From a virus, in IMG/VR virus record IMGVR_UViG_3300018080_000002, positions 93,358-157,357 of that record: DNA of 64,000 nt. One strand, given 5' to 3'. A program made the position numbers and the translations under genes. This document shows, one piece after another, positions 1 through 64,000 of the stretch. Positions within the stretch are counted from its first letter, which is position 1, and every line of letters begins with the position of its first letter. The notes under the pieces are model-generated. The model had not been told where the DNA came from. It made no database searches and was given only the letters and a program-made list of their open reading frames with translations.

Positions 1-1
1 A

Positions 2-181
2 TGGGGTGTCTACGGTAGATTTAGACGGAGCGGAGAGTTTGTGGAGCCTCATACTAAAGGTAAGATTAGCGTATTAGATGGAAACCATAGGGCTTTAGCA
101 TCTAAAAAGGCGGGTAAATCTCATATTATGGTTATAATTCCAGATATTTCTTTTAATAAATATGTTGAGGACACACCATGA
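2..181 (+). CDS. 3' end of ParB/Srx-like domain protein (partial, runs off window start)
   Basis: Frame 2 reads ...KISVLDGNHRALASKKAG...; (I/V)(I/L)DGxHR is the ParB/sulfiredoxin motif; TGA 179-181 overlaps next ATG. Confidence 0.6.
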   Translation, partial: WGVYGRFRRSGEFVEPHTKGKISVLDGNHRALASKKAGKSHIMVIIPDISFNKYVEDTP

Positions 182-1251
182 TTACTACTCATTTGAATGA
201 GTTTTTATTAGTAAATCAAAAGGCTGTTTCTTTGATGGAGATGGTTTTTTCTGGATATACGAAATACGATAATCTTACGGTATTTTTTTCCAAGCAGAGA
301 AAGCCCTCTATAGCTATTTTGAGAAAAGGCAATAGGTATGATGTTTTGTTTTTCAAGCAAGGTAGGATGGGTCTAGTCCTTTATAATATTTTGGGTATGG
401 GTAGAGGACAGGGGGTTTCTGACGAGAAAATTTTTGATTTGATGTTGGAGAAATCTAAGGAAGTTGGTTTGTTGAAAAAGTTTCATTCCAATTTAACTGG
501 ACCAAAACTGATTGATTTATTGATAGTAAAAAGCGGTGTTCAGACTGAAGTTTTAAAAGACATTTTTCCAGATATTGATTTTGAGGAAAAGGGTGTTAAG
601 ACTCAGATTGGAAAATTCAATATTATAGGCTTATCTAAGAAAAACGAAAAGATCGTAGAATCATTGATTGACAAATCGTCCGATCTAATCAGGAAAGCAG
701 GATATGGTCATATACTTTATGGCGATGTGGTTATTGTTACTAGGGGTTCTATATCCCAGAGAGCTGCGGCTGATTATGGCGAAAAATCAGACAATATCAG
801 GTTGAAATTACCTGTTAAAATATTTGATCATGCTGTCCAGAGTCTCATTCATGAGTTGGGACATAGGCAATATTATAAATTTAAGACTGACCAAACAGCG
901 GTCCATCGGCGATGGCTCCAGGCTACTAGTAAATATCCCATATTGCGAATAGGAGACCGGGTAAAAGAACCTGATTCTGATAGGGAATTTTCGGTTACTG
1001 GTATTAAGTCTATTCGATCTGGAAACGTCAAGTACCAAGGATATTATATGGATGATCCTGGCAGAAAATTGATTGCTAGTGATCATATAGCTCTTTGGGA
1101 TAAGCTGACTGGAGAGAGCGACAGGGATGTTTTATCTGTATCACGATATGCCATGAGTAATGAGAGAGAGTTTTATGCAGAGGTTTTTGCTCATGGGGTT
1201 TTAGGAAATAAAAATGCTTTGCAATGGATCAAAGAGGTGTCATCTAAGTAG
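178..1251 (+). CDS. Zincin-like metallopeptidase (HExxH)
   Basis: IHELGH plus downstream SRYAMSNEREFYAEVF third-ligand motif. Confidence 0.7.
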   Translation: MITTHLNEFLLVNQKAVSLMEMVFSGYTKYDNLTVFFSKQRKPSIAILRKGNRYDVLFFKQGRMGLVLYNILGMGRGQGVSDEKIFDLMLEKSKEVGLLKKFHSNLTGPKLIDLLIVKSGVQTEVLKDIFPDIDFEEKGVKTQIGKFNIIGLSKKNEKIVESLIDKSSDLIRKAGYGHILYGDVVIVTRGSISQRAAADYGEKSDNIRLKLPVKIFDHAVQSLIHELGHRQYYKFKTDQTAVHRRWLQATSKYPILRIGDRVKEPDSDREFSVTGIKSIRSGNVKYQGYYMDDPGRKLIASDHIALWDKLTGESDRDVLSVSRYAMSNEREFYAEVFAHGVLGNKNALQWIKEVSSK

Positions 1252-1260
1252 GGGTTTAAA

Positions 1261-1635
1261 ATGTATAAAGCTAGGGATTTAATTGACGAGACTAACAATG
1301 TGGTGTCTTCGGTATTAGATGAAGAATCAATGAAAGTTATTAGGAAAGTAGATCAAGCTAAACCTGAAGATAAGGTTACAAGTGATTTTTTTGAGTATCT
1401 TTTGAGTAAAAAATTGAGAGTTGGATATAATGTTGATGATATGAGGGGTATTATTGATTTGGGTGAAATTGGAGATTTATATTTTGGTATGTCGTCTAAT
1501 GATCCTAGTGTTTTTTTCTCTATAAATGATAAACATTTTACCCATAGTTTTAAAGTTAGCATGGGTGAAAGTGTTAAATCTGTAATTGAATCTATTTTGA
1601 AATTTCGTAAGGTAGTTAATAATTACAGTGAATAA
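1261..1635 (+). CDS. Hypothetical protein with leader-like N-terminus (putative internal head protein)
   Basis: MYKARDLIDETNNVVSSVLDEE; purine-rich RBS; tight gene packing. Confidence 0.5.
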   Translation: MYKARDLIDETNNVVSSVLDEESMKVIRKVDQAKPEDKVTSDFFEYLLSKKLRVGYNVDDMRGIIDLGEIGDLYFGMSSNDPSVFFSINDKHFTHSFKVSMGESVKSVIESILKFRKVVNNYSE

Positions 1636-1658
1636 TTGATGAATGGAGGTTTGATTTT

Positions 1659-2225
1659 ATGTCGAATATTTTAAAAGAATTTGAAAGTTTTGGTTTAATA
1701 AACAAAAAAAAGACTACTCAAGAGGCTTACATTGATCCTGAGCAAGAGCAGGAACAGGACGGTGCAGAACCAGAGGGTCCAGAGGATGATGAGCCTAGAG
1801 CAGATGATATTGGGCAAGACTCTGAAGAGGAGGGTATGATCCAGGTTCCAGAGGAAACCAAAGAAAAGGTCATGGAGCTGCATAAGCTGGCTGGTGAAGT
1901 CTATGGATTGATGGCTGGTGAGCCTGAGACGGGTCAGGAAACAGAGGAATCATATGATGCCCAACCAGACGACGAAACTCCTCCTGAAGCTGTTGGCGAT
2001 CCTGACGATACTCCTGAAGATGATAAGACCGTTGATGCTACTATTGATGAGCTTATATCGACAAGTTGGGGTGGTGATAACGAGAGTCAGGGGAAAGCGA
2101 TAGAGCTGCTTAAGGGGTTGGCTTTTTCTGATGATCCGAAAGCGAATGCGTTTATGATGAAACTGGATGAGTTGACATCCGGTATGGACGCTAGTGCGTT
2201 AGGTGAGAGTAAAAAGAAAGCTTAA
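1659..2225 (+). CDS. Highly acidic protein, possible prohead core/scaffold-type
   Basis: D/E-rich low complexity; GGAGG RBS; directly upstream of neck gene. Confidence 0.45.
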   Translation: MSNILKEFESFGLINKKKTTQEAYIDPEQEQEQDGAEPEGPEDDEPRADDIGQDSEEEGMIQVPEETKEKVMELHKLAGEVYGLMAGEPETGQETEESYDAQPDDETPPEAVGDPDDTPEDDKTVDATIDELISTSWGGDNESQGKAIELLKGLAFSDDPKANAFMMKLDELTSGMDASALGESKKKA

Positions 2226-2238
2226 ATAGAGGTCCAGT

Positions 2239-3009
2239 ATGGATAATGCAGAATTAATTCATATCGTCCAGAAAAAGCTTGGGATGCCTCAAGTAAAAGT
2301 AGAGATGGATGAATCTCAATGGGATGAGATGGTAGATGAGACTAAGCGTTGGTTCCTTGGTAAGAAAGGGATTATAGGCGCAAAGTCGATGTATATTGTT
2401 CCTAAGAGACCAGTTAAGTTTAGTACGATAGATACCACTCATGGGGTGGACAGCATCGTAGATGTTATCTTTGGTGTAGATCCTGCGTTAAATGGTCTGT
2501 TTTATGATTGCATTTTCGGGGTATTTACCAATGGGTATCCTATTGTGGGAGCGTCTGTTTTTAAAACCCATTTCGGTCTATTTTCCTCTAGTCGCTATGC
2601 TCAGATGGTTATGGCTTTAGAGGAAAGACATAGGATCTATGGTTCTGAATATGACTGGTGGATTCTCGAAGGTGAGAATTATGATGGTGATGATAATCTG
2701 ATCATAGACGGTCGAGATGATGGTACAGGGGTGCTCTGTATCGTTAAATTTAAGCCAAGGTTAAAGCCTAGAGATCTCAACTTAGAATGGCTCAAATCGA
2801 GAGATGAGGAGCTTGTTGTTCGTTGGGCTACAGCAGAGGCTAAGGAGATTCTTGGTCATATCCGATCTAAGTATCCAAGTTATCAGACACCTGGAGGAGA
2901 TGTTTCTTTGAATGGGGAGGCGTTGCTTGAGCAGGCTAAATCCGAAAAGGAAATTTTAAACGTAGAGATATCGGAAAGCCAATTCCCGATGCCTTTTATT
3001 ACGGGGTGA
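2239..3009 (+). CDS. Neck protein, T4 gp13-like
   Basis: LGMPQVKVEMDESQW at N-term and WATAEAKEILG...PGGDVSLNGEALLEQA..EK at C-term match the gp13 pattern. Confidence 0.8.
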   Translation: MDNAELIHIVQKKLGMPQVKVEMDESQWDEMVDETKRWFLGKKGIIGAKSMYIVPKRPVKFSTIDTTHGVDSIVDVIFGVDPALNGLFYDCIFGVFTNGYPIVGASVFKTHFGLFSSSRYAQMVMALEERHRIYGSEYDWWILEGENYDGDDNLIIDGRDDGTGVLCIVKFKPRLKPRDLNLEWLKSRDEELVVRWATAEAKEILGHIRSKYPSYQTPGGDVSLNGEALLEQAKSEKEILNVEISESQFPMPFITG

Positions 3010-3278
3010 TGATTATGAATTTTGTAGAAAACGATAATAAACTTGCAACGAAAGTGATGTTTGGACAGACATTGACGGAGGCAAGTAACGAAGAAAAAAT
3101 AAGCAAACTTGAGGTCAAGTTTAACAAGTTAAGGGAAAAGGCTGAGGTTCTGAGAGATAGGCAGTTTAAGTTAGAGGATGAGCTTGAAAAGATTGTTAAG
3201 GCTGCGGATAAACTTGGAGCTGAAGAATTGTCTGGAGTGCATTTGGATGGTCTGTCTCTATCAGATTTGATGTCTTGA
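3006..3278 (+). CDS. Small coiled-coil protein, paralogue of 24025 and 24299
   Basis: KLEVKFNKL...ELEKIVKAADKLG...LSLSDL aligns with 24299 KLAVRYGKL...ELEKIKKIAERY...IDLSDV. Confidence 0.55.
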   Translation: MMIMNFVENDNKLATKVMFGQTLTEASNEEKISKLEVKFNKLREKAEVLRDRQFKLEDELEKIVKAADKLGAEELSGVHLDGLSLSDLMS

Positions 3279-3284
3279 GTAATG

Positions 3285-3298
3285 CGAAAGCGATTTCG
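3285..3298 (+). repeat. Dispersed 14-bp motif CGAAAGCGATTTCG, copy 1 (intergenic, followed by T run)
   Basis: Exact copy; CGAAA/TTTCG stem with GCGA loop. Confidence 0.85.
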
Positions 3299-3315
3299 TT
3301 TTTTAAGGAGTATGT

Positions 3316-4293
3316 ATGCGTAAGGTAGTCGTCACAGGGGGATGTGGCTTTATTGGAAGTGCGTTTGTTCGTTTATTTCATGAGAAATACGATATTCTGA
3401 TTGTTGATAAATTCACATATGCGGCAGATCCTATTAGGATAGAGGGGTGTAAGCATAGCATTTGGAAAGAGGATATTGCTAAGGAAAATTGGCATGATGA
3501 ACTGGTGAGATGGAAACCGGATGTTATTGTGAATTTCGCGGCTGAGTCTCATGTTGATAGATCGATTCATTCGGACCAGGTTTTTCTTGATGCGAATACT
3601 GGAGGGACTTTAAATCTTTTAAGGTACTGTAACGTCATGGGATGTAGGATGGTTCAGGTATCTACAGACGAGGTGTATGGATCTATACGAGAGGGTGCTT
3701 TTTTTGAGCATGATAGATTTAACCCTCGTAATCCATACAGTGCCTCTAAAGCGGCTGCGGAGCATTTCTGCAACGCTTATTATGCGACACATAAGATTGA
3801 TGTCGTTGGCACCAGAGGAGCTAATACCTACGGTCCTTGGCAGTATGCTGAAAAACTTATACCTGTAGCTTTAAAGAAATTGTATGATGGAGGTAAAGTC
3901 CCGGTATATGGCATAGGTGCTCAGATCAGAGATTGGTTGTATGTGGATGATCACGCCAAAGCCATTGAGCATGTTATGCTGCATGGTAAGGCTGGAGAGT
4001 TTTATAATGTTCCTGGCACCAAAGAATTGCAGAATATTGATTTAGTCAAATCTTTGATACAGACTTGTAAAGCTAGAGGTTGGGACATAGACGTTGATAA
4101 TAGCATTGAATTTGTGGCTGATAGAAAGGGTCACGATTTTAGATACAGCATGAATGGTGGAAAAATACACAGTATAGGCTTTTTTAAAACAACGATGTTT
4201 GAGGATGGATTGAACGCTACTGTGGATCACTATAAGAGGGTGTTTGATAAACAAAAATGTTTAAGAGGGGTAAGTAATGGGAACAATACCTAG
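3316..4293 (+). CDS. rfbB: dTDP-glucose 4,6-dehydratase
   Basis: TGGCGFIG, DKFTYA, FAAESHVDRSI, VSTDEVYG, YSASK, EKLIP, RDWLYVDDH, DRKGHDFRY. Confidence 0.93.
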   Translation: MRKVVVTGGCGFIGSAFVRLFHEKYDILIVDKFTYAADPIRIEGCKHSIWKEDIAKENWHDELVRWKPDVIVNFAAESHVDRSIHSDQVFLDANTGGTLNLLRYCNVMGCRMVQVSTDEVYGSIREGAFFEHDRFNPRNPYSASKAAAEHFCNAYYATHKIDVVGTRGANTYGPWQYAEKLIPVALKKLYDGGKVPVYGIGAQIRDWLYVDDHAKAIEHVMLHGKAGEFYNVPGTKELQNIDLVKSLIQTCKARGWDIDVDNSIEFVADRKGHDFRYSMNGGKIHSIGFFKTTMFEDGLNATVDHYKRVFDKQKCLRGVSNGNNT

Positions 4294-4825
4294 CACAGAA
4301 ATTTGTGGCCGAGCCATCGCAGACGGAATGTTAGTTCCGATCTCATATGATGATGGTGCTAAACAGGAATATGGTTTTATCGGCAATGTGAGAAAAGGTG
4401 GTCCGACAGATTTTTTCTGGAGAGTAACCAAGGCTGAATTAGTAGATTGGAAAATCTCGAAAGATGATTTGATGGATTGCGTTCGTCAATTATCTGAGAT
4501 GGGCAATATAGAGCAGTTGAGAGACATGCTTGGTATTAGCCCAGGTCAGGGTTTAAAGTATTGCGATTTTGGTCTTAGGAGCGAAACCAATCCTAAGATT
4601 TGTTGTCGAGTGGTTGTCAATTCGAGGACAGCATACGGTCATCCGTACTGGGATGCTGATGGTGGTGCTCCAAGCAATTTCAACGATTATGGTCAGGTAA
4701 TAGAGATTTATTTCTATTATGATATTCATAATGTCGTATCTGGGGAAGAAACGGATGATCGATTGGTTGGCGATATGAATAAGCTACTATTTGGAGATGG
4801 TGTAACTGTTCCTACTTTACTTTAA
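4277..4825 (+). CDS. Hypothetical protein
   Basis: 182-aa ORF, GAGGGG RBS, overlaps rfbB end. Confidence 0.5.
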   Translation: MGTIPSTEICGRAIADGMLVPISYDDGAKQEYGFIGNVRKGGPTDFFWRVTKAELVDWKISKDDLMDCVRQLSEMGNIEQLRDMLGISPGQGLKYCDFGLRSETNPKICCRVVVNSRTAYGHPYWDADGGAPSNFNDYGQVIEIYFYYDIHNVVSGEETDDRLVGDMNKLLFGDGVTVPTLL

Positions 4826-4836
4826 GGAAAGAGAAT

Positions 4837-5049
4837 ATGAGGCAGTTCAAAAAAAGACCGATCAAGGATTTTATGGCTGTTGACATTAAAGAGGACATAG
4901 CCTCTAGCGCGACAGTGCCGGGTTTTACGATTGAGGGTGAATGGAATGGTATCAATAATTTCATGTCAGATCTTAAATATCACTTAACGATTTTGAGTCA
5001 GAAACATGGTGTTAAGGTGGTATCATCTGGGGAACCTGAAGATGGGTAG
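4837..5049 (+). CDS. Small hypothetical protein
   Basis: IKEDIASSATVPGF resembles ISEQTTTANVPGF of 28784. Confidence 0.45.
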   Translation: MRQFKKRPIKDFMAVDIKEDIASSATVPGFTIEGEWNGINNFMSDLKYHLTILSQKHGVKVVSSGEPEDG

Positions 5050-5533
5050 ATTACGAGATGGTTATGAAAATCCTTTGTTCCAGCATTACAGCTCTGAGAT
5101 AGTAGATTTGTATGGGACTGACGAGGTGATCTTGTATCGATTTGATGAGGCGTTATCTGATTCTGTAGCAGATCCTCTATGGGACGAGTATGCTCCAGCT
5201 CCTAAATATCGAGCTTTTAAAATCAAGGGATTTAGGTTTGACATAAGTAGGGATGGCAGCACAAATTCCCCTCATGGAAAAAATACTGAGATCGATGTTA
5301 CATCTACGATATCCAGAAATCACTTGGACCATGCAGGAGTCCCTACAGATGTGGATGGGAGGATGGTGAGAGAGGGTGACGTCCTATTGTTTCACGAAAG
5401 AGGAGATACGTTCTACTACGATATTATTGGCACGAACAGAAAAGGTCATGTGAACAACACTGATTCGTGGACATATGTAGAATGTACGATGAAACGACGA
5501 GAAAAGTTCACTCCAGAACGAAAACTTCCGTAG
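5042..5533 (+). CDS. Neck/head-closure protein, T4 gp14-like
   Basis: EIVDLYG.E.ILYR, DPLWDEY, ISRNHL, EGDVLLF..YYDII pattern; near gp13-like gene; start moved to ATG 5042. Confidence 0.6.
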   Translation: MGRLRDGYENPLFQHYSSEIVDLYGTDEVILYRFDEALSDSVADPLWDEYAPAPKYRAFKIKGFRFDISRDGSTNSPHGKNTEIDVTSTISRNHLDHAGVPTDVDGRMVREGDVLLFHERGDTFYYDIIGTNRKGHVNNTDSWTYVECTMKRREKFTPERKLP

Positions 5534-5544
5534 GAGGGTGTTAT

Positions 5545-6087
5545 ATGCCGCTTAAAAAATCATGCAGTATAAAGGCGTATAAAGACAATGTCGCAGAGTT
5601 AATTGGCTCTGGACGCAAACCTAACCAAGCCGTTGCAATCGCCATCAGGACGCTAAAAACGGCTTGTGGGGTGGAATCTGATAAGAGGATGAGTCCCAAG
5701 CAGATTGTTGGAGAATCGCTAAGATTGCCGAGATTACGCGAAATGGCATCCAGTTTAAAAAGCTTTGGAAAATTAGGCTTTTACAACGGATACGATAATT
5801 TTGGCGATGTTTTGGATAAATTCGAGGATTTACGGATAGAGTTACGACCAACCAAAAATGATTTTAAGGTGATTGAGGATTTTAAAAAGCAGAACGAAAG
5901 CGATGGCGATAAGGATCATCGTGATTATTGGTCTGGTATCGCTAGGCAATGTAATTACGTTACTGATTGTTTGAGATTGTATGGTTTAGCTTTGGAAAAT
6001 CAGGTTCCAGGTTTGGATGATATTTTTCAGAAAAGAGCGATTCAGTTGGCTAATAGAGATCGATGGATAAACATAGAGGAGCTATGA
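5545..6087 (+). CDS. Hypothetical virion-associated protein
   Basis: N-terminal MPLKK...NVAELI.SG...QAVAIA module seen in small phage head-region proteins; GGAGGG RBS. Confidence 0.5.
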   Translation: MPLKKSCSIKAYKDNVAELIGSGRKPNQAVAIAIRTLKTACGVESDKRMSPKQIVGESLRLPRLREMASSLKSFGKLGFYNGYDNFGDVLDKFEDLRIELRPTKNDFKVIEDFKKQNESDGDKDHRDYWSGIARQCNYVTDCLRLYGLALENQVPGLDDIFQKRAIQLANRDRWINIEEL

Positions 6088-6428
6088 TGTATAGGTTAGC
6101 AAATGATTTAAACGAATTTGACAAGTTGATCAGAACTCTGAAGGAAGATGATGATGAGCCTCAGATCAAATCGACAGATAAGGTTGATTATGGTGACGAT
6201 GATGTCAATGAGGCTGACTTCGGAGCTTATGTCAAAAAGGTCAAAAATGTCATGAATGCGTTTCGTAAGATAGGCATGAACATAGAGGATTTGATTGCGG
6301 ATCAATCGACACCCTCTGAGTTGAAAGACTATCTTATGGAGTTGGATAAGGATGTGAGTAAGAGTTACATGAAATTGTATAAATTTGCTCACAGGGTTAA
6401 AGTCAGACATTACAAAAATGGAGAATAA
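6084..6428 (+). CDS. Hypothetical protein with leader-like N-terminus
   Basis: MYRLANDLNEFDKLIRTLKE; GAGGAG RBS. Confidence 0.5.
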   Translation: MMYRLANDLNEFDKLIRTLKEDDDEPQIKSTDKVDYGDDDVNEADFGAYVKKVKNVMNAFRKIGMNIEDLIADQSTPSELKDYLMELDKDVSKSYMKLYKFAHRVKVRHYKNGE

Positions 6429-6431
6429 GGT

Positions 6432-6785
6432 ATGAGACACGCAGAAAAAATCAAGACTATTGGTGCTGGACTATTAAGTGAAAGCAATCATGTGTTGAAA
6501 AACGATATTGCGGAGACGAATGCGATCTTGGAAAGGGTTGCTCATGGTTTAGAGGAAGTGAGGACTGCTGAAGAGGATTTTGAAGAATCTCTTTTTGATG
6601 AAATTGTTGAATTTGTAGTTGTGAAATATAAGCAGCAGTATCCTGACATTACTCCAGATGAACTCGCTATGAAAGCATCTGCTCTGTTCCTTACTCTGAG
6701 TAAGGCTAAGTCGGTTGTTAGGAGTGATGCAAAGCGAATGGCTAAAAAAACGGGATTAGAGAGACAAATAAAAAGAGGTTTGTAA
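6432..6785 (+). CDS. Hypothetical protein
   Basis: Helical ORF with LSE/ILE/LEE sites. Confidence 0.5.
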   Translation: MRHAEKIKTIGAGLLSESNHVLKNDIAETNAILERVAHGLEEVRTAEEDFEESLFDEIVEFVVVKYKQQYPDITPDELAMKASALFLTLSKAKSVVRSDAKRMAKKTGLERQIKRGL

Positions 6786-7261
6786 TGCGAGAACAATATT
6801 TACAAGAGATGGAAATTATAACTGATTTACTTGAGGGTTCAGGTGAGTCGGTTGTAGAAAGCGTCAATGATTATTTCTCTGCTGAAGATAAGATGAAGAG
6901 TTTGGTAGTGACTTATCTTAAGGCTAGACAATCTCTCAAAGATTGGATCGACAAAAACAAGCCGGATGATCCTTTAGCTTTTTTAAGTGATGATCCAGAG
7001 CCAAAAGAGGCAAAGTCTTTGAGGTTGAAAAAGGAAAAAGCGGCAAGTAATGCTGAAAAGTTTTTTACTAAGTTTCTTGCTGCTTATATAGCTGAACCTG
7101 AAGTGGGAAGGGCTAATTTCAAATCAGCTATGGATGGATATATTGTATCGCCAAAGTCAGTGGAGATTGAGAAAGGCAAAAAGCATGATACGAGGTCAGC
7201 TTTGTCTGTTGCTAAAAAGATAGCTCCAAATATTGTAAAGAATTATAGACTTTTTGATTAG
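6785..7261 (+). CDS. Putative internal head protein, leader family B
   Basis: MREQYLQEMEIITDLLE. Confidence 0.55.
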   Translation: MREQYLQEMEIITDLLEGSGESVVESVNDYFSAEDKMKSLVVTYLKARQSLKDWIDKNKPDDPLAFLSDDPEPKEAKSLRLKKEKAASNAEKFFTKFLAAYIAEPEVGRANFKSAMDGYIVSPKSVEIEKGKKHDTRSALSVAKKIAPNIVKNYRLFD

Positions 7262-7267
7262 AGGATT

Positions 7268-7543
7268 GTGATGCGTAATCAATATTTGAAAGAGGTATCG
7301 GATATTGTCAATTTCATGATGGGTAAATCGGACGATATCTCTGAGGAGATTGGAGATCCTATCAATGACGATGATGATGCTGAAAAAAGGCTACAGGTTG
7401 CTTTGAAGGACATCAAAGATGTTTTGAAGAAAATACCTCATTTAAAAGATCGCAAATACATCGCTCGTATATTGGGTCAGGTTCAAGTTGATATGGATGA
7501 TTTGATGAATTATTTTTCTAAAAAGAAAAGATTCAAGGGTTGA
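7268..7543 (+). CDS. Putative internal head protein, leader family B
   Basis: MRNQYLKEVSDIVNFMMG...ISEE. Confidence 0.5.
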   Translation: MMRNQYLKEVSDIVNFMMGKSDDISEEIGDPINDDDDAEKRLQVALKDIKDVLKKIPHLKDRKYIARILGQVQVDMDDLMNYFSKKKRFKG

Positions 7544-8730
7544 TGAAAGACAAAGCCTCAACAGGAGTTCCTATTATGGTAGAGGAAGCATTGGGAGACA
7601 TTGTTGAGAGAGTAAAATCGAAAAGCGAAGCTCGTAGGCTGTCTATACAGACGGGAAAGGAGATTGATATGGATGGTTTTGACTTACCGGATATGGATGT
7701 GACTGTATCTGACGATAAGACCAGAATCATTGAGGACGAAAAGAAATCTGCTATTAGAATGGCCTTTCTTGGTCTGGGTCAAGGCGGTGGTAACATAGCG
7801 GATACATTCTGGAAGTATGGATATAGGCGTGTGTTAATAGTGAACACGACTGATCAAGACTTCAAAGACATAGAATGCACGAATCGCTTGGTTATCGGAG
7901 ATGATGTCAGGGGTGCTGGCAAAGATCCAGCAGTAGGTGCGAAGGTGTTTGAGGACCACAAAGAGGATGTTCTTACAGCTATAAAGAATGCCTTTGGTAA
8001 GGACGTGGAGCAAGTAATGATCTGTGTTGGTGCTGGAGGAGGGACCGGAGGAGGTTCTGCTTCAGGTGCAGCCAAAGCGATCAAGGAATTTCTGAAAAAC
8101 AATGGATCTGAAGATGCAAAAATAGGTTTCATTGTGAGTATGCCAGCCAAGCCGGAGGGTAGTGTAGTTGTCAATAACGCGGAGACGTTATTGGGTATGT
8201 TGCGTGAGTCTGTAAAGTTGAAAGAAATAAGTCCATTGGTGGTAGCTGATAATGCGAAAATTCTTAAAATTTTTCCGAATACGAAACTTGGTCAACGTTG
8301 GGATGTTATCAATCGGAGTGTTTGTGGGCTTTTTGATAGCTTTAATGTGCTTGCTGCACAGAGTTCCAGTTATGCGACCTTTGATCCACAGGATTACAAA
8401 AAGGTTCTTAACAGTGGGATGTTGATATTTGGCAGGAGTGTATTAGGGGTTCCTGAGACTGGAACAGAGTTGAGCGATGCTATCAGAAAGAATCTTAAAG
8501 GTGGTTTTTTGAGCGAGAGATTTGCTTTAACAGCAGCCACTCATGCGGCATCCATTATTGTTGCGAACAAAGACACCTTGGACCAGTTGGACCAGGAGGC
8601 TTATGATATGTCGTTTGAAACGCTACAGAGAGTCATAGGTTCAAAGAAACTGGTAATGTATCAGGGAATTTTCGATAACGAGAAAGTTAAGGGGATACAT
8701 TATTTTACGGTAGCGGGTGGTTTAGGATAA
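7540..8730 (+). CDS. Tubulin/FtsZ-family GTPase (PhuZ/TubZ-like)
   Basis: GLGQGGGNIA (T1 loop), GAGKDP, GAGGGTGGG (T4 signature), DN, FDPQDY (T7-loop equivalent). Confidence 0.88.
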   Translation: MMKDKASTGVPIMVEEALGDIVERVKSKSEARRLSIQTGKEIDMDGFDLPDMDVTVSDDKTRIIEDEKKSAIRMAFLGLGQGGGNIADTFWKYGYRRVLIVNTTDQDFKDIECTNRLVIGDDVRGAGKDPAVGAKVFEDHKEDVLTAIKNAFGKDVEQVMICVGAGGGTGGGSASGAAKAIKEFLKNNGSEDAKIGFIVSMPAKPEGSVVVNNAETLLGMLRESVKLKEISPLVVADNAKILKIFPNTKLGQRWDVINRSVCGLFDSFNVLAAQSSSYATFDPQDYKKVLNSGMLIFGRSVLGVPETGTELSDAIRKNLKGGFLSERFALTAATHAASIIVANKDTLDQLDQEAYDMSFETLQRVIGSKKLVMYQGIFDNEKVKGIHYFTVAGGLG

Positions 8731-8744
8731 ACAAAGGAGAAAAT

Positions 8745-9611
8745 ATGTTTAAAATAGCTCATGTTTCAGAGGAATTAGCTCCAGGTGAATTTGAGAATGA
8801 GATCAAAGAAATCGCATATGCCTTAGATACATATGTTCCGAAACCGAAGCTTGGTCAGCCATTCAAAATGAAGATTGAATCAGGATTTTATGATTTGCAA
8901 TGTTCCCTGAATGAGCATTCTGTCAAAAAGCTTAAACCGATGGAGATCATTTCTGACGAGATGATGGAAACATCGTGGAATAGGGTGCTTAGATCGGAGG
9001 TTCATAAGTTTTATACGAGCAGGGACAGGCTGGAGTCGAAGGGATTGCTGCATAAAACGGGTTTATTGCTATACGGACCTCCAGGATCGGGCAAAAGCTC
9101 TCTGCTTAAGATGGAGATGAAAAGGTTAGCTCAAGATGGAAAGGTCATATTTATGGCTCGTAGCCCATATATGATCAAAGAGTCGTTGGCCAATTTCAGG
9201 AAAATGGAGCCAAACAGAGATGTAGTGGTTATCCTGGAAGATATGGATGAGTACGTTAAATATGGTCTGCATGAGATGTTGGAGACAATGGACGGTATGA
9301 ACACCGTTGATCATGTCATGTTTGTCGCTACGACGAATAACATGGAGGGGATGCCTAACAAGATCTTAAGGACTGGAAGGATCGATAAAAAGATAGAGAT
9401 ACCGATGCCTCATGTAAGAGAGAGGCGAAAGTATCTTGAGATGAAAACCAACTGGAGGCCATCATTGATTGAAAATGTGGCGGTTAGGACTGAAGGATTT
9501 GGGTACTCGGATCTCAGGACATTATGTCATTTCGTGGATGGTTATGGAATGAAGATAAGAGATTCATATAGAGAAATACGGAACGATATACGTTCTCGTA
9601 ATAAGAAATAA
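8745..9611 (+). CDS. AAA+ ATPase, classic clade
   Basis: Walker A GPPGSGKS, Walker B VILEDMDE, ATTN sensor, SRH LRTGRID. Confidence 0.9.
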   Translation: MFKIAHVSEELAPGEFENEIKEIAYALDTYVPKPKLGQPFKMKIESGFYDLQCSLNEHSVKKLKPMEIISDEMMETSWNRVLRSEVHKFYTSRDRLESKGLLHKTGLLLYGPPGSGKSSLLKMEMKRLAQDGKVIFMARSPYMIKESLANFRKMEPNRDVVVILEDMDEYVKYGLHEMLETMDGMNTVDHVMFVATTNNMEGMPNKILRTGRIDKKIEIPMPHVRERRKYLEMKTNWRPSLIENVAVRTEGFGYSDLRTLCHFVDGYGMKIRDSYREIRNDIRSRNKK

Positions 9612-9651
9612 TTTCTGTAGGTGATAATTTTATTTTTTATAGAGGTATGTT

Positions 9652-10491
9652 ATGCGAAAAGAATTTAAAAAAGAAATGGCAAGAATAGAGTCTGTTTTAG
9701 GTCGAGATACTGGCGAAAGAGATTCTATTGAGGAATATTCTGAACCTTGGATGAATAAAAAAGTTAAGAGTCAAAAGACTGGTCGAATGGTTAAGATCGG
9801 ATCATTAGAGCCAGCAGAACGAGCAAAATATCGACCAAAATCAGAGCAAAAACCAGCTCATCATCATGCTGCTGAAGCCTTGAGGAAGTCGGGACATCAC
9901 AAGTTGGCAGATAAGGTTATGAGAGATCCAAAGTCTCATGCAAAAATAGCAGATAAAATGGAAGATATAAATAATCATGGTATTGCTGCTATGTTAAGGG
10001 CTGATGATGATACTGATGTTGAGGTTTTAGCCAAGGGTGAGCACGATCATCATGAGTTTGATATGAGAGGTAAGCCTGAGAAATATGGTCATGAAAGAGA
10101 TGATGCCTTGAGGGCAAAATATGAAGCTACTAATCCAGATAAGAGGATGGGTGACGGGGACGAATTTGATAAATGGCAAGCTCCAGGCCATTTGTCTGCT
10201 TTGAGATATCTTCATAAAAACAATCTACATCATACTGATACCTATAAGCGTTTGGCTGATAAGGTCAATAAGCATAAGGATAAGTATAAGAAACTTCATG
10301 ACGAGCATCTGAAGGGCTATAAAGACAATCATAAACAAGCCAAGGCAGAGTTGAAAGAGACTCAGAAAAGATTCAAAGACAAGTATGATAGGAAATATAC
10401 GATGGGTGATCATAAGAGCTATTTGCATAGTATTAAAAGCACTCATGACACACAGAAAGATCTTGGTAGGGTTCTTGGTTTAGATAAATAG
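9652..10491 (+). CDS. His/Lys-rich putative internal head protein, leader family B
   Basis: MRKEFKKEMARIESVLG...IEE; KVKSQKTGRMVKI module; many H/K/D. Confidence 0.55.
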   Translation: MRKEFKKEMARIESVLGRDTGERDSIEEYSEPWMNKKVKSQKTGRMVKIGSLEPAERAKYRPKSEQKPAHHHAAEALRKSGHHKLADKVMRDPKSHAKIADKMEDINNHGIAAMLRADDDTDVEVLAKGEHDHHEFDMRGKPEKYGHERDDALRAKYEATNPDKRMGDGDEFDKWQAPGHLSALRYLHKNNLHHTDTYKRLADKVNKHKDKYKKLHDEHLKGYKDNHKQAKAELKETQKRFKDKYDRKYTMGDHKSYLHSIKSTHDTQKDLGRVLGLDK

Positions 10492-10501
10492 GAGATTTCA
10501 A

Positions 10502-10804
10502 ATGAGACAAGAATATATTGATGAGATGAAAAAGATCGAATCTGTTCTTTCTGAGGTTACTTTTAGTGGCGGTGGTTCTGATGATGCAGCTAAGGCATTT
10601 AAGATCCTGGGTACTAGGCCAAAATCCTCGGTAACGTCAATTGGTATAGTTGCTTATGGTACTGGCTTGAGTGAAATTGATGCGGTTTTGTTGAAAAAGC
10701 TTTTAAAGATCAAAACATTTACGGGTGTATCATTCAATCCTCAATCTAAATTAGAAATCATGTTTGATTTAGGCGATGATTTTGAGGATGAGGATGAGGA
10801 ATAG
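10502..10804 (+). CDS. Putative internal head protein, leader family B
   Basis: MRQEYIDEMKKIESVLSE. Confidence 0.55.
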   Translation: MRQEYIDEMKKIESVLSEVTFSGGGSDDAAKAFKILGTRPKSSVTSIGIVAYGTGLSEIDAVLLKKLLKIKTFTGVSFNPQSKLEIMFDLGDDFEDEDEE

Positions 10805-10818
10805 TTAGGAGATAAGAG

Positions 10819-11700
10819 ATGATTTCATTAGAGAGAAAACTATATGAGGATTCCATTGATGGGTTGGCGTCTGTTTTATGCGAGTCCTCAAGGATCAATG
10901 AAGAGTATGATCTTATCCTACAAAAAGAGTCTTTGGGTAAGCCGAAAGATATTGAAAAGTGGCATAAGGATCTTTTAGCTTGGATGAAAAAATATAAGCT
11001 TAAACCAGGCGCACAGCTAAAGATGTCTGGTGGACGTTTGTATGATCCTTCCAAGATGGCACCGACCAAAGCTGGTGATGAGTTTGAAAAACTATTAAAG
11101 AGAGCCTTAGATCTTAAAATAGGGTCTGAATACAATTTTAGGACTGGAGGTAGTATGCAGACCTCTAGTAAGTTGGCTGTCAATATATTTAATAGTGCAG
11201 ATCTTGTTTTTGGTGAGTATGACGATCTTGAGTATGCTGGTGGTGATAATACCTATGACTATTGCAAAGTAGAAAATGAGGGTGCTGTTTCTATTATAGA
11301 CAGGAATTTCGTAGAGAAATTTATTGAGCATTTAGGTGATGATACTGCTTATGTTATCCCGTCAGAAATTAATAATCAGTGGGAAGATTTTGAGGAGCTT
11401 GCTCATAAGGCGAATGGGTCTGCTGGTTTGAATCCAAAATTCGGAGCCATGATTCGTTTTAAGGCTGTTGAGTTATTTGAAGTGCTCAAAAAGTTGGATG
11501 GCATAAAGATCTCATTGAACAACATTAAAAAGTCTAAGAATAATCCAAAGTATTATTCGACTGTTGAATACAGGATTGAGGTTCCTAAGATTGTTGCATT
11601 TTATGTTTCAGTTAAATCTCAGAGATTACGTGATGGATCTTTTAGAGTGAATGCTGAAGCTGAATTGGATATCAAGCCTGGAAGGTTTCGTTCATTTTAA
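10819..11700 (+). CDS. Hypothetical protein with leader-like N-terminus
   Basis: 293 aa; LCE/INE/QKE sites in the first 40 aa; AGGAG RBS. Confidence 0.5.
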   Translation: MISLERKLYEDSIDGLASVLCESSRINEEYDLILQKESLGKPKDIEKWHKDLLAWMKKYKLKPGAQLKMSGGRLYDPSKMAPTKAGDEFEKLLKRALDLKIGSEYNFRTGGSMQTSSKLAVNIFNSADLVFGEYDDLEYAGGDNTYDYCKVENEGAVSIIDRNFVEKFIEHLGDDTAYVIPSEINNQWEDFEELAHKANGSAGLNPKFGAMIRFKAVELFEVLKKLDGIKISLNNIKKSKNNPKYYSTVEYRIEVPKIVAFYVSVKSQRLRDGSFRVNAEAELDIKPGRFRSF

Positions 11701-11717
11701 TAGCAGAGGGTTTTAAC

Positions 11718-13943
11718 ATGCTAAAGTATGGTTTTCTGAAAGAGACTAATGATGCTGTCTTAGATATTTTTAGAGAGGAAAACGGTTTTCCCAAGAAAAA
11801 TGAATTAACTGAGGGATGGGGAAACGAAGGTTATGATTTTGAGGGGGATGATATTGGTGTTAAGGCTTGGAGCGTAACGCCTACGTTCTGGGAGCTTGAC
11901 CTATATGACAACCTAAAACAGATTGGAAAACGTGGTAAGAGAATAAAGCATCTTTATAAAAGGGTGATCCATAAAGAGGGTAGAACGGCATGGCCTGAAA
12001 CTCTTATAGCTCGTCTTAAGCCTAATATGGGCAAGGCTGAGGTTATGAAAGAGTTTGATAAGATCATCAAAGAAATGGAAAGAGATACCGAGGCTGAAGT
12101 GCAAGTCAGTGGTGGAGAATCTGAGCTTAAAGCTGTGGATAGGTCTATTATTGAGCCATCCTGGGCAAATAAGTTTATCGATAAGGCTGGTAAGGACATC
12201 TCGGTACATTTCAAAAAACCCCATGTAACGATCTCCAGTAAAAAAGATTCTAAGGCGGCTGATGAACAGAGGATGTACCACTATATTGACGTAGACTGGC
12301 ATTATGCTAAGAAAGTCAACATGTTAGTGGATGAGCTAATTAAGGGTGTTGGTCTTTCGTCTGCTGGTAAGATCCTTAAAAGGGAAAAAATCAAGTATAA
12401 AGAGCCTTTCCGTATGGACCCGATGTGGGAATCGAAGCAGTTGCGGTTGAGTGAAGGATCAATAAAGATATCTCCTGATGACCCAGTGAAAAAGCTGTGG
12501 GTTGTTTTAAAGTCTGAATTAACTCAGTTTGACAAAAAGCAATCGACTAAATCTGGATATAATCATTATGCTCTAGCTCAGTATTTGGAGGCGGTAAATA
12601 AAGCTGCAAAGTTGGTTGGCAGTAAGGATGATAAGATACTTATTTTTAAGGCATTAATAAAGTCTTTTACATTCAATAGAAATAGGATGAAATTTGATCT
12701 TCCTCCATTACAGAGAGTTGCTAAAAAATATGGTGTTGATTATGAATCGGTTTCTGCTCTCCATAACAAGCAGGAGTCATCTGATATTGTAGTCAAAGAT
12801 GGTAAGAAATTCTTCAAGCCTAAAAAGCCTGTTTACCACCGTATGCCTGTTGAAAAATTTTCTGACATGACAGAGAGGGAGCTTAATAAGCTCGTACATA
12901 AGGCTATTAAGGGTGTTGATGTTCATTTTGGTTTTTCAGATCTTTTCACAGATAAACAGTTGAATGCTTTGTTGGATAGCGAGGTATTCAATGATTTTTC
13001 TCGTAGCACTAAGGACGATATTTATAACGCTCTGGGTGAGAGTGTGGAGATTTCTGAGTCTAATAAGTTGAAGGATGTTACGAAAAAGACAATAGCCATG
13101 TTGTCTGATCTTCGGCATATAGATGATGAAAATTTGGTTTCAGATTTCCCGACTACATTATTGATGGTTCTTCATAATTTAGCGGTTATGTCTCAGGATC
13201 TTGGGATGGATGATGTTAAACGAGATATTTTGTCTTTGAAGAAAAGGTTAAATTCTAGTGTTGTTAAGTATCAAATGGGTGAGGCTGTTGGCAAAAATTT
13301 GATAGGCAGTGCTCCGAGCTTAGAGAGGATACAAAAATTAATCAGTAAATATTTTATGGGTAGTAAAGTTGATCTGAAAGAGACCGGAGAAAATGAGTGG
13401 TCAGTAGCTACAGGTAAAGGTGTTATCCCGAAGTTAAGAGTCATCAAAAAGAAAAATCGTTTTAGGTTCGAGAGAACCGAGAGTAAATATGATCAAATAA
13501 CGGAAAGAGATACTACTCCTGATGAATGGAAAAAGGCTTTGGATGGTAACAGGCGTGTATTAAAGAGCCTGACAGACAAAGTCAAACGGATGCGAAAAGG
13601 AGAGACCTTCCCTAATCTGACTATGGATGGAGCTATGGGAGCTATTAGGGGGTTGACTGTAGCTATTAAAAACATCGAAAAATCATTGGGTGAGAACGTT
13701 GATAGCATTGTAAATGAATCTTCATATGATGTAGCAGCAGATAGTATTGCTAGATCAGCGGCTTTGAATCCAAAAGCTGTGTTGAAACTTATTGAGAGGC
13801 AGGGGTGGGATGGCGATAAATTGGCCGAATTGATCCATGCAAAAAAAGTAGATGCGATGGATGTTATGGTTGCTCTGGTTGGGAACAAGAAAGGTATGGC
13901 TCAAGCAATAAAGAAAATCGAAAAATCATTGGGTGTTTCGTAA
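11718..13943 (+). CDS. Large multi-module protein, possible protease-processed internal polyprotein
   Basis: 741 aa; basic modules separated by LTE/LSE/LGES/ISES/ITE/VNES linkers. Confidence 0.5.
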   Translation: MLKYGFLKETNDAVLDIFREENGFPKKNELTEGWGNEGYDFEGDDIGVKAWSVTPTFWELDLYDNLKQIGKRGKRIKHLYKRVIHKEGRTAWPETLIARLKPNMGKAEVMKEFDKIIKEMERDTEAEVQVSGGESELKAVDRSIIEPSWANKFIDKAGKDISVHFKKPHVTISSKKDSKAADEQRMYHYIDVDWHYAKKVNMLVDELIKGVGLSSAGKILKREKIKYKEPFRMDPMWESKQLRLSEGSIKISPDDPVKKLWVVLKSELTQFDKKQSTKSGYNHYALAQYLEAVNKAAKLVGSKDDKILIFKALIKSFTFNRNRMKFDLPPLQRVAKKYGVDYESVSALHNKQESSDIVVKDGKKFFKPKKPVYHRMPVEKFSDMTERELNKLVHKAIKGVDVHFGFSDLFTDKQLNALLDSEVFNDFSRSTKDDIYNALGESVEISESNKLKDVTKKTIAMLSDLRHIDDENLVSDFPTTLLMVLHNLAVMSQDLGMDDVKRDILSLKKRLNSSVVKYQMGEAVGKNLIGSAPSLERIQKLISKYFMGSKVDLKETGENEWSVATGKGVIPKLRVIKKKNRFRFERTESKYDQITERDTTPDEWKKALDGNRRVLKSLTDKVKRMRKGETFPNLTMDGAMGAIRGLTVAIKNIEKSLGENVDSIVNESSYDVAADSIARSAALNPKAVLKLIERQGWDGDKLAELIHAKKVDAMDVMVALVGNKKGMAQAIKKIEKSLGVS

Positions 13944-13971
13944 TTTTCTGACTTATACCTGGAGTCAAGGA

Positions 13972-14160
13972 ATGAAAACTCAGAAAGAAAAGATCAAGGA
14001 AGAGAATGACAGGATCTTAGAAAAGATGAGAAATGGAGAGTCGTTATCGAGATGTAAGCCTCAAGACACCTGGTTTCAGCCAAGGCCGATAATTGAAAAG
14101 GATAAAGAGGCTATAAAGAAACTTGAAAAGATGAGCAAAAAGGATGAGCCAGTACAATGA
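13972..14160 (+). CDS. Small hypothetical protein
   Basis: ATG 13972 after GGAG/AAGGA. Confidence 0.45.
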   Translation: MKTQKEKIKEENDRILEKMRNGESLSRCKPQDTWFQPRPIIEKDKEAIKKLEKMSKKDEPVQ

Positions 14161-14419
14161 TTTAAGGTTTACAAGATTGATATCTAGTCGCACAAATATG
14201 TGTGGCTATAAGAAATTGCCGCATAATTTAAAACAAGAGTTTGGAGAGGCTCATTTAATGTTTGAAAAAAGTGCTGCTAAGGAGGATTGGGATTCCGATG
14301 AGGAAACCACTTTAAGGGATTTACTACTAAGATTAGCGGAGGTTTTAGTCAGTCGTATAAACGTGAAAGAAAAGGAAAAGTCGTTAGTCAGTATAAAGGG
14401 TAATATTGAAAGGTTGTAA
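14144..14419 (+). CDS. Hypothetical protein
   Basis: 91-aa ORF coupled to both neighbours. Confidence 0.45.
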   Translation: MSQYNDLRFTRLISSRTNMCGYKKLPHNLKQEFGEAHLMFEKSAAKEDWDSDEETTLRDLLLRLAEVLVSRINVKEKEKSLVSIKGNIERL

Positions 14420-15753
14420 TGTTAAATCTTGGTAATATTGTAAAGTCCGTACAAAAAGTTTCTAAGGAAATAGAGGAATATCGTAATAGTAGGGTGTTAA
14501 TTTATAACGAAGATTGTTTGTCTCGTTTAAAAAAAGTCGAAAGCGATTTCGTTGATTCATTGGTTGCAGATCCACCCGCTGGCATCTCGTTCATGAACAA
14601 AGATTGGGATAAAGATAAAGGCGGTAGGGATGAATGGATATCTTGGATGACTGAAGTAATGAAAGAATGCCACAGAGTAATGAAACCAGGAGCACATGGT
14701 TTAGTGTGGGCTATTCCCAGAACATCCCATTGGACTGCTACAGCATTAGAAGAGGCTGGTTTTGAAGTCAAAGATGTTGTGACGCATCTTTTTGGGTCAG
14801 GATTTCCTAAAAGTTTAAATATAAGCAAAGCTATCGATAAGCTGAAAGGGGTTGATAGGGAAGTTGTTGGTAGTGTTCCACACACAACTGGCATTCATAG
14901 AAATCATTCTTTACAGAGGAGTGAGTGGGATGAAAAAGATACTAAACAAGGCACTTTGAAAAATGATGAGATGAAAATAACCAAACCAGCCACACCCGAA
15001 GCTGAACAATGGGATGGCTGGGGTAGTGCGCTAAAACCGAGCAATGAACATTGGATTTTAATAAGAAAACCATTATCTGAAAAGTCGATAGCGGAAAATG
15101 TTTTAAAACATGGGGCGGGGGGTATTAACATTGACGGGTCTAGGATTGGTACAAGTGGAAGTGCATTACACGCATCAAAACCAAGATCAAAGAGGACTGG
15201 ATTTATAAAGGGATTTGTATCGGGCACCGAAACAGAGATAAGAAATCAAGGCCGATTTCCATCGAACACGGTCATGACACATCATCCTGAATGCGAACTA
15301 ACGGTGTATCCGGATCATACTACAACATGGGAATGCCATGATGATTGCCCGGTGAAGATGTTGGATGATCAATCTGGAATATTGAAAAACGGTGGTGCTG
15401 TAGCAGGTAAAGGGTATGAAAAAAATGGGATGTTTTCTATGGGAAATATAAATAATGCAAAGATTGATTTTGCTGGTGATAAAGGTGGTGCATCCCGATT
15501 CTTTTATTGTGCTAAAGCATCACGTTCGGATAGGGGTGAAGGAAACAATCACCCTACGGTTAAAAACACAAAATTGATGGAATATTTAGTAACACTCGTA
15601 ACTCCAAAGAACGGTCGGGTATTAGATCCTTTTATGGGTAGTGGTAGTACAGGTGTGGCGTGTGCTAGACTTGGGTATAGATTTTTCGGAATAGAAAAAG
15701 AAAAAGAATATTTTGATATTGCAGACACAAGGATAAAGAACGTCCTGGATTAG
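14419..15753 (+). CDS. DNA N6-adenine/N4-cytosine methyltransferase (beta class)
   Basis: Motif IV DPPA, GSGFPKS, HPTVK..LM.YL, motif I VLDPFMGSGSTG, GIEKE.EY. Confidence 0.9.
   Translation: MLNLGNIVKSVQKVSKEIEEYRNSRVLIYNEDCLSRLKKVESDFVDSLVADPPAGISFMNKDWDKDKGGRDEWISWMTEVMKECHRVMKPGAHGLVWAIPRTSHWTATALEEAGFEVKDVVTHLFGSGFPKSLNISKAIDKLKGVDREVVGSVPHTTGIHRNHSLQRSEWDEKDTKQGTLKNDEMKITKPATPEAEQWDGWGSALKPSNEHWILIRKPLSEKSIAENVLKHGAGGINIDGSRIGTSGSALHASKPRSKRTGFIKGFVSGTETEIRNQGRFPSNTVMTHHPECELTVYPDHTTTWECHDDCPVKMLDDQSGILKNGGAVAGKGYEKNGMFSMGNINNAKIDFAGDKGGASRFFYCAKASRSDRGEGNNHPTVKNTKLMEYLVTLVTPKNGRVLDPFMGSGSTGVACARLGYRFFGIEKEKEYFDIADTRIKNVLD
14538..14551 (+). repeat. Dispersed 14-bp motif CGAAAGCGATTTCG, copy 2 (in MTase)
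   Basis: Exact copy. Confidence 0.85.
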
Positions 15754-15761
15754 AGGTTTGT

Positions 15762-16298
15762 ATGAATAGTTGGCTTTTAATAGAGGAAATAACTGAGGCG
15801 GTAAATCGTAAGAGGACACGTCCAAGGAAGATGTCTCTCAGAAAAGAGAGAACATGGAATAGGATTGATCAGGTCCAGGATGATATTGATGAAATATTGG
15901 ATAAATTGGGGAAAAAGGAAACTATCTCGGTAGCTAAGATTGTTGAGTTGAATAACAGAGGTCGGATGCCGACTTTGTTAAAACATGCGGTTGTAGCGAT
16001 TACCAAATATTTGTTGAAAAAGACCAATGAGAGTCGATCTCAGGCGTTTATTGGAGGTCATAATATAGCGTTTTGGTCTCTTAGACGGTATGGTTATGTC
16101 AAACGAAATGGATATGCCTTAACAGGAAAAGGTGTTCTGCGGAGTAAGCTGCACGAAAGAGAGGGTGCTGAGGGTGGTCGAAAGACCGACAGGTATGGTA
16201 TTATGTATAATCAGGTATTCAAACGCAAAAAGAGCTATTCGGGTAAAGACAAATATCGTCATAAAACTGAACCGAAGATAAGAAATGTGAAAAAATGA
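15762..16298 (+). CDS. Basic protein, possible winged-helix DNA-binding
   Basis: Short leader ending ITE; R/K-rich; LRRYGYV...YALTGKG wing-like motif. Confidence 0.45.
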   Translation: MNSWLLIEEITEAVNRKRTRPRKMSLRKERTWNRIDQVQDDIDEILDKLGKKETISVAKIVELNNRGRMPTLLKHAVVAITKYLLKKTNESRSQAFIGGHNIAFWSLRRYGYVKRNGYALTGKGVLRSKLHEREGAEGGRKTDRYGIMYNQVFKRKKSYSGKDKYRHKTEPKIRNVKK

Positions 16299-16492
16299 AT
16301 ATGAAAGAGATCAATGAAAAGCTAAAGTTGATTGAGAGAAATCTTTTCAATGATGATGAAGAGGGTTTAGCGGATAAGGTAAATTCTCGTTTGAGAAAAC
16401 GCCAAAAAAAATCTGGTGACAAAATGAAAGATAGATTGCGCCGTTCTCGTAAGTCTAGGATTTCAGATAGGAAAATTAGTAACAACGCTTGA
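16295..16492 (+). CDS. Small basic protein with family-A-like leader
   Basis: MNMKEINEKLKLIE then R/K-rich tail. Confidence 0.45.
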   Translation: MNMKEINEKLKLIERNLFNDDEEGLADKVNSRLRKRQKKSGDKMKDRLRRSRKSRISDRKISNNA

Positions 16493-16514
16493 TGTTTACA
16501 AGGGGTATGATTAT

Positions 16515-16778
16515 ATGCAGAAATGTACTGGAAAAGTGAAGTGGTTTAATACCGAAAAGGGTTTTGGATTCTTAGCCAGAGATGGCCATCCAGAGGACAT
16601 GGAGCCAAAGAAAGGTGTCTTTGTCCATTATGATGCCATTGAGAGGGTTGATGGTTTAGATAAGAAAACTTTGGTAAAGGACCAGATAGTAGAGTTTTTC
16701 GCTGTAACTTCGGAGAAAGGTCTTAAGGCGTTAAGGGTAAAATTTGTTGAGGTTGGCGATGACAGTGACGAATCATAA
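16515..16778 (+). CDS. Cold-shock domain protein
   Basis: GKVKWFNTEKGFGFL (RNP1), VFVHYDAI (RNP2), L..DQ.VEF...KG..A..V. Confidence 0.9.
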   Translation: MQKCTGKVKWFNTEKGFGFLARDGHPEDMEPKKGVFVHYDAIERVDGLDKKTLVKDQIVEFFAVTSEKGLKALRVKFVEVGDDSDES

Positions 16779-16779
16779 A

Positions 16780-17469
16780 ATGCCTGAACTCCCTTTTCGG
16801 TCAACTCCGAATCATGGTGGAGAGATATCGCCGAGGATCATTGTGTTGAATTACACCCTTAGCAGGACGTTGATTAGTACGGTACGTTGGATGAGTACAT
16901 CTGAGAGTCAGGCATCAGCACATATCATCATCGGTCGTGATGGTAAGGCTATGCAGATGTTGCCGTTTAACATCAAGGCATGGCATTGTGGTTTTTCTGA
17001 ATTTAAGGGATTATCCAGATGTAATGATTTTTCGATAGGCGTTGAGTTGTGTAATTGGGGACCGCTTCAATACAAGCATGGCATGTATCAAACATGGGCA
17101 AAGACTACTGTTCATGATGACGATGTTGTCCAATTTGCTCATGACCTAGAGCCTGGTAAGCAGAAATTTTGGGAGCGATACAGGGAGGAACAGATAGCAT
17201 CCTGTATCAGCATTTGCAAAAAGATCTGCGAGCACTATCCGATTGAGGCGATTGTTGGTCATTCCGATATTGCTAGACCGTTGGGTAGGAGCCTTGGACC
17301 TGGACCAGCATTTGATATTAACAAGGTCAGGGAAGAGGTTGGCATTGGTTATTGTAAAGATACTGACGACTGTATCAAAAGCAGCAATTTTGAGTTATAT
17401 TTACTCAGGAATGAAATTGAGTCTGTTTTAAAAAAGGTCAATAGGTTTCTGGATAGGCGTAGCGATTGA
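16780..17469 (+). CDS. N-acetylmuramoyl-L-alanine amidase fold (Amidase_2), catalytic site degenerate
   Basis: SAHIIIGRDG, AWHCG, N.FSIGVEL.N, VGHSDIA, PGPAFD present; Zn-ligand positions read IVLNYT and RSLGPGP. Confidence 0.8.
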   Translation: MPELPFRSTPNHGGEISPRIIVLNYTLSRTLISTVRWMSTSESQASAHIIIGRDGKAMQMLPFNIKAWHCGFSEFKGLSRCNDFSIGVELCNWGPLQYKHGMYQTWAKTTVHDDDVVQFAHDLEPGKQKFWERYREEQIASCISICKKICEHYPIEAIVGHSDIARPLGRSLGPGPAFDINKVREEVGIGYCKDTDDCIKSSNFELYLLRNEIESVLKKVNRFLDRRSD

Positions 17470-17500
17470 AAGTCGCCATCGATTTCGTTCGGGGGATATC

Positions 17501-17731
17501 GTGAAGGAGTATTTTCTCAAATTTGATTGTCCTAATTTTGTGGATTCGGAGAAAGTTCTTCGAGCTATACAAGAGATTTTGGTTACGTACAAATGTAAGA
17601 TGACTCAATGTGGTGAATTTGAAACGTTAAAAGAGGTGATATTTAGACATAGCACAGGAGCGTGTAAGGGACGATCGGTTCCACCTAAATACACCAAAAA
17701 AGTATCGGACGATTTTAGTGTTAAAGGTTAA
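17501..17731 (+). CDS. Hypothetical protein
   Basis: GTG start after GGGGGA. Confidence 0.4.
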   Translation: MKEYFLKFDCPNFVDSEKVLRAIQEILVTYKCKMTQCGEFETLKEVIFRHSTGACKGRSVPPKYTKKVSDDFSVKG

Positions 17732-18584
17732 ATTAAAGCCCAGGGATAAGCGCAGAATCGAGACCTATCTCAGAAAGATAGATAGGCGTGTGTCTGCTTT
17801 TTTTCGTGGGACTGCTACTCATGCAGGTCGTCTAGTAGCTCACCAGGTTAACCAGAAATTAGATCCTAGTCGAGATCCGCTGTCCAAGGAATACAGTGAC
17901 GGTGTTAGGACTCTCAGAGTTAAAGGTGCTGAGAGGATTCCAAAAGACGAGCTAGGATTGCCGAAGCCTCTGACGAGAGTAAGAGAGGAGCATTGGGCTG
18001 CTATTGCTGTTAGAGCTGAAGCACAAAAAGGTGACGATCTATTTAGGCAGTCGAAAAATATTATAATCAAAATCAAGCCACATAGGCGTAAGTTATTGAA
18101 AAATAGGATGTCTCATTTGATTCCATTGATTCGATATGGTCCTTGGACACCAGATACCATACCTTATATCCCAAAGCCATCTGAGGCTTTGGTTTTGTAT
18201 GTAAAGGTTCCGGTTATGGATCGAAAGTATTTTAGGGATCGAAACATTAAAGATATGCGAAAAGTAAGGTCTATGTTGGCTAGGGAAGGGATATCAACGA
18301 AAGATCCTTTAAAGAATCTCTCGAAGATATATGCCGTTGAAGAGATAGAATACTATGCTCTAAGACGGGAATTTGGTTTGTTAGCTGCTGAGAAACCTAT
18401 TTGGAAACCCTCGATCAAGTTTATGAAGAAAAAGGGTGCCGAATATCTAATCACTACTAACAAGCAGTTGTGGCGCACATTGTTTGATCCAAGTTACAAG
18501 GGGTATGGTATGTTAGGTCGTTTTACAGAGATCGATGCCGATCACGTAAAGTCGTTTCAGTCGTTTCAGGATAAAGTTCGATAA
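17718..18584 (+). CDS. Basic hypothetical protein, possible tail-completion component
   Basis: 288 aa, position upstream of terminator/sheath genes. Confidence 0.45.
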   Translation: MLKVKLKPRDKRRIETYLRKIDRRVSAFFRGTATHAGRLVAHQVNQKLDPSRDPLSKEYSDGVRTLRVKGAERIPKDELGLPKPLTRVREEHWAAIAVRAEAQKGDDLFRQSKNIIIKIKPHRRKLLKNRMSHLIPLIRYGPWTPDTIPYIPKPSEALVLYVKVPVMDRKYFRDRNIKDMRKVRSMLAREGISTKDPLKNLSKIYAVEEIEYYALRREFGLLAAEKPIWKPSIKFMKKKGAEYLITTNKQLWRTLFDPSYKGYGMLGRFTEIDADHVKSFQSFQDKVR

Positions 18585-18593
18585 TGGAGGAGT

Positions 18594-18920
18594 TTGGATA
18601 TGGCAAGAAAATTTTTGTCTGAATCCGAGATTGAAACTCCGATGGATTACAGCACTCAGACACCTCTCAGTCAGCCTGATGAGCAACATGATCTTGTTGA
18701 TGAGGCGATATGGGGTGTGATGGACGAGGTGATAGCCTTTGGACATTCGGAGTCTGCTGCTGAAAAAAGGGTTCGTGATGCTATTGACAAACTGGTAAAG
18801 GATGAAGTTGTATCCGAGACGCCAGAGTATGACGAGCCAGATGGGGTTAAATCTGCATGGATTTCAAATTCTTTGCCGAGGGTGAAGAACTATCTACGAA
18901 TGAAGGGAGATATCCTATAA
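18594..18920 (+). CDS. Hypothetical protein
   Basis: GGAGGAG RBS; acidic 108 aa. Confidence 0.5.
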   Translation: MDMARKFLSESEIETPMDYSTQTPLSQPDEQHDLVDEAIWGVMDEVIAFGHSESAAEKRVRDAIDKLVKDEVVSETPEYDEPDGVKSAWISNSLPRVKNYLRMKGDIL

Positions 18921-19634
18921 ATGTCTGGTGCAGGATACGATTTTAGCCGTAGAACTGGAGAGGTTTTCATAAGAAACTTCGACAGGGGTGTTGTCGAAAC
19001 GATGGGGGGTTATATTGACAATCCATCTAGTTTTGGTATCGATATGGTTAAGATGCTCGGAGGGGATAAGAAAAATTATTTTATCGATGTCCCTGATGCG
19101 AGTGAAGATCCTATACCTGTTATTTTCGGGAATCCCGAAGCAATCAAAGAAAGACAGATTTATCCTAGTTTCTTAGTAATAAGGGGTGATCCTGCTCCAG
19201 CTTTAAACCGATGGCATTCTGTTGGCCAAAAGGAATACAGGATACCTGGACCAAATGCGGTAGTTGAATACTCTGCTGAGTATGGTGTCAGTGGCTATTC
19301 TGAATATGAGGAAACTGTTCAGAATTGGCCTTATGACATACCGTATCAAATCCAAGTATACGCTCGTTTAGAGAACGAAGTTATTCCAATGCTTAAAAAG
19401 GTGTTGAGGACATATAAGCCTTATTGTAGAATAATTTTACAGGATTCACTTGAAGAAACAAGGACTTACACTGCATTTCAACAGTCAGTTAATGATATTA
19501 GTGAGTTGGTTGATATAGCTGATAGGGTCAAAGCTTATTCCGTCGAACTTATGGTTGAGGGTGAGCTTACGTTAAGTGATCCTGTTGTTAAGCCGAGTGT
19601 TACAGACATTAGGCATACAGTTCATAGGCGTTAG
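18921..19634 (+). CDS. Tail terminator / sheath stabiliser (T4 gp15-like)
   Basis: PYDIPYQIQVYAR motif; immediately upstream of sheath. Confidence 0.6.
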   Translation: MSGAGYDFSRRTGEVFIRNFDRGVVETMGGYIDNPSSFGIDMVKMLGGDKKNYFIDVPDASEDPIPVIFGNPEAIKERQIYPSFLVIRGDPAPALNRWHSVGQKEYRIPGPNAVVEYSAEYGVSGYSEYEETVQNWPYDIPYQIQVYARLENEVIPMLKKVLRTYKPYCRIILQDSLEETRTYTAFQQSVNDISELVDIADRVKAYSVELMVEGELTLSDPVVKPSVTDIRHTVHRR

Positions 19635-19655
19635 ATTTTTTGGGAGGATGAAAAA

Positions 19656-21443
19656 ATGCCAGAATTTTTAAGCCCAGGTGTATATATCGAAGAAAGACCT
19701 TCCGGGGTTACTCCGATTACTGGTGTTTCTACCTCTAATTTCGCAGGAGTCGGTTACACAGAAAGGGGACCGTCTAATACTGCTACTTTGGTAACAAGTT
19801 TGGAGCAATATCTTCAGACTTTTGGTGGATACACGAAGTATAGTGATTTAGCGTTGGCGATGACTGCGTTCTTTAACAATGGTGGTTTAAGGGCTTACAT
19901 TGTGAGAGTGGTAGCATCGGATGCGGTTACGGCTTGGAAAAACCTTGCCTCTCTATGGAAGTTTTCAGCTTCATCTGAGGGTGCGTGGGGAAATTTACTC
20001 CGAGTTCGTATCCAGGGTAATGAAAACTATTATGACGCTGATACGGCGACATATAGTCGTTTTGACGTTTTTGTCGATGAAGAAAGTGCTGATGGCGAGG
20101 GAGATTTCTCTACTCAAGAGCAGTATGAAGGTTTGATTTTAGATGATTCTGAAGACAAGGATTACATCGTTTCAGTTCTTAATGATCAGTCTGCCTTAGT
20201 TGTTGCAGAGGATCTAGGGAATGGCGGTATTCCGACCGATCTTCAATCCACCCAATATACGGATGTTGCTTTGGGTACTGGTGATAACATTGAACAGAGT
20301 TTCAGTGCTAGTGTCTCCGGTATGGTTGAAGTAGCTGAAGATACGTTTATCGTAAAAGTTGATAGTTCTCAGGTTGCCGCTGACGATGGTGACGGTGTTA
20401 TTAGCGGTACTGGCGTAAGCGGAACGATTGATTATGAGACTGGCGATATCACTCTGTACTTTACCACACCTCCTGGTAGTGGTGCTGCGATCACTGCTGA
20501 CTTTTACAAGCGTGGTGATGATGCGGTTAATACAGAGCTTGAGAATGGAAGCGATGGAGATCCTACATCTATCGGTCGAAGTGAGATCAGTGATCCTGGT
20601 CTTTCTGACGATAAGCATGGGATCTATGCGATGGATGACGTTGAAGAAATGTTTTCTCTTGCCGTTCCAGATTTCTCAGATGATGAGCTGATTTCTCTTG
20701 ATTTGATTTCGTATGCTGAATTGAGGAAATATGCTTTTGCTATTCTTGATGTCCCTGCTGGTTACACTCCACAAAAGGCATTGAAGTACAAGCGTACTAC
20801 GCTTGGAAGTCTGAGCAACTATGCTTCGATCTACTATCCTAAGATCACGATTGCTGATCCTTTGAAGGATAATAGGCCGAGAAATATCAGTTGTGTAGGT
20901 CACGTTGCTGGTGTATTTGCTCGAACGGATACTCAGCAAACTGTCGGTAAAGCTCCTGCTGGCGTCAATGACGGTCGGTTAAATTTTGCTCTTGGTCTTG
21001 AAAGGGAACTTTCGAGAGGTGAGATGGATTTAATTTATCCTGCAAACGTTAACCCGCTGTATGTCAGTACAGCTACAGGGAGAGTTGTTTGGGGTGCTAG
21101 AACGCTGCAAGTAGTAGGGGATTTCACTCAGATCAACGCACGACGATTGTTCCAATTCTTAGAACTGAGCGTTTTCAACCAGACACATGATGTCGTGTTT
21201 GAGAACGTTGGTGCTGAGTTATGGTCACGTATCAAGATGAGAGTTGATGGCTTTTTCTTTGCTTTATTCCAAGACGGATATTTCAAAGGTGATAGCCCAG
21301 ATCAAGCTTATCGGATTGTGGTTGATCAAAGTAATAACCCACCCGCTATTCAGGCGCAGAGAATGGTAATTGTTGATTATTATGTGGCAGTTAATGAGCC
21401 TGGAGAATTTTTGAGGCATCGTTTTCAAAGACGCTTCGACTGA
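19656..21443 (+). CDS. Contractile tail sheath protein
   Basis: SPGVYIEE, G...RGP, FFNNGG.RAYIVRV, GAWGN, KAPAG, VWGARTL, INARRL, PGEFL. Confidence 0.95.
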   Translation: MPEFLSPGVYIEERPSGVTPITGVSTSNFAGVGYTERGPSNTATLVTSLEQYLQTFGGYTKYSDLALAMTAFFNNGGLRAYIVRVVASDAVTAWKNLASLWKFSASSEGAWGNLLRVRIQGNENYYDADTATYSRFDVFVDEESADGEGDFSTQEQYEGLILDDSEDKDYIVSVLNDQSALVVAEDLGNGGIPTDLQSTQYTDVALGTGDNIEQSFSASVSGMVEVAEDTFIVKVDSSQVAADDGDGVISGTGVSGTIDYETGDITLYFTTPPGSGAAITADFYKRGDDAVNTELENGSDGDPTSIGRSEISDPGLSDDKHGIYAMDDVEEMFSLAVPDFSDDELISLDLISYAELRKYAFAILDVPAGYTPQKALKYKRTTLGSLSNYASIYYPKITIADPLKDNRPRNISCVGHVAGVFARTDTQQTVGKAPAGVNDGRLNFALGLERELSRGEMDLIYPANVNPLYVSTATGRVVWGARTLQVVGDFTQINARRLFQFLELSVFNQTHDVVFENVGAELWSRIKMRVDGFFFALFQDGYFKGDSPDQAYRIVVDQSNNPPAIQAQRMVIVDYYVAVNEPGEFLRHRFQRRFD

Positions 21444-21531
21444 TCTGTGGTCTTTTACCGATTGTAACGGAGATTTAATTATGCTACTCTTTAACCAAGT
21501 AAATTTTGTACTTACGTTATGGAGTAGCCGT

Positions 21532-22500
21532 ATGAACAATAAGTATTTTTTTGACGAGTCCGAATTGGAAAAAATGGTTGAGGGATATAATTCTGGTATG
21601 TCTCCTGGTGAGATAGGTAAGGCTTTTGGTGTGTCTAGGCAAGTAATACATCATTGGTTGAAAAAACGTGGTGTTGAGATCAAGCCTAGATCCCCGTATG
21701 GAGTTCTTACGACCAAGAAAGATGTGTCTCAATGGAAGAGATGGTATCTGGATGATGGTATGAGTGTACGACAGATAGCTAAGAAAGCTGGAGTTGTTAG
21801 CTCTACTGTTGTCAAGCATTTGAACAAAGCTGGTATTCAGATGAGGACAATTTCTGAGGGTAAAACCAAGGTTACTGATGATGATCGAAAAAAGATCATT
21901 GATGATTATGAGCTTGGTTTGAACATGGAGGATTGTGCTAGGAATGTTGGTTTTTCGATGGATACTGTCAAAAGAGTTTTGTATGAGTCTGGTATTGAGA
22001 CGAAACGGGGTCGTATGATCAAGTTTAGACGCAAAGAGCAGCAGGAAAAGATTCGTGATCTTTATAACAAAGGTTGGAGTCTTTCTGCTCTTGAGCGGGA
22101 ATTAGATACCAGTAGGGATAGCATCAAAGCTGTTTTGAGGATTTATGGGATTTCGATAAAATCCTATGGAGAGCTGAATGGTTTTGATTTTGAGGATCGG
22201 AAAGGCAGAAAATACTTCATGAGGAGTGGTTGGGAGATGTCTTATGCGAGATATCTCGATAAACTAGGTCTCGATTGGGATTACGAATTAGAGTCCTTTG
22301 ATATTGGGGAAGGTCGAAAATATACGCCTGATTTTTGGGTGTATAAGAAAGATGGTTCATTAGGTTACATAGTAGAAATCAAAGGGTGGTACACCGAGAA
22401 AGCTAAGAGACGAGTGAAACTTTTCAAAGAAAATTTTCCTAAGTTAAATTTTAAGCTTTTGCAGGAGAAAAATTTGCAAGTTCTAGGTGTTCTGACTTAA
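21532..22500 (+). CDS. Free-standing endonuclease: tandem HTH repeats + PD-(D/E)xK domain (homing-endonuclease-like)
   Basis: Four Y..G.S...I....VS..TV...L...GI repeats; C-term RSGWE...YTPDF...EIKG; start moved to ATG 21532 with GGAG RBS. Confidence 0.75.
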   Translation: MNNKYFFDESELEKMVEGYNSGMSPGEIGKAFGVSRQVIHHWLKKRGVEIKPRSPYGVLTTKKDVSQWKRWYLDDGMSVRQIAKKAGVVSSTVVKHLNKAGIQMRTISEGKTKVTDDDRKKIIDDYELGLNMEDCARNVGFSMDTVKRVLYESGIETKRGRMIKFRRKEQQEKIRDLYNKGWSLSALERELDTSRDSIKAVLRIYGISIKSYGELNGFDFEDRKGRKYFMRSGWEMSYARYLDKLGLDWDYELESFDIGEGRKYTPDFWVYKKDGSLGYIVEIKGWYTEKAKRRVKLFKENFPKLNFKLLQEKNLQVLGVLT

Positions 22501-22515
22501 GGAGGGTTATTAAAA

Positions 22516-22998
22516 ATGGCTAGAGCACAATCAAGTGATTATTATCACGTCATGAAATTTCATGTTGTTGATAATCAAGATAGGCTTAATAGGTTAGCTG
22601 GTTTTACCAGCGTGACGGTTCCCGAATACACTCTTGAGGCTGTAGAGTACAAAGAGGGTATTTGGACGTATCGAAGAAAATATCCTGGGGATGTGACTGT
22701 TAGTGATATCACTCTGACGAGGGGTGTTGCTCGACAGGCGACCTATTTCTATGACTGGATAAAAGAGGCCATAGAGGGTAATCCGTACAGGGTTGACTTT
22801 GTTATTTATCAGTATCACAGAGAGGATGTTCAAGGCATGACATCTTATCTTGATGCAACGCCATCGAGACGGATTGAATGTTTTGAAGCTTTTCCGATCA
22901 GGGTTAAGCCTGGAGCGGATTTTGATTCTCAGACTGGCGATGTCAGTGTTGAGGAGATGGATCTGGCAATTGAGCGGTTTAACATTGTAGCTGAGTAA
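22516..22998 (+). CDS. Tail tube protein (T4 gp19/Afp1-like)
   Basis: GF..V..P...EY.EG...KYPG...DITLTRGV...YDW...AFP...VEEMDL. Confidence 0.9.
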   Translation: MARAQSSDYYHVMKFHVVDNQDRLNRLAGFTSVTVPEYTLEAVEYKEGIWTYRRKYPGDVTVSDITLTRGVARQATYFYDWIKEAIEGNPYRVDFVIYQYHREDVQGMTSYLDATPSRRIECFEAFPIRVKPGADFDSQTGDVSVEEMDLAIERFNIVAE

Positions 22999-23009
22999 TT
23001 GGAAAAGCT

Positions 23010-23558
23010 ATGGCTAGAGATCAGATTACTGACTTTCTGTTGTCTAATCGGTTTCATTTACTGGATGTATCTTTGACGATACCTCCAGTATTGATTCCTA
23101 TATGGGGTTTTACGAGTATCAGTGCTCCAGAGATGACTGTTTCTTATCGAGAGATAAAAGAGGGTAACTACGAGTTTCCCCGAAAGGTTGTCGAGCGAGC
23201 GTCTGTATCTGTTCTAACCCTAGAGAACGGAAGTCAGATCTTCAATTCCGGTTTTTGGGACTGGATTAGTAAGATGCCGGAAGGTAATTACGAGAAAAAA
23301 GATTTATTGTTGATGCACCTGACTGGTATTAACCCGACAGATTCAGATAGTGTTGGGATAGATATTGGTGGTTTTGGTGTGGCTACAGGGGAATTTGCAT
23401 TTAGGGTTCCAGGTAAGGCATGGCTGTTAAAAAATTGTGCAGCGGCTAGGTACAAGGCGGGTTCAGACTTTAGTTCTATGGGTGGTTCAGAGGTTAGCAT
23501 CCAGCAATTAGATTTAGAGTATGAGGAGTTTCTTGAGTTTAACGTAGGTATTGGTTGA
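23010..23558 (+). CDS. Second tail tube-like protein
   Basis: GFTSISAPE...EIKEGN...LTLENG...FWDW...IQQLDLEYE; paralogue of 22516. Confidence 0.8.
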   Translation: MARDQITDFLLSNRFHLLDVSLTIPPVLIPIWGFTSISAPEMTVSYREIKEGNYEFPRKVVERASVSVLTLENGSQIFNSGFWDWISKMPEGNYEKKDLLLMHLTGINPTDSDSVGIDIGGFGVATGEFAFRVPGKAWLLKNCAAARYKAGSDFSSMGGSEVSIQQLDLEYEEFLEFNVGIG

Positions 23559-23566
23559 GGTGTATT

Positions 23567-24025
23567 ATGAGAAACGAAAGCGATTTCGCATCTAAGACAA
23601 AATCGATGGATAATGTTCTTACATTTGCGAAGGTGATGTCCAAGAGTTATAAACAATTGACCGAGGAAGAGTTTGATACGGTCGATGAGCAGTTAGAAAA
23701 AGTCAAGATAGCATTCGAGTCGGAGCTGTCTTTATTCATATTTGAGCTATTAAAAGATTATTCGCATAAGTTCAATTGGAGCTTTGCGTCTCCGAATAGC
23801 GAGTTATTTGGTCAAAGCTGGCAGTCTCTACAGGATAGATATCAGCTCATGGGTGATGCTGATAAAATCGATCTGTATAAAAAGATCGGCATGTATATGA
23901 TCAAAGTATTTTTAGAGTTGTTTCCGAATGCAGGAGAGCAGGCAGCGGTAGAGATGGCTATGGTCTTTAAGGATCTTATGGTCGAAAGGCTGAGGGAAAA
24001 ATCTGTTCAAGCAAGGAAAGTATAA
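23567..24025 (+). CDS. Hypothetical protein
   Basis: ATG after GAGGTG; LTEEE site at about aa 31. Confidence 0.5.
   Translation: MRNESDFASKTKSMDNVLTFAKVMSKSYKQLTEEEFDTVDEQLEKVKIAFESELSLFIFELLKDYSHKFNWSFASPNSELFGQSWQSLQDRYQLMGDADKIDLYKKIGMYMIKVFLELFPNAGEQAAVEMAMVFKDLMVERLREKSVQARKV
23575..23588 (+). repeat. Dispersed 14-bp motif CGAAAGCGATTTCG, copy 3
   Basis: Exact copy, just inside the start of 23567. Confidence 0.85.
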
Positions 24026-24294
24026 TGAATCTTAAAAAACTAAATCGAACCCTCGAAGATATTGAGATGATTTTGAATGAGAATGCGTATATGACTAAGG
24101 TTCATGATGAATATGTAAAATTAAATAAGAAGATTCATGAGCATCTTATTAGGCAAGGCAAATTAGACCGTCAGTTGGACAAGATCAAGAAATTAGCAAA
24201 AAAATATGGGATATTTGAGTTATACATAAATGGTCAGACAATACAGATTCAAGAGATAAAAATAGAGGATATTTTTAAGAATATGGGGCATTAG
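24025..24294 (+). CDS. Leader family A protein
   Basis: MNLKKLNRTLEDIEMILNE. Confidence 0.65.
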   Translation: MNLKKLNRTLEDIEMILNENAYMTKVHDEYVKLNKKIHEHLIRQGKLDRQLDKIKKLAKKYGIFELYINGQTIQIQEIKIEDIFKNMGH

Positions 24295-24298
24295 TGAT

Positions 24299-24562
24299 AT
24301 GAATCTCAAAAAGCTTAATGAACAGATGGAAGAGAGCATTTCGATATTAGAGGATAAGACCGAGGAGATGAAAAAAAAGTTGGCTGTTAGGTACGGCAAA
24401 CTTCAGATGAAGGTCAATAGACTTACTGATATGGAATGGAAATGTGGCGAGGAATTGGAAAAGATAAAGAAAATAGCTGAAAGATATAAGATAAGTGAGA
24501 TTGAAGTTGATGGAGGGACTATTGATTTATCTGATGTTTATCTAGGTGATATGAAAGCTTAA
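24299..24562 (+). CDS. Leader family A protein
   Basis: MNLKKLNEQMEESISILED. Confidence 0.65.
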   Translation: MNLKKLNEQMEESISILEDKTEEMKKKLAVRYGKLQMKVNRLTDMEWKCGEELEKIKKIAERYKISEIEVDGGTIDLSDVYLGDMKA

Positions 24563-24572
24563 GGTGGTAACA

Positions 24573-25304
24573 ATGGATCTCAAAAAACTAAATCGAACCC
24601 TCGAAGAGAGCATTCGGATTTTAGAGGAAGATAAGGTTCATACCATAATGTTAGAGGCTAAGTCTAAGGTGAATGAGTCGATTATACCGAATATCCAGAA
24701 ATGGGTTGATGCTGAACCAAGAAATACCATTGGTGATATCTCGTTTGAGATGGTCGAGGGTCATATTATTATCCCTAAAGATATCGTTACTCAGGAAGTG
24801 GTTGATCGGTATACGTATGAAGATAAGTGGGAAGTTGGTGAAGAGATCAGAGAATGGTTTTGGATGAGCTATGAGGAAAAGGGTAGTAAAGATATCCCTA
24901 AAGGTCACTGGGTTGCTTTAATGTTTGATGCTAGTATTATGGGAAAACCAGCGAAAGATATCAAGACTGCTTTGAATAATTTTATCAAAGAGGAGCGGGA
25001 TTGGTTCAAGAGTATAGGTGTTAAAGTAAAAACAAAGGTTAAGCTCACAAAAGCAACTGGTTCAGAGGCAGAACATACAAATGATAGTATTGGTTGGGAA
25101 TATTTATACACGGAATTTGATTTGACTGATAGTCATATGAGCCTTTTAGGCAAGATAAAAGATTCTGACGAGTCTTATAAGCCGGATAGCTATGATACGA
25201 AGTATTATATCCCCAAGATGGAAAAAAATGGCTTAGTGGTTTCTCAAGGTGGTGGTTATGTGATTACACCGAAAGGCGAAAAACTTTTGGCTAAGGGTTG
25301 GTAA
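24573..25304 (+). CDS. Leader family A protein with C-terminal winged-helix-like module
   Basis: MDLKKLNRTLEESIRILEE; C-term KMEKNGLV...YVITPKGEKLL. Confidence 0.65.
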   Translation: MDLKKLNRTLEESIRILEEDKVHTIMLEAKSKVNESIIPNIQKWVDAEPRNTIGDISFEMVEGHIIIPKDIVTQEVVDRYTYEDKWEVGEEIREWFWMSYEEKGSKDIPKGHWVALMFDASIMGKPAKDIKTALNNFIKEERDWFKSIGVKVKTKVKLTKATGSEAEHTNDSIGWEYLYTEFDLTDSHMSLLGKIKDSDESYKPDSYDTKYYIPKMEKNGLVVSQGGGYVITPKGEKLLAKGW

Positions 25305-25690
25305 TGGATCTCAAAAAACTCAACAAAGTTCTCAGAGAAAGTATTTCTATTTTACGAACAGAGTCCGATAAGTTTCGAGATCTTCCGATATATGGTGATG
25401 CGATTCCAGCGGGAAGCACCTTAATTAAAAAGAAAAGGGCTAAAAAGGATGCCATTTTTAAGCCTGTATTAATTAAGCAAGATGCTTATAGGACAAATAA
25501 AACCATATGGGTAAGAGCTATGGGTGTGTATGAAGGCGGGAAGGTTGTCAGGAGTTTTGAATATACCAGGAGTGGTAGAGTACAACTGTCGCTATGGTTA
25601 AAATACACAGACGACCCTGTGGTTGAAGATAAAATAACAAAATACAGGAAAGGGACTATTAACGATTTGCCAGCATTGATTGTTCGATGA
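25304..25690 (+). CDS. Leader family A protein
   Basis: MDLKKLNKVLRESISILRTE; TAATG coupling. Confidence 0.65.
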   Translation: MDLKKLNKVLRESISILRTESDKFRDLPIYGDAIPAGSTLIKKKRAKKDAIFKPVLIKQDAYRTNKTIWVRAMGVYEGGKVVRSFEYTRSGRVQLSLWLKYTDDPVVEDKITKYRKGTINDLPALIVR

Positions 25691-25703
25691 CATGGGGGTA
25701 ACG

Positions 25704-26048
25704 ATGAATCTTAAAAAATTAAACCAAGCTCTAGGCGAGAGTATTAAGATATTGGAAGGAAAATCGGATAAATATTTAGCTATTAAACGTGGTTCAGGTA
25801 CAAATAGATACTATTTAACTACTGCAAAAAAATATCGTGGTCGTTGGATGATTGGTGGTGATGTTGATACAACTAATGTAACTATTCTCAAAAAGGATCA
25901 AACGGACGATCGATGGAAAGCTTATACCCTTAAAGGTAATCGTATGGTTTTTTCTGATTATGTGGATGAGGATGATTTAAGGAAATATGAGAAAGGTCTG
26001 GATGATAAAGATTTGGAAGATGTTGGTTTGAAGGACTTGTATAAGTGA
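25704..26048 (+). CDS. Leader family A protein
   Basis: MNLKKLNQALGESIKILEG. Confidence 0.65.
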   Translation: MNLKKLNQALGESIKILEGKSDKYLAIKRGSGTNRYYLTTAKKYRGRWMIGGDVDTTNVTILKKDQTDDRWKAYTLKGNRMVFSDYVDEDDLRKYEKGLDDKDLEDVGLKDLYK

Positions 26049-26054
26049 AAAAAT

Positions 26055-26327
26055 ATGGGAAAAGATATGGACAATAAGACAATCAATGAAACTGTATCTA
26101 AGGTACTTTTTAAGGATAAACCCCTTAATGAGTCTTTTCATATGAAAGACAGTGTTCTGGATGGTTTTACGTTTGAGGATTTGATTACGACCATTCAGAC
26201 TAGCGAAGCAAAAATTGATGAAAAAACTGTTCTTAGGATTCTTGAAAAGGTCATCAAGCTTGATGTTGCTGGTGCTAGGTCTGTTGTTAAAAAGGAAATG
26301 AAGAATATTTTAGATGCTTTGCAATAG
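26055..26327 (+). CDS. Hypothetical protein with leader similar to 3006
   Basis: NETVSKVLFKDKPLNE vs NKLATKVMFGQTLTE. Confidence 0.5.
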   Translation: MGKDMDNKTINETVSKVLFKDKPLNESFHMKDSVLDGFTFEDLITTIQTSEAKIDEKTVLRILEKVIKLDVAGARSVVKKEMKNILDALQ

Positions 26328-26336
26328 AGGTATGTT

Positions 26337-26915
26337 ATGAATCTCAAAAAACTGAATGAAACCTTGGAAGAAAGTATAGAGATACTGTCTGATAATAAGG
26401 TTAGAAATCCAAAGACAGGCAGGATGGTGGGTCAGAGATATCTCAGGAAAGTGATTGCTAAAGAGCATGAGACGATTGGTAATCTTGGTTTTGAGAAACT
26501 GGAGACGTTCGTAAAGCATAAAAAGAAAAGAATGAAAAAGATAAGTGAGGCTGAGGACTTTCGTACTTTGAAGCGTGGAAAAGCAGAGAAATTAATGCGA
26601 ACTATTCTTGACAAACACACGAAAGGTGTTTTTAAGGATGAACATTGGGCACCTTGGCACAAGATCTTGGATGATTTCGTTGATCATAAGGTTGATTATA
26701 CGATCGATAAGACTGAGTATTACAAACATCCGAGTACCAAGGATGAGATGCCTGATGGTAAGAGGTGGATGCTTACTGTTTATCATGGTGAAAAAGGCGG
26801 CTGGAAAGTTAATATAACAGCCTCATTTGGTCCATCTAAGCCGGGTGATACGGATAAGTACGACATGATTTATACGATAAATTGGTTAGGACGTTTAAGA
26901 AAGCCGAAAGATTAG
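26337..26915 (+). CDS. Leader family A protein
   Basis: MNLKKLNETLEESIEILSD; KVRNPKTGRMV module. Confidence 0.65.
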   Translation: MNLKKLNETLEESIEILSDNKVRNPKTGRMVGQRYLRKVIAKEHETIGNLGFEKLETFVKHKKKRMKKISEAEDFRTLKRGKAEKLMRTILDKHTKGVFKDEHWAPWHKILDDFVDHKVDYTIDKTEYYKHPSTKDEMPDGKRWMLTVYHGEKGGWKVNITASFGPSKPGDTDKYDMIYTINWLGRLRKPKD

Positions 26916-26924
26916 AGGTGAAGT

Positions 26925-27263
26925 ATGAATCTTAAAAAATTGAATGAACAGCTTGAACGGAGTATTTCTCTCTTGGAGAATAAGGATTCTGTTGATGGAG
27001 AATATCTTGTCAAAGTAGAGAGACAACCGATTTATAGTGATTCAGCTAAACACGCAACGTATAAAGTGTCGCAGAAAAAACTAAAGGTTTCTGATGGTAG
27101 TGTTTTCTTAAATGGAAAATCATTTAGGTTGAGTTCGCCTTTTGATTGGTTGCAAAAGGCGTTAGAAAAAGGTTTTGATTCTTTGAAAGCTGATGAGCAT
27201 ATCGTTTTTACGACACAAAAATTAAAGTATGAGCTGGTCGATATAATAAAGAAAATACGTTAG
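26925..27263 (+). CDS. Leader family A protein
   Basis: MNLKKLNEQLERSISLLEN. Confidence 0.65.
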   Translation: MNLKKLNEQLERSISLLENKDSVDGEYLVKVERQPIYSDSAKHATYKVSQKKLKVSDGSVFLNGKSFRLSSPFDWLQKALEKGFDSLKADEHIVFTTQKLKYELVDIIKKIR

Positions 27264-27272
27264 AGGTGAAGT

Positions 27273-27746
27273 ATGGCCGTAAAAGACGAAATTGATATTG
27301 CCAATATGATCATGGCAAAACCAAAAATTAGAATGAATGCTGGAGAGAAACAGCCAGCTCAGTGCATAGGTGGAGCTAGTAAGACTGGTCCTAATAGCGA
27401 GATAGCTACAGGTCAGTTAATGGCCGAGGAAGTTAAAATGAGCGATTTAAGGCCACAAAGGAGAGCTAAACCCTCATTATCCAATGATCGGAAAAACGAG
27501 CTTAAAGAGGCAATGAGGAGGTCTCATCTACATAATACGAGACAGGAGCCTATCACTGAGGATATGGGTTTTGAGGAATCTGTTGAGAGTTTATTTGAGG
27601 CTGTGAATAATATTGAGTTAGGGATCGAGGAAATTGGTTCACAAACTGGTCGAGTTGGTCGTAAGATGGTTGAGGAGTGGGATATGCTACTCAAGCGTCT
27701 GAAAAGGTTTGAGTTGTATTATGATCGAGCAATGTCAAAATTATAA
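27273..27746 (+). CDS. Hypothetical protein
   Basis: Same TAGAGGTGAAGTATG start context as 26925. Confidence 0.5.
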   Translation: MAVKDEIDIANMIMAKPKIRMNAGEKQPAQCIGGASKTGPNSEIATGQLMAEEVKMSDLRPQRRAKPSLSNDRKNELKEAMRRSHLHNTRQEPITEDMGFEESVESLFEAVNNIELGIEEIGSQTGRVGRKMVEEWDMLLKRLKRFELYYDRAMSKL

Positions 27747-27758
27747 GGTGATTGTCGT

Positions 27759-28412
27759 ATGATAGAACAGTTGATTGAGCTGGAGGCTGCGAATAGATAT
27801 CAGCCTTGGGTTGATCCTGGGTTAGATCCTGAATTTGTAAGGATGAAAGATGCCGTTCAAGAGCATACCGTGCTTTGTATTTATCGTTTATATACAGCAT
27901 ATCAATTTCTAAAACATGCTTTACGAATGGTTCATGGCAACGTAGCTGATATTGGTGTTTATAAGGGTGGATCTGTCAGGCTTTTTGGAGAAATGGCGAC
28001 CAAAGCTGGTCGAAAGACTTATGGCTTTGATACTTTTACTGGAGAACCGGAAACTGCTCCTTGGATAGATATTCATAAAGAGGGCGATTTTTCTGATGTT
28101 AATTTTGAAGATGTTCAAAAATTTGTGAAGAATTTTGATGTTGAGTTGTTTAAGGGGGTATTTCCTGAGACTGGGGACGTTATTAAAGACGATAGATTTT
28201 GTTTTGTTCATATAGATGTTGATTTGTATTTATCATGCCAGGATTGTTTAGAGTTTTTTTGTCCGAGAATGTCTGATGGAGCGATTATTTTATTGGATGA
28301 TTATGGCACCAAGTCATGTCCAGGTATCAAGCTTGCTACGGATGAGTTTGTTTTTGACAAAGATAAAAGTTTGATATTTTTGCCGACAGGACAGGCGGTG
28401 ATTATCTGTTAG
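27759..28412 (+). CDS. TylF/MycF/NovP-family sugar O-methyltransferase
   Basis: DIGVYKGGS, YGFDTFTG.P, KG.FPET, FVHIDVDLY, LLDDYG. Confidence 0.88.
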   Translation: MIEQLIELEAANRYQPWVDPGLDPEFVRMKDAVQEHTVLCIYRLYTAYQFLKHALRMVHGNVADIGVYKGGSVRLFGEMATKAGRKTYGFDTFTGEPETAPWIDIHKEGDFSDVNFEDVQKFVKNFDVELFKGVFPETGDVIKDDRFCFVHIDVDLYLSCQDCLEFFCPRMSDGAIILLDDYGTKSCPGIKLATDEFVFDKDKSLIFLPTGQAVIIC

Positions 28413-28422
28413 GAGAATAACG

Positions 28423-28791
28423 ATGGATCTACGTAGTCTGAATAAAAAGCTGGAGGAATCTATTTCTCTTTTAAATGAGGGAAAGACTGCTGATGGAACA
28501 GTCACCATTGAAGGATGGTATGACAAGGACGATAACGAGTGGAATCTGGAGATTGAATATACGGTTGCTGACTATGAGTATGGTGCTGATAGAGATAGCA
28601 GGCGGGGTATGAGGCGAGTAGACCTTGAGGATTGGAGCGTTTCTCATGCTGAGTTAGTTTATCCGACCAAAAAAGATCTGGAGCCTGGGGAAAAATTGCC
28701 TAAATTCAATGAAAGAAAGCTCTCTCGCAAAGAATTGAAGGATCTCGGAGATCAGATTGAGGATTTGGCTAGGGAAGATTATCATGGATAA
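28423..28791 (+). CDS. Leader family A protein
   Basis: MDLRSLNKKLEESISLLNE. Confidence 0.65.
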   Translation: MDLRSLNKKLEESISLLNEGKTADGTVTIEGWYDKDDNEWNLEIEYTVADYEYGADRDSRRGMRRVDLEDWSVSHAELVYPTKKDLEPGEKLPKFNERKLSRKELKDLGDQIEDLAREDYHG

Positions 28792-28969
28792 AATATCGGA
28801 ACAAACGACTACTGCTAATGTCCCTGGATTTGTTGTCCCATTGGGGATGAAATCTCCATTTATGACGAAAAAGGACTATGCTGATTTCGTTAAAAATGCT
28901 TCCAAATCTAAAAAATCCAGAAAAATGAGTTACCCTCTCCTGCGTTGGGATTACTTCCTTAGAAAATAA
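28784..28969 (+). CDS. Small hypothetical protein
   Basis: MDKISEQTTTANVPGFVVPLG. Confidence 0.45.
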   Translation: MDKISEQTTTANVPGFVVPLGMKSPFMTKKDYADFVKNASKSKKSRKMSYPLLRWDYFLRK

Positions 28970-28985
28970 AATCCAACTATGTGTA

Positions 28986-29014
28986 TTGACTTAATAAGTT
29001 TTTCTTTTTAAACT
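28986..29014 (+). promoter_or_regulatory. Sigma70-type promoter
   Basis: TTGACT-N17-TAAACT in an AT-rich intergenic gap. Confidence 0.6.
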
Positions 29015-29053
29015 TTGAGCATGTTTTGTGTATTATATACGTAAGGGTGTAAC

Positions 29054-29284
29054 ATGGGTAAACCGATTGTAGGCAAAGTTCGTTTGAATTTGTTTATGCA
29101 GGCAAAGTTGTATATCGAATTGTGTCATATCGCGGAGACTGATGATCGAAGCATGGCTGACGTTATCAGGGAAGCGTGTAGAGATTACGTGGTTCGATAC
29201 AAAAGACGTGGAACGCATAAGTATTTTAATCAAGGAGTAAGCGATGAGCGAAGTGACGAAAGAGGTAGGGACAACGACAGTTGA
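29054..29284 (+). CDS. Ribbon-helix-helix (CopG/Arc-like) DNA-binding protein
   Basis: VRLNLFM...LY.EL..IA....RSMADVIREA...Y. Confidence 0.7.
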   Translation: MGKPIVGKVRLNLFMQAKLYIELCHIAETDDRSMADVIREACRDYVVRYKRRGTHKYFNQGVSDERSDERGRDNDS

Positions 29285-30044
29285 TCAGATTGTTTCAGGG
29301 GTAAAGAGTGATACTAAATCCAGCCATACCTGTATAGAGCTGCCGACAGGTTATATCGATCAGGATGGAAATCTTCAAAAAGCGGTGGATATCAGACCGT
29401 ACACAGGTGAGGAGGAGGATATATTAGCCTCTCAGAAAATGCCTATGTATCGAAGATTGGGCAAGTTGCTGGAGAATTGTGTAACCAGGATTGGTGATAT
29501 TGATGATCCGAAGAGATTGAAAAGCATTATTCGTCAGTTAGTTTTTTCTGACAGATTGTTTTTGATCGTACAAGTAAGGGCTGCAACAAACGGAAATATC
29601 TATTCTTTAGATGTAAAATGCCCTGAAGAGGATTGTGGCTTGAACAGTATGCAGCATATTGATCTAGCTGATATCAAATGGGTTGGATTGCAAGATCCCA
29701 TGAAGCGTCAATACTCGTTTAAGCTGCCTGGTAGTGGTGTTGATGTGACATGGAACGTTATGGATGGAATAAGAGAGGAGAGGATTCATCAGCATTCCTT
29801 GGATCGAGATTTATTATCTGTGGGAATTTTGGCTAGGTTGAACGATCTCGATACTCGCCGAGTTACGATGGCGATGGTTAAAAAGATGACGCCTCCACAG
29901 AGACGAGCATTAAGGAAAGAGTTTGAAAAGGCTGAAGGGACTTTAGATGATCAGGTAACGTTTGAGTGTAAGCATTGCGGTCATGAATGGACGGATTCTG
30001 TTGATTACGCGCAACCAAGTTTTTTCTTCCCTACGGACGAGTAG
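29244..30044 (+). CDS. Tail assembly chaperone / T4 gp26-like, Zn-ribbon containing
   Basis: LP.GY, IRP.TG.EEDIL, DRLFL...R, CPEEDC and CKHC; ends FFFP; upstream of tape measure. Confidence 0.7.
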   Translation: MSEVTKEVGTTTVDQIVSGVKSDTKSSHTCIELPTGYIDQDGNLQKAVDIRPYTGEEEDILASQKMPMYRRLGKLLENCVTRIGDIDDPKRLKSIIRQLVFSDRLFLIVQVRAATNGNIYSLDVKCPEEDCGLNSMQHIDLADIKWVGLQDPMKRQYSFKLPGSGVDVTWNVMDGIREERIHQHSLDRDLLSVGILARLNDLDTRRVTMAMVKKMTPPQRRALRKEFEKAEGTLDDQVTFECKHCGHEWTDSVDYAQPSFFFPTDE

Positions 30045-30193
30045 AATATCTGGAATATCACATTGAATTATTGATGTATAATTTCAATGCGAGCTATTCG
30101 TCCGTTATGCAGATGCCAGTTGATCGTCGCTATCGTATAGTGGAGAGGATCGAGAATGAGTTGCGTAAAAGAAAGAATCAGAAACAGGCTTAG
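30020..30193 (+). other. Programmed -1 frameshift site (T TTT TTC) and chaperone extension ORF
   Basis: Slippery heptamer 30020-30026; -1 frame open to TAG 30191-30193: LPYGRVEYLEYHIELLMYNFNASYSSVMQMPVDRRYRIVERIENE... Confidence 0.75.
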
Positions 30194-30202
30194 GAGTGTA
30201 AC

Positions 30203-30838
30203 ATGGAAGATCGTAAGCCGTGGAGATTGACCTGGGATGAAGAGGGATATACTTATGCTTATTTTGTTAAAGGGAAAGACAGTGATAGGCATGAGGAGTT
30301 ATTTAAGGAAGTTGTTAACCGACATATAGATAACAAGGCAGATTGTCTGCAAGTGGGTATCCCTCATGGTATTGATCGAGAATTTGGTGGAGAGGGTAAG
30401 AAATTTGGCAAAAATTTCATAGCCATTGATTTATATGATCAGAATCCCGAAATAGATTACAATGTGGATTTGTCCGATACTCCTTTCGATAGTGATTGTT
30501 TTGATTTTATAGTTTGTCCGGCAATATTAGAACATGTTAAAGATCCGTTTAAATGCGTAGATGAAATATATAGAATCCTTAAAAATGGCGGTGAAGTATG
30601 GTGTGAGGTTCCATTTTTTCAACCCTTTCATCCATTTAAGGGCTATAATGAAGATGATATGGGATTAGCATTAGATGATCAACAGATCGAATTTACAGGC
30701 GATGAGGATCATGGTGGAGATTACTGGAGGTTTACGCCTCAAGGTGTAAGGCAATTATTTAGGCGATTTGAATTGATCGAGATGTTCCTATGTAGAGAGG
30801 GTGGAATTTGTTTCTATGGCCGTAAACCGGAGGCATGA
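30203..30838 (+). CDS. Class I SAM-dependent methyltransferase (glycan-locus type)
   Basis: PF.SD.FD.IV..AILEHV.DP...EIYRILK.GG, VPF..PFH, DYWRFT..G. Confidence 0.82.
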   Translation: MEDRKPWRLTWDEEGYTYAYFVKGKDSDRHEELFKEVVNRHIDNKADCLQVGIPHGIDREFGGEGKKFGKNFIAIDLYDQNPEIDYNVDLSDTPFDSDCFDFIVCPAILEHVKDPFKCVDEIYRILKNGGEVWCEVPFFQPFHPFKGYNEDDMGLALDDQQIEFTGDEDHGGDYWRFTPQGVRQLFRRFELIEMFLCREGGICFYGRKPEA

Positions 30839-31620
30839 ATTTGAAAACCGATATTACAGGGACTCTTTTTGTTAAAGATAATTTTAGATTAGATTACTGT
30901 TTAGAGGAATCGGTCAGGAGTTTACTTCCTTTTTGCGATGAAATAATTGTTTTGGATTGCGGGAGTCGGGATGGCACTCAGGAATTGATCAGAAATCTTG
31001 CCAATGAGAATACTAAAATTAAAGCTGTTTATGACCATCCTTGGGATGTTGCGTATGGGTATCATAGGCTAAGGATTATTGCAGATGATGCTCGTAGAAT
31101 GGTTAAGACCAATTGGCATTTCATGTTACAGGCTGATGAGGTTGTTCATGAAGATAGTGTTCCATTTATTTTAGATGCTGTTAAATCGGGTTGTGGTGAT
31201 AGGTTTTTCTGTCGTCGTTATAATTTATTTGGAGGCATGGATCACTATATAAGATTTGGAAGTTCGTATCAGCCGTGTAATGATCAAGTAGTACGGTTAG
31301 GTAAACAGGTTTTTGCAGTTGTTGGAGATGCCGAGAATATTGATTCGGATCATGCTGTTGATGATTATTTGGATAAGATAAATATCGTGCATTACGGTTT
31401 TGTTAGAACGGGGTCTATTTTGTTGGATAAGGCTATCGAGATGCAGGAATGGTTTGGATTAGGGGTTGATTCTCGGTTGTTGGCTATGAAGAAAAGAGGA
31501 GAAATTTATGAATCTGAGGTCTTTATATCCAAAGATTATTTAGATGCGATACCATTTAGCCATCCGAAAGTTGCTCAAAAATGGGTTGATAGTAGGCGTA
31601 ATGATTTAACAAGGAAGTGA
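30835..31620 (+). CDS. Glycosyltransferase family 2 (GT-A fold)
   Basis: ESVRSLLP.CDEIIVLD.GS.DGT, W.F.LQADE (DxD-like), HYG. Confidence 0.85.
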   Translation: MNLKTDITGTLFVKDNFRLDYCLEESVRSLLPFCDEIIVLDCGSRDGTQELIRNLANENTKIKAVYDHPWDVAYGYHRLRIIADDARRMVKTNWHFMLQADEVVHEDSVPFILDAVKSGCGDRFFCRRYNLFGGMDHYIRFGSSYQPCNDQVVRLGKQVFAVVGDAENIDSDHAVDDYLDKINIVHYGFVRTGSILLDKAIEMQEWFGLGVDSRLLAMKKRGEIYESEVFISKDYLDAIPFSHPKVAQKWVDSRRNDLTRK

Positions 31621-31623
31621 TAG

Positions 31624-34600
31624 ATGGACAAGAAATATCTTGGCTTAGGTTTTACGTTTGCGGCCATTGATGATGGTTTGAAAAATGCTTTTCGTCAGAC
31701 TGCAAATAGTTTTGGACAGCTTGATGACCAAATGGGATCAGTGAACAAAAAGGGTAAGACCTTTTCTGAGATGTTTGAAGGTCTGAAAATGATCGGATTA
31801 GGTGCTGCTTACTCTAAGCTTAAGGATATCAGTGCAGCGATACAGGGTGTTGATACCAGTGATGTTACGTTCGGCACCTTAGAAACATTTGAGATGCAGT
31901 TTAAGTCTTTGACGGGATCTGTTGAGGCGGCCAAGGATTTAAGGTCTGTAATGATGCGGATAGCCACAGAGACTAATGCGACTGTGGAGGATTTGTCAGG
32001 TGCGTCAATATCTCTATCTCAGTCAGGCATTGATATGAATCGTATCAATAAAAGCATGACTATGATGGGTCAGTTGATGGGTGTCTTTAAGGTTGGAGCT
32101 GAGGATACAGCAGATATTTTTCGACAAGGATTGAGCGAACAGGGTTTAAAACTCAGTGTGAATCAGATGCAACAGCTCATTAAAGAGTCGTTTGCGTTCG
32201 GGAAAGGGATGGATACTGCGGTTGGTACTACGGTGACGAACCTTAATGGTATGAAAGACATCCTAGCGGCTGTTATCAATCAGCAGGAAAACTTTCGATT
32301 GAGGGGTATCGGAGCATTAGATGCAGCTAAATCTATCCAGAGATTATCATATTCATTCCAAGTGTTAGGGTTAAGCCAGGGGGATGCTACGAAAACCTCC
32401 ATAGATCTTTTCTCAAGAACCAAGGATATTGTTGGTAGTTTTAAAGATATGACTGCGGGATTGGATCAGAATGTTGATGAATATGCGGCATTAGCAAGGA
32501 TCATGGGTGATACCAATAAATTAAACAAGGCTTTGCTATCCAATGATCCTACTGTGATTTTCAACACTCTCTCAGCAGCTTTAGGCCGAGCGAGAAAGAT
32601 GGGTGGTCAGTCACAACAGGTTATGGAACGTTGGGTAGAGGCTAATTTTAAGGGTTTGGGTGTTACTCGATTATTAACATCGAATACTCAGCGTTTAAAT
32701 AAGGCTCTTGCTGGTGGTACTAAGCAGTTAAATATGTTTCGTAAGGGGTCTGTGGACGCATATGATGACTATGTCAAGGCGACTTTGGGGACTACTACAG
32801 CCTTACGAGAACAGATCAAAACAACCAGAGAGGCTACCGAGGTAGCGTTACAGTTTGCCATTAACAAGGATGTCAACCAGGGTCTTGAGAGGCAATTTAC
32901 GGCCAATAAAAAGCTAAATGCAGCTATTGTCGAATACAATAAGATCATGTCTGATACGACTATGACAGATCAGCAGAGGACAAAAGCTCTCGATGAGTTT
33001 AATAAAAAACACGATGAGGCTACACGTAGCTTGATGGATTTTGCTATTTTGGCAGAAAAAGTGGAAAAAGCTCCGTTGCCAGAGGCATTAAATGCGATTG
33101 CTAAAGAGATGGGCTTTGTTGGTTTTGATAATGATCAGTTACAGACGATAGCGGACGCCAATACCAGATTTTCTCTGTTATTTGGCTCAATTGATAAGGT
33201 GATTGATAAGGCGTTGGTCCTTGGTGGTATTTGGTTGATTTTCAGGAAACCTATTGTTGGTCTGGGCAAATTATTTTCCAAGGTGTTTACGATTCCTGCA
33301 AAGTTGTTAGGTAAAACAGCGACTATGGTTATGCCTAAGATTTTACCTCAGTTTTTTAAAGATTTGCCGACATGGATAAAATTATATTCTGAAGAGGCCA
33401 TTAAGGTCTTTAAGGGAAACTGGTTTAATGCGGTGAAATGGACCGGGAAGAAAATGTTGGTTTTTTCCAAACGAGCGGTGCAGATCATGGCTAGACCTTT
33501 TACTTTCTTTTGGAAAGAATTGCCACAGCTCTTATATAAAAACATGCCATCCATTACCAAAGCTATGATGAAAGCCTTTCAGGTATCGATTTCTTTTATC
33601 AAGGATATTCCCACTTGGACTAAATTGTATTGGGAAGAGGGAATCAAGATTATCAAGCGTAAGGCTATTGATCTTGGCAAATGGTTTGTAACGACTGGCT
33701 GGAGGTTTATCAAGGATATTCCGACATGGATCAACCTTTATTTTGACGAGGGTATTCGGGTTCTTAAGAGTAAATGGTCTAGCGGGGTGAAGTGGTTGAT
33801 CAATACGACTAAGAGTTTCCCTGGAGTTATGCTGAAGTCTTTTCAGTGGTTATGGACGACTTTGCCACAAAAAGTCATGGGAATATTGCCGCAAATAGGC
33901 GGGAAAATAACCGCTTTTATGGCGAAATTCGGAGCCAAAGGTGGTTTCTTAGCGAAAGTGTTTAGCACCGCTACTTTGAAAGGAGCTTTGGGATTTCTTG
34001 CTAAGTTTACTGGTCCGATATTTGCGATTGCTGATGCCATTTATATTTTATGGAGAGACTGGGGTAAGTTTACATCCTCTCTTGAAGGATTGACTCTTGG
34101 TGAGAAAATAGCGGCAAGCTTTAGGTTTGGTGTCGGTGTTTTGGCTGAGGTGTTGGATGATGTCTTATTTGGCATACCTTCGATGATCACCAAATATTTC
34201 TCTGGTATGACTCTGCGAGAGGGCATCGAAAACGTCTTTGATTGGATGAAATATGGATTTAAAGCGGTGGTCGATGTCTGGACTGAGTGGATAACATTGC
34301 CTTTCCAGAAAGCTAAGGAGGGGTTTGCTGAACTCATGGTCGACATGATGGAGTCTATGAATAAGGCTGCTGATATGTTGCCAGGTTTTATCGGAGATAA
34401 GCTTAAAATCGATGATCAGACGATTCAATACTGGAAGGATGTGGCAGATGGTGCAGCCAAGGTCCGAGAAAGTGTTGAGGGTATGTCTTTAGAAAAAGCC
34501 ATAGGTGAGATTGGTAAGATCGGAGATGCGGCAAAGCAGATGGCTGCTTTAGACAAATTTATGGCCGAATATGCTGGTCGAGAGGATGTGACTACTGGAG

Positions 34601-35379
34601 GACTGAAGCAACTAGCTAAAATGAGATCTGATATTGGTAAGAAACTGAAAAAAGAGACCAATGTTATTCCATTTGACCCTGTTCAAAGGCCAGTTTTTAA
34701 GGAAAAGAAAAAAGTTACGCCTGTTCCCAAGCCAATTCGTAAAGAACAGAAAAAAGTTGAACCTATTCCCAAACCTGTCCGTAAAGAGCAGAAAAAAGTT
34801 GTTTTAGATCCGTTGGTGGTTGAGTTTAAGGCTTTAGGCAGAAAAATAGAAATGCTGGAAAAACGCTATGCGTTAGAGAGAGCTAAGGCCAAGAAAAAAG
34901 GCTTTACTAAAAAAGAAATGGTGGGGATTGAAAGACGTTGGGCTGAGGAAGATGCTGCATTAGAAAAGATGAAGGAAAAGGAAGGATCTCTGATGCAGGA
35001 TTATTTGGATAAAGCGGCTCGGCAAGATCCGTTTCCTGTAGATGAGGGTGGTTATTCTGGTGCGTCTGCTGCTCCTGGTGAGGGTGGTGTATTTGCGATG
35101 AATCAACTTCCTGGTGCGTCTGCTCCTTCGATTCAAGATAGGATACATCAGAGAGAGGTTGAGCGTAAGCGTAATGCTATGCTTGAGGATAGAGCCGATA
35201 AGCAGGATGTCGGTGGTCAATTAGTTGCTGCATTGCAAACGGTTAAGACTGCTGATGGCAGGGATTTGAATGTTAATGTGGTCATTCAGGGTGATATGGG
35301 TAAATTCTTGAGAGTCCATAAAAAGGCGGTAAATGATCAGGCAGCTCATTCTGGTCATTATGGGATGAGAGGATCTTGA
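31624..35379 (+). CDS. Tape measure protein
   Basis: 1251 aa helical; LGLGFTF.A.D N-term; W-spaced repeats PTW(I/T)(K/N)LY; precedes baseplate genes. Confidence 0.85.
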   Translation: MDKKYLGLGFTFAAIDDGLKNAFRQTANSFGQLDDQMGSVNKKGKTFSEMFEGLKMIGLGAAYSKLKDISAAIQGVDTSDVTFGTLETFEMQFKSLTGSVEAAKDLRSVMMRIATETNATVEDLSGASISLSQSGIDMNRINKSMTMMGQLMGVFKVGAEDTADIFRQGLSEQGLKLSVNQMQQLIKESFAFGKGMDTAVGTTVTNLNGMKDILAAVINQQENFRLRGIGALDAAKSIQRLSYSFQVLGLSQGDATKTSIDLFSRTKDIVGSFKDMTAGLDQNVDEYAALARIMGDTNKLNKALLSNDPTVIFNTLSAALGRARKMGGQSQQVMERWVEANFKGLGVTRLLTSNTQRLNKALAGGTKQLNMFRKGSVDAYDDYVKATLGTTTALREQIKTTREATEVALQFAINKDVNQGLERQFTANKKLNAAIVEYNKIMSDTTMTDQQRTKALDEFNKKHDEATRSLMDFAILAEKVEKAPLPEALNAIAKEMGFVGFDNDQLQTIADANTRFSLLFGSIDKVIDKALVLGGIWLIFRKPIVGLGKLFSKVFTIPAKLLGKTATMVMPKILPQFFKDLPTWIKLYSEEAIKVFKGNWFNAVKWTGKKMLVFSKRAVQIMARPFTFFWKELPQLLYKNMPSITKAMMKAFQVSISFIKDIPTWTKLYWEEGIKIIKRKAIDLGKWFVTTGWRFIKDIPTWINLYFDEGIRVLKSKWSSGVKWLINTTKSFPGVMLKSFQWLWTTLPQKVMGILPQIGGKITAFMAKFGAKGGFLAKVFSTATLKGALGFLAKFTGPIFAIADAIYILWRDWGKFTSSLEGLTLGEKIAASFRFGVGVLAEVLDDVLFGIPSMITKYFSGMTLREGIENVFDWMKYGFKAVVDVWTEWITLPFQKAKEGFAELMVDMMESMNKAADMLPGFIGDKLKIDDQTIQYWKDVADGAAKVRESVEGMSLEKAIGEIGKIGDAAKQMAALDKFMAEYAGREDVTTGGLKQLAKMRSDIGKKLKKETNVIPFDPVQRPVFKEKKKVTPVPKPIRKEQKKVEPIPKPVRKEQKKVVLDPLVVEFKALGRKIEMLEKRYALERAKAKKKGFTKKEMVGIERRWAEEDAALEKMKEKEGSLMQDYLDKAARQDPFPVDEGGYSGASAAPGEGGVFAMNQLPGASAPSIQDRIHQREVERKRNAMLEDRADKQDVGGQLVAALQTVKTADGRDLNVNVVIQGDMGKFLRVHKKAVNDQAAHSGHYGMRGS

Positions 35380-35380
35380 T

Positions 35381-35701
35381 ATGGCAGAAAAAATTACGAA
35401 CAATTCTCAATTGCATTTTGCTACGTTGTTTAATGTTGATTCGGTAAATTTTTGGGATTTACCTGGTTATCCAACCATAATTCCTCAAGACGACGATTTA
35501 ACTCATACGGTTAGCTCAGATGAAGTCGCTAGGGTAGATTTAATTGCTTACGATTATTACGGCGATTCTGAGTTATGGTGGGTTATTATGTTAGCAAACA
35601 GCAAACAGGATATGAGTGCCTTTAGTATGGGTGAACAGATTACTATTCCTGCTCCGAGGTATGTCACGGAATTGATCGGGGATAGAAAAAGAGGGGATTG
35701 A
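35381..35701 (+). CDS. LysM-like baseplate protein (T4 gp53 / P2 gpX-like)
   Basis: RVDLIAYDYYGDSELWWVIMLAN...G..I.IP. Confidence 0.85.
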   Translation: MAEKITNNSQLHFATLFNVDSVNFWDLPGYPTIIPQDDDLTHTVSSDEVARVDLIAYDYYGDSELWWVIMLANSKQDMSAFSMGEQITIPAPRYVTELIGDRKRGD

Positions 35702-35702
35702 T

Positions 35703-37232
35703 ATGCCGTTTGATATGAGGGGTGCTGTCATTGAAGCTTTTATCGATCGGGGAGAGGATTCGTTCGATATCAGTGCTATTCAAGGTCTAGCAAACTCTTT
35801 AACATCTATGAAGCTAACTTTTAAGGCTGGTGGAGCATCATCCTGTGAATTAACATTAAGTCCTCCATTTGATGTTGCTAAATCGATTATTGAGTCAGGT
35901 CTATTGGGTATCGGATTTCCTGCTGTTGGAGGTGGTTCCTCAATATTAAACTTTTCTAGTGTTGGGGATGTCCTAGCTGGTGTCGCCAGTTATGCGGGGG
36001 TATCCGTTGTAAAAGATGTTGTGGGTAGCTTTTTTTCTGGTCCGATTCAAAAAGTTGAAAAGGGGAAAGGAGATCCATCAGCAAAACCAGTTCGATCGAA
36101 TACCGCAGTATCTCTTCGGGTGAAGTGGAAATATACCGATGGAAGCAAATATTCTGAAAGTCCTATGTTTTTCGGCATATTGCATCCTCCATCTGTTTCT
36201 TTTGGTGAAGAGATATCTATTACTTTGAATGCAACCGATGGTATCGGTGGAGTTCTGGCTAGAATGGACATTCCTGAGACGAGGGACGGGCTTAAAGTTT
36301 CGGAAGTTGTTCAGAAAATTGCTGATAAGATGAGTGCAACTATTATTTGGCATAAAAATTCTGAGTCCAGGGCATCCAATAAAACAGTCAAAGAGCAGCA
36401 GGACGTGAATTTGTTGGTTTATCTGAACGAGGTTTTAGAGAAAATCGGCTGTACGTTTATGATGGGTGACATTACTAAGGACGGAAAAATATCCATTAAT
36501 ATAATCTCTCATGAGGATTTGAACGAAACTAATCCTGTTTGTACTCTGGCTATGTATCGACAGATCTATCCTGATCCTGGTAGCGGTGCTCCGGTTTATC
36601 CGGTTAATTCGGTGGAATCTAATATCAGCCATGCTTTTAGTATGGGGATGATGAAAGGTTCGACTCATGTTGCTGTTGATTCAAATAAAAAAAAGGCGAA
36701 ATTATATCGTAATGATGCCAGTGATTATAAAAGAAAGTCAGTAGGCAAAACTGCTGAGGGTAAGATGCCTGAAGCTCATTCTACGATAGGGGTGAAGACC
36801 AGTTTGCCAGCTAAAGATTTCGAGAGTGGTTTCCATAATAAATCGGTTGAAATGAATAAAGAACATCCAGAGGAAGGATTTCAAGACAATCAAGAATACT
36901 TTAATGATTCGATTGAAAAAGGTTGGGAAATGAATCTTTCTGGTCCTGGTATTCCCTGGGTTCAGCCTCTTCAATTGGTTCGTGTCGATATCGGAGGAAT
37001 TAGACATTTGACGGGTTTGTATAAGGTAAAAGAGATTACTCATACTGTAGATCAGAATGGTGCTCAGACTGATTTTGCTTTATACAAAAATGTGGGTCTT
37101 AGTGATATCGAAGATATTGGTGGTATTTCTATGAATACTAGAGAGCCAGAGTATCCTGGAGATGCCTCTCAGGATTCTTTTGGTAATAGTGTTGGCGGGA
37201 TTATAGATTCAGCCGCAACATTGTTAGGATAA
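35703..37232 (+). CDS. Baseplate hub protein (gp27/gpD-like)
   Basis: C-term PGIPWVQP...V.I.GI..LTGLY.V.EITH....G..T.F; position between LysM and spike. Confidence 0.75.
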   Translation: MPFDMRGAVIEAFIDRGEDSFDISAIQGLANSLTSMKLTFKAGGASSCELTLSPPFDVAKSIIESGLLGIGFPAVGGGSSILNFSSVGDVLAGVASYAGVSVVKDVVGSFFSGPIQKVEKGKGDPSAKPVRSNTAVSLRVKWKYTDGSKYSESPMFFGILHPPSVSFGEEISITLNATDGIGGVLARMDIPETRDGLKVSEVVQKIADKMSATIIWHKNSESRASNKTVKEQQDVNLLVYLNEVLEKIGCTFMMGDITKDGKISINIISHEDLNETNPVCTLAMYRQIYPDPGSGAPVYPVNSVESNISHAFSMGMMKGSTHVAVDSNKKKAKLYRNDASDYKRKSVGKTAEGKMPEAHSTIGVKTSLPAKDFESGFHNKSVEMNKEHPEEGFQDNQEYFNDSIEKGWEMNLSGPGIPWVQPLQLVRVDIGGIRHLTGLYKVKEITHTVDQNGAQTDFALYKNVGLSDIEDIGGISMNTREPEYPGDASQDSFGNSVGGIIDSAATLLG

Positions 37233-37236
37233 TATC

Positions 37237-38313
37237 ATGTCAGATGTATGGGGTGAAATGGTAGCAGCCGTAAGAAAGTTCGGCTTTGAGAGTGTTTTCC
37301 GCAAATATTATTCTAAATATCGCGCACTTGTCGTTGATGTGGCTGACGAAGAGGATCGATGTCGTGTTTTGGTAAAAGTCCCAACGTTGTTTGCAGATAG
37401 TCCGTTGGCTAATTGGGCTGAACCGATGGTACATGGCGGCAAGATGGATCTGCTCGGTAGTATTACCGGGAAACCGTCTACGACTGGCGGGAAATTCTGC
37501 GGTTCATTTTTTCCTCCGAAAGTTGGTGATTGGATATGGGTAGAATTTAAGAACGGAGATTCAAGATATCCTCTCTATCATTGTGAGTCGTGGTATGGGG
37601 ATGATGAGCGACCAGATGCCTTTGGGGAAGCGTCAGACTGGAATATGATGAATCCTATCTTTATATCGAGATACGGTCATCAGATGTATTTCGATGAGAG
37701 TGCTGGTGCAGCCAAGTTCATGCTGAAGATGAACAACGGCAACATGATCACTATAGATGAGACTACTGGCGATGAAAAAATAGAGATTCAATCAGAGAGG
37801 GGGGCGTATTGGAGATGGACGCTTAATCCTGATTTACAGAATACTGATATTAAGCTTGTGTTGGGGGGAGAATACGAAGAGACTATCAGCCAAGCCGTAG
37901 CCATAGAGCATGAGGATGACGTTGAGTATACGATAGGTGGAACATATGACCTCACGGTATCAGACGCGGTCGCTTTTGAGTTTGAGGATGATTTTGGTCT
38001 AACTATTGGTGGAGATTATGACGTTGAAGTTTCTGGCGACTATTCTATGACGTCAAAAGGTGATACGACAATAGAAGCCAGTGGTGAGGCAACGCTAAAA
38101 GGTAAAACTCAAACGATCGGGAGCGGGGGACATCCCGTAGCTCACGGAGATGTGTTAAAGGATGCTTTGGATGCGTTGGCTGATGAGCTGACTAAGTTGA
38201 CGCCAGGTAGCCCAGCTAATAACGCTTCAGCGATTGCGGCTCTCATAGCGGCTGGAACGGCGTTTAAGTCAGCGATAGCCAAAATGAATAGCGAAAAGAC
38301 AGAGACGGACTGA
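37237..38313 (+). CDS. Baseplate central spike (gp5/gpV/VgrG-like OB fold + beta-helix)
   Basis: YRALVVD..D....RV.V.VP, WAEP, FFPPKVGD.IWVEF.NGD..YP, GH...FDE, beta-repeats. Confidence 0.9.
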   Translation: MSDVWGEMVAAVRKFGFESVFRKYYSKYRALVVDVADEEDRCRVLVKVPTLFADSPLANWAEPMVHGGKMDLLGSITGKPSTTGGKFCGSFFPPKVGDWIWVEFKNGDSRYPLYHCESWYGDDERPDAFGEASDWNMMNPIFISRYGHQMYFDESAGAAKFMLKMNNGNMITIDETTGDEKIEIQSERGAYWRWTLNPDLQNTDIKLVLGGEYEETISQAVAIEHEDDVEYTIGGTYDLTVSDAVAFEFEDDFGLTIGGDYDVEVSGDYSMTSKGDTTIEASGEATLKGKTQTIGSGGHPVAHGDVLKDALDALADELTKLTPGSPANNASAIAALIAAGTAFKSAIAKMNSEKTETD

Positions 38314-39002
38314 TGGGTGCAAAGGATAAATTCATAGATGCGATTATCAAACTGAACTCCGAAGGTCTCGAAGGTGATGCGAAGGATAATGCTGAGAAAG
38401 ATGCGGAGGCAGAGGCGAAAGCGATTTCGTCGGCTATGCTATTGATGAAAATTCCTCCAGGCGCAATTTGCTCAGAGATGACGATTAGTGGTGCTCCTGG
38501 AGGCGTAAAAAACACGTCTTTGATAAAGTTGGTGGATGCAACTCAAGCAGCTCAAGTACTTAAGTCTGCTTTAGTCGGAATCAATTCTGGAGGTCCACCA
38601 TCGGGTGCATCAAAATTGGTTGGTTGGGCTGAGAAATATGCCGATGCAATTAAAGATTTATGCACAAGCGTTGGCATCCCGAAAGGTTCGATTATTGAGA
38701 ATCCTGCTCCAGCTACAATTACTGTTCCTAACCTACCGTTTCCAATTGCAGATTTAACTGGTGCTTTGGCAAAATTTCAGACAGACTACGTAAAAGTTAA
38801 AAAGGGTGATACGACAGATCCATCTGCGATTGCGAGTATATCGGGGTGGGCTAGTCAAGTTGCATCTGCTATAAGTGCTTTTATGATTACGTTAACCGTA
38901 CCGCCTGGTGTTGGCTTTCTTACGATTTCACAACCCGTACCGCCTGGACCTCCGATTGCAGGCATTCCGAACCCCGTTCCATTGCCTTTGGCAGATTCAT
39001 AA
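38313..39002 (+). CDS. Putative spike-tip protein with three internal repeats
   Basis: A..(I/Y/V)..A(M/I).....(I/V)P.G x3; translationally coupled to spike. Confidence 0.5.
   Translation: MGAKDKFIDAIIKLNSEGLEGDAKDNAEKDAEAEAKAISSAMLLMKIPPGAICSEMTISGAPGGVKNTSLIKLVDATQAAQVLKSALVGINSGGPPSGASKLVGWAEKYADAIKDLCTSVGIPKGSIIENPAPATITVPNLPFPIADLTGALAKFQTDYVKVKKGDTTDPSAIASISGWASQVASAISAFMITLTVPPGVGFLTISQPVPPGPPIAGIPNPVPLPLADS
38416..38429 (+). repeat. Dispersed 14-bp motif CGAAAGCGATTTCG, copy 4
   Basis: Exact copy, read in a different frame (AKAIS) from copies 2, 3 and 5 (ESDF). Confidence 0.85.
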
Positions 39003-39012
39003 TGTTGTAATG

Positions 39013-39042
39013 TTGTTTCAATGTCGTGTATTGTGATAAAAT
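39013..39042 (+). promoter_or_regulatory. Possible extended -10 promoter
   Basis: TTGTTT-N18-TAAAAT with TGn extension, in 80-bp gap with AATGT(T/C)GT repeats. Confidence 0.35.
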
Positions 39043-39082
39043 TAACTCAATTGTTACATCGTGTTTACTCAAGGCAGAATAA

Positions 39083-39451
39083 ATGGCAAAGTATCGAGGG
39101 TTAGCATTTCCAATTCAGAAAGGATCTGATGGCTATCCAAAGATGGTTGAAGATGATGAATTGGTATGGAACGATGTAAAGGCATTGTTCAATACTAGAC
39201 GAAGAGTTCGGGTTATGCGTCCAACCCTGGGCATGTTGCTAGAGGGTATTGTTTTCGATAATACCGGACCATTATTGAATGCTAAGGCTTATAGAGAGAT
39301 TGCTACAGCGTTGGCTAGTTTTGAGCCAAGAGTGACTTTGGAAAGTGTTGGTATTGCAGATGAGGATACTACGGTGACGATTGAAACCATAATCAGCATA
39401 AATGGGTTTAAGTATAAATTGACTCATGCAGTTAGCAGAAATAGGGTGTAA
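39083..39451 (+). CDS. Baseplate gp25/GPW-like protein
   Basis: GLAFP, L..T....RVMRP.LG..L..IVF, AL..FEPRV. Confidence 0.88.
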   Translation: MAKYRGLAFPIQKGSDGYPKMVEDDELVWNDVKALFNTRRRVRVMRPTLGMLLEGIVFDNTGPLLNAKAYREIATALASFEPRVTLESVGIADEDTTVTIETIISINGFKYKLTHAVSRNRV

Positions 39452-39453
39452 AT

Positions 39454-41781
39454 ATGGCTGTGACGAGTGCTGTAGATGCGTTAACCAGAGTAAGGTATGT
39501 AGGTCAGGATTTTCAGACGCACGTTAATGAGTCTACGGAATTTCTAAAGACCAAGTACCCTGATGAGTATAACGATTGGGTTGATAGCAATGCTGGTATA
39601 GCCCTGATTCAGTTAATTGGTTATACGGCGCAGGGTTTGTCTTTCTATATGAACAGACGAACCACTGATATTTACATGAACACGGCTCAAACTCCTTCGG
39701 CGATTTCTAAAATTGCTAGGATGTTGAACTACACGATAGAGGCTGCTTCGTCTGCATCGGCTGATATTGTGGTCACTCTAAAAAATGGTCCATACACCTA
39801 TCCTATCACGATCAGAAAGGGCTTTAGATTCTCCGGTCCTAATGGGTTGATTTTTGAATATAGAAACAATGAGCCTATTGTTTACAGTCCTGGAGAGACC
39901 GAAAAAACCTTTACGGTTTATGAGGGTGAGACTAAAGAGAACACCTTTGTTTCTGATGGCACAGAGAATCAGAAATTTTCTCTGGTTGGTGTCCCTGAAG
40001 AAAATTATTTGATCGGAGCTTCCACAGAGGTATATGTTCAGAACCAATTGTGGAGTGAAAGAAACCAGATCCCTTATGCGATTGGTGATTTTTATGAAAT
40101 AGATTATGTCAGTGAGCCTCCTACGATCAAATTTGGGGATGGTATTGCTGGATCGATACCCGACTCTGGATCAGAGATTCGGGTTATTTTTATTGTCGGC
40201 AGCGGTCGTCAGGGACGGATTGGTAGCGGTCTGATATCTACGTCATTAGATGCGTTAGTGGTTCGCAATGAGACTGTTGAGCTTGAGGTTAATAACCCTA
40301 GCCCGTCCAGCGGTGGTGATGATTACGAAGATCTTAGAAAGGTCAAATCACTTGCTCCTGAGTTTTTTCAATCACAAGATAGGGCTATCTCTAAACGAGA
40401 TTACGATGCGATTGCTAATACTTATCCAGGTGTCGCTAAGTCTAATGCGTACATAGTCAGGGGTATTGACGACGATTACACTATCAATTTTTATCTTGAT
40501 AGAATCGTAGCGACAGTAAATGAGGGTGTCAGTGGTATCATTGACGATTCTCAGGCTTATCTTGATATTATTGAGAGTAATGCGAGTGCCATCAATGAAG
40601 CTGTTGATGACATGGAGACAGATATTTTAGCCGTAGTCAATCCAATCATTACGAATATTAAGACTGAATATTCGACAATGGCGACTGAGGTGTCTGGCGT
40701 TGTAGATCAAATGATTAGCGACATCTCGACTTATTGGACTGGCGTTGAGAGTGATTTGTCGGATATCGAGACAGCGACAGATGCGGCAATTACTACTCAG
40801 GAAAAAGAGGTCACTTTACCTCAATCGACAATTATTTCTTTGGTGCAGCAAATAAACGACACGGTGTCTGGTTGTGGATCTGGAGTTACCACTCAGGTTG
40901 CATCTCTTGGAAATGAGATAAACAGCGAAGTGGCGGGGATACGCACAGGGGTAAGGACTGGAGCGGAAACTCTTGATACTGCTGTGAATGCGTTAACAGC
41001 TTCGATAAGGTCTAGGATTGGAGATATCCAGACCGAAATAGATGATCTTAATAGCGAGATTGATACTGTTATTACCGCTAGAGGGACTAATATTGATACG
41101 TATCTCGATAGTATCCCGACAACGATTTCGGCTTTTGTGCTGGATTTTCAAAACTCAGTAAGTGGTAATGTCGAGAATATCAATGATGCTGTTAGCGGTA
41201 TTGACCAAGTATATAAGAGTCATTCTACGGACATTATTGAGAGTGTTGAATCTGATGTTGATGACTTAAAAACGTATCTTGGAGAGACATTATCGACCTC
41301 ATGCTCATCTAATACCGTTGAGGTTCAGGTTTTACAGGTTGACGCGAACAATACTTATGTGGCTCCTACATCTGGTTTGCTGGAATCGTTAAGGAGTCAT
41401 TTGCAGGAAAGAGCCGATGCGGTGCATGTTGTTAAAACGATAGATGGTTCGATTGCGATTGTTCAGGTTGATTTAGAGGTGAGAATTAAAGTGGCTGACG
41501 ATGCTATTCAGGCTGATGTCAGGGATAGGGCTGAGCAGTCTTTGGTTAAGTATGACGATCAACCGTATGGTCTTTTAGTGTTGCGAGATTATGGAGATAG
41601 CCTCTATAAATACGAGATTCAGAAAGCTGTTAGGGATATTCAGTTGAGAGATACCGATGTGGAGTATGCTAATATTGATATTACTTACCCGACATCGAAA
41701 TTGGATTCTGCTGGCAATTTAATTATTGCATCAAATGAAGTAATTGTTCCGAGGACAATAACTGTTGCGGCTATTTTATAA
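39454..41781 (+). CDS. Baseplate wedge protein (T4 gp6 / gpJ-like) with large helical insertion
   Basis: DF......FLK..YP...ND...N.G, IA.MLNY, SDGT.NQ.F, I.FGDG..G.IP, GG.D.E, QDRA....DY. Confidence 0.88.
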   Translation: MAVTSAVDALTRVRYVGQDFQTHVNESTEFLKTKYPDEYNDWVDSNAGIALIQLIGYTAQGLSFYMNRRTTDIYMNTAQTPSAISKIARMLNYTIEAASSASADIVVTLKNGPYTYPITIRKGFRFSGPNGLIFEYRNNEPIVYSPGETEKTFTVYEGETKENTFVSDGTENQKFSLVGVPEENYLIGASTEVYVQNQLWSERNQIPYAIGDFYEIDYVSEPPTIKFGDGIAGSIPDSGSEIRVIFIVGSGRQGRIGSGLISTSLDALVVRNETVELEVNNPSPSSGGDDYEDLRKVKSLAPEFFQSQDRAISKRDYDAIANTYPGVAKSNAYIVRGIDDDYTINFYLDRIVATVNEGVSGIIDDSQAYLDIIESNASAINEAVDDMETDILAVVNPIITNIKTEYSTMATEVSGVVDQMISDISTYWTGVESDLSDIETATDAAITTQEKEVTLPQSTIISLVQQINDTVSGCGSGVTTQVASLGNEINSEVAGIRTGVRTGAETLDTAVNALTASIRSRIGDIQTEIDDLNSEIDTVITARGTNIDTYLDSIPTTISAFVLDFQNSVSGNVENINDAVSGIDQVYKSHSTDIIESVESDVDDLKTYLGETLSTSCSSNTVEVQVLQVDANNTYVAPTSGLLESLRSHLQERADAVHVVKTIDGSIAIVQVDLEVRIKVADDAIQADVRDRAEQSLVKYDDQPYGLLVLRDYGDSLYKYEIQKAVRDIQLRDTDVEYANIDITYPTSKLDSAGNLIIASNEVIVPRTITVAAIL

Positions 41782-41793
41782 TGGGGTTTTGTT

Positions 41794-42234
41794 ATGCCTG
41801 AAACTATGTTGAACAGATATACATATCCAGAATGGGATGCTAAACCGTATTGGGATGTTATAAAGAGTTTTTATGGAGAGCTAGATGTAGCTGTTTATCA
41901 GGCAAAAAACAGGGATCATGCTTTCCTATGTGGGGGTGGATCTCTAACTTGGAACCCGTTGACGTTTACGTTTGCGTGGACGGATGATTTTAAAATTCCA
42001 TTGGTTATGTCTGGCTTTGTTACTAGCGTAGAATATGGTCCTAATGGTACGAGTAGATCTGCTGCAATTCAATCTGGCGAATGTTTGTACTGCGTATTGC
42101 CGACACAAGTAACTGCAAACGTTACTAGAAATGCTGCTGTTGCATCGACTTTATCGAACACCGATAGTAATTTCGTTATTGCTTATAACTGCGATAATAT
42201 TTTGTATGTCCGTAACGGTCAGATTTTAACTTAG
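41794..42234 (+). CDS. Baseplate/tail-associated protein, single copy of a domain repeated in 43568
   Basis: GGG.LTW......W...F.I...IAY....LYVRNG.IL. Confidence 0.55.
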   Translation: MPETMLNRYTYPEWDAKPYWDVIKSFYGELDVAVYQAKNRDHAFLCGGGSLTWNPLTFTFAWTDDFKIPLVMSGFVTSVEYGPNGTSRSAAIQSGECLYCVLPTQVTANVTRNAAVASTLSNTDSNFVIAYNCDNILYVRNGQILT

Positions 42235-42244
42235 GGGATCAGTA

Positions 42245-43102
42245 GTGGCTGGTGGATTTGGAAATCACCCATTTGGAAATGCTCCGTTTGGTAGAGGCGA
42301 CTACTCTCAGGACATTCTGGTAGCCAATTATCCGAGAGAATATTACCAGGATGAGGATGATGTAGAGAATGATCCTGCATATCATTATTTGACTGTTGCG
42401 AAAGAGTCTTTGGACTCTAGGTATGCTGAGGTGGATGCTATGAATACGTTGATGGCTCCATTGGAGATGCCATCAGGTTTGATTCCGTATTTAGCAGATT
42501 CGATCGGTGTAGGTGTTAATGATTATGAGCCTGAAGGGTTTCAGAGATCCATCGTTAACAATGCGGTTAGGTATTACACATTAAAAGGGACGTCTACTGC
42601 ATATAGTATTCGGGGGTTAATGTCTGGTTATGAAGTTGAAGTTTTACAGATGTGGCAAGTTACTCCTGATATTGCGAGTGGAATTGATGACGAATATTTG
42701 AGGCGAATAGGTGATAATTTTTATTCAGAATTAAATCCTACGGAAGTGAGCGGTGTAAGTGGCGATATCCCGTATTATGGAAATTGTGATTTTTGTTTGA
42801 CTGCGTTTGTTGGTATCGTAATGACTTTGAGGCGGGAAGCTCCAGAGGGATACAATGTGTATGTCTTAGACAGGACATTGGATGCTATTAAATCGATTAT
42901 GCCGATTCATGTCCGAGAGTTATTTCTTGAATCGAAGTTGATTTTCAAGGATATTGATATGGCGATTGAAGAAATAAATCAAGAATTTGAAGAAATCTCT
43001 TACAGGAATGTGGGTGTTAATTATTATTACGATTTATGGCCTGCTGATGTGGTTTCGACTGACGTTGGCATAAATGTTCGTGGTTATACACAGGAAATAT
43101 AG
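42245..43102 (+). CDS. Baseplate wedge protein (P2 gpI / gp7-like)
   Basis: LIPYLA..IG......R.....A..YY..KGT, IK..MP.HV. Confidence 0.75.
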   Translation: MAGGFGNHPFGNAPFGRGDYSQDILVANYPREYYQDEDDVENDPAYHYLTVAKESLDSRYAEVDAMNTLMAPLEMPSGLIPYLADSIGVGVNDYEPEGFQRSIVNNAVRYYTLKGTSTAYSIRGLMSGYEVEVLQMWQVTPDIASGIDDEYLRRIGDNFYSELNPTEVSGVSGDIPYYGNCDFCLTAFVGIVMTLRREAPEGYNVYVLDRTLDAIKSIMPIHVRELFLESKLIFKDIDMAIEEINQEFEEISYRNVGVNYYYDLWPADVVSTDVGINVRGYTQEI

Positions 43103-43111
43103 AGGAACACA

Positions 43112-43558
43112 ATGGCTGTATTAGTAGGAACAATTACTGATGTTGGTCGCAGGAGACAGGCTGAATCGTTTATAAGCACTCTTGCTGGCTACGATGTTTT
43201 AAGTTTGAAATATTTCAAGATTGGTGAGGGTGGTTGGATTTCAGATGGAGTATCTAAGATACCCAAAAATCCTAATCCATCTTTGACTGATATTGAGGCA
43301 GACGGAACGCCTGGTAATACCTACGTTCAGAAAGATTTGACTGCTGATAAGGTCCAGTTTATTTTGCCATCCACAGCACAAGTGGAATGTACGTTAGAGA
43401 TGACTGAAGGTAACGATAACGGATACGGTGAAGCTCCTCAGTATTTTGAGATTGGATTGTTTGACGAACAGGACAACATGATTGTTTATGCGACTTTTCC
43501 TGGTGAGACAAAGAACGATGTGAAGATATTGAGACACTTTTTGCTGTGTGTATTCTAG
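43112..43558 (+). CDS. Tail-fibre attachment (DUF3751-like) protein
   Basis: ITDVGR, YFKIG.G, FEIGLFD...NMI.YATFP..K. Confidence 0.7.
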   Translation: MAVLVGTITDVGRRRQAESFISTLAGYDVLSLKYFKIGEGGWISDGVSKIPKNPNPSLTDIEADGTPGNTYVQKDLTADKVQFILPSTAQVECTLEMTEGNDNGYGEAPQYFEIGLFDEQDNMIVYATFPGETKNDVKILRHFLLCVF

Positions 43559-43567
43559 GGGATTGCA

Positions 43568-46500
43568 ATGATCGTACATCAACTACCTATAAATCCTGAA
43601 TATATTAAAGTCCGTTGGCAAGAGCCGTATGTCAGTGGTGGATTGAACAGGAAAACTTTTGGAGTTATCCCCACAGGTATATATCACGGTTTTTCTATCG
43701 AGGCTGGTCCAGGTAACAGAGAGGTCACTGTTACAACGGATGATCCGTTTGGTGACAGTGGTTCGGTATCGGGTCATTCAGGTGGAAATTATGATGCGGC
43801 TGGCGGTTATTCCATAGCTGTCATCAATGACCGCAGAGGTATGCAGACCACTGTAAACATGGATAGTGGTGTATCTGGTACTTTCACATTTGATGCGACT
43901 GGTTACGACGATACTGATCTGTATGCAGTTATTAAGGCAAGATATTACATCGGTCAGTGGTCTGATGGTTGGGTAGCCTTAGTCACCGCAGATGAGATTG
44001 ATGATAATCCTGAGTATGTGGTGATCGGCAAAGTGGCGGTTCCAAGCTCAGGTACTCCTATTGATTCCAGTCATATTTCGTATCGAGATGACACCGATTA
44101 TCCGCGAACAGAGCCATTTGCGACATGGTACAAATGGGGTTTTATGCACTCCGATTATGTTCGCAAAGTCGATGCTATTGAAGAATTGATGTATCGAAAG
44201 CTGACTGGCGGTGGATTTATCGAGTTTGATGCTAATCTGCTGGAATGGAGCAGTCAGATTAGGGTCTATATTCCTGGACGAAACGATGTTTATTACATCG
44301 ATCCTGGCTCTCAGACGTTTGATTCTAATGGTCAGGTTTTATATACGGTCATACCTCATGAAGAACCGACCACAGCTTTACCGACATATTTTGGCACGAT
44401 TGATACTATCACGACCGAAAGCGTGAGTGGTGTAGCTGTTCCGATTTTCATCAGAGCATTTAACCGGGTTTATTCAGGTGACGGTGGTACTCTCCAGTTA
44501 GTCCAAGGTGACGCTGTTTCTGGTGGTATCGATACCGATTTACCAGCCAATATTGAATCTCTGCTTGGCATTACAGATACGAGTACCGAGTGGGGGTTTA
44601 CGAATAATTTTCCAGGATCTCAATTTCAGAATGCAGTTGAGCGATGGTCGTCATTGTCTGAAGATGATGAGAATCTTCATGAGGATAGAAATGTACTACT
44701 TAGCTGTTCTGGTAATGTCAGTTGGGATTTATCCAATGAAACTTTGGATATTGGTGATCCGTTTGTCCTGACGGTGCCAAATGAGTCGTTTGACTGGTAT
44801 GTCAATTCGGGGTCAGTGAGTGGAATTTCTGACGGTGATATTCTGTATGTCACTGTGAACCGTTCGGCTCAAGCCTGGTTGAATTTTTCTAAAACGTCTA
44901 ATGGATCTTTGCCGTTAGATGCAAGCAATAAGAACCACTATGCCATTGCATATAGGTTGGGTGATCGCATAGTTTTCCGTAATGGTTATGTTTTACAGGA
45001 TGGTGCTAACACACCGTTCGAGAATTTGATCGATAGAGATGTTCATATTAGGTGGGATTCGGTGATGAACCGAGTTCTGGCGGTTGGCAATATCTCGAAT
45101 ATCGATGGTTCGTCAGGCCAGGTTCAGTGGGATTACCCGATAAAAATACGGTCGCTGGCTGGCAATCTTTATTATGAGGTTGCCTCTGGATCTGTTACTC
45201 TAGCAGATGAGTATGTTGGTTATTTAGACCTCGATCGTGATACTGATATTGGACCTCATTTACTATGGGTTAACGGAAGTGATACATTAGCTTCCGTTGG
45301 CTCAGTTTCTTGGACTGGTAGTTTAAGCGCAGGCGATTGGGTCAAGAAAAAGCTGCTAGGCTACAGTAAATATTACAAGATTGCCAGTGTCGATAATGCG
45401 TGGACGGTTACTCTCGATGAGAATGTTGCGGAGGATTCATCTCCGGTTACTGGAGAGAAATCTCAGTACGCATTAGCCAATCCAACCTTACAGACTGCTC
45501 ATAGACAATATGTTCCAGAGGATGCTTTCTGGTTATTTTATCGTGATGATTTAGGATCTCCGCGAACGAGAATCCATGTCAGAGATATAGGTCAGATCCT
45601 TGAGGGTGACATGATCACCCCGATAGCATGGGTTTATAATGAGGATCTTTTAACGACTGAAGTATCTGGAATCGGGTCTTTGATGACCTTGCCGAATGAT
45701 AGCAGGGACGGTGATGCTCCGAAATATTACCGAGTTGGTATTGGAGACATGCTGGTTTTTGCTAATGGAGTGCTCCTAACCAGTGACCGAGTGGATGTTA
45801 CTACTCAGTTTATGCTGGACAGCTATAACTCAACTACGGGTGAGTGTTTCGTAAATGCTTCTTATAACGCCAGTTTAGTCCGTCCTGGAGATTGGTTTAC
45901 GGATGCTTTAGGTCGGACTAATTTGGTGAAAAGCAAACCGACAGGAACAAACTCATTCAAGGTTGCTCCAGGATCTTTGGTTGATACTGGGTTTGGCGGT
46001 TTTGTTTATCGACATGATTATGATGAGGTTGGGGTAACTAATTCGTTATCCAATCAGATAGAGCTACTAAGGCCATTCCCGGCTGGTGTAACGTTTAAAT
46101 TCTGGATACAGCCATTCTCTCGTCCTTATGCAGAAAGCAGCGGTACAGGCGTTTCTGGCGATGTTGGAGGCGGTGGAGGAGCTGGTACTCTCCAGGAGGC
46201 ATATGATGGCGGTCATGTTGTCAATGTCGCTGAAGGTCGTCCTGTAACATTTAATGGAGCAGGCATTTCTGGAAAGACTTTCCGAGTCCTCGGTCATATG
46301 GAGGTTTCGGGGGTAGTTGATCCAACAGGTGTTACCTATGATGAGGTATCGTCTGATCCCGATCCTGGAAAAAATACTCAATGGATGAATCTCGGCGGTG
46401 ATTTGATTCAGCAGGATACCATTAGGGGTATCACCCATATCCTAACTGAGCAAGGAAAATGGAAGCAATCGTATCAGAATACGACTGGATCTGTTCTAAA

Positions 46501-46840
46501 TAGCGGTCGTATCGTTGTTAAGGATGGATCTGGTAAGGTCAAATATGCAAGTAGGGATACCGAGTTAAATTCCAATGTTATTGGTGTCTTGATGCAGAAT
46601 ATTGCTCATACTGCGACTGGTTTTGTTCAGAGATCAGGATGGATTGAGTCAAGTATATTCACAACTTCATGTTTTACAGAGGGTTCGTTTCCATCCGAAG
46701 GTGTTGCGGTTTGGCTGGCGACTAATGGTCAGATGACGGTGACTGGTCCTGCAACTGGAAGTGGTGAAAGAGCTATTAAGGTTGGTATTTGGGATGAAGG
46801 TGGACTGTTATGGCAGATAAGAGATTATGGAACGGCATAG
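43568..46840 (+). CDS. Large tail fibre/baseplate-associated protein
   Basis: 1090 aa beta-rich; three copies of the 41794 domain; TLQEAYDGG; 9 VSG. Confidence 0.7.
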   Translation: MIVHQLPINPEYIKVRWQEPYVSGGLNRKTFGVIPTGIYHGFSIEAGPGNREVTVTTDDPFGDSGSVSGHSGGNYDAAGGYSIAVINDRRGMQTTVNMDSGVSGTFTFDATGYDDTDLYAVIKARYYIGQWSDGWVALVTADEIDDNPEYVVIGKVAVPSSGTPIDSSHISYRDDTDYPRTEPFATWYKWGFMHSDYVRKVDAIEELMYRKLTGGGFIEFDANLLEWSSQIRVYIPGRNDVYYIDPGSQTFDSNGQVLYTVIPHEEPTTALPTYFGTIDTITTESVSGVAVPIFIRAFNRVYSGDGGTLQLVQGDAVSGGIDTDLPANIESLLGITDTSTEWGFTNNFPGSQFQNAVERWSSLSEDDENLHEDRNVLLSCSGNVSWDLSNETLDIGDPFVLTVPNESFDWYVNSGSVSGISDGDILYVTVNRSAQAWLNFSKTSNGSLPLDASNKNHYAIAYRLGDRIVFRNGYVLQDGANTPFENLIDRDVHIRWDSVMNRVLAVGNISNIDGSSGQVQWDYPIKIRSLAGNLYYEVASGSVTLADEYVGYLDLDRDTDIGPHLLWVNGSDTLASVGSVSWTGSLSAGDWVKKKLLGYSKYYKIASVDNAWTVTLDENVAEDSSPVTGEKSQYALANPTLQTAHRQYVPEDAFWLFYRDDLGSPRTRIHVRDIGQILEGDMITPIAWVYNEDLLTTEVSGIGSLMTLPNDSRDGDAPKYYRVGIGDMLVFANGVLLTSDRVDVTTQFMLDSYNSTTGECFVNASYNASLVRPGDWFTDALGRTNLVKSKPTGTNSFKVAPGSLVDTGFGGFVYRHDYDEVGVTNSLSNQIELLRPFPAGVTFKFWIQPFSRPYAESSGTGVSGDVGGGGGAGTLQEAYDGGHVVNVAEGRPVTFNGAGISGKTFRVLGHMEVSGVVDPTGVTYDEVSSDPDPGKNTQWMNLGGDLIQQDTIRGITHILTEQGKWKQSYQNTTGSVLNSGRIVVKDGSGKVKYASRDTELNSNVIGVLMQNIAHTATGFVQRSGWIESSIFTTSCFTEGSFPSEGVAVWLATNGQMTVTGPATGSGERAIKVGIWDEGGLLWQIRDYGTA

Positions 46841-46869
46841 TCTGCGATTTCGTGTAATGAGGGGATGAG

Positions 46870-47967
46870 ATGGCAAACATCAATTATATTCGTGGAATAC
46901 TGAATGGCACACCCTACACGATCAATTTGTGGGATGATGGCACGTTCTTGGAAGTTTATGGTATTCGCCTTAAGTATTCTACCAATCCTAATTTTTCCTT
47001 ACAGAAACCCCTAAAGGTTGGGGTGGATGGATATGTCGAGACGAGTTTGATTGATATGGTTTCGGATACGTTGGTATCTGGTACTGTTGATTGGAACAAT
47101 CAGACGATAGTGAATTTGGCTCCAGCCTCAGCGGGTAGTAATCCTGTTATCCTTGACCAGTTGGATTATGTTTCTGGTTATACGGCTGCTGTGTTGGCAG
47201 CTCTTGAAGCGAAACATGACGCCGAAATCGATTATGTGTCGGGTGTTCTTCAGGGGAATATAAATGATCTGGAGTCGAAGCATGATTCTGAGATTGATTA
47301 TGTTTCGGGATATTTCCAGACCGAGATTACGGATCTTGAGACCAAGCATGATTCTGAGATTGATTATGTCTCAGGCGTCCTTCAGAGTCGCATTGATGCT
47401 ATTGAAACAGGTGGAAGTGCTGATATTGATTATGTTTCAGGCGTTCTTCAGAACAATATTGATAACTTGGAATTGACTCATAATCAAGAAATTGACTATG
47501 TCAGCGGTGTTTTGCAGGACCAGATTGACGCGATAACCAGTGATGTTCCAAGGGAGGTCTATACGACTGTTTCGGGGGTTGCTGGTGAGACTGATTTTGA
47601 TTTTTCCCCATATACGTTTAGCTCAAACAATTCGATTTATGACATCCAAGTTTTTATAAATAGAGGAAGAATTTTTCAGAATCGGGATTTTTATAAACTT
47701 GATGATCATACTATCAGAACATATGTGGCTGTTCCTCAGAATAGCAAAGTCACCATAAGGGAGGAAAGAACTGGAGGTTCTGGTGGTGGTGGAGGAGGTT
47801 CCACTGATTTAGAAAACATTACGGTTGATCCACAGCCAGATACAGATGGAAATCATTCTCTTGGTGGAACGAAAGCTTGGAGTTATGTAGTATTAAAAGA
47901 TCAAGTAACAGGTGATCATTATCAGTTATCGGTTAGCGGCGGTGATATCGTTGCTGAAACGGTGTAG
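46870..47967 (+). CDS. Fibre protein with coiled-coil DYVSG repeats
   Basis: Six DYVSG(V/Y) repeats mostly 22 aa apart; Gly linker; C-terminal beta domain. Confidence 0.7.
   Translation: MANINYIRGILNGTPYTINLWDDGTFLEVYGIRLKYSTNPNFSLQKPLKVGVDGYVETSLIDMVSDTLVSGTVDWNNQTIVNLAPASAGSNPVILDQLDYVSGYTAAVLAALEAKHDAEIDYVSGVLQGNINDLESKHDSEIDYVSGYFQTEITDLETKHDSEIDYVSGVLQSRIDAIETGGSADIDYVSGVLQNNIDNLELTHNQEIDYVSGVLQDQIDAITSDVPREVYTTVSGVAGETDFDFSPYTFSSNNSIYDIQVFINRGRIFQNRDFYKLDDHTIRTYVAVPQNSKVTIREERTGGSGGGGGGSTDLENITVDPQPDTDGNHSLGGTKAWSYVVLKDQVTGDHYQLSVSGGDIVAETV
47160..47540 (+). repeat. Coding tandem repeat, about 66 bp (LExKHDxEIDYVSGVLQxxIxD)
   Basis: GCATGATTCTGAGATTGATTATGT occurs twice; other units synonymous-diverged. 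Confidence 0.8.
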
Positions 47968-47978
47968 AGGAGGAATCT

Positions 47979-48530
47979 ATGACACTCGCTGGTGTGAAAG
48001 CTAAGTATGTACTTTTAGAGCCTGTGGATAGTTCTGAGGTTCCACCGAATAGTGTCTTTGTTGAAAGTGGCACTAATCAGATGAATACGAAAACAAGCCT
48101 TGGTGTTCCCGTTCCTATAGTTGGAGATGTCACATCGTATTTTGTCAAGCAGATGGAAGCGGAGAATGTGTTTCCGCAGCATACTCCGTTAGCTAAAAAA
48201 TCAAACGGTAAAGTGGTTCCCGATGATTCAGATGCTCCAGGTCAGGCATTTATTGGATATGCACAGCAAGAGTCAGTGAGTGGTGGATCTCTCATTGATG
48301 TTTTGTTGGTTGGACCGAATGTTGAGGGTGCTATTTCTGGATTAGGTTTTGTTCCAGGACAACAGATTTATTTGTCGCCTGTTGCTGGAGGTTATACGAA
48401 TGATGCCAGCAGTCTTGGTGATGATGATAAAATAGTCAAAGTGGGTATTGCAGATTGTGCGGCTGGTACAGCAAGTGGTGCTGCGGTGGATTTAATTTCG
48501 TTTGCAGAAAAGCTAGTTGAACCGACTTAA
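47979..48530 (+). CDS. Structural protein with DUF2190-like domain
   Basis: G.V.P.D....FIG.A, GL...G..IYLS...G.YT shared with the C-term of 48815. Confidence 0.55.
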   Translation: MTLAGVKAKYVLLEPVDSSEVPPNSVFVESGTNQMNTKTSLGVPVPIVGDVTSYFVKQMEAENVFPQHTPLAKKSNGKVVPDDSDAPGQAFIGYAQQESVSGGSLIDVLLVGPNVEGAISGLGFVPGQQIYLSPVAGGYTNDASSLGDDDKIVKVGIADCAAGTASGAAVDLISFAEKLVEPT

Positions 48531-48539
48531 CAGGGATTT

Positions 48540-48806
48540 ATGATGGCCGTATGTAAAAGTAAATCAAAAAAGAAATCGCCTAGCGTTGTTCAAGGGACCG
48601 GAGAGGTCACTCACCCTGAGAACAAGCCTGGTGAAATCCTATTTCGTAATACGAAAGATGAAATTGCCGTTATTTCCGATCTCGAAAATTTTACGATCGA
48701 ATTAGACAAAGAGGTTTTGAAATTTCACGAAGCAGTAACGATGATCTCGAAAAAGTATGACGTAAAAGTTAAGGATTTCATTAGTTTTGAAATAATTGAA
48801 GGGTGA
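48540..48806 (+). CDS. Hypothetical protein
   Basis: 88-aa ORF. Confidence 0.45.
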   Translation: MMAVCKSKSKKKSPSVVQGTGEVTHPENKPGEILFRNTKDEIAVISDLENFTIELDKEVLKFHEAVTMISKKYDVKVKDFISFEIIEG

Positions 48807-48814
48807 GGTGAAAG

Positions 48815-50293
48815 ATGGCAACTAGAACGTATATTACCTGGGAAGATGGCTATAAACGCCGTCCCTCCAACACTGATACGGTAGATTTTTCGAGCATTAG
48901 AATTGGTGCATCTCTTTTAGAAATTAAAGAAACTGCTGGTCATTTTGATTTTTCAGCAAAAAAATTAGTAAACGTGGCTCCAGGCGGGGTCAGTGGTGAG
49001 GCGGTTGAATACGGTCAGTACAATACTGCTTTAGGTTTGAAGGAAGATACGGCAAATAGAGGATCGGCAAATGGCTACTGTCCTCTTGATGCGAGTAGCA
49101 AGGTTCCTGCTGTAAACCTTCCAAACGCGATCATGGAGTACAAAGGTACATGGAACGCAACGACCAACACCCCGACACTTGCTGACGGTGGTGGAAATGC
49201 TGATGAAGCGATTGGTGATGTTTATCGTGTAAGTGTTTCGGGTACTCAGGACTTAGGTTCTGGATCTATTGATTTTGACGTTGGTGACTATGTAATTCTC
49301 AATGCCAGTAAGGTTTGGGAAAGGTCTCCTGGTGGTGATAATGTTGATTCTGTCAATGGTCAGAGCGGTGTTGTTGTTCTCGATACTGATGATATTGGTG
49401 AAGGTTCAACCAATAAGTATTACAGCGAGACGTTGTTTAATAGTAGCTTTAGCGGCAAGTCCACGGATGATCTAACTGAAGGATCAACGAATAAGTATTA
49501 TAGTGAGACTCTTTTTAATTCCAGTTTCAGTGGCAAGACGACTACTGATCTGACGGAAGGAGATAACAAATATTACACCGCAGCTCAGGCTAGGTCGGAT
49601 CTTATTACCCAGGTCATAACCGATGGTGTGACGGGTACTGCTCCGAGTGAAGATGCTGTTTATGACGCATTAGCTCTTAAGGCTGCTGCTGATCATAACC
49701 ATGATGGTGTTTATTCTCCTGTAGGTCATGACCATAGTGGTGTTTATGCTCCTATCAGTCATAACCATACGGCATCTGATGTCACCGATTTTAGTGCTGC
49801 TGCCAAGGCTGCGACTATTTCTCAGGTGATTACGGATGGTGTAACAGGTCTTGCACCAAGCGAAGATGCTGTTTTCGATGCGTTGGCTCTCAAAGCTGAT
49901 TTGACCGATGTATCGGCTCCAAAAACCACTTTGACCAACAAAGAGGGTGGTGAGATTACGATTCGTCAGGTTTGCTATTTGACTGCTGCTGGTGAGGTAA
50001 ACCTTGCTCAAGCGAATGACAGTTTGAGTCTAGCGACTGCGTTCTACATGGTTGAGGATGCTTCGATTGCAAATGATGCGTCTGGTGAGTTCTATATGCC
50101 TGATAGGGGTACTGAGGTTGATGGATTCTCAGGATTGACTGTAGGATCTCCTATTTATCTCAGTAGGTCATCTGCTGGTGGTTATCAGCAGGATCTTTCT
50201 GGCTTTGTTGCTGGAGAGCATGTTGTAACTCTTGGTAGGGTTGTATCTGCGACCAAGATTGTTTGGAATCCTAAATACGAGTTTGAGTGGTAG
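48815..50293 (+). CDS. Tail fibre protein
   Basis: YKGTWNATTNTP, VDSVNGQSG.V.L, T(D/T)D(I/L).EG..NKYY x3, APSEDAV.DALALKA x2, HxH motifs. Confidence 0.8.
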   Translation: MATRTYITWEDGYKRRPSNTDTVDFSSIRIGASLLEIKETAGHFDFSAKKLVNVAPGGVSGEAVEYGQYNTALGLKEDTANRGSANGYCPLDASSKVPAVNLPNAIMEYKGTWNATTNTPTLADGGGNADEAIGDVYRVSVSGTQDLGSGSIDFDVGDYVILNASKVWERSPGGDNVDSVNGQSGVVVLDTDDIGEGSTNKYYSETLFNSSFSGKSTDDLTEGSTNKYYSETLFNSSFSGKTTTDLTEGDNKYYTAAQARSDLITQVITDGVTGTAPSEDAVYDALALKAAADHNHDGVYSPVGHDHSGVYAPISHNHTASDVTDFSAAAKAATISQVITDGVTGLAPSEDAVFDALALKADLTDVSAPKTTLTNKEGGEITIRQVCYLTAAGEVNLAQANDSLSLATAFYMVEDASIANDASGEFYMPDRGTEVDGFSGLTVGSPIYLSRSSAGGYQQDLSGFVAGEHVVTLGRVVSATKIVWNPKYEFEW

Positions 50294-50347
50294 AAATATC
50301 TTTGTTTTCCGTAATTTACGTCTTGTCGTTTTCCGTACATAGTGTCC

Positions 50348-50373
50348 ACTGAGAGGGGTTATTCCCTCTCAGT
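50348..50373 (+). terminator. Intergenic stem-loop (terminator or RNA-stability hairpin)
   Basis: ACTGAGAGGGG-TTAT-TCCCTCTCAGT; no clear U-tract. Confidence 0.5.
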
Positions 50374-50405
50374 ATCCGTTGCACTAAGCATAGTGGGGAA
50401 TATAG

Positions 50406-50705
50406 ATGGGCAAGCATTTATCACTGATAAATACTGATTCGATAGCAAAGCAGAAACGAGTTGAATCTGCATACACCGATTATGTTTCAGTTGTTACGAA
50501 TGTTGATGGCGAAAGCGATTTCGTCATAGCTGGAGGTACGGTGACAGCCAACGGCAAAATCGATGTGTTAATAAACGGGGTTGTTTATTATGAGGGTGCC
50601 GACACTGAAGAGTGGCAAAGAGATACCGAAAATAATAAGATAGTGACAAACAGAGCGATACCTAAAAATGCCGAAGTAATTGTTCGGCTTTATGAATATG
50701 AGTGA
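50406..50705 (+). CDS. Small structural beta-domain protein
   Basis: GESDF...IDV.INGV...W.......I.....IP....V.VR, like domains in 46870 and 50714. Confidence 0.55.
   Translation: MGKHLSLINTDSIAKQKRVESAYTDYVSVVTNVDGESDFVIAGGTVTANGKIDVLINGVVYYEGADTEEWQRDTENNKIVTNRAIPKNAEVIVRLYEYE
50510..50523 (+). repeat. Dispersed 14-bp motif CGAAAGCGATTTCG, copy 5
   Basis: Exact copy; stem extendable ATGG/TCAT. Confidence 0.85.
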
Positions 50706-50713
50706 GGTAGGCG

Positions 50714-51490
50714 ATGCCTGGTAGTAGCCCTTATACCTATAATAGACCGACTGATATCCTAGCCGATGAGATTTTAGCGCGGTTAGGCAATGACGGTACG
50801 AGTTTATTGAAGGATTTATTGAACCGTTTGCATCAAGCATTTGGCTTTCCTGTTGAGATTAGAGCGCAAGATCCAGCGTCTAAACAGGTTAATGTCGGAG
50901 TTGGAATATACACCATGCCTGATGGTCAGAGGGTCATTCTCTATGAGGAGGGTGAGGTTTCTGATTTGGCCTCTGGTGTTATTGATTTCGAGGCGGGAGA
51001 GATAACAGCGGGATCGGTTTCTGGTTTCAGTTTACCGTCCATGACTGCTGGTTATTATATTCGGTCGCTAGTTTCGTATGATGCGATCGATAATGCTTTC
51101 GATGTTACGTTTGGGGATGAGGCATCTAGTTTAGATGTGGCAGAGTTTCCCAAGCCTACTGGAAGATATGAGCCTCTGTATTCTGTTGAGCTTTATAGTC
51201 CTACGAGTGGGGTTGGGAATTGGGATAATATCGAGCAAACTGATATTATCAGGGTTATGAATATAGGGCATACAATATCCCCGCAGGAGGAGGTACAGAC
51301 GGTGTCTGGATCGCCTCAGAGTATTTTTACGCTAACGACAATAGAGATCCCAAATGATCGGAACAGATTGTTTGTTCAATGGAACGGAGTCGGAAAAAAG
51401 AATACAGCATACACGGTGACTGGTGATACTGAGGTGACGTTTTCGCCAGCGGTTCCGGTAGGGGTAGAGGTAAGGTTTATAATTGTTTAG
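50714..51490 (+). CDS. Structural/fibre-associated protein
   Basis: MTAGY.I...FGDE module shared with 51516; C-term small beta domain. Confidence 0.55.
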   Translation: MPGSSPYTYNRPTDILADEILARLGNDGTSLLKDLLNRLHQAFGFPVEIRAQDPASKQVNVGVGIYTMPDGQRVILYEEGEVSDLASGVIDFEAGEITAGSVSGFSLPSMTAGYYIRSLVSYDAIDNAFDVTFGDEASSLDVAEFPKPTGRYEPLYSVELYSPTSGVGNWDNIEQTDIIRVMNIGHTISPQEEVQTVSGSPQSIFTLTTIEIPNDRNRLFVQWNGVGKKNTAYTVTGDTEVTFSPAVPVGVEVRFIIV

Positions 51491-51515
51491 TCGCATAAAT
51501 GAGGCAGGGTAAGTT

Positions 51516-53312
51516 ATGACAATTCAATATTTTCAGTTAGCCGACGATTTCGCCAGGAGTAAAATCCGCAGTTTAATTGGCACACAGTTAAAAACCCAGA
51601 TGTATCTGATTGACGATAAGCTGGATTATCCGTTAGCTGTCGAGATCAGTGGCGATACGGTACAGATTGAGGCTGGAGTTAAACAGAAATATACATCTGA
51701 TGGCACAGATGACGGGGTTAGCGGAACGTATAAATGGAGGTTAGCACCGTTGAATGGTGCTGATGTTCAACCGTCTGCGAGCACATTAGATCTTACGGAC
51801 GGTTCAACGACTGGAGATTTTGCCAATAATCCTGCGACTGGTGTGACGATGACTGCTGGATACCATATTCAGATGGGTATCGAGCTTAGGGATGATGGTA
51901 AACACTATGTTGTTTGGGGTGATGAGTCTGCGACATCTGGAGGGACAACGTTTCCGAGGTTTAATTCGGATGCTCTTTCGGTGATGTTGATTCGTTTGGA
52001 AGATAGCGGAAGTGGGGGATCTTGGAATTTCAATACCCCGGATGATTCCGATGTTGAGATTATGCCTGTTGGTGGAGGTGCTGGCGGTGGAGGCGATACG
52101 AGCTTTAAGCTGGCGTCCATGTCTGGTAGCAGTGCCAATTTCAAAAAGGGCTATATCCGTTGGGATGACGGTATTGTATTGGCGGCTGGAGATGTTTCAG
52201 GTTCAGGGGATTTGGAGGATTTTTCGATAGATCTAACGGATCTCATAGCCAGTCCAGACAACAGTTCAACGTACTGGATGTATATAGATATTACGAAATT
52301 ACCAGACGAGAGAACTTACACCGATAATGGCCGAGAGGTATATCCGGTTTACGACGATTCTCATTTTGTTCTGAGAAAAGACATGCCGTTCATGAATCCA
52401 TCAAGGTTTGTTTTTGTTGGTGGATTTAAGACGCCAGGTTCCGGCAATACTTGGGTTGGATCAGAGTTTTGGTCTGCTGCGACTAGGCTGCATACTCAGT
52501 TTGGTGGTTTTATGGCCTTATGCGAGGTGTTTGAGGATACCTCGATTGACGGTGTTTCGGCATCGGTTGCATTGGAGCATGGTTTCAATCCAGATAGACC
52601 GCAGTTGGTGGAGATTGATTTTTACGATGATTCCACAGGCAAGCAGTATCCGCTGCTAAATACTAGCCATGTGTTAGATATAAACACGACGAATATCGTT
52701 GTAAATTCGCTAGGTTTGACATTTGATAGCGGCGACTATTTAGTGGTCAAAGCTTACAGGCTGCCAGAGTTACCGAATACGGTTCTGGATGCTACGAGGG
52801 TTTTTAGATCTTCATGGTACACCGATACATCGACGACTCAAGAGGCTCATGGATTAGATGATAAGCATGAGATTGTGAGTGCTGTTCTTTTAGAATGGGA
52901 TGTGGTTTCAGGCACTATCCGAGAAATCGATCAGGCGAGCTTGGTGAAATGGTGGGATGATGATAACATCTATTATGACTGGACTGGATTGAGTCCATCA
53001 GCCAACCTGAAATATCGGGTGATTACGTCTCCGACCGCTCAACCGTATGCGAAACCGTTCAAAGGAAATGTTTTTACGTTCACCGATGGAGCTACGTTGA
53101 CAAATGTTACGACAGCGTTCCCTTGTGATAAATTGTATTTTGATTTTCCGTTTAGCATACGAGCTGTTCAGAAAATGACGAATGGCTGGCAAAATGTGGA
53201 TAATATTGGTGCATTAGTCTGGGTGACTGATGATGTGAATAAGTATTTGAGGGGGGATATTTCGAGCTTGTCTCCGACATCGACGTACCCCGTCAAGATA
53301 ATGATCGAGTAG
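51516..53312 (+). CDS. Structural/fibre-associated protein
   Basis: MTAGYHI...WGDE module, GGGAGGGG linker, H-G-(F/L) type beta domains. Confidence 0.6.
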   Translation: MTIQYFQLADDFARSKIRSLIGTQLKTQMYLIDDKLDYPLAVEISGDTVQIEAGVKQKYTSDGTDDGVSGTYKWRLAPLNGADVQPSASTLDLTDGSTTGDFANNPATGVTMTAGYHIQMGIELRDDGKHYVVWGDESATSGGTTFPRFNSDALSVMLIRLEDSGSGGSWNFNTPDDSDVEIMPVGGGAGGGGDTSFKLASMSGSSANFKKGYIRWDDGIVLAAGDVSGSGDLEDFSIDLTDLIASPDNSSTYWMYIDITKLPDERTYTDNGREVYPVYDDSHFVLRKDMPFMNPSRFVFVGGFKTPGSGNTWVGSEFWSAATRLHTQFGGFMALCEVFEDTSIDGVSASVALEHGFNPDRPQLVEIDFYDDSTGKQYPLLNTSHVLDINTTNIVVNSLGLTFDSGDYLVVKAYRLPELPNTVLDATRVFRSSWYTDTSTTQEAHGLDDKHEIVSAVLLEWDVVSGTIREIDQASLVKWWDDDNIYYDWTGLSPSANLKYRVITSPTAQPYAKPFKGNVFTFTDGATLTNVTTAFPCDKLYFDFPFSIRAVQKMTNGWQNVDNIGALVWVTDDVNKYLRGDISSLSPTSTYPVKIMIE

Positions 53313-53325
53313 TGGAGGATGAATC

Positions 53326-54828
53326 ATGAGATATTTTTTACTTTTATTAGCGTTTGTTTCTAGTTTCGCCTTTGCTGCGAGAGAGGATTTTGTAATTCCA
53401 GCAAGGGAGGATGGTGGCAATGTCATTATTGCTCCGAAAGATGCCGGAGGTACGTCAAGGACTTTGTTAACTGCTGATCCTGATGCTCAACAGATAACAT
53501 TTGAAAAAAGTTATTTTAACGCCAATTTAGGTATTGGTGTTGCTCCGACATATCCTTTACAGGTTGCCGGATCTGTTAGGTTTCAGAACTCAGGAGATAT
53601 CACAGATTATGCTCATTTTGGAGTTGGTTCTGATGTTTATTTGGATCTGAAAAAAGATGATGGTAGTAAGATATTCTTAAGTACCGGAGGTAATAGCTAT
53701 ATAGATAGTGGATATAATTTTGGGATTGGGACTAGTTCAGTAGACGAGAAGTTACATGTAGAGACTGCGGCAGATAATACAACAATTAAGATTCAGACAG
53801 GCGCAGATGCTAATGCTGTAGTACGCTTCCAAAATGATACTAAATCTTACCTAACAGGAGTATTAGGCGGCACGTCAGATGCCTGGCACGTCTATGATGT
53901 TGATAATACAGCATCGAGGATGACAGTACAAGCTGATGGCGATGTTATCATAAATCAGAGATTAGCAATTGGCGGCTCCTCTCATGTACAGAGACTTACT
54001 GTAGGAAGTTCCTCGTCAACAACAGTCGAGGGGGCCTATTTTGTAAATGATTCTGGAAATATGACCATGGGGGTTAGTCAAGGCGGTGGTTCCTTGTGTC
54101 TAAATGATTCTGATGGTGCTACTGAACTTTGTGCTAGTGGTCAATTAGAGCTTGGTTCTAATAATACTGTCAGGGCAAAGATCGAAACTGATGGTGACCT
54201 TGTTCTATTGAAACGATTGCTTATTGATAGCGTAGGAGTTCAGCCAGAAATATGGTTGGACACACCATCTGGTTCTTATAATGGTCTTATTGGTTTTAGT
54301 GAAAACGGTGTAGACAAATGGAAAATAGACTACAATTATTCAAGTGAAAATCTATCTATTTATAGTAATACTTTAAGCTCAAATATTTTAGAATTTCAAC
54401 CAGGTGGAAGGATAAAAACTGACTATACTGTTGAAATAAATGAAGGGGTTTTTTCTGATAGATTTGAAAAGTCATCTGGTGCTAGTGGTTCCCACGCTAT
54501 CTTTTCCTTGAGTGGGTTTGCTTCTGTCAATTCTGCAGTTAAAATTGATACAGTAACATCATGCACACATGTATCTACATCGAACTACAGGCTGATTCAA
54601 ACAACACTATTAGATCAGTATGTGTCTAGCACATGGACACAAACAGATGTTCATAGCCAGGGGAATGCTGGAATAGTAGGCTATAGCACCACAGGCGATA
54701 CTATTCAGGCTAGGGTGTATTTGGGTGATGGTATCAATATTGTAAAATGTTCACATTCAGTGAATATAATAGCTACATCTACAGATGGCGCTGGGAACAG
54801 AAACGCTATCACATACACAAGACTATAA
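53326..54828 (+). CDS. Fibre-like adhesin with predicted Sec signal peptide
   Basis: MRYFLLLLAFVSSFAFA; GIG...P...L.V and RM.I..DG.V.I fibre repeats. Confidence 0.7.
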   Translation: MRYFLLLLAFVSSFAFAAREDFVIPAREDGGNVIIAPKDAGGTSRTLLTADPDAQQITFEKSYFNANLGIGVAPTYPLQVAGSVRFQNSGDITDYAHFGVGSDVYLDLKKDDGSKIFLSTGGNSYIDSGYNFGIGTSSVDEKLHVETAADNTTIKIQTGADANAVVRFQNDTKSYLTGVLGGTSDAWHVYDVDNTASRMTVQADGDVIINQRLAIGGSSHVQRLTVGSSSSTTVEGAYFVNDSGNMTMGVSQGGGSLCLNDSDGATELCASGQLELGSNNTVRAKIETDGDLVLLKRLLIDSVGVQPEIWLDTPSGSYNGLIGFSENGVDKWKIDYNYSSENLSIYSNTLSSNILEFQPGGRIKTDYTVEINEGVFSDRFEKSSGASGSHAIFSLSGFASVNSAVKIDTVTSCTHVSTSNYRLIQTTLLDQYVSSTWTQTDVHSQGNAGIVGYSTTGDTIQARVYLGDGINIVKCSHSVNIIATSTDGAGNRNAITYTRL

Positions 54829-54839
54829 GGGGAAACAAC

Positions 54840-54953
54840 ATGAAAACAATATTAATGATCATCGGTTTTTTAATTGTGCAAGAAAACCAGATGATGAAAT
54901 CATGGATATGCAACCAATACGATGCGCCTGAAAAACTATGTGTAAATGAATAA
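54840..54953 (+). pseudogene. Internally deleted relic of a signal-peptide/S74 fibre gene
   Basis: MKTILMIIGFLIV joined to QENQMMKSWICNQYDAPEKLC, homologous to the end of 56727. Confidence 0.6.
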
Positions 54954-54963
54954 GGAGATAGAA

Positions 54964-56088
54964 ATGAAAAAGTTGTTTCCATTTATAACGTTATTGGCTC
55001 TGTCTCTTATATCGACAGGAGCAGTAATAAAAGAGAGCAAGCAGGGTGGATCGATTGAATTTTACACGAATGAATCGGGTACTGTTGTTAAAAAAGCCGA
55101 GATTACGGCTGCTGGGAAAATGAAGGTGGATCAAATTGAGAATCTTTCAGGCGGGACACCTCCTGGGATGATTCCGATAGGCGGGATGGTAGCTGTTATG
55201 CCTACAATTCACGCGAACGCTTGGCAGCCTCCAGTAAGCGGGGCCATAAAAGACGGTTTTATGCGTGCTGATGGATGGCAAATCACGGCACAAAACGTCA
55301 CTGACGGATCGTTAATACCAGCCGGAACATATTTACCGAATATGGTTTATATGGTTCCGCGCGGCGATACAGATAGTTGTAATGGCTCATCTGCCTGCAA
55401 TACAAAAACAGGTGGAAGTGATAATGCAACACTGACAATGAATAACATACCAGAGCACAATCACGGAGCGACCGGATTAAGTGGTTCGATGGCCGCAAGT
55501 GAATTTGAGCATAGTCATTCATTGTCAGGAAGTGTTGCAGGTGGAACCGCAAGTTTGACGGGTTCTATAACAAGTGGTGGAGCAAGTTTGAGCGGAAGTG
55601 TTTCTGGGGGAACCGCAAGTGGAACCTTTGCTTCGTCAGGACATACACATGGTTTGGCTTCTGGTGCAGCGGCGATCGGTATGCCTGGAAATACAACAGG
55701 CTATTTAATTTTTTCAAGATCGGGTCAGGCTTTTACTGGCTCATATTATGCATCAATGGCATCAGCATGGGCATCAACAGGAGATAGCCACCTTGGAACG
55801 AACTTAATTGGAACAACCGATGCAAACACGGCGACAGCATCAGTATCATCAACGGCTGCATCGAATGGAACGCTTGGCGTGTCATACACGGCACCAACCA
55901 ATGGAACCCTCGCTGTTTCAAATACCCCTGCAAACAATGGAACGCTCGCAGTTGGAGCCGATAATATTACAACGGCAAGATCGGTTGGGATATCAGGAAA
56001 TACAGCCAACGCAGGGCAAGCCTCTCCAACTGCTGTTGATACGCTTCCTAATTATCAAAAAGTCGTTTGGGTTATTCGAGTATATTAA
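54964..56088 (+). CDS. Collar-domain short fibre (gp12-like) with predicted signal peptide
   Basis: MKKLFPFITLLALSLISTGA; IPIGGMV...GF..ADG collar; GG.....LT..NIPEHNH; HxH motifs; LPNY..V.WVIR. Confidence 0.7.
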   Translation: MKKLFPFITLLALSLISTGAVIKESKQGGSIEFYTNESGTVVKKAEITAAGKMKVDQIENLSGGTPPGMIPIGGMVAVMPTIHANAWQPPVSGAIKDGFMRADGWQITAQNVTDGSLIPAGTYLPNMVYMVPRGDTDSCNGSSACNTKTGGSDNATLTMNNIPEHNHGATGLSGSMAASEFEHSHSLSGSVAGGTASLTGSITSGGASLSGSVSGGTASGTFASSGHTHGLASGAAAIGMPGNTTGYLIFSRSGQAFTGSYYASMASAWASTGDSHLGTNLIGTTDANTATASVSSTAASNGTLGVSYTAPTNGTLAVSNTPANNGTLAVGADNITTARSVGISGNTANAGQASPTAVDTLPNYQKVVWVIRVY

Positions 56089-56104
56089 ATAGAAAGGATA
56101 TAAG

Positions 56105-56341
56105 ATGAAAGCAAGACATTGGGCAATGTTATCAACATTTATAACCGTTATCGTTTCTCTTGCAATTTTCTTGGTAATATGGGGATTAAAAAATCCACCG
56201 GAACCAAAGAAAGTTGGAGAGTTTGAGATTGAAGGAACAAAGACAACTTTATTCCAAGCAGGAGATTGTCAAATATATGTAACAAAGTGGCAAAGTCAAC
56301 CAGAGCCAAGATTTTTCTTCAGTTGTCCACAACGCAAATGA
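56105..56341 (+). CDS. Small membrane-anchored protein
   Basis: N-terminal TM helix; Cys pair. Confidence 0.6.
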   Translation: MKARHWAMLSTFITVIVSLAIFLVIWGLKNPPEPKKVGEFEIEGTKTTLFQAGDCQIYVTKWQSQPEPRFFFSCPQRK

Positions 56342-56349
56342 GGTAAAGT

Positions 56350-56718
56350 ATGAGATATTTAATGTTAGTTTTAATGTTAGTTTTAGTAGGTTGTACTACG
56401 TCTAAATTCAAGAAAGACGTATTAGACAATTTAACCTCTACGTTTGCTGGTCATGGTGAGTGTGGAGGTTATGATGATATGCGTGATGATTTAGATAGTC
56501 TTTTAGATAAATCAAAATGTTTAGAGGACAATGAAATTGCTCCTAATTACATGAAAAGTTTACCAGATGGAGTATGGTCAGCTAAGGCTATGTGTTGTTT
56601 TGCTGTTTTACAGGAGTTAGATTATTCTGATAAAACGGTGAAACCTAAAGATAGTTGGAATTGCAAGAAACCTATCGATTATGAAACGGCATTGTTAGAA
56701 TGTCAGAAATTGGAGTGA
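56350..56718 (+). CDS. Cys-rich lipoprotein
   Basis: MRYLMLVLMLVLVG-C lipobox; six further Cys. Confidence 0.7.
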   Translation: MRYLMLVLMLVLVGCTTSKFKKDVLDNLTSTFAGHGECGGYDDMRDDLDSLLDKSKCLEDNEIAPNYMKSLPDGVWSAKAMCCFAVLQELDYSDKTVKPKDSWNCKKPIDYETALLECQKLE

Positions 56719-56726
56719 GGTGAGTT

Positions 56727-58574
56727 ATGAGAAAATTATGGTTAGCATTAATTTGTTTGCTGTTTACATCGGTAGCGTTTTCCCGTCCTGTGGTGGTGGT
56801 AAACCCAGAGCAGGATGAGGACATTGAGTTTAAGGTGAATGATGGTGGTACTATTAAAGAGGCTTTGAATATAGATGGTGCTACATCTTATGTTAAGGTT
56901 CTTGAGAGACTGGGTATTGGGACTGCGCCATCCGTGACGTTTCATACGGTGGTGTCAGGAAATCATAATATAAGTAGATTGCAGGGTGGTGATTCTAACC
57001 ATACCAGTATCCAGTTGTCAAACTCAGACACTTCTGATTTGTGGGGTTTGGTTAGGGACGGCGGTGATTCTGACAAGTTTAAGATTTACTATAATACGAC
57101 TCCTGGTAATGATTATTTTACAATAAGTACTGATGGAAAAGTTGAGATAGATGGAGCTGGTACTGCTGCATCAGGATATGATTTAAAGGTAAACTCAGTA
57201 GCTACTACTGATGCTGGCGATAACAATTTTATGACTACGTTTTATAACGGGTCTAAAATGATCGGTGGGTTTTATAAAACTCATGCTAATGGGGGTATTT
57301 TAAGCCTTAAGAAAACAGATGGAACATCTAATGGTGTTTGGTTAGCTGGAGGTGCTACTTCCTATTTTGATAATAATGAACAGGGTGTTGCTTTTGGTGA
57401 TGCTGGTAAAGATTCAGATGTCCCGTTTTATTTCAATGCTTATAAGTCTGGTTGTGGTTATGCGTCAGGAGCGAATTACCCGAATGGTACTGTTGCAGCT
57501 TTTAGTAGAGCAGCGACCAACTGTACGGCTGGTATAGCGCAGGTTTATATAACAGGCGGTGGTCCATATGCTTATTTGTATTTAGGTGATCATACGAATC
57601 CATCAAGGGGTGGGATTTTCTACGATACTGATACACTGCATTTGGCTAATGGTGGGAGTGCAGTGAGGATAGATGCGTCTAAAACTGTTGTAGTTAATGG
57701 ATCTAATTTAACTGGTGGTCAGCTTGAGGTACAAAGTACAGGTAATGCTCAATTATCTATAGTGTCTGATAATGACAATAACACAGCGCAGGCTTTTGCT
57801 AGTATTTTCTTTAGTGACTACACTAATGCCAAGGGGGTTATTAGAGGTGACTATGGCGGTGCTAGTGAGGCTTTAAGGATTAACCCTAGTGGATATGGAG
57901 GCAATATATCTCTAGCTGAGGGTGGGGGTAAAGTAGGTTTTGGCGTTAATCCAACGTATTTACATCATGTAGAGTATAACACTAGTACTCGTATGGCTGT
58001 GTTTAAGAATACGAGTACATCTAATGGTCAAATTTTGGGTCTCGAAACAAACATAAATAGTAATTCAAATTTACAACAGATATTTCATATTTATACTCAA
58101 AGAGGTGGTGCTTCAAGTACTGAAATGTACGTTTCCAATAACGGCCAGATTTATGTAGATCCGGATAATTGGGCAACAGGCGGTACTGCAATAGGTGTAA
58201 GTTCAACATCAGGAGGGCATTTAACAACAAGTCCTTCAAGTAGGCGATATAAGGAAAATATAAGTACAGAAAATTTCTATAATGAAATAGATACAAGTAA
58301 GATTTTTGATTTAGAGCCTGTTGTTTTCGATTATAAGGTGGATGGTAGGCATTCCTTTGGCTACATAGCTGAAGATGTTTATCCCAATGTCCCAAGTGTT
58401 GTTTATATTGCAGAGCAAGAGGATGGTTCAAGGCAGATTGAATCTGTGGATTATAGAATGCTGTCAGTGCTCATTATTGAAGAATTTAAAAAGACTAAAA
58501 AAGAAAATGAATTAATGAAATCATGGATTTGTTCTCAAGATAATGCTCCAGAAGCATTATGCGTAGGTTATTAG
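56727..58574 (+). CDS. Trimeric fibre adhesin with signal peptide and C-terminal peptidase S74 (intramolecular chaperone) domain
   Basis: MRKLWLALICLLFTSVAFS; fibre repeats; SSRRYKENI...L.PV.F.YK...GYIAEDV...SVDY..L. Confidence 0.85.
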   Translation: MRKLWLALICLLFTSVAFSRPVVVVNPEQDEDIEFKVNDGGTIKEALNIDGATSYVKVLERLGIGTAPSVTFHTVVSGNHNISRLQGGDSNHTSIQLSNSDTSDLWGLVRDGGDSDKFKIYYNTTPGNDYFTISTDGKVEIDGAGTAASGYDLKVNSVATTDAGDNNFMTTFYNGSKMIGGFYKTHANGGILSLKKTDGTSNGVWLAGGATSYFDNNEQGVAFGDAGKDSDVPFYFNAYKSGCGYASGANYPNGTVAAFSRAATNCTAGIAQVYITGGGPYAYLYLGDHTNPSRGGIFYDTDTLHLANGGSAVRIDASKTVVVNGSNLTGGQLEVQSTGNAQLSIVSDNDNNTAQAFASIFFSDYTNAKGVIRGDYGGASEALRINPSGYGGNISLAEGGGKVGFGVNPTYLHHVEYNTSTRMAVFKNTSTSNGQILGLETNINSNSNLQQIFHIYTQRGGASSTEMYVSNNGQIYVDPDNWATGGTAIGVSSTSGGHLTTSPSSRRYKENISTENFYNEIDTSKIFDLEPVVFDYKVDGRHSFGYIAEDVYPNVPSVVYIAEQEDGSRQIESVDYRMLSVLIIEEFKKTKKENELMKSWICSQDNAPEALCVGY

Positions 58575-58638
58575 TAACGTTGTTTTGATGAATTACTGAG
58601 TGTATTGCTTAGTAAGAAACATTTTAAAGGAGTAAATT

Positions 58639-58842
58639 ATGAAAGAGAAATTGTCATTACCTACGTTTGTTGTTGTAATTTTTTTGGCTGGATGTTTGTT
58701 TGGCGCTCATTCTTTGTATTTGCATTTAAAGATTGATAGTGCGCTGTCAAACCATGCTGCATTACAGAAAGGTGTTGAGGGATTTGCCAAACAGGTCAAT
58801 GACGAGTTTAAGAAGCGCCCTGTAAAAGATGACAAAAAATAG
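58639..58842 (+). CDS. Small membrane protein (possible lipobox LAGC)
   Basis: Hydrophobic N-term then short helix; AAGGAG RBS. Confidence 0.55.
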   Translation: MKEKLSLPTFVVVIFLAGCLFGAHSLYLHLKIDSALSNHAALQKGVEGFAKQVNDEFKKRPVKDDKK

Positions 58843-58851
58843 GATTGGTAG

Positions 58852-59139
58852 ATGAGTGGACCTGCACAAAATTGCAAGTTTGATATTCCGGGTAGGTTTC
58901 CGCTCAAAGCTACCGATGTTAGAGAGATAAGTGTACTCCGCCTTCGTATTCCAGCATTAAGCGAGGTAGGAGTACAGGTTCATAACAGGGCTATATTGAA
59001 CCCGATATTTAAGAGGTTTGATAACTGGTGGGTTGATGCTATGGGTTCAGTGGATGTCCGTTATGATTTTGATTTTGTAGAGGCGATTCTCAGAAACGTG
59101 ACAGACTGTGATTTGGATATTTTGATCAGGATATTGTAG
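58852..59139 (+). CDS. Hypothetical (putative structural) protein
   Basis: 95-aa beta-rich ORF. Confidence 0.45.
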   Translation: MSGPAQNCKFDIPGRFPLKATDVREISVLRLRIPALSEVGVQVHNRAILNPIFKRFDNWWVDAMGSVDVRYDFDFVEAILRNVTDCDLDILIRIL

Positions 59140-59141
59140 AA

Positions 59142-59627
59142 ATGGTTCAAGGACAATGTGTACCGTACACGTTTGCAGACGAATTTCAGAGAATCAGAGA
59201 GTGTCTAGCCGAGCTAGGTTGCACTCCGAGTGATGGTTCTACGACTGGTGTACCTATCGATATCCGAACCAGTGGTCGTGTAGATATTTCTGGAGATTCA
59301 TTTCAGACTGTTTTGGAGTGGTGTATTCCTGACAATCAGAAGTTTCAGTTAAAACATTTTTATGTAAGTTTACTTGGGTTTTCAGGCGAAGTGGTTGTCG
59401 ATTACACTAGAGATAAGATAAACTATGAATTGATACGCAGTTATATTTTGAATGTCCAGAGTCCTAATTTTGAGGAAAATTTAGCTGGCTGTATTACAAA
59501 GTTTCCTAAAATATCTGATGAATACAGTTGTTTTCGTATTAGGGCTAAGATGAATGGTGGAGCATGCACAAACCTAGAAGGTACTGTGTTTGCTGCTATA
59601 AATGGTTTCCTACTTCCGTACCCGTAG
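59142..59627 (+). CDS. Putative decoration protein, beta-sandwich
   Basis: C-term domain parallels 59697 (ends AAINGF vs GRINGY). Confidence 0.5.
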   Translation: MVQGQCVPYTFADEFQRIRECLAELGCTPSDGSTTGVPIDIRTSGRVDISGDSFQTVLEWCIPDNQKFQLKHFYVSLLGFSGEVVVDYTRDKINYELIRSYILNVQSPNFEENLAGCITKFPKISDEYSCFRIRAKMNGGACTNLEGTVFAAINGFLLPYP

Positions 59628-59696
59628 ATTGTTCAGACGTTTAGGTTATTGGTTTTTTCTTAATTAATCTATGGTCATATCAGATGGAGGTAGCAC

Positions 59697-60431
59697 ATGA
59701 ATGATCTAGGTACAGTAATTTCCCGTTATAGGGACACATTGTCGGCATACTGTGACAATCAGTATGTTCCGATTGCGGTCGATCCTTATGGAAGGATCGT
59801 TTTTACTCACGAAGAATCAAGTGTAAGTGGTAGTGGTCTTTATTCGTCTGTCAGGATTGGCGACGGTACGGATCTGTTAGATGTTATCAATTATGGTGAT
59901 ACGGTCAGTGGCAACACAGGTCTTATTGTTTATGGGGAGGATGAAAGTGGTAATGCTTATCCGATTCCTATTGACAATGATAGGGTTAAAGTTGTTCTTC
60001 CTGATCAGCCTATTGGTGTTAGCGGTACTATCAATGTCGATTTTACTCCTGGTACGGAAGGTGATACGCACAGTGATGAAGCTGGTGCAAATACAGAGCC
60101 AGGTGTTGTCGATAGCGTTGGAACATCGACTTGGGTGGATGTTGTTTCTGTGCCTGTCGGTGCTGGTACGACATACAACCTATTAGGCGTTCATTACACA
60201 GCGGACAGGACGTCTCAGTTCCGTCTAATAGTAGAGGATAATGGTACTCCTGCTGAGTATATTGGAAACTGGATTGCGACACAGAACGTAGCTAGTTATG
60301 ACATGCAGCTCCAGAGAGCGAGAGAGATTGCTGGTGCTGCTAATAGGATTATTAAGCTACAGGCGATTCGTTTGGCTGCTTGTACTGTTGATGCTAATGT
60401 CTCAGGCCGTATTAATGGTTATACCGAATAA
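59697..60431 (+). CDS. Putative decoration/fibre protein
   Basis: P..VD..GR repeats, 4 VSG, GGAGG RBS. Confidence 0.55.
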   Translation: MNDLGTVISRYRDTLSAYCDNQYVPIAVDPYGRIVFTHEESSVSGSGLYSSVRIGDGTDLLDVINYGDTVSGNTGLIVYGEDESGNAYPIPIDNDRVKVVLPDQPIGVSGTINVDFTPGTEGDTHSDEAGANTEPGVVDSVGTSTWVDVVSVPVGAGTTYNLLGVHYTADRTSQFRLIVEDNGTPAEYIGNWIATQNVASYDMQLQRAREIAGAANRIIKLQAIRLAACTVDANVSGRINGYTE

Positions 60432-60476
60432 CGTTAGGTATTTTTGGTTATTGAGGATTCGATGTTGATTTTTCAG

Positions 60477-60497
60477 GGGGAGTTGTTCTAGCTCCCC
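60477..60497 (+). terminator. Intergenic stem-loop
   Basis: GGGGAGTT-GTTCT-AGCTCCCC. Confidence 0.4.
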
Positions 60498-60518
60498 TCG
60501 ACATATGTTTTGGGGTTT

Positions 60519-60878
60519 ATGATGTCTGAATTGTCTAAAATTGTTGAAACTTTAAAATCGTCTCCGGTTCCTTTGGTTGATTCTGATGAGGGTTGGGAGA
60601 CTGTTGATGAGATAGCTTTGACGCCAAAGACTGGTATAGAGATGAAAAAGATACATATCCAGGGTGCTCCTGGTTCGTTGGTTCGTATCAGGTCAGAGGC
60701 CATTAAGGGCAAATCCTACGATGCTACGATTTGGAAATATAAAAGTCGAGGTATCCCGAAAACGTTTGATTTAGATGGCTACGATTGTGGTGGTCACGAT
60801 GTTAGGCGTATAAAGATTCAGCGTCTTATAGGTAATGAGTGTGAGGCGAAGATAGAATACAAGCGTCACGGAGATTAG
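60519..60878 (+). CDS. Hypothetical protein
   Basis: Beta-rich, about 119 aa. Confidence 0.45.
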   Translation: MMSELSKIVETLKSSPVPLVDSDEGWETVDEIALTPKTGIEMKKIHIQGAPGSLVRIRSEAIKGKSYDATIWKYKSRGIPKTFDLDGYDCGGHDVRRIKIQRLIGNECEAKIEYKRHGD

Positions 60879-60881
60879 TAG

Positions 60882-61211
60882 ATGTATGATGTCCAGACTG
60901 AGATAGTTGACTCATTGATATCTGAGCACTATGAGGGTTCGGTTAGTGGTATTGGTGCGGTTGTGGATATTGCAAGCACAAAAGTTGTTCGTGGCGGTTT
61001 AGTTTATAATCCTACGGTTGGTCCTAATGCGACTACTAACGGGGTTAATAAGTATATCAGGGTGAGCTTAGACGGTGGTAGCGGTTGGATTACCATCCCA
61101 TATGGAGGCAAACTGTGCTTTGGTATTAGACCTGATGACGACACAGTTAAGATAGATGCTGGAGTAAGTGGCGGCATTGGTTATGAAGTAGTGTTGGCGG
61201 TGGAAAAATGA
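60882..61211 (+). CDS. Putative structural protein
   Basis: Beta-rich, 2 VSG. Confidence 0.5.
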   Translation: MYDVQTEIVDSLISEHYEGSVSGIGAVVDIASTKVVRGGLVYNPTVGPNATTNGVNKYIRVSLDGGSGWITIPYGGKLCFGIRPDDDTVKIDAGVSGGIGYEVVLAVEK

Positions 61212-61705
61212 GAAATCACCCAATTTGTTTGCATACGGTTCCTAGAGCTGGAGAGGTTCCTACTGAATATGTAAGTGGAATTCCTGAGGATGTTGATAAT
61301 GTTCAGGAGTTTTTGGAGTATTTGCTAACAATAGCTGGTATCTCTGCGTCTCCAGGTTTTACATGGGGTCGATCTGGAAATGTTGTTTCTAATTCATGGC
61401 TTTTGAATGATACGGTTCCGTCAAATTTGACTGGTAGAACTGTGTTTATTTATAACGCAGAGGTAATTCAATTTTTCACATCGAATCAAGATGATCCTTC
61501 GACATATACGCTGGGATTGTATGAACATGATGGTGTTACATATACGTTATTGGAGACTATCGCTGTTGTTGGTGCGAGGACGGCGACTAAGGATTTGACT
61601 GGAGTGTACCCAACAAAGGGTAATGAGTTGGCGGTTAAAGTGGAGAGTGGATCAGGTAAGAACATAACTTGTGGTGTTCTTATGAAAGGGACATTAGTGC
61701 CATGA
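61208..61705 (+). CDS. Putative trimeric decoration/fibre protein
   Basis: DNVQEFLEYL trimer-neck motif; C-domain paralogous to 61702. Confidence 0.5.
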   Translation: MRNHPICLHTVPRAGEVPTEYVSGIPEDVDNVQEFLEYLLTIAGISASPGFTWGRSGNVVSNSWLLNDTVPSNLTGRTVFIYNAEVIQFFTSNQDDPSTYTLGLYEHDGVTYTLLETIAVVGARTATKDLTGVYPTKGNELAVKVESGSGKNITCGVLMKGTLVP

Positions 61706-62499
61706 AACGAATTAAGTACGTTGGTCCTGGTGACTTTTATGAGATTCCTGAAGTCGGAGAGACTGTTAGCGGTACTAGTTTTTATGAAACTGGATACCGT
61801 GAGATTCACCCGACTATATATCCGTATTATGCTGATGCTGCTTATATCACTGATTCTACGTTGGTTTCTGGCATTGATATGGAATATTTAGTTATTAATG
61901 ACGGAGAGTTGGATGTAGCGGTTAGTGGTGTTGGAAATCAGTATGATGGTGTAGGAACTGAGAAACATGGGTTTGCCAGGGACTACATGAAATACCCTGA
62001 TGAGGCGTTTAATGTTAGGTTTAGATCTAGTCCTGAGCGATTGAATGGGTTTGAGTCTAAAGATGTTCAGAGAGCAATAGAGGAATCTAAGCAGTCGGCG
62101 TTTGGAAACGATTCTGATACGTTACAGTTTGCAAAACAGGGATCGTCTAGTAATAACACGTATTTGCTGACGCTGAATAATATTTCGGGTAATGATTCAC
62201 CTGATCATGTGCCGTGGGATGTTTTGTTTTTAAGATGGTCAGTAGCGACTGCTGCTGCTCCACCGGCTCCGTTTACGTTGGCTCTGTGGAAAATCAATCC
62301 AGATCATTCAGTGGCATCGATTGTATATACAGAGACGTTTTCTATTACTAACGGTAATTTTACGGGACATTCAGGCTATACGCTGTCAAATCAGAATATT
62401 GTTATTGAAAAAGGGTATGGTATTTATGTTCAGGTTACAGCTGTAGGCAATCCGAAGCCTACAGATTTGAACGTACTTTGTTGGACTAGGAGGTTGTAA
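61702..62499 (+). CDS. Putative trimeric decoration/fibre protein
   Basis: KDVQRAIEE motif; 3 VSG; start moved to ATG 61702. Confidence 0.5.
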   Translation: MKRIKYVGPGDFYEIPEVGETVSGTSFYETGYREIHPTIYPYYADAAYITDSTLVSGIDMEYLVINDGELDVAVSGVGNQYDGVGTEKHGFARDYMKYPDEAFNVRFRSSPERLNGFESKDVQRAIEESKQSAFGNDSDTLQFAKQGSSSNNTYLLTLNNISGNDSPDHVPWDVLFLRWSVATAAAPPAPFTLALWKINPDHSVASIVYTETFSITNGNFTGHSGYTLSNQNIVIEKGYGIYVQVTAVGNPKPTDLNVLCWTRRL

Positions 62500-62500
62500 G

Positions 62501-63337
62501 ATGTCTTTTAATGCGTGTTATGTGAAGCAGGTAACTTATGAGTCTAGGACATATTACAACAAAGTCTTTGATCTGAATGAGGAATACCTGATACCTGATT
62601 CTGACAGAATTGGGTTTATGAGTAACCTTGCATTGTTATCTGATGTTGTTAGTGGTGCAGCTTTAATAGGAAATGGGACTGAGTATTTTGATGATATTGG
62701 TTTCCAGTTAGATTGGTTGAGAAATAGGGATATTAATGCGCGAGACGATGAGAATCACTTAGAAATTAAGCAGGTGATGGCCAAGGATACATATCATTAT
62801 GAGCCGCGATCGTTGGACTTTACAACTGCCAAATATAACTCTCTTTATAATAGAAAACACGATGGAAATTGTATTCCTGACGGAACGGATTACGGTGATG
62901 CGTTCATGTATTTCTATAACGTCAGTGGCGTAGCGATGGAGAGAGATGACTATGATAGCGATGAGGATTTTCAGTTAGCGTTATCGAATAGCGTGAGTGG
63001 TTGTTGTAAGACGGTCGTTAAATTTATTCCTGACTATGATTATTCGATCAAGTCAGGTGTTTTGATGCTGGCTGAAGAGTGGGATTATGATGGATATGTT
63101 TGGTGTTTATTGGCTCCAGATATTCCGGAGGCATGGGGTGGTCAAGCTCCGTTTTTGGCTGGCGGGTATAATATGAGATTTTTTCCTGCCCGTTCGTATA
63201 TTCGCATGGATGGACAGACGACTTTCCATATACTACAGGATTTAGTTTACTATTCGCACGTTATAGGATTAGTCGTAAAACACGATCCTGGGGATCAAAA
63301 AGGTATCCAGATGATTTACGAGCACTATAAGGAATAG
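62501..63337 (+). CDS. Putative structural protein
   Basis: 278 aa; 3 VSG. Confidence 0.5.
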   Translation: MSFNACYVKQVTYESRTYYNKVFDLNEEYLIPDSDRIGFMSNLALLSDVVSGAALIGNGTEYFDDIGFQLDWLRNRDINARDDENHLEIKQVMAKDTYHYEPRSLDFTTAKYNSLYNRKHDGNCIPDGTDYGDAFMYFYNVSGVAMERDDYDSDEDFQLALSNSVSGCCKTVVKFIPDYDYSIKSGVLMLAEEWDYDGYVWCLLAPDIPEAWGGQAPFLAGGYNMRFFPARSYIRMDGQTTFHILQDLVYYSHVIGLVVKHDPGDQKGIQMIYEHYKE

Positions 63338-63343
63338 AGGGAG

Positions 63344-63874
63344 ATGAGGATATTATATGCTAAGAATAATAAGTATTATTCGAAGTTAATGATGAAAGTA
63401 GAGGGTAGTCCCGTCAGTCATGTCGGGATTTTATTTTTCAACGATAGTTTAGACATAGTAATTGATTGTACGAAACCGTATGGGAAAAGGTATCCATTAG
63501 AGGCTTGGGTCAAAAAGTACGAGATTGTATTGATTCAGGAGATACCGATGGTTCCTCGTTTTGAGAGAGATTGTATGGAAAAAGTTCGTAAAGCATGTGT
63601 TGGAACGCCCTATGATTGGGGTGCGTATTGGTACGCATGGTGTTGGGGTTTACGCCATTTGATAACGAAAGAGCCATATCCAGATAGGAATAAATGGGCC
63701 ACGGAGGGCGGGATGTGGTGTAGCGAGATCTTTAACCCGATCAAACCGGAGTTGAAAAGTCTAGGTATAGACATCACCGATGTTCACTTAGACGCTAAGA
63801 CTCCGTGGATGGTGTATAATATTTTTAAAGAAAGAGGGGTTAAAGATGTATGCAATAAAGCGAGTAAGGGATGA
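63344..63874 (+). CDS. Permuted papain-like NlpC/P60 (YaeF/YiiX-type) enzyme
   Basis: SHVGI early, G.PYDW, late CSEI, TP. Confidence 0.75.
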   Translation: MRILYAKNNKYYSKLMMKVEGSPVSHVGILFFNDSLDIVIDCTKPYGKRYPLEAWVKKYEIVLIQEIPMVPRFERDCMEKVRKACVGTPYDWGAYWYAWCWGLRHLITKEPYPDRNKWATEGGMWCSEIFNPIKPELKSLGIDITDVHLDAKTPWMVYNIFKERGVKDVCNKASKG

Positions 63875-64000
63875 CTCGAAGCTGGATGAGTTCGTAGTGG
63901 AGTTCTGTAAGCAGATAAGTTACAGGGTTCCACTACAGTTTTTTGAAGATGAGGAGGTTTGGGGTTTATATAAGGACGGAAAACTTGTTGGTGGATTTGC
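63846..64000 (+). CDS. 5' part of an ORF running off the window (possibly GNAT-like)
   Basis: MYAIKRV...EVWGLYKDGKLVGGF open to the end; AGAGGGG RBS. Confidence 0.4.
   Translation, partial: MYAIKRVRDDSKLDEFVVEFCKQISYRVPLQFFEDEEVWGLYKDGKLVGGF

Follow-up and report, generated by a model that had tools for sequence, protein, structure and literature searches.

A dispersed dyad-symmetric 14-mer in an uncultured T4-like phage, with lineage-specific counterparts in its relatives

Background

The 64,000-nt window analysed here (positions 93,358 to 157,357 of IMG/VR record IMGVR_UViG_3300018080_000002) belongs to the 157-kb genome of a distant, uncultured T4-like myovirus, and the 14-mer CGAAAGCGATTTCG recurs in or beside several of its genes, including those for a tail tube, an N6/N4 DNA methylase and an epimerase/dehydratase. 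The clade of this phage looks like virulent T4-type phages. Its closest relatives come from Logan assemblies only, with sheath identities of 68-73%; none of the GenBank phages searched was closely related, and a single-protein search of IMG/VR returned no matches. Genes for UvsX, a UvsW-like helicase and a RuvC-like protein are present, and the TubZ-like gene in the genome is real. A search of five genomes for tyrosine integrases found none.

Results

Copies of the 14-mer in the window and the genome

Five exact copies of CGAAAGCGATTTCG lie on the + strand of the window (Table 1), at the very positions reported in the first-pass annotation. Their placement also agrees with that annotation: one copy is intergenic, three are read as E-S-D-F and the fifth, in another frame, as K-A-I-S. 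Conservation around the copies ends at the 14-mer, except for the T at +1, which had been described for four copies and is indeed found in 4/5.

Table 1. Exact copies and variants of the 14-mer, in window coordinates.
Feature	Position	Strand	Context
Exact copy	3285..3298	+	Intergenic, 7 nt past the ORF 3006-3278 stop; next come T6, AAGGAG and the start ATG of epimerase/dehydratase gene 3316-4293
Exact copy	14538..14551	+	In N6/N4 DNA methylase gene 14419-15753 (+119 nt), E-S-D-F
Exact copy	23575..23588	+	17 nt past the stop of the tail-tube gene (23010-23558); 5' end of ORF 23555-24025, E-S-D-F; may be intergenic should translation begin at the ATG ~30 nt downstream
Exact copy	38416..38429	+	In ORF 38313-39002 (+103 nt), K-A-I-S frame; flanks lengthen pairing to 7 bp
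Exact copy	50510..50523	+	In ORF 50406-50705 (+104 nt), E-S-D-F; with the flanks, each arm of the dyad reaches 9 bp (-10 kcal/mol as RNA, z = -3.8)
Family variant CGAAAGCGATGGCG	5895..5908	+	Half-sites CGAAAG + CGCCAT; same word on the - strand at genome 29116
Family variant CGCCATCGATTTCG	17474..17487	+	Half-sites CGCCAT + CGAAAT; intergenic
Weak variant CGAAAGCGAATGCG	2137..2150	+	CG-N4-CG-N4-CG frame kept; membership uncertain
Weak variant CGACAACGATTTCG	41117..41130	+	Membership uncertain

The 14-mer recurs at intervals of roughly 12 kb. Over the whole genome there are six exact copies and one 13/14 copy, with the sixth exact copy at genome 92599, 759 nt ahead of the window, and the 13/14 copy at genome 48992. 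The exact form is limited to genome 92.6-143.9 kb, and the first 92 kb has variant 14-mers in its place, with three + strand copies each. Outside 92.6-143.9 kb, the related forms CGCCAGCGATTTCG and CGAAAGCGCATTCG retain the frame CG-N4-CG-N4-CG. The core AGCGATTTCG occurs 11 times on the + strand and twice on the - strand, compared with an expectation of about 0.3, and an exact scan of viral contigs for the 14-mer gave single chance matches only.

Neither the window, as the first-pass annotation had noted, nor the rest of the genome holds a - strand copy of CGAAAGCGATTTCG (0 expected). Order-2/3 Markov models, which capture a strong strand skew, give the forward word about 4.3 times the probability of its reverse complement, and with this skew 7/7 copies in one orientation are not significant (P about 0.23-0.24). 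Eleven of the 18 sites in this phage (G000) are intergenic or at most 130 nt from an ORF start (P = 0.004), and most copies lie inside ORFs. The five sites at 103-119 nt from ORF starts have no upstream signal in common.

Selection at the DNA level and half-site architecture

Composition predicts only 0.77 E-S-D-F peptides in the proteome, while five are observed, and all five are encoded GAA-AGC-GAT-TTC (0.05 expected). The five peptides use exactly the codons of the motif: selection acts on the DNA, and it is the motif alone that accounts for the excess of the peptide. A reading without function, in which the pattern arises from a recurring peptide with codon bias, from chance, from a selfish short repeat or from faulty assembly, is barely credible. 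The E-S-D-F frame common to five copies would fit such an origin, and protein constraints may explain the variant at genome 17456, which falls on a conserved exonuclease motif. Two variant copies near 17.3-17.5 kb lie in an ordinary DEDD exonuclease gene. However, the peptide excess is itself motif-driven and always uses the same rare codon combination, copies lie in a second frame and in non-coding DNA too, and the ten related genomes described below carry the same kind of element. The count of CGAAAGCGATTTCG was 0 in 100 dinucleotide shuffles, in line with the earlier assertion that five copies are far beyond chance. Flanking homology is absent, and the copies therefore represent neither a duplication nor a mobile element. 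The in-frame position of copies within real genes rules out an assembly or adapter artefact, named at the outset as a possible refutation; one copy, for example, lies just 5' of the DPPY region of the methylase.

The frame CG-N4-CG-N4-CG is found 40 times, compared with 1-15 occurrences at other spacings and about 6 expected. More than half of the 40 instances are mix-and-match pairs drawn from a small vocabulary of half-sites, and some of these pairs are without hairpin potential. The half-sites are 5-6 bp long (CGAAAG or CGAAAT, with the alternatives CGCCAG, CGCCAT and CGAATG) and stand about 9 bp apart, centre to centre. Sites of HTH dimers typically have this 5-4-5 arrangement, in which one helical turn separates the half-sites.

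Dyads in related genomes

All ten relatives examined have their own dispersed 12-16-bp dyad, which differs in sequence from that of the phage, and the exact motif and core are absent from every one of them. The ten genomes of the clade set range from 37 to 71% G+C and carry nine different motif sequences, with 8-26 copies of its own dyad in each lineage. Dispersed dyads are a trait of this whole uncultured T4-like clade. In several relatives the dyads are perfect palindromes, and where the centre is asymmetric both orientations occur (14:9 in G005 and 3:3 in G011). The G005 dyad, CGAAC-N4-GTTCG, may match the Gram-positive SOS-box frame.

Placement varies by genome, the copies being mostly intergenic in some and mostly intragenic in others. 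An intergenic or 5'-proximal bias is seen in G001, G005, G007 and G008 (P from 3e-3 to 6e-16), and the majority of copies in G006 and G009 are inside ORFs. In G005 one site overlaps a -10/+1 position, and TTGACA boxes begin shortly 3' of several others. Within ORFs, terminators or RNA-cleavage sites would do harm, and the in-ORF copies of G000, G006 and G009 count in favour of a dimer site.

Individual sites turn over. The motif is held in common within the G007/G010-G012 subclade, where single sites have been gained and lost, and divergence between close relatives is 3.5% at sites and 5.7% in flanks (P = 0.06), a weak per-site conservation. Conservation at the level of the neighbourhood is suggestive (P 0.02-0.08 per genome). 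There is no codon-exact positional conservation for the site in the MerR-type gene, the equivalent codon of the G005 ortholog being without a site.

Hairpin, promoter and terminator tests

The inverted repeat and its GCGA centre had been read as a hairpin with a GNRA-type loop. A sense-strand hairpin with a 5-bp stem, formed in RNA or in transient single-stranded DNA, could act as an intercistronic attenuator, a processing or stabiliser site, a boxB-like landing pad for a protein, or a single-strand DNA signal. It would be consistent with the sense-strand location of 7/7 main copies, with the GNRA-compatible loop, with the one-mismatch copy that pairs as U.G, with the T1 variant that recurs in G003, G005 and G006 (four lineages in total) and with G(-1)...T(+1) in three of the seven copies. 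Additionally, flanks lengthen the stem at 38416 (z = -2.3) and 50510, the 3285 copy and several variants occupy the gap from a stop codon to an SD, with T5-7 coming next, and sites in G001 and G005 lie directly past stops, 9-17 nt 5' of ATGs. However, composition accounts for the orientation (P = 0.24), the bare stem reaches only -2.2 kcal/mol as RNA, three of the five window copies fold no better than shuffles (z > -1.4), and CGCCAGCGATTTCG and CGAAAGCGATGGCG are over-represented although their stem cannot form. The relatives have both orientations and non-GNRA centres (TTGA/TCAA, GCAC, CA, CG), sense-strand pairing is not favoured in their variant copies (4/4/7 in G001, 3/3/8 in G006; no wobble bias), and in three genomes the majority of copies are intra-ORF. 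With a weak stem, unpaired variants and such centres, the GNRA claim was not sustained, and we consider a hairpin of any of these kinds unlikely.

The five window copies have no sigma-70 promoter: promoter-like matches around them were at shuffle level and inconsistently placed, and neither a -10 nor a -35 element recurred consistently before or after the sites. The T4 late promoter TATAAATA was not enriched (8 vs 6), and no other intergenic motifs were found besides tRNA words and T runs. A terminator scan called 0/5 window copies on the + strand, and a T run follows one of the five only. Local promoter control is not the role of these sites.

Another reading derives the sites from PeSL-type cassettes, whole or as remnants. 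They would be the stem-loop terminator, specific to each lineage, of the promoter-terminator modules of T4-type phages, modules that double as linkers for modular recombination. PeSLs belong to T4-like phages, as does the present element, have a lineage-specific stem-loop consensus, are implicated in modular recombination and are found past a stop codon, ahead of the next promoter, SD and ATG (PMC4122927, PMC2839356), a location shared by sites in G001 and G005 and reproduced exactly at several of the latter. Mosaic junctions also fall at sites in modest excess. By contrast, a PeSL is a composite element some 100 bp long that combines a strong sigma-70 promoter with a stable, G/C-rich stem for which transcription termination has been demonstrated, and PeSLs are concentrated in hyperplastic early regions, whereas here conservation is confined to a bare 14-mer with a weak stem, the window copies are without a sigma-70 promoter or a canonical terminator, and 4/5 touch or lie in ORFs, within the structural-gene region. 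We regard this origin as very unlikely.

Spacing of the sites

The 11 core sites are spaced more evenly than random (gap CV 0.35, P about 6e-4), their largest gap being 21.8 kb (P about 8e-4), and spacing is also even in G001 (CV 0.50, P about 5e-4). Such regularity would suit duplex sites recognised by a DNA-transaction enzyme and not by a regulator, for instance in T5-like nicking, in starting recombination-dependent replication or in the docking of terminase during headful packaging, with sites spread so that the whole genome stays near some site. This would agree with copies placed within long ORFs where intergenic space is lacking, such as the two in a 2179-aa ORF of G005, with single sites that are dispensable while density is retained, and with homology breakpoints at 2/19 G010 sites compared with 4/280 controls. 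It would also accord with the T4-type reliance on recombination-primed replication, given the UvsX, UvsW-like and RuvC-like genes. However, spacing is uneven in G005-G008 (CV 0.75-1.0), the sites are linked to no nickase or dedicated enzyme, and the intergenic/5' bias is not predicted, and we judge an enzyme site of this type to be quite unlikely.

Candidate readers

Because the site sequence shifts between lineages, a candidate reader protein is probably phage-encoded. The first-pass annotation had named the RHH protein of ORF 29054 and a ParB-like ORF, and neither could be upheld. A six-frame search of the whole genome found no ParB_N domain (the control was detected in 11/14 genomes), and the ORF 29054 product is weakly Arc/RHH-like, with a DNA-reading beta-strand that is identical in two relatives whose motifs are completely different. 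The MerR-type protein, which has a site in its gene, is detectable in only four of the seven large genomes, and sites do not accompany its orthologs. The XRE protein has tandem operators of its own, different from the dyad, and neither an S24/LexA-like protein nor an immunity repressor was found in the genome. A centromere-like site for the tubulin had also been suggested. Known tubC centromeres are clustered iterons adjacent to tubR-tubZ; the present sites are single and dispersed, with no clustering beside the TubZ-like gene and no TubR identified, and nothing ties them to that gene.

Discussion

Since the motif is real, is selected at the DNA level and has its own version in each relative, its most likely identity is the docking site of a two-part DNA-binding protein. 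We consider it about as likely as not that the 14-mer is a duplex-DNA site for a putative dimeric sequence-specific protein. CGAAAGCGATTTCG would be the commonest form of a dyad-symmetric duplex site made up of two half-sites in the CG-N4-CG-N4-CG frame, to which a protein dimer would bind. The original notion of a cis element has in this sense survived, with nucleotide-level selection and a dimeric-protein site as its best supported form, and it has lost its named readers, its GNRA hairpin and its strand-specificity. The data show that the sites are enriched, selected as DNA, built from modular half-sites, present in their own form throughout the clade, biased to gene boundaries and 5' ends, and subject to turnover; as to function, our best and most speculative guess is that the sites could be a global operator, roadblock or insulator punctuating long co-directional transcription units, or alternatively a mark for organising or handling the chromosome.

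Dispersed operators occur in temperate phages, e.g. the Cluster A stoperators (L5 gp71), the P1 C1 operators and the phiC31 CIR sites. They resemble the present dyads in having many copies of a 13-17-bp site genome-wide, inside and between genes, and one phage protein reads the sites and acts on transcription throughout the genome. These readers are, however, immunity repressors of temperate phages, and the stoperators and C1 operators are asymmetric, whereas no tyrosine integrase and no matching repressor were found here. The sites may still act in a stoperator-like way.

Chromosome-organising palindromes, including ParB-parS, Noc-NBS, RacA-ram, SlmA-SBS and MatP-matS, are cellular systems. 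Their sites are 13-16-bp palindromes in tens of copies, often intragenic and bound by dimers, for which the collective distribution matters and not any one site; in these respects the present dyads would resemble them. The phage, however, has no ParB_N, and the MerR-type candidate (RacA-like fold class) does not track the trait. It is a doubtful but conceivable extension that one dimeric protein and its 12-16-bp dyad form a fast-evolving pair, re-specified in each lineage, the dyads marking the chromosome at intervals of 5-12 kb, regardless of promoters, to serve compaction, the start of replication or recombination, or packaging, with density kept while single sites turn over. If true, this pair would be a phage counterpart of the Noc/RacA/MatP systems; to our knowledge, no marking system of that type is known in T4-like phages.

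The closest published parallel is the 17-bp dyad of Cluster O mycobacteriophages, TGTTCGG-N3-CCGAACA, which has 34 copies in Corndog and an unexplained function, and for which a dimeric binding protein was proposed by the authors (PMC4351075). Both are short inverted repeats whose arms are invariant and whose centre varies, spread genome-wide in a mixture of intergenic, 5'-proximal and internal-ORF copies with no meaningful orientation, and both are absent from other phages. Between relatives, Cluster O sites are lost through single changes and indels are bounded by sites; site loss has its parallel here in the G007/G010-G012 subclade. In contrast, Cluster O phages are Mycobacterium siphoviruses with genomes of ~70 kb, their layout is 7-3-7 instead of 5-4-5, and their site density is ~5x higher. 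Further, a single sequence serves all five known members of Cluster O, whereas the present dyads are lineage-specific and have alternative half-site forms.

Dispersed dyad repeats have been known from few phage groups, hitherto without explanation, and are here found across a whole T4-like clade. Nine motif sequences in ten genomes imply a reader that co-evolves with its site, and the specificity swaps that nature has made across the clade offer a way to find both the reader and the function. Should the sites be ordinary global operators, the result would be a useful but modest annotation; should they organise or process the chromosome instead of regulating promoters, they would represent a new layer of T4-type phage biology.

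The phage and its relatives

The virus record under study (G000) comprises 157,357 bp with a 123-bp terminal overlap and represents a contractile-tailed, distant T4-like phage; the window covers its bases 93358-157357. Its T4-type gene set includes a gp23-type capsid, a gp20 portal (with intein), prohead protease, UvsX/RecA, DnaB, a UvsW-like helicase and RuvC, and it further encodes tail sheath, tube and baseplate, 16 tRNAs and a TROVE protein. No close cultured phage was found, the best identities being 38% for the capsid and 34% for the sheath. Genes are directed rightward (+), with a GC skew of about +0.3, apart from one minus-strand operon where the skew collapses; this operon appears to be an acquired island for regulation or defence. 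Inteins and a chitinase-family gene were also recorded (see the table of locations).

The sheath has about 700 relatives in all; those at 46-73% identity in the protein database resided on contigs of 152-162 kb, the close ones (68-73%) coming from Logan assemblies only. Ten IMG/VR relatives (37-50% identity; handles from G001 to G012) were found by sheath alignment and read whole or in part.

Locations of dyad copies and other features (L213, L215 and L216 are segments of the G000 genome, L222 of G005, L256-L259 of G009)
Feature	Position	Strand	Remarks
Exact CGAAAGCGATTTCG copies	window 3285, 14538, 23575, 38416, 50510	+	exact-word search of window
Sixth exact CGAAAGCGATTTCG copy	genome 92599	+	
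13/14 copy	genome 48992	+	in MerR-type gene (48783-49301)
XRE-HTH operon	genome 66,702-69,846 (L215:6702-9846)	-	sole leftward operon; 325-aa XRE-HTH protein (genome 68618-69595) with PAPS-reductase-like body (phrog_424)
Tandem palindromes CTAACGATCGTTAG and CTAACGAACGTTAG	L215:10030-10075		upstream of XRE-HTH operon
GH18 chitinase-family protein	genome 75,619-77,571 (L215:15619-17571)		phage-encoded, 650 aa
gp20-type portal gene	L216:3984-6932		intein with LAGLIDADG homing endonuclease; outside window
839-aa gene	L213:17101-19620		intein with LAGLIDADG homing endonuclease; outside window
TubZ-like tubulin (Tubulin, TubZ-like_C), then AAA ATPase	window 7540-9611		
Small-gene insertion relative to G001	window 23555-28791		~5 kb, between post-tail-tube gene and Arc-like ORF
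Arc-like ORF	window 29054-29284		
G005 dyad pair	L222:18984-19037		40 bp apart, within 19-nt direct repeat
G009 one-strand motif (C)ATGCGCTAG(A/G)TT	first 75 kb (L256-L259)		~15 copies

A recurrent 14-mer within a dyad family

The five same-strand copies of the near-palindromic 14-mer (5-4-5 layout) that the first-pass annotation had judged to be beyond chance were all recovered, against none in 100 dinucleotide-preserving shuffles. When their 60-nt flanks were aligned, no conservation was seen past the 14-mer except for a T at +1 (4/5). The proposal of a genome-wide element held in part: a search of the whole genome on both strands, allowing mismatches, gave six exact copies and one 13/14 copy, with no CGAAAGCGATTTCG on the minus strand, but the first 80 kb, lacking the exact form, instead holds the recurring 14-mers CGCCAGCGATTTCG (3 on +, 2 on -) and CGAAAGCGCATTCG (3 on +). 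CGAAAGCGATTTCG is one form of a wider dyad family. The common core AGCGATTTCG occurs 11 times on the plus and twice on the minus strand (~0.3 expected), and the frame CG-N4-CG-N4-CG occurs 40 times (~6 expected; 1-15 for other equal spacings), more than half of these instances being combinations drawn from the few half-sites CGAAAG, CGAAAT, CGCCAG, CGCCAT and CGAATG.

All seven main copies (the six exact and the 13/14 copy) are forward, but the single orientation lost its significance. Order-2/3 Markov models that take the strand skew into account favour the forward word ~4.3-fold over its reverse complement, and 7/7 has a P of about 0.23-0.24; such an orientation is compatible with strand composition and provides no evidence of strand-specific function. 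The 11 core sites are too evenly placed around the circular map for a random distribution: the CV of the gaps is 0.35 (P about 6e-4), and the widest gap measures 21.8 kb (P about 8e-4).

Placement and selection

Selection on the copies acts at the DNA level. The main copies read in frame as E-S-D-F (5/7) or K-A-I-S (1/7), with one intergenic. ESDF occurs exactly five times in the proteome, compared with 0.77 expected from composition, and every occurrence uses the codons GAA-AGC-GAT-TTC (probability 0.009 each, 0.05 expected); the DNA word therefore imposes the peptide, not the reverse. Since copies sit within real genes, one of them in an N6/N4 DNA methylase gene directly ahead of the part encoding its DPPY region, an assembly artefact, which had been named as a possible undoing of the motif, is excluded.

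Of 18 family sites in G000, 11 lie between genes or no more than 130 nt from where an ORF starts (28% expected, P = 0.004), and the majority of sites in G000, G006 and G009 lie within ORFs. Dyads of G001, G005, G007 and G008 are strongly enriched in non-coding sequence (P 3e-3 to 6e-16), where they often begin at a stop codon and end shortly ahead of the following Shine-Dalgarno or TTGACA box.

Dyads across the clade and their turnover

The G000 motif was absent from all ten relatives read, and each of the ten has a dispersed dyad of its own. The frame CGAAN-N4-NTTCG is common to G000 and several relatives, and asymmetric centres occur in both orientations (14:9 in G005, 3:3 in G011). The dyad element is real, DNA-level and clade-wide.

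Dyads of the IMG/VR relatives
Genome	G+C	Dyad	Copies
G001	38%	(AAAA)GTCTAAT-CA-ATTAGAC(TTTT)	about 22
G002		CTAAATCTTTAG	
G003/G004		YGAAC-GCGC-GTTCG	
G005	52%	(G)CGAAC-TYRA-GTTCG(C)	26
G006	59%	CGCAA-(GCAC/GCGC/TCGC)-TTGCG	
G007, G010-G012	67%	GCGCAYGCGCRTGCGC	
G008		CGACCACGTGGTCG	
G009	71%	GGAGCCACATGRCTCC	

Anchored on orthologs, G000 sites tend to lie nearer than random to those of G001, G005 and G006 (P 0.02-0.08 per genome), with an agreement that is not codon-exact; in each of the four genomes a site falls in the UvsW-UvsX neighbourhood. G010 and G007, which are about 92% identical, both keep the motif, sites having diverged by 3.5% versus 5.7% in flanks (P = 0.06), while 8 of 18 sites differ and homology breakpoints fall at 2/19 sites versus 4/280 control positions. 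A lineage therefore keeps its motif while individual sites turn over and sometimes bound mosaic junctions.

Several loci were recorded besides. The G001 ortholog of the TubZ-like tubulin (37% identity) has a dyad of that genome directly upstream, and in G001 the post-tail-tube gene and Arc-like ORF are neighbours that meet at a dyad. The G005 dyad pair lies in 520 bp of non-coding DNA, immediately ahead of strong TTGACA promoters, and is probably at a module boundary. The G009 one-strand motif is non-palindromic, distinct from the G009 dyad, and looks like a lineage-specific promoter.

Duplex DNA or hairpin

The earlier suggestion of a GNRA-type hairpin fared unevenly: flank-extended pairing reaches 7 bp at 38416 and 9 bp at 50510 (z = -3.8), but the RNA stem of the bare 14-mer is weak (-2.2 kcal/mol), the other three window copies, folded with 5-nt flanks as RNA or as DNA, stay at the level of shuffled sequence (z -0.8 to -1.7), and several half-site combinations cannot form a hairpin. 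Neither a sigma-70-like promoter nor a canonical terminator accompanies the five window copies. Genome-wide, the late-promoter word of T4, TATAAATA, shows no enrichment (8 on +, 6 on -), and the clade's late promoters therefore differ from T4's.

A hairpin acting on the sense strand is the less likely reading, but it keeps some weight through a U.G-compatible T1 variant found in four lineages, G...T at -1/+1 of three copies and the T runs of several intergenic ones. Single-mismatch copies are no likelier to retain pairing through G.U on the sense strand than on the antisense strand (sense/antisense/neither 4/4/7 in G001 and 3/3/8 in G006). Half-site modularity, the lack of strand bias and the many intra-ORF sites, where terminators or RNA-cleavage sites would be harmful, count against it and favour recognition of the duplex by a dimer. 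A dimeric-protein site, among the first-pass proposals, is thus the best-supported reading, and we give about even chances to the dyad being the docking site of a dimeric protein.

Candidate readers

Proteins that might bind the sites were considered in turn. A domain search of the genome found no ParB_N, S24 or tyrosine-integrase domain, which leaves the ParB-like reader proposed earlier unsupported. The ORF annotated as RHH is weakly Arc-like and widespread; against it, G005 and G007/G010 have the identical beta-strand in this protein but entirely different dyads. The MerR-type protein, despite the copy in its gene, is detectable in only 4 of the 7 large genomes, and its orthologs show no linkage to sites. 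Against the XRE-HTH protein stand the different tandem palindromes upstream, which are likely its own operators.

Relation to known systems

Among published elements, the nearest parallel is a 17-bp dyad repeat in Cluster O mycobacteriophages, whose function lacks an explanation and which resembles the clade's dyads in anatomy, mixed placement, site turnover and site-bounded indels (PMC4351075). The intergenic sites of G001 and G005 recall the PeSL cassettes of T4-type phages, which are defined by a promoter, a stable terminator stem, ~100 bp of conservation and a place in hyperplastic regions (PMC2839356, PMC4122927); the G000 14-mer lacks all four features. Stoperator, C1 or CIR networks and ParB/Noc/RacA-type site sets operate on a comparable principle, but assigning the G000 dyad to either group is unsupported. 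The dyad of this clade is a fresh example of an already known, still unexplained kind of element.

Follow-up and report, generated by a model that had tools for sequence, protein, structure and literature searches.

The window, a 64,000-nt stretch of the 157-kb genome of an uncultured phage (G000), encodes on its forward strand a series of tail proteins that carry the tripeptide Val-Ser-Gly (VSG). The baseplate wedge protein (gp6/J-like, 775 aa; 39454..41781; PHROG 219 baseplate wedge, E 2e-35) has five copies, at residues 359, 413, 471, 569 and 580. In its AF2 model (pLDDT 86.8), four of these lie within two long helices (342-471 and 478-612) that are unbroken at VSG, and one is located at a hairpin turn. 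A P2 gpI-like baseplate protein (285 aa; 42245..43102), whose orthologue in the related locus L001 gives a weak Pfam Tail_P2_I match, has a tandem VSGVSG at residues 168-173 that is kept in L001 and in a second relative, L004. The 1,090-aa tail fibre (43568..46840; N-terminal tail-fibre PHROG) contains nine sites, seven of which are kept in its 63% identical L001 orthologue. Nine more are found in a 365-aa coiled-coil fibre (46870..47967), where a 22-aa tandem repeat (xEIDYVSGVLQxxIDxLExKHD) supplies six. Five fibre or minor tail ORFs (47979, 48540, 48815, 50714 and 51516; 47979..53312) have one, zero, two, two and three VSG, respectively (eight in total), ORF 48815 being a minor tail protein by PHROG. 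The distal small proteins (58852..63874), for which no PHROG or Pfam family match was found, together hold 13 VSG in 1,626 aa (ratio, 14.8), distributed as four, two, one, three and three over ORFs 59697, 60882, 61208, 61669 and 62501. A fibre-like island (53326..58842) is VSG-poor, with three in 1,762 aa, a ratio of 2.2 that is not significant.

The tail sheath (595 aa), identified by tblastn to annotated sheaths, has VSG at residues 220 and 254, with an ISG adjoining the second, and the 237-aa protein ahead of it has one (18921..21443 for the pair). Sheath sites are grouped in one segment in G000 and in the whole genomes G001 and G003, where VSG-poor homologues have other residues. As internal controls, the two tail tube proteins (22516..23558; PHROG tail tube, with the gp19 Pfam family on orthologues) and the 1,251-aa tape measure (31624..35379; assigned by position and synteny with relatives) have no VSG. 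The first 18.9 kb of the window, the head region, encodes three, and 13 are found among the 28,292 aa encoded in the genome's first 93 kb. A sequence-only reading of this DNA had given the same counts for the sheath, tube proteins, tape measure and first 18.9 kb. It had also described the hub as VSG-free; one VSG is present in the gp5-like hub ORF 37237 and none in ORF 35703. The major head proteins and the tube show no VSG excess.

Counts were made over the 26 ORFs (7,739 aa) at window positions 39454-63337. There, VSG was observed 49 times versus 5.3 expected from per-protein composition, a roughly 9-fold excess; the sequence-only tally of 49 in about 7,700 residues, with about five expected, agrees with this, down to the figures for each ORF. 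Across 2,000 per-protein shuffles, which that reading had proposed as a check, the mean was 5.4 (sd, 2.3) and the maximum 15. At a z-score of about 19, VSG is the highest-ranking tripeptide, and the runner-up (z, 9) occurs just three times. Comparison with the permutations, a test set beforehand, leaves VSG alone far above expectation, with VGS (6), SVG (4), GSV (11), GVS (13) and SGV (18) all near it. Among neighbouring tripeptides, ISG, TSG, VTG and VAG occur six times each and ASG 11 times; VTG is not enriched (4.8 expected). The first-order (dipeptide) expectation for VSG, 16-19, is also well under the observed number. By position, G follows 61% of VS, V precedes 36% of SG and S occupies 54% of VxG.

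This excess is almost certainly no artefact of sequence composition, of paralogy or of a repeat in the DNA. Although a single tandem repeat accounts for 6 of the 49 sites, leaving out ORF 46870 altogether still gives 40 VSG versus 5.0 expected (P, 1e-22), far beyond the shuffle maximum. Serine is encoded by AGY as well as TCN codons, in roughly background proportions, the flanks of the sites are heterogeneous, and the excess recurs across genomes of 40-55% GC, all in keeping with the earlier remark that VSG is not a DNA repeat. The shuffles and the cross-genome comparison thus refute the artefact reading. The VSG excess is real, is a property of the proteins and is limited to those on the outside of the virion.

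The VSG-rich set comprised this genome, the whole genomes G001-G004 and the loci L001, L004, L005 and L006, with L005 and L006 picked by their wedge genes. G001-G004 were found via a GT2-GT9 fusion gene, and the sample is biased toward that gene. All eight relatives (GC, 40-55%) have the VSG excess in the same proteins, with 26 versus 2.9 expected in L001 (the closest relative), 33 versus 2.9 in L004, 8 versus 0.7 in L006, and 25 versus 2.6 in L005, where another 17 follow further downstream. VSG is the top tripeptide genome-wide in G000, G001, G003 and G004. In contrast, no VSG excess was seen over 51 loci (ratio, 1.38 downstream and 1.29 upstream of the wedge) in a sister clade that shares the baseplate fold and has orthologues of the wedge and fibre modules; the complete genomes G008 and G017 belong to this clade. 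There was likewise no excess in L007 (2 versus 3 expected). Wedge orthologues contain one to nine VSG in the tagged clade and zero to two in the sister clade, and the positions turn over. Nevertheless, 20 of 26 aligned G000 sites (77%) are kept in the approximately 60%-identical L001 orthologues, compared with 22% for all triplets. Judged by this orthologue comparison, VSG is under purifying selection. As the VSG-rich genomes seem to belong to a single clade, the tag and glycosyltransferase (GT) genes could be co-inherited and functionally unconnected. Distant GT2-GT9-like genes are also carried by two small unrelated phages, and neither has a clear VSG excess (7 versus 3.2 and 4 versus 4.7 expected), which leaves this phylogenetic confound unbroken.

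Strong conservation of the sites, a glycine in every one of them and carriers that are mostly fibrous or trimeric would also suit a structural or assembly element of the clade's fibrous proteins that involves no covalent modification. Such an element might act as a flexible hinge, as a stutter in a helix, as a mark of trimer register or as a recognition site for a fibre chaperone, and the sugar genes would then serve, for example, host envelope modification. In T4 fibritin, linkers that contain glycine join the segments of a coiled coil, and a heptad reading of the 22-aa repeat would place V at a core position and S-G outside the core. However, we regard this explanation as rather unlikely. 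Orthologous wedge and sheath folds of the sister clade manage without VSG, new positions arise on one scaffold, and the fibre-like island at 53326-58842 has no significant excess. The predicted wedge helices are continuous through VSG, and the middle serine is required, as seen from the 49 VSG versus 6 VAG and 6 VTG. Furthermore, sites occur in helical and beta-rich proteins alike, which argues against a single local structural role and bears out the earlier observation that the motif is found in unrelated folds. VSG looks like a tag that is read by something, not a fold requirement.

Several sugar genes are present in the window, and the Pfam identities previously proposed for them were confirmed. 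The first encodes an NDP-hexose 4,6-dehydratase-like (RmlB-like) SDR (3316..4293, forward strand). TIGR01181 is by far its best model, with a score of 317 bits that lies below the equivalog cut-off of 365, and the orthologues in G001, G002 and G004 score 195, 60 and 333 bits. Homologues were found in G001-G004 and the L005 phage and in neither G008 nor G017, and this is the only sugar gene of the window conserved along with the tag. A TylF-type O-methyltransferase (27759..28412, forward strand; PF05711, 53.3 bits versus a gathering score of 23) has a homologue only in G001 among the VSG-rich relatives examined. A class I methyltransferase (30203-30838) and a small GT2 (30835-31620), both assigned by Pfam, overlap by 4 bases and form a forward-strand pair (30203..31620) inserted between a gp53-like gene and the tape measure; the GT2 match to PF00535 is marginal (25.4 bits versus a gathering score of 23.3). 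Neither gene of the pair has a homologue in the whole genomes G001-G004, and both are missing at the syntenic site in L001, L004, L005, L006 and L007. Homologues of the GT2 elsewhere are on unrelated short contigs.

The sequence-only reading assigned VSG recognition to this GT2 and had it work with RmlB, TylF and the class I methyltransferase to cover the virion in methylated deoxyhexose. The confirmed gene identities, the location of the genes among structural genes and a weak match of the GT2 to the SunS peptide-glycosyltransferase family (E 1e-4) are in its favor. However, as the GT2 and methyltransferase are absent from all VSG-rich relatives examined and TylF is present in only one, they cannot be the tag readers. 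On gene distribution, the GT2 as sequon reader is largely refuted, and we consider this version very improbable. Enrichment had been predicted only where GT2, RmlB and TylF genes are present, which held for the RmlB-like gene and failed for the other two. What survives of the original glycosylation idea is the excess and its clade-level co-occurrence with phage sugar genes; the enzymes it named, other than the RmlB-like one, do not. By their distribution, TylF, the class I methyltransferase and the GT2 are lineage-specific accessories, and a methylated rhamnose-type glycan would be at best a lineage-specific elaboration.

A candidate reader is encoded outside the window, after the primase gene, by a putative GT-B (GT1/GT4-like) glycosyltransferase gene that is split by a LAGLIDADG intein (G000 37101-39620). 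Its intein-free orthologue in G001 matches Pfam Glyco_trans_1_2 at a sub-threshold 18.7 bits, and the ESM Atlas neighbours of the protein are viral clusters with Glyco_trans_1_2/1_4 (scores, 0.95-0.96; TM, 0.75-0.79). No sequence relative was found in the PDB. The gene was detected in 7/7 VSG-rich genomes examined (G000-G004 and the L006 [L128] and L005 [L140] phages) versus 0/20 sister records. Of the 30 genes that G000 has in common with G001-G003, the complete sister genomes G008 and G017 lack just five, namely the GT4-like gene, the GT2-GT9 fusion, the RmlB-like SDR, a 295-aa protein (G000 53239) and a 76-aa protein. The sugar island around the GT4-like gene varies between phages and contains the GT2-GT9 fusion, methyltransferase or ATP-grasp fusions, Rml enzymes, a heptose-kinase-like enzyme, APS kinase and aminotransferases. 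The GT island is located among replication genes, not late genes, which counts against the glycosylation reading set out below. As no ThyA-family hydroxymethylase was found in any of these genomes, glycosylation of hydroxymethylated DNA bases is unlikely to be the target of these GTs.

The GT2-GT9 fusion was also considered as a reader. Its GT9 domain matches Pfam PF01075 (58 bits versus a cut-off of 22) and matches the heptosyltransferase TibC by profile (E 1e-7) and by Foldseek with its AF2 model (pLDDT 86.6; TibC 4rap, E 1.5e-11), in which the generic GT9 structures 3tov and WaaF match better than TibC. The model has a GT-B catalytic fold related to lipopolysaccharide (LPS) heptosyltransferases, and scores against the NCBIfam LPS heptosyltransferase (WaaC/WaaF/WaaQ) equivalogs are far below cut-offs (for example, TIGR02193, 53 versus 185). 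Membership in the bacterial autotransporter heptosyltransferase (BAHT; TibC/Aah) family was rejected (TIGR04414, 16.4 bits versus a cut-off of 200; G000 45941-46201). The BAHT feature looked for was the Cys4 iron finger, through which these enzymes make contact with their protein substrate. Residues C522, C525, C538 and C545 of the fusion are invariant in 14 homologues and lie about 28 residues past the segment aligned to TibC 210-317, roughly at TibC C339-C370, with the cysteines themselves unaligned. As a universal VSG reader the GT9 domain was rejected, since the VSG-rich L005 phage is without it; that phage has a different sugar island, yet GT4-like gene, SDR and tag are all retained.

Selection with turnover of positions is compatible with any reader, including one that is not a glycosyltransferase. 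VSG might direct phosphorylation, acylation or ADP-ribosylation, or a decoration protein or a factor of the host might bind it noncovalently, and two of the five clade-specific genes (the 295-aa and 76-aa proteins) have no assigned function. We judge this improbable, as no kinase, acyltransferase or ART was found among the clade-specific genes and three of the five encode sugar enzymes.

The comparisons show the tag, where it occurs, how selection acts on it and which genes accompany it; from these we infer the serine modification, its enzyme and its sugar as follows. VSG is a tag specific to this clade, a family of uncultured myophages of ~135-160 kb, and selection maintains it on their outward-facing tail proteins. 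On the wedge it marks the outer half and on the sheath the surface segment, and it extends to the fibres and the distal small proteins. The most likely explanation, with about an even chance, is that VSG is an acceptor sequon whose serine would be O-glycosylated in the cytoplasm of the infected cell. The four wedge sites in predicted stable helices would be an unusual glycosyltransferase acceptor unless modified before folding. The putative reader is the GT4-like GT-B enzyme, the sole glycosyltransferase kept by every VSG-rich genome examined, and the RmlB-like 4,6-dehydratase would supply a 6-deoxyhexose precursor. The variable sugar-island enzymes, a set that includes the TylF, methyltransferase and GT2 of the window, would elongate the glycan and add decorations that differ between lineages. 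The favoured reading, at about even odds, combines a constant serine sequon and a constant initiating enzyme with a variable glycan. Somewhat more tentatively, we suggest a phage "glycocalyx" system, with VSG in every outward-facing tail protein, one conserved uncharacterized GT-B reader and a hypervariable island that diversifies the glycan between phages, much as bacterial O-antigen loci do.

Virion O-glycosylation by phage-encoded glycosyltransferases has been described in mycobacteriophages (Freeman et al. 2023, Cell Host Microbe, cited in PMC12619734), and the proposal that phage GTs glycosylate their own particle proteins in the infected cell is shared with the system suggested here. However, mycobacteriophage glycans are on the C-termini of the subunits that form capsid and tail tube, with no short sequon described as far as that account goes (PMC12619734), and the glycosyltransferases it covers differ from the enzymes found here. 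In this phage, known from sequence, an internal tripeptide is spread over baseplate, fibre and sheath-surface proteins, and neither capsid nor tube has an excess; acceptors of the mycobacteriophage type are therefore not indicated by the counts for the tube proteins (0 VSG) and the first 18.9 kb (3). A precedent is TibC, which in the cytoplasm transfers heptose to serine and leaves threonine unmodified, Ser313 in QNSGG being one example (PMC4358343). TibC and Aah, acting on TibA and AIDA-I, are soluble GT-B enzymes that modify many serines of a fibrous surface protein, some in Ser-Gly contexts (PMC4358343). VTG, the threonine counterpart of the tag, likewise shows no enrichment here. Very short acceptor sequences around serine that serve in many unrelated proteins also include D(S/T)(A/I/L/V/M/T), the three-residue sequon for O-glycosylation in Bacteroidota, and the Ser-Gly to which xylosyltransferase adds its sugar in eukaryotes. 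These systems differ in operating on exported proteins in the periplasm or Golgi with other enzyme families, and, to our knowledge, none is phage encoded or directed at virions.

Fibres set host range and are the first part of a phage met by a host or predator. If the glycosylation reading is true, tail fibres would be routinely sugar-coated across a whole family of environmental phages, which would bear on the interpretation of fibre structures and receptor binding. Phage engineering would be affected as well, as fibres expressed in Escherichia coli would stay bare, as would the annotation of many unexplained phage glycosyltransferase and sugar-nucleotide genes. Glycoengineering could likewise gain a sequon that is very short and portable, together with the soluble enzyme that reads it. 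Whatever the chemistry, the VSG tag is a simple sequence marker of outward-facing proteins in unannotated phages.

Open reading frames (ORFs) were called on the + strand and their tripeptides counted, with expectations derived from per-protein composition and from 2,000 shuffles. The 26 ORFs between 39454 and 63337 (7,739 aa) encoded 49 Val-Ser-Gly (VSG) tripeptides versus the 5.3 expected from per-protein composition; shuffled counts averaged 5.4 and reached a maximum of 15. This recount matched exactly the total and the per-ORF distribution that the sequence-only reading had listed. VSG was the most over-represented tripeptide of this region overall (z about 19), while its permutations, such as GSV and SVG, and its one-letter neighbours occurred at about the expected numbers. 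The one exception, a modest excess of SGV, is due to VSGV contexts. Specificity for VSG extends to all three positions (G follows 61% of VS, V precedes 36% of SG, and S occupies 54% of VxG).

A 22-aa coiled-coil repeat accounts for six of the VSG; leaving out the ORF that encodes it, 46870 (46870-47967), gave 40 VSG versus 5.0 expected. In the product of this ORF the 22-residue unit xEIDYVSGVLQxxIDxLExKHD occurs six times in tandem, each copy with one VSG, and forms a segmented coiled coil. Outside this repeat the VSG flanks were heterogeneous, with a mild preference for S/G at -1 and I/T/V at +3, and the two serine codon families occurred in roughly background proportions. The signal is therefore one of protein sequence and not a DNA repeat, in agreement with the earlier claim.

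The remainder of the 157-kb genome (G000) encoded 21 VSG in about 41,000 aa. None was present in the tape measure or the tube proteins, as previously noted, or in ORF 35703. Outside the window and far from the tail module, three adjacent proteins (G000 53239-55511, L010:13239-15511) hold 5 VSG in 601 aa; the first is 295 aa long, and one of the three has a BppU_N baseplate domain. Within the otherwise VSG-rich module, a run of fibre-like proteins (53326-58842) is VSG-poor, with 3 in 1,762 aa, and may represent a recent acquisition or differently handled proteins. Elsewhere in the window, a 339-aa HNH/homing-endonuclease-like and DNA-binding protein is encoded between the sheath and tube genes (21481-22500), and the 444-aa ORF at 14419-15753 encodes a DNA methyltransferase (PHROG 67, E 4e-60) rather than a capsid protein.

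Megablast with the fibre region found no match among GenBank phages, tblastn of the sheath and wedge proteins retrieved only distant cultured phages (identity ≤34%), and neither the 1090-aa fibre nor the small GT2 retrieved a relative in IMG/VR single-protein scans. Uncultured relatives were obtained by searching with the baseplate wedge protein. Four of their loci were VSG-rich (observed versus expected: L001, 26 versus 2.9; L004, 33 versus 2.9; L005, 25 versus 2.6; L006, 8 versus 0.7), with the excess starting at the wedge and extending through the fibres. The excess was also seen in four IMG/VR genomes from the wider clade (G001-G004; GC 40-55%), and VSG was the top genome-wide tripeptide in G000 and in three of these four. 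In contrast, across 51 loci of a sister clade with orthologous, 34-41% identical wedges, the VSG ratio was 1.38 downstream and 1.29 upstream of the wedge, and locus L007 had 2 VSG versus 3 expected. Other tripeptides were enriched in individual phages: G002 (L035-L042) has a strong GQT/QTG/TGA/ATG excess, probably from a repeat protein, and the small phage G029 (L133-L134), which has a GT2-like gene, encodes proteins very rich in SPS/SSP/PSS.

Aligned wedge orthologues carried 1-9 VSG in the tagged clade versus 0-2 in the sister clade. The positions varied among tagged members, and sister sequences had ordinary residues there; the sheath showed the same pattern. Between G000 and the roughly 60%-identical L001, 20 of 26 aligned VSG were kept, versus 22% for all triplets, and each had six private sites. 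In the AF2 model of the window's wedge (39454-41781; pLDDT 86.8), two antiparallel helices (342-471 and 478-612), modelled with high confidence, form a hairpin of ~270 residues inserted in a gp6/J-like fold. Four VSG lie in these two 130-residue helices and one at the turn; further sites occur in beta-rich fibres. Judging from the alignments and the model, the fold does not need VSG. A tripeptide that carries a cost in helices, shows specificity at each of its three positions, is conserved after it has been acquired and has been gained again and again on a single scaffold behaves like a tag that is being read.

Pfam confirmed the enzymes previously named in the window, the RmlB-like SDR (3316), TylF (27759), the class I methyltransferase (30203) and, marginally, the GT2 (30835). 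The methyltransferase and GT2 genes are inserted as a pair between the tape measure gene and a gp53-like gene; this pair was missing at the syntenic site in every relative (L001, L004-L007) and had no homologue genome-wide in G001-G004, and GT2 homologues elsewhere were on unrelated short contigs. TylF was found, among G001-G004, in G001 only. The sequence-only reading had tied these genes to the tag and had held that equal enrichment in relatives lacking them would count against it; such relatives were equally VSG-enriched, which counts against the GT2, the methyltransferase and TylF. Of the named genes, the RmlB-like SDR tracks the tag, with homologues in G001-G004 and the L005 phage.

Outside the window, G000 has a sugar island among its replication genes, encoding RmlC, RmlD, a heptose-kinase-like PfkB enzyme, a cupin, an APS-kinase fusion, a GT2-GT9 fusion and an 839-aa intein-containing protein, the intein-free orthologues of which look like GT-B enzymes of the GT1/GT4 type (GT4-like gene). 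In a tblastn search with all G000 proteins, 30 had homologues in G001-G003, and five of these had no counterpart in either of the two complete sister genomes (G008, G017), namely the GT4-like gene, GT2-GT9, the RmlB-like SDR, a 76-aa protein and the 295-aa protein (G000 53239), for which no family was found. Neither G008 nor G017 encoded a GT2 or GT1_4 gene, and both GT2-GT9 and the GT4-like gene were present in 0 of 20 sister records. The GT4-like gene was present in all five tagged genomes (G000-G004).

Since G001-G004 had been found via GT2-GT9, two phages picked by the wedge alone were checked. On the putative contig of the L006 phage, the GT4-like gene overlaps GT2-GT9, both after the primase. 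In the L005 phage, the VSG-rich genes stop abruptly and are followed by the SDR; its GT4-like gene, which shares 36-40% identity with each of the two G000 exteins, follows DnaB and the primase. The island beyond it is a different one that lacks GT9 and encodes a GT2-ATP-grasp fusion, HAD, two DegT aminotransferases, an acetyltransferase, a GT2 and a GT1-like gene. GT2-GT9 was therefore rejected as the universal reader. Across G000-G004 and the L005 phage, what stays constant is the tag together with the GT4-like enzyme and the 4,6-dehydratase-like SDR, the remainder being variable. The tagged genomes apparently form a single clade, and tag and GT genes may be co-inherited. Two unrelated phages of ~40 kb with distant GT2-GT9-like genes had no clear VSG excess, which makes this comparison uninformative about lineage independence. 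The L005 phage also has two TnpB/Cas12f1-like (OrfB_IS605) genes within and just after its fibre module (L139:4883-6124 and L139:10648-11670), with 0 VSG.

The GT4-like gene of G000 (37101-39620; L009:17101-19620) is split by a LAGLIDADG intein (Pfam LAGLIDADG_3, Intein_splicing) and the G004 orthologue likewise by an insertion (796-aa frame); in the L005 phage it is DnaB and a helicase that contain inteins. The G001 orthologue (L030:2874-4064) is free of an intein. No solved structure related by sequence was found for this enzyme. In the alignment of its orthologues (G001, G002, G003, L128, L140), the N-terminal domain on the acceptor side shows a CxxC...CxxC consensus that may represent a zinc ribbon; only two of these cysteines are invariant across the five sequences. 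GT2-GT9 (G000 44699-46390, P0119) was modeled confidently (pLDDT 86.6). Its GT2 half is similar to many GT-A enzymes, polypeptide GalNAc-transferases among them, and its GT9 half to TibC as well as to generic GT9 structures; membership of the latter half in the BAHT family was rejected on a profile match below the family cut-off. The GT9 half ends in an invariant Cys4 cluster (C522, C525, C538, C545), roughly at the position of the substrate-binding iron finger of TibC; at least one generic GT9 structure, 3tov, lacks the last cysteine. Glycosylation of DNA through hydroxymethyl bases was also considered, but none of these genomes has a ThyA-family hydroxymethylase, an absence that argues against this classical route.

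Searches for literature on a fibre sequon or phage glycoproteomics found nothing relevant. Known phage virion glycosylation, as cited in PMC12619734, is at the C-termini of capsid and tube proteins. TibC, which glycosylates a fibrous protein in the cytoplasm at many sites and on serines only (PMC4358343), is a precedent for the serine glycosylation of fibrous tail proteins proposed here. What is observed is the tag, how selection has acted on it and which enzymes occur with it; from this we infer the enzymatic steps. The GT4-like enzyme would put the first sugar on the VSG serine of tail proteins, before or during assembly, with the dehydratase as the source of a 6-deoxyhexose precursor. Outer sugars specific to each lineage would be added by the variable enzymes, among them TylF, the methyltransferase and the GT2 of the window.

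Follow-up and report, generated by a model that had tools for sequence, protein, structure and literature searches.

A shared N-terminal leader on eight small proteins in the tail gene block of a T4-type phage: a candidate capsid-targeting propeptide

Gene content of the island that separates the tail tube genes from the baseplate hub gene

The window analysed here comprises 64,000 nucleotides, positions 93,358 to 157,357 of the IMG/VR virus record IMGVR_UViG_3300018080_000002, and all coordinates refer to it. Within the late structural operon, eight tightly packed genes encode proteins of 87 to 243 aa that begin with a common leader of 18–19 residues, with the consensus MNLKKLN-x-x-LEESI-x-ILE, followed by payloads of 70–220 aa. 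These genes, named below by their start positions, and the genes around them are:

22516–23558 (+): pair of tail tube genes of the T4 gp19 type, upstream of the island
23567–24025 (+): upstream border gene of the island, 152 aa, found in all relatives examined
24025–24294 (+): leader gene 1, 89 aa; leader at residues 1–19, small helical payload related to that of gene 2
24299–24562 (+): leader gene 2, 87 aa; payload paralogous to that of gene 1
24573–25304 (+): leader gene 3, 243 aa; weak winged-helix match at the C-terminus
25304–25690 (+): leader gene 4, 128 aa; basic payload, pI 10
25704–26048 (+): leader gene 5, 114 aa
26067–26327 (+): possible ninth member, 86 aa; decayed leader, not significant against the profile
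26337–26915 (+): leader gene 6, 192 aa; fusion of two modules
26925–27263 (+): leader gene 7, 112 aa
27273–27746 (+): framework gene without leader, 157 aa, kept in relatives L138, L143 and L145
27759–28412 (+): TylF-type methyltransferase gene without leader, inserted in the array and missing from the islands of relatives
28423–28791 (+): leader gene 8, 122 aa; acidic payload
28784–28969 (+): framework gene without leader, 61 aa, conserved in relatives
29054–30044 (+): ribbon-helix-helix gene and T4_baseplate (PF12322) hub gene, downstream border

The array sits between the genes for the tail tube and the baseplate hub, with 26 kb separating it from the head genes. A homing-endonuclease-like gene lies between the sheath and tube genes. 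Purine-rich ribosome-binding sites precede every leader gene at a distance of 6–10 nt, and other assemblies of this phage, with gene calls made independently, gave the same starts. Inside the array operon, sigma-70 promoters and terminators occurred at background level only. The T4 late promoter TATAAATA was found in 9 copies versus 5.2 expected, with 0 copies in front of array genes.

An array of eight ORFs sharing this leader had been proposed in a preliminary description made from the letters of the window, and it held up across the whole 157,357-bp genome of this uncultured phage. In six-frame translation, the leader pattern gave 8 matches, all of which begin at the ATG of an ORF and fall within 24025–28791 (starts at 24025, 24299, 24573, 25304, 25704, 26337, 26925 and 28423). 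A profile of the first 21 residues scored the same 8 ORFs at 36–44 bits in the whole genome with the runner-up at 7 bits, and at 38–47 bits against the N-termini of all 222 ORFs, where the runner-up reached 5 bits. In the possible ninth member, 5 of the first 10 residues match the leader, with a short deletion. The predicted helix of about 19 aa is amphipathic, as had been suggested (hydrophobic moment 0.41–0.68), and its Leu/Ile spacing is heptad-like.

Relatedness among the leader proteins drops steeply past about residue 20. After removal of the leader, the payloads of 24025 and 24299 matched each other with 32% identity over 59 aa (E 2e-10), the only related pair, as first described, while every other pair gave E > 0.01. 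Some pairs of leader proteins show a weak likeness that reaches residues 40–65. Searches of the payloads against PHROGs, Pfam and NCBIfam returned a single sub-threshold winged-helix match, in the 24573 protein. No homologue of this protein was found among 1.84 billion representative proteins, none of the 26337 protein by word search, and a search of the ESM Atlas with the payloads gave nothing usable. As far as sequence comparison reaches, the payloads are ORFans. Structure prediction with AlphaFold from the single 24573 sequence yielded a pLDDT of 36; the C-terminal module of the 26337 protein was predicted to fold at pLDDT 77, and Foldseek with this model found nothing significant in PDB or BFVD.

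Selection on the leader and its distribution in related phages

The leader is conserved at the peptide level, with saturated synonymous sites (pS 0.72, pN 0.29). All six Leu codons are in use at Leu6, DNA identity among the eight leaders is 48–76%, and the 30 nt upstream of the leader genes are about 30% identical. Two exact nucleotide repeats were noted beforehand, and both are present in 2 copies in the window and in 0 of 100 shuffles: a run of 26 identical nt in the leaders of 24025 and 24573, and a start context of 15 nt common to 26925 and 27273, the latter a gene with this start context but without leader.

The preliminary description regarded the locus as a recombining cassette of tag plus payload. 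One part of this view stands, as the tagged genes vary within an island that is otherwise conserved. The other part is weakened: since the leader DNA has diverged to this extent and is saturated at synonymous sites, it does not serve homologous recombination as a substrate today, with 24025/24573 as the only exception.

In relatives with 61–69% identity in the tube protein, the same leader is present on one or two genes of the tube-to-hub island; the leader genes vary inside a conserved framework, and the position of the island is held. The three clear leaders in relatives each have [LI]xE at residues 18/19. The slot of 28423 is occupied in L149 by a leader-variant gene and in L138 by a leader-tagged ORF of 38 aa, and L141 has no clear leader of the 24025–28791 family.

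In relative L143, the counterpart of the 26337 protein is encoded by two distinct genes. Residues 1–68 of the 26337 protein match a leader-tagged gene of 68 aa (E 2e-26) and its residues 68–191 a second leader-tagged gene of 138 aa (E 4e-50). At the joint of the fusion, I-S-E is retained at residues 69–71, aligned to positions 16–18 of the lost leader. Because each half is tagged separately in L143, the leader fits a separable tag that is borne by each polypeptide.

With the leader profile, a word-indexed search of 5.8 billion proteins recovered this phage's eight proteins only, among the 8000 candidates scored, and is therefore weak evidence against further occurrences. A degenerate DNA pattern of the leader gave 13 matches in IMG/VR, all single chance matches of at most 15 bits, and at least 118 matches in metagenomes, likewise all single chance matches, of at most 15 bits among the matches listed. 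In IMG/VR, patterns of peptides taken from the capsid and tube proteins detected no close relatives, and neither megablast with the region nor tblastn with tube protein 1 found anything in the cultured-phage collection.

Head proteins and candidate cleavage sites

The phage encodes a gp21-like S77 protease (PF03420, E 3e-17, above Pfam's cut-off) that is fused to a coiled-coil, scaffold-like tail, a gp20-like portal, and a capsid protein homologous to T4 gp23 (E 3e-36, 27% identity to that of T4) in an alignment that takes in the N-terminal propeptide region. The two conserved motifs on either side of the T4 cut site enclose an L-T-E in this capsid protein. These predicted genes support T4-type head morphogenesis in this phage.

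In T4, gp21 cuts after L/I-X-E, 10 N-terminal residues are enough to direct a protein to the head, and except for this tag the internal proteins of T-even phages are diverse (PMC9026906, PMC3012670). All eight leaders contain [LI]xE at least once; six have a copy ending at residue 18/19 and five a copy ending at residue 12, so the position of the motif is not fixed, and the leaders of 25304 and 26337 are without it at residues 16–19. In helices rich in Leu and Glu, this motif often arises by chance. About two thirds of the listed ORFs of this region have it among their first 45 residues, and it therefore does not discriminate. In the protease-scaffold protein, 15 [LI]xE sites were counted versus 9.0 expected (p 0.02), and in T4 gp22, used as positive control, 16 versus 5.7 expected. 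Enrichment in the scaffold-like proteins is modest.

By eye, the leader had appeared similar to the N-termini of an acidic core-like protein and of the protease-scaffold protein; this likeness was not supported by the profile, which gave no significant match among the N-termini of the phage's own head proteins (protease-scaffold protein at rank 11, acidic core-like protein at rank 46, of 222).

Possible roles of the leader

A tag selected as a peptide is carried by individual polypeptides on the variable genes of the island, here and in related phages. For its role, our main reading is that of a T4-like capsid-targeting propeptide on variable cargo, to which we assign a probability of about 0.5. 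In the following scheme, we infer that the tagged proteins are destined for the head, cleaved and injected, and we infer what they may do. The tagged proteins would be made late, alongside the structural proteins. The leader helix would bind the scaffolding core of the assembling prohead, so that the tagged protein becomes enclosed, and the gp21-like S77 protease would then cut after a Glu of an [LI]xE site located within the leader or at its end. Once released, the cargo would remain in the head and probably enter the host with the DNA. It may constitute a fast-turning-over accessory set, for which a role in counter-defence or host take-over is guessed from the example of T4 IPI*.

The T4 capsid-targeting sequence (CTS) is present on IPI, IPII, IPIII and Alt, and the internal-protein loci of T-even phages are polymorphic (Mullaney & Black 1996; Repoila et al. 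1994, as cited in PMC3012670 and PMC9026906). As in T4, a short N-terminal peptide is common to otherwise unrelated small proteins, [LI]xE sites occur within this peptide or at its end, the tag is kept while the cargo genes vary between related phages, and a gp21-type protease, a gp23-type capsid protein and a gp20-type portal are encoded. Unlike the T4 internal proteins, 8 or 9 tandem copies are found here, inside the tail tube-hub gene block, and unlike in T4 the protease carries a long scaffold-like tail as a fusion; both packaging and cleavage are predictions here. The T4 tag is MKTYQEFIAE (PMC8442874); by eye the leader consensus has no likeness to it, and it spans about 19 versus 10 residues, in agreement with the early remark that the two are distinct. 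That the leader is unlike the T4 tag and twice as long argues against a head destination, as does the location of the array in the tail module, where it is held in relatives.

In phiKZ-like giant phages (phiKZ, 201phi2-1, SPN3US), propeptides of head, inner-body and ejection proteins are cut by gp21-related proteases, many head-internal proteins are cut after Glu by a diverged S77-type protease, and the cargo includes paralogous families (PMC9026906). The sites in these phages are S/A-X-E, in contrast to [LI]xE here, and the present phage is not phiKZ-like. To our knowledge, a short shared N-terminal leader of this kind has not been described for phiKZ-like phages.

Among the alternatives, we consider it possible, if unlikely, that the leader is an intracellular interaction or oligomerisation helix that draws the diverse small proteins to a common partner, a host factor or phage hub protein, or mediates multimerisation, and has no part in packaging. 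The amphipathic, heptad-like pattern would suit such a helix, as would weak, non-significant matches to coiled-coil and trimerisation models and payloads that give no hint of virion association. However, the leader always begins exactly at Met1 and is retained on each gene of the split payload, the genes lie in the late structural operon and not among early genes, and the T4-type head machinery makes a propeptide role simpler.

Somewhat more doubtful is a tag for the tail, by which the proteins would dock to the tail, neck or hub or be loaded into the tube lumen, maybe via a Cdc48-like AAA unfoldase. The slot of the island between tube and hub genes is fixed in all relatives having it. A single-domain classic AAA ATPase is encoded at 8745–9611 (PF00004, E 4.7e-15; p97/Cdc48, E 2e-24), four genes of a second leader family flank it in the window, and its orthologue lies inside the tube-hub island of L141 (40% identity, E 1e-60). 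Against this, the AAA gene is 15 kb from the array in the window, L141 lacks a clear leader of the array's family, and the genes adjoining the array could not be identified as tail assembly factors. The late-operon position may merely mark a permissive insertion site, as the homing-endonuclease-like gene between sheath and tube would suggest. Moreover, we know of no phage that loads its tail via a linear N-terminal signal.

A more specific version, which we regard as rather improbable, takes the leader as the recognition tag of this phage AAA unfoldase, a counterpart of the Pvc15 of extracellular contractile injection systems (eCIS), that would load cargo into the tail tube or hub or thread it into the particle. 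Leader families A (24025–28791) and B (6785–10804, flanking the AAA gene) would then address two compartments or loading steps. The signals of PVCs are poorly conserved and run to about 50 residues, and Pvc15 contains two AAA domains; unlike these, the leader has about 19 residues, and the AAA protein is single-domain and not adjacent to the array. Shared with eCIS/PVC are N-terminal tags on diverse payloads whose genes adjoin contractile-tail genes and a Cdc48-like AAA ATPase in the same element; in PVC, the N-terminal signals and the AAA ATPase load the payloads into the tube (PMC11495950). Unlike in eCIS/PVC, where payload genes lie downstream, the leader genes are inside the structural operon, and the element is an entire phage whose head is filled with DNA.

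Very unlikely, in our view, is an ordinary paralogue family whose C-terminal parts have diverged past recognition and whose N-terminus has no special role. The tandem arrangement, the true paralogues 24025 and 24299 and the weak likeness beyond the leader in some pairs would agree with common descent, but similarity falls sharply after the leader while the synonymous sites of the latter are saturated, the proteins differ greatly in length and in predicted structure, and in L143 both halves of the protein found as a fusion in the window bear the leader. An RNA or DNA signal (translational operator or recombination site), with the shared peptide as by-product, would explain the 26-nt and 15-nt repeats, yet it is rejected as highly improbable on the codon evidence, the divergent upstream sequences and the presence of the start context at the leaderless 27273. 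A double-glycine bacteriocin leader or export signal was dropped on account of the missing Gly-Gly end and hydrophobic core and the payload lengths.

Returning to the capsid-targeting propeptide, if the tag loads the particle, the T4 principle of a clip-off address tag with exchangeable cargo would extend to very distant T4-type phages. The tag itself could then be an unrelated and longer sequence, behind which cargo is gained, lost, split and fused. The split or fused cargo pair provides a simple natural experiment on the purpose of the tag, and the leader could become a tool for loading foreign proteins into such phages. Late-made ORFan cargo, presumably delivered with the DNA, would be a place to seek new counter-defence or host take-over factors.

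Leader-bearing genes and their genomic setting

In a six-frame translation of the whole genome, the pattern of the leader (leader A, an N-terminal helix of 18-19 residues) occurred exactly eight times. Every copy opens an ORF at its ATG; these ORFs are 87-243 codons long, and each has a Shine-Dalgarno sequence. The eight leader-bearing ORFs named in the preliminary description (24025, 24299, 24573, 25304, 25704, 26337, 26925 and 28423, forming an array at 24025-28791) are therefore confirmed. A genome scan with a leader profile, as proposed there, gave the same set: a 21-residue profile scored the eight leaders at 36-44 bits and nothing else in the genome above 7 bits. Against 222 ORF N-termini, the leaders reached 38-47 bits and the next best 5 bits.

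Once the leaders had been removed, 24025 and 24299 were the sole alike pair of payloads (the remainder of each protein), which agrees with the divergence described earlier; that the leader genes are plain paralogues is unlikely. Both short DNA identities noted at the outset were exact. The payloads are hydrophilic, five of the eight are basic and seven lack Cys; searches for families, homologues and structures returned no family, homologue or fold match for them. ORF 26067 looks like a decayed ninth leader member, and two genes within the array, 27273 and the TylF-type methyltransferase gene 27759 (27759-28412), are leaderless. The N-terminus of a 65-aa ORF at 16295-16492 is faintly leader A-like: its ungapped score of 34 was matched by the best of the shuffled controls, and the profile gave it 4 bits.

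The virus record is 157,357 bp long and has direct terminal repeats; the window makes up its final 64 kb. The + strand carries nearly all genes, and GC skew is strong. The phage occurs in the samples ENA ERZ27256796 and ERZ27256773 and JGI 3300017991. Megablast of the region found no close relative in the cultured-phage collection. The array genes belong to the late structural operon, where internal signals were not above background.

Head and tail genes
Upstream, outside the window: portal, gp20-like
Upstream, outside the window, among the head genes: very acidic protein, 460 aa
Upstream, outside the window: S77 (T4 gp21-like) protease (L002:11053-12651; protease domain in the first ~190 residues), in fusion with a coiled-coil, scaffold-like tail of ~350 residues
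Upstream, outside the window: capsid protein, T4 gp23 homologue (E 3e-36, 27% identity)
19656: sheath
21481-22500: homing-endonuclease-like gene with several helix-turn-helix repeats, between sheath and tube genes
22516 and 23010: two gp19-type tube genes
23567: 152-aa gene, after the tube genes and before the array
29054: ribbon-helix-helix gene, after the array
29244: T4_baseplate-type hub gene, after the ribbon-helix-helix gene
Downstream of the hub gene, in this order: two transferases, a 1251-aa protein, baseplate genes

The portal gene (L002:5984-8932, in the genome stretch upstream of the window; genome 83984-86932) encodes 982 aa, of which residues 265-364 match ribonucleotide reductase and helicase families and may represent an intein or other insertion. 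Directly after the hub gene lie a second methyltransferase gene and a gene with a faint precomputed Glycos_transf_2 match (30203-30838, 30835-31620); these two and 27759-28412 are missing from the corresponding places in the relatives examined. The homing-endonuclease-like gene is missing at the same place in the related loci L138 and L143.

Conservation of the leader peptide and variability of the island

Pairwise comparison of leader codons 2-18 gave a mean synonymous difference of 0.72, which corresponds to saturation, and a non-synonymous difference of 0.29. All six Leu codons are used at the invariant Leu6, and five at position 10. The leaders are thus old, and what selection has preserved is their peptide sequence. 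The same saturation and codon variety exclude an RNA operator or DNA recombination site as the main cause, and a nucleic-acid signal is an unlikely explanation; the 30 nt upstream of the leader genes are ~30% identical. The recombining cassette suggested earlier holds in part: given synonymous saturation, homologous exchange between leaders at present is unlikely, except for the pair 24025/24573 with its 26-nt identical run.

A profile search of 5.8 billion proteins, with 8000 candidates scored, found no leader elsewhere, and DNA pattern scans found none in IMG/VR or among the metagenome matches listed. Relatives were reached through homologues of tube protein 2 in Logan assemblies, and their loci were fetched; full-length relatives are in SRR26786826 (160-kb contigs), SRR9107545 (169 kb) and SRR19193843. 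In every locus, tube 2 and a 150-aa gene come first and the ribbon-helix-helix and hub genes last; the island is the stretch of genes between these two pairs. It is absent from L147 (43% tube identity), the most remote of the relatives compared over this stretch, and in L141 (48%) it consists of four unrelated genes, one encoding an AAA ATPase. L145, L149, L138 and L143 (61-69% tube identity) have a framework in common with the window, the orthologues of 23567, 27273, 28784 and 29054, between which gene content differs. Clear family A leaders (38-41 bits) occur on two L143 genes and one short L138 ORF, and a recognisable variant on one L149 gene in the slot equivalent to 28423. It is the tagged genes that vary within the island. 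In the islands of these four loci, homologues exist for the payload of 26337 but for none of the other seven window payloads; the window phage therefore carries an expanded set of leader genes.

At L138:13182-13431, a leader-tagged 38-codon ORF overlaps one of 46 codons that is read in a different frame; the sequence is identical in L139 and L140, i.e. in three independent assemblies, and reflects either a frameshift within a cargo gene or a pair of very small genes. L147:4372-4755 and L150:5362-5757, from two distant relatives, are orthologues of the small acidic protein 18594-18920, encoded upstream of the sheath gene, and carry ~20 extra N-terminal residues that are leader A-like at 8 bits, within noise; the window protein is without this stretch.

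Fused cargo and a second leader family

Residues 1-68 of 26337 match an entire 68-aa L143 gene product including its leader (60% identity, E 2e-26), and residues 68-191 correspond to positions 15-138 of another L143 protein, 138 aa long (50% identity, E 4e-50), which itself begins with an 18-residue leader. The order of the two L143 genes is reversed relative to the modules of 26337, which may be related to them by fusion or by fission. As the separate L143 genes are both tagged and the fused protein is tagged once, every independent polypeptide has its own leader. At the joint, the alignment places I-S-E (residues 69-71) of 26337 opposite L-L-E (positions 16-18) in the leader of the 138-aa protein; the retention of I-S-E, a single case, would be as expected for a tag with its functional end at an [LI]xE site.

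A second leader family (B, ~17 residues, starting MR) occurs on four otherwise unrelated proteins; its own profile gave these 30-35 bits, and the best match after them 6 bits. A tubulin-like gene and an AAA ATPase gene lie between the leader B genes.

Leader family B and neighbouring genes
6785-7261, 7271-7543, 9652-10491 and 10502-10804: family B leader genes
7540-8730: tubulin/TubZ-like gene (PF00091, E 2e-16)
8745-9611: single-domain classic AAA ATPase, Cdc48/p97-like (E 2e-24 against PDB), among late genes

The tubulin/TubZ-like gene is kept upstream of the sheath gene in L141, L146, L147 and L150. In one protein of each family, 26337-26915 (A) and 9652-10491 (B), the leader is followed by a short motif, K-V-[RK]-x-x-K-T-G-R-M-V (pairwise E 0.002), which recurs in L143, L138 and perhaps L141.

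Possible function of the leaders

The best reading is that leader A acts as a T4-like head tag, the mechanism being a proposal by analogy. In T4, gp21 cleaves after L/I-X-E, ten N-terminal residues of IPIII are all that a foreign protein needs to be packaged into the head, and the T-even internal proteins are a diverse set in which the tag alone is conserved (PMC9026906, PMC3012670). The window phage resembles T4 in its gp21-like S77 protease, gp23-homologous capsid protein and gp20-like portal. The capsid alignment takes in the N-terminal propeptide region of gp23, and an L-T-E lies between two motifs flanking the T4 maturation site, the exact site being left unfixed by the alignment. At least one [LI]xE is present in all eight leaders, and the motif is mildly enriched in the scaffold-like protease tail (15 sites against 9.0 expected, p 0.02; T4 gp22 as control, 16 against 5.7). 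This T4-type machinery, the motif in every leader and its enrichment, the late-operon position and the T4 precedent favour the head tag.

Against it, [LI]xE is frequent by chance and its position in the leaders is not fixed. The leader differs from the T4 tag, as noted from the start, and the profile showed no significant likeness to N-termini of the same phage's head proteins among the 222 ORF N-termini. The array also lies within the tail module. There is a small chance that the leader is instead a shared helix that binds a partner inside the cell. Docking or loading at the tail or virion, or AAA-assisted loading, is rather improbable; it would resemble eCIS payload loading by Pvc15 (PMC11495950), and it would fit both the AAA ATPase gene flanked by family B and the orthologue of that ATPase (L141:11390-12349) within the tube-hub island of a 169-kb relative.

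The address-tag principle is established in T-even phages, where it dates back to the 1990s. New in this phage are a longer putative tag, unrelated to that of T4, in a very distant T4-type lineage, its location in a hypervariable tail-module island within a conserved frame, a naturally split or fused cargo pair, and a second tag family beside an unfoldase gene.
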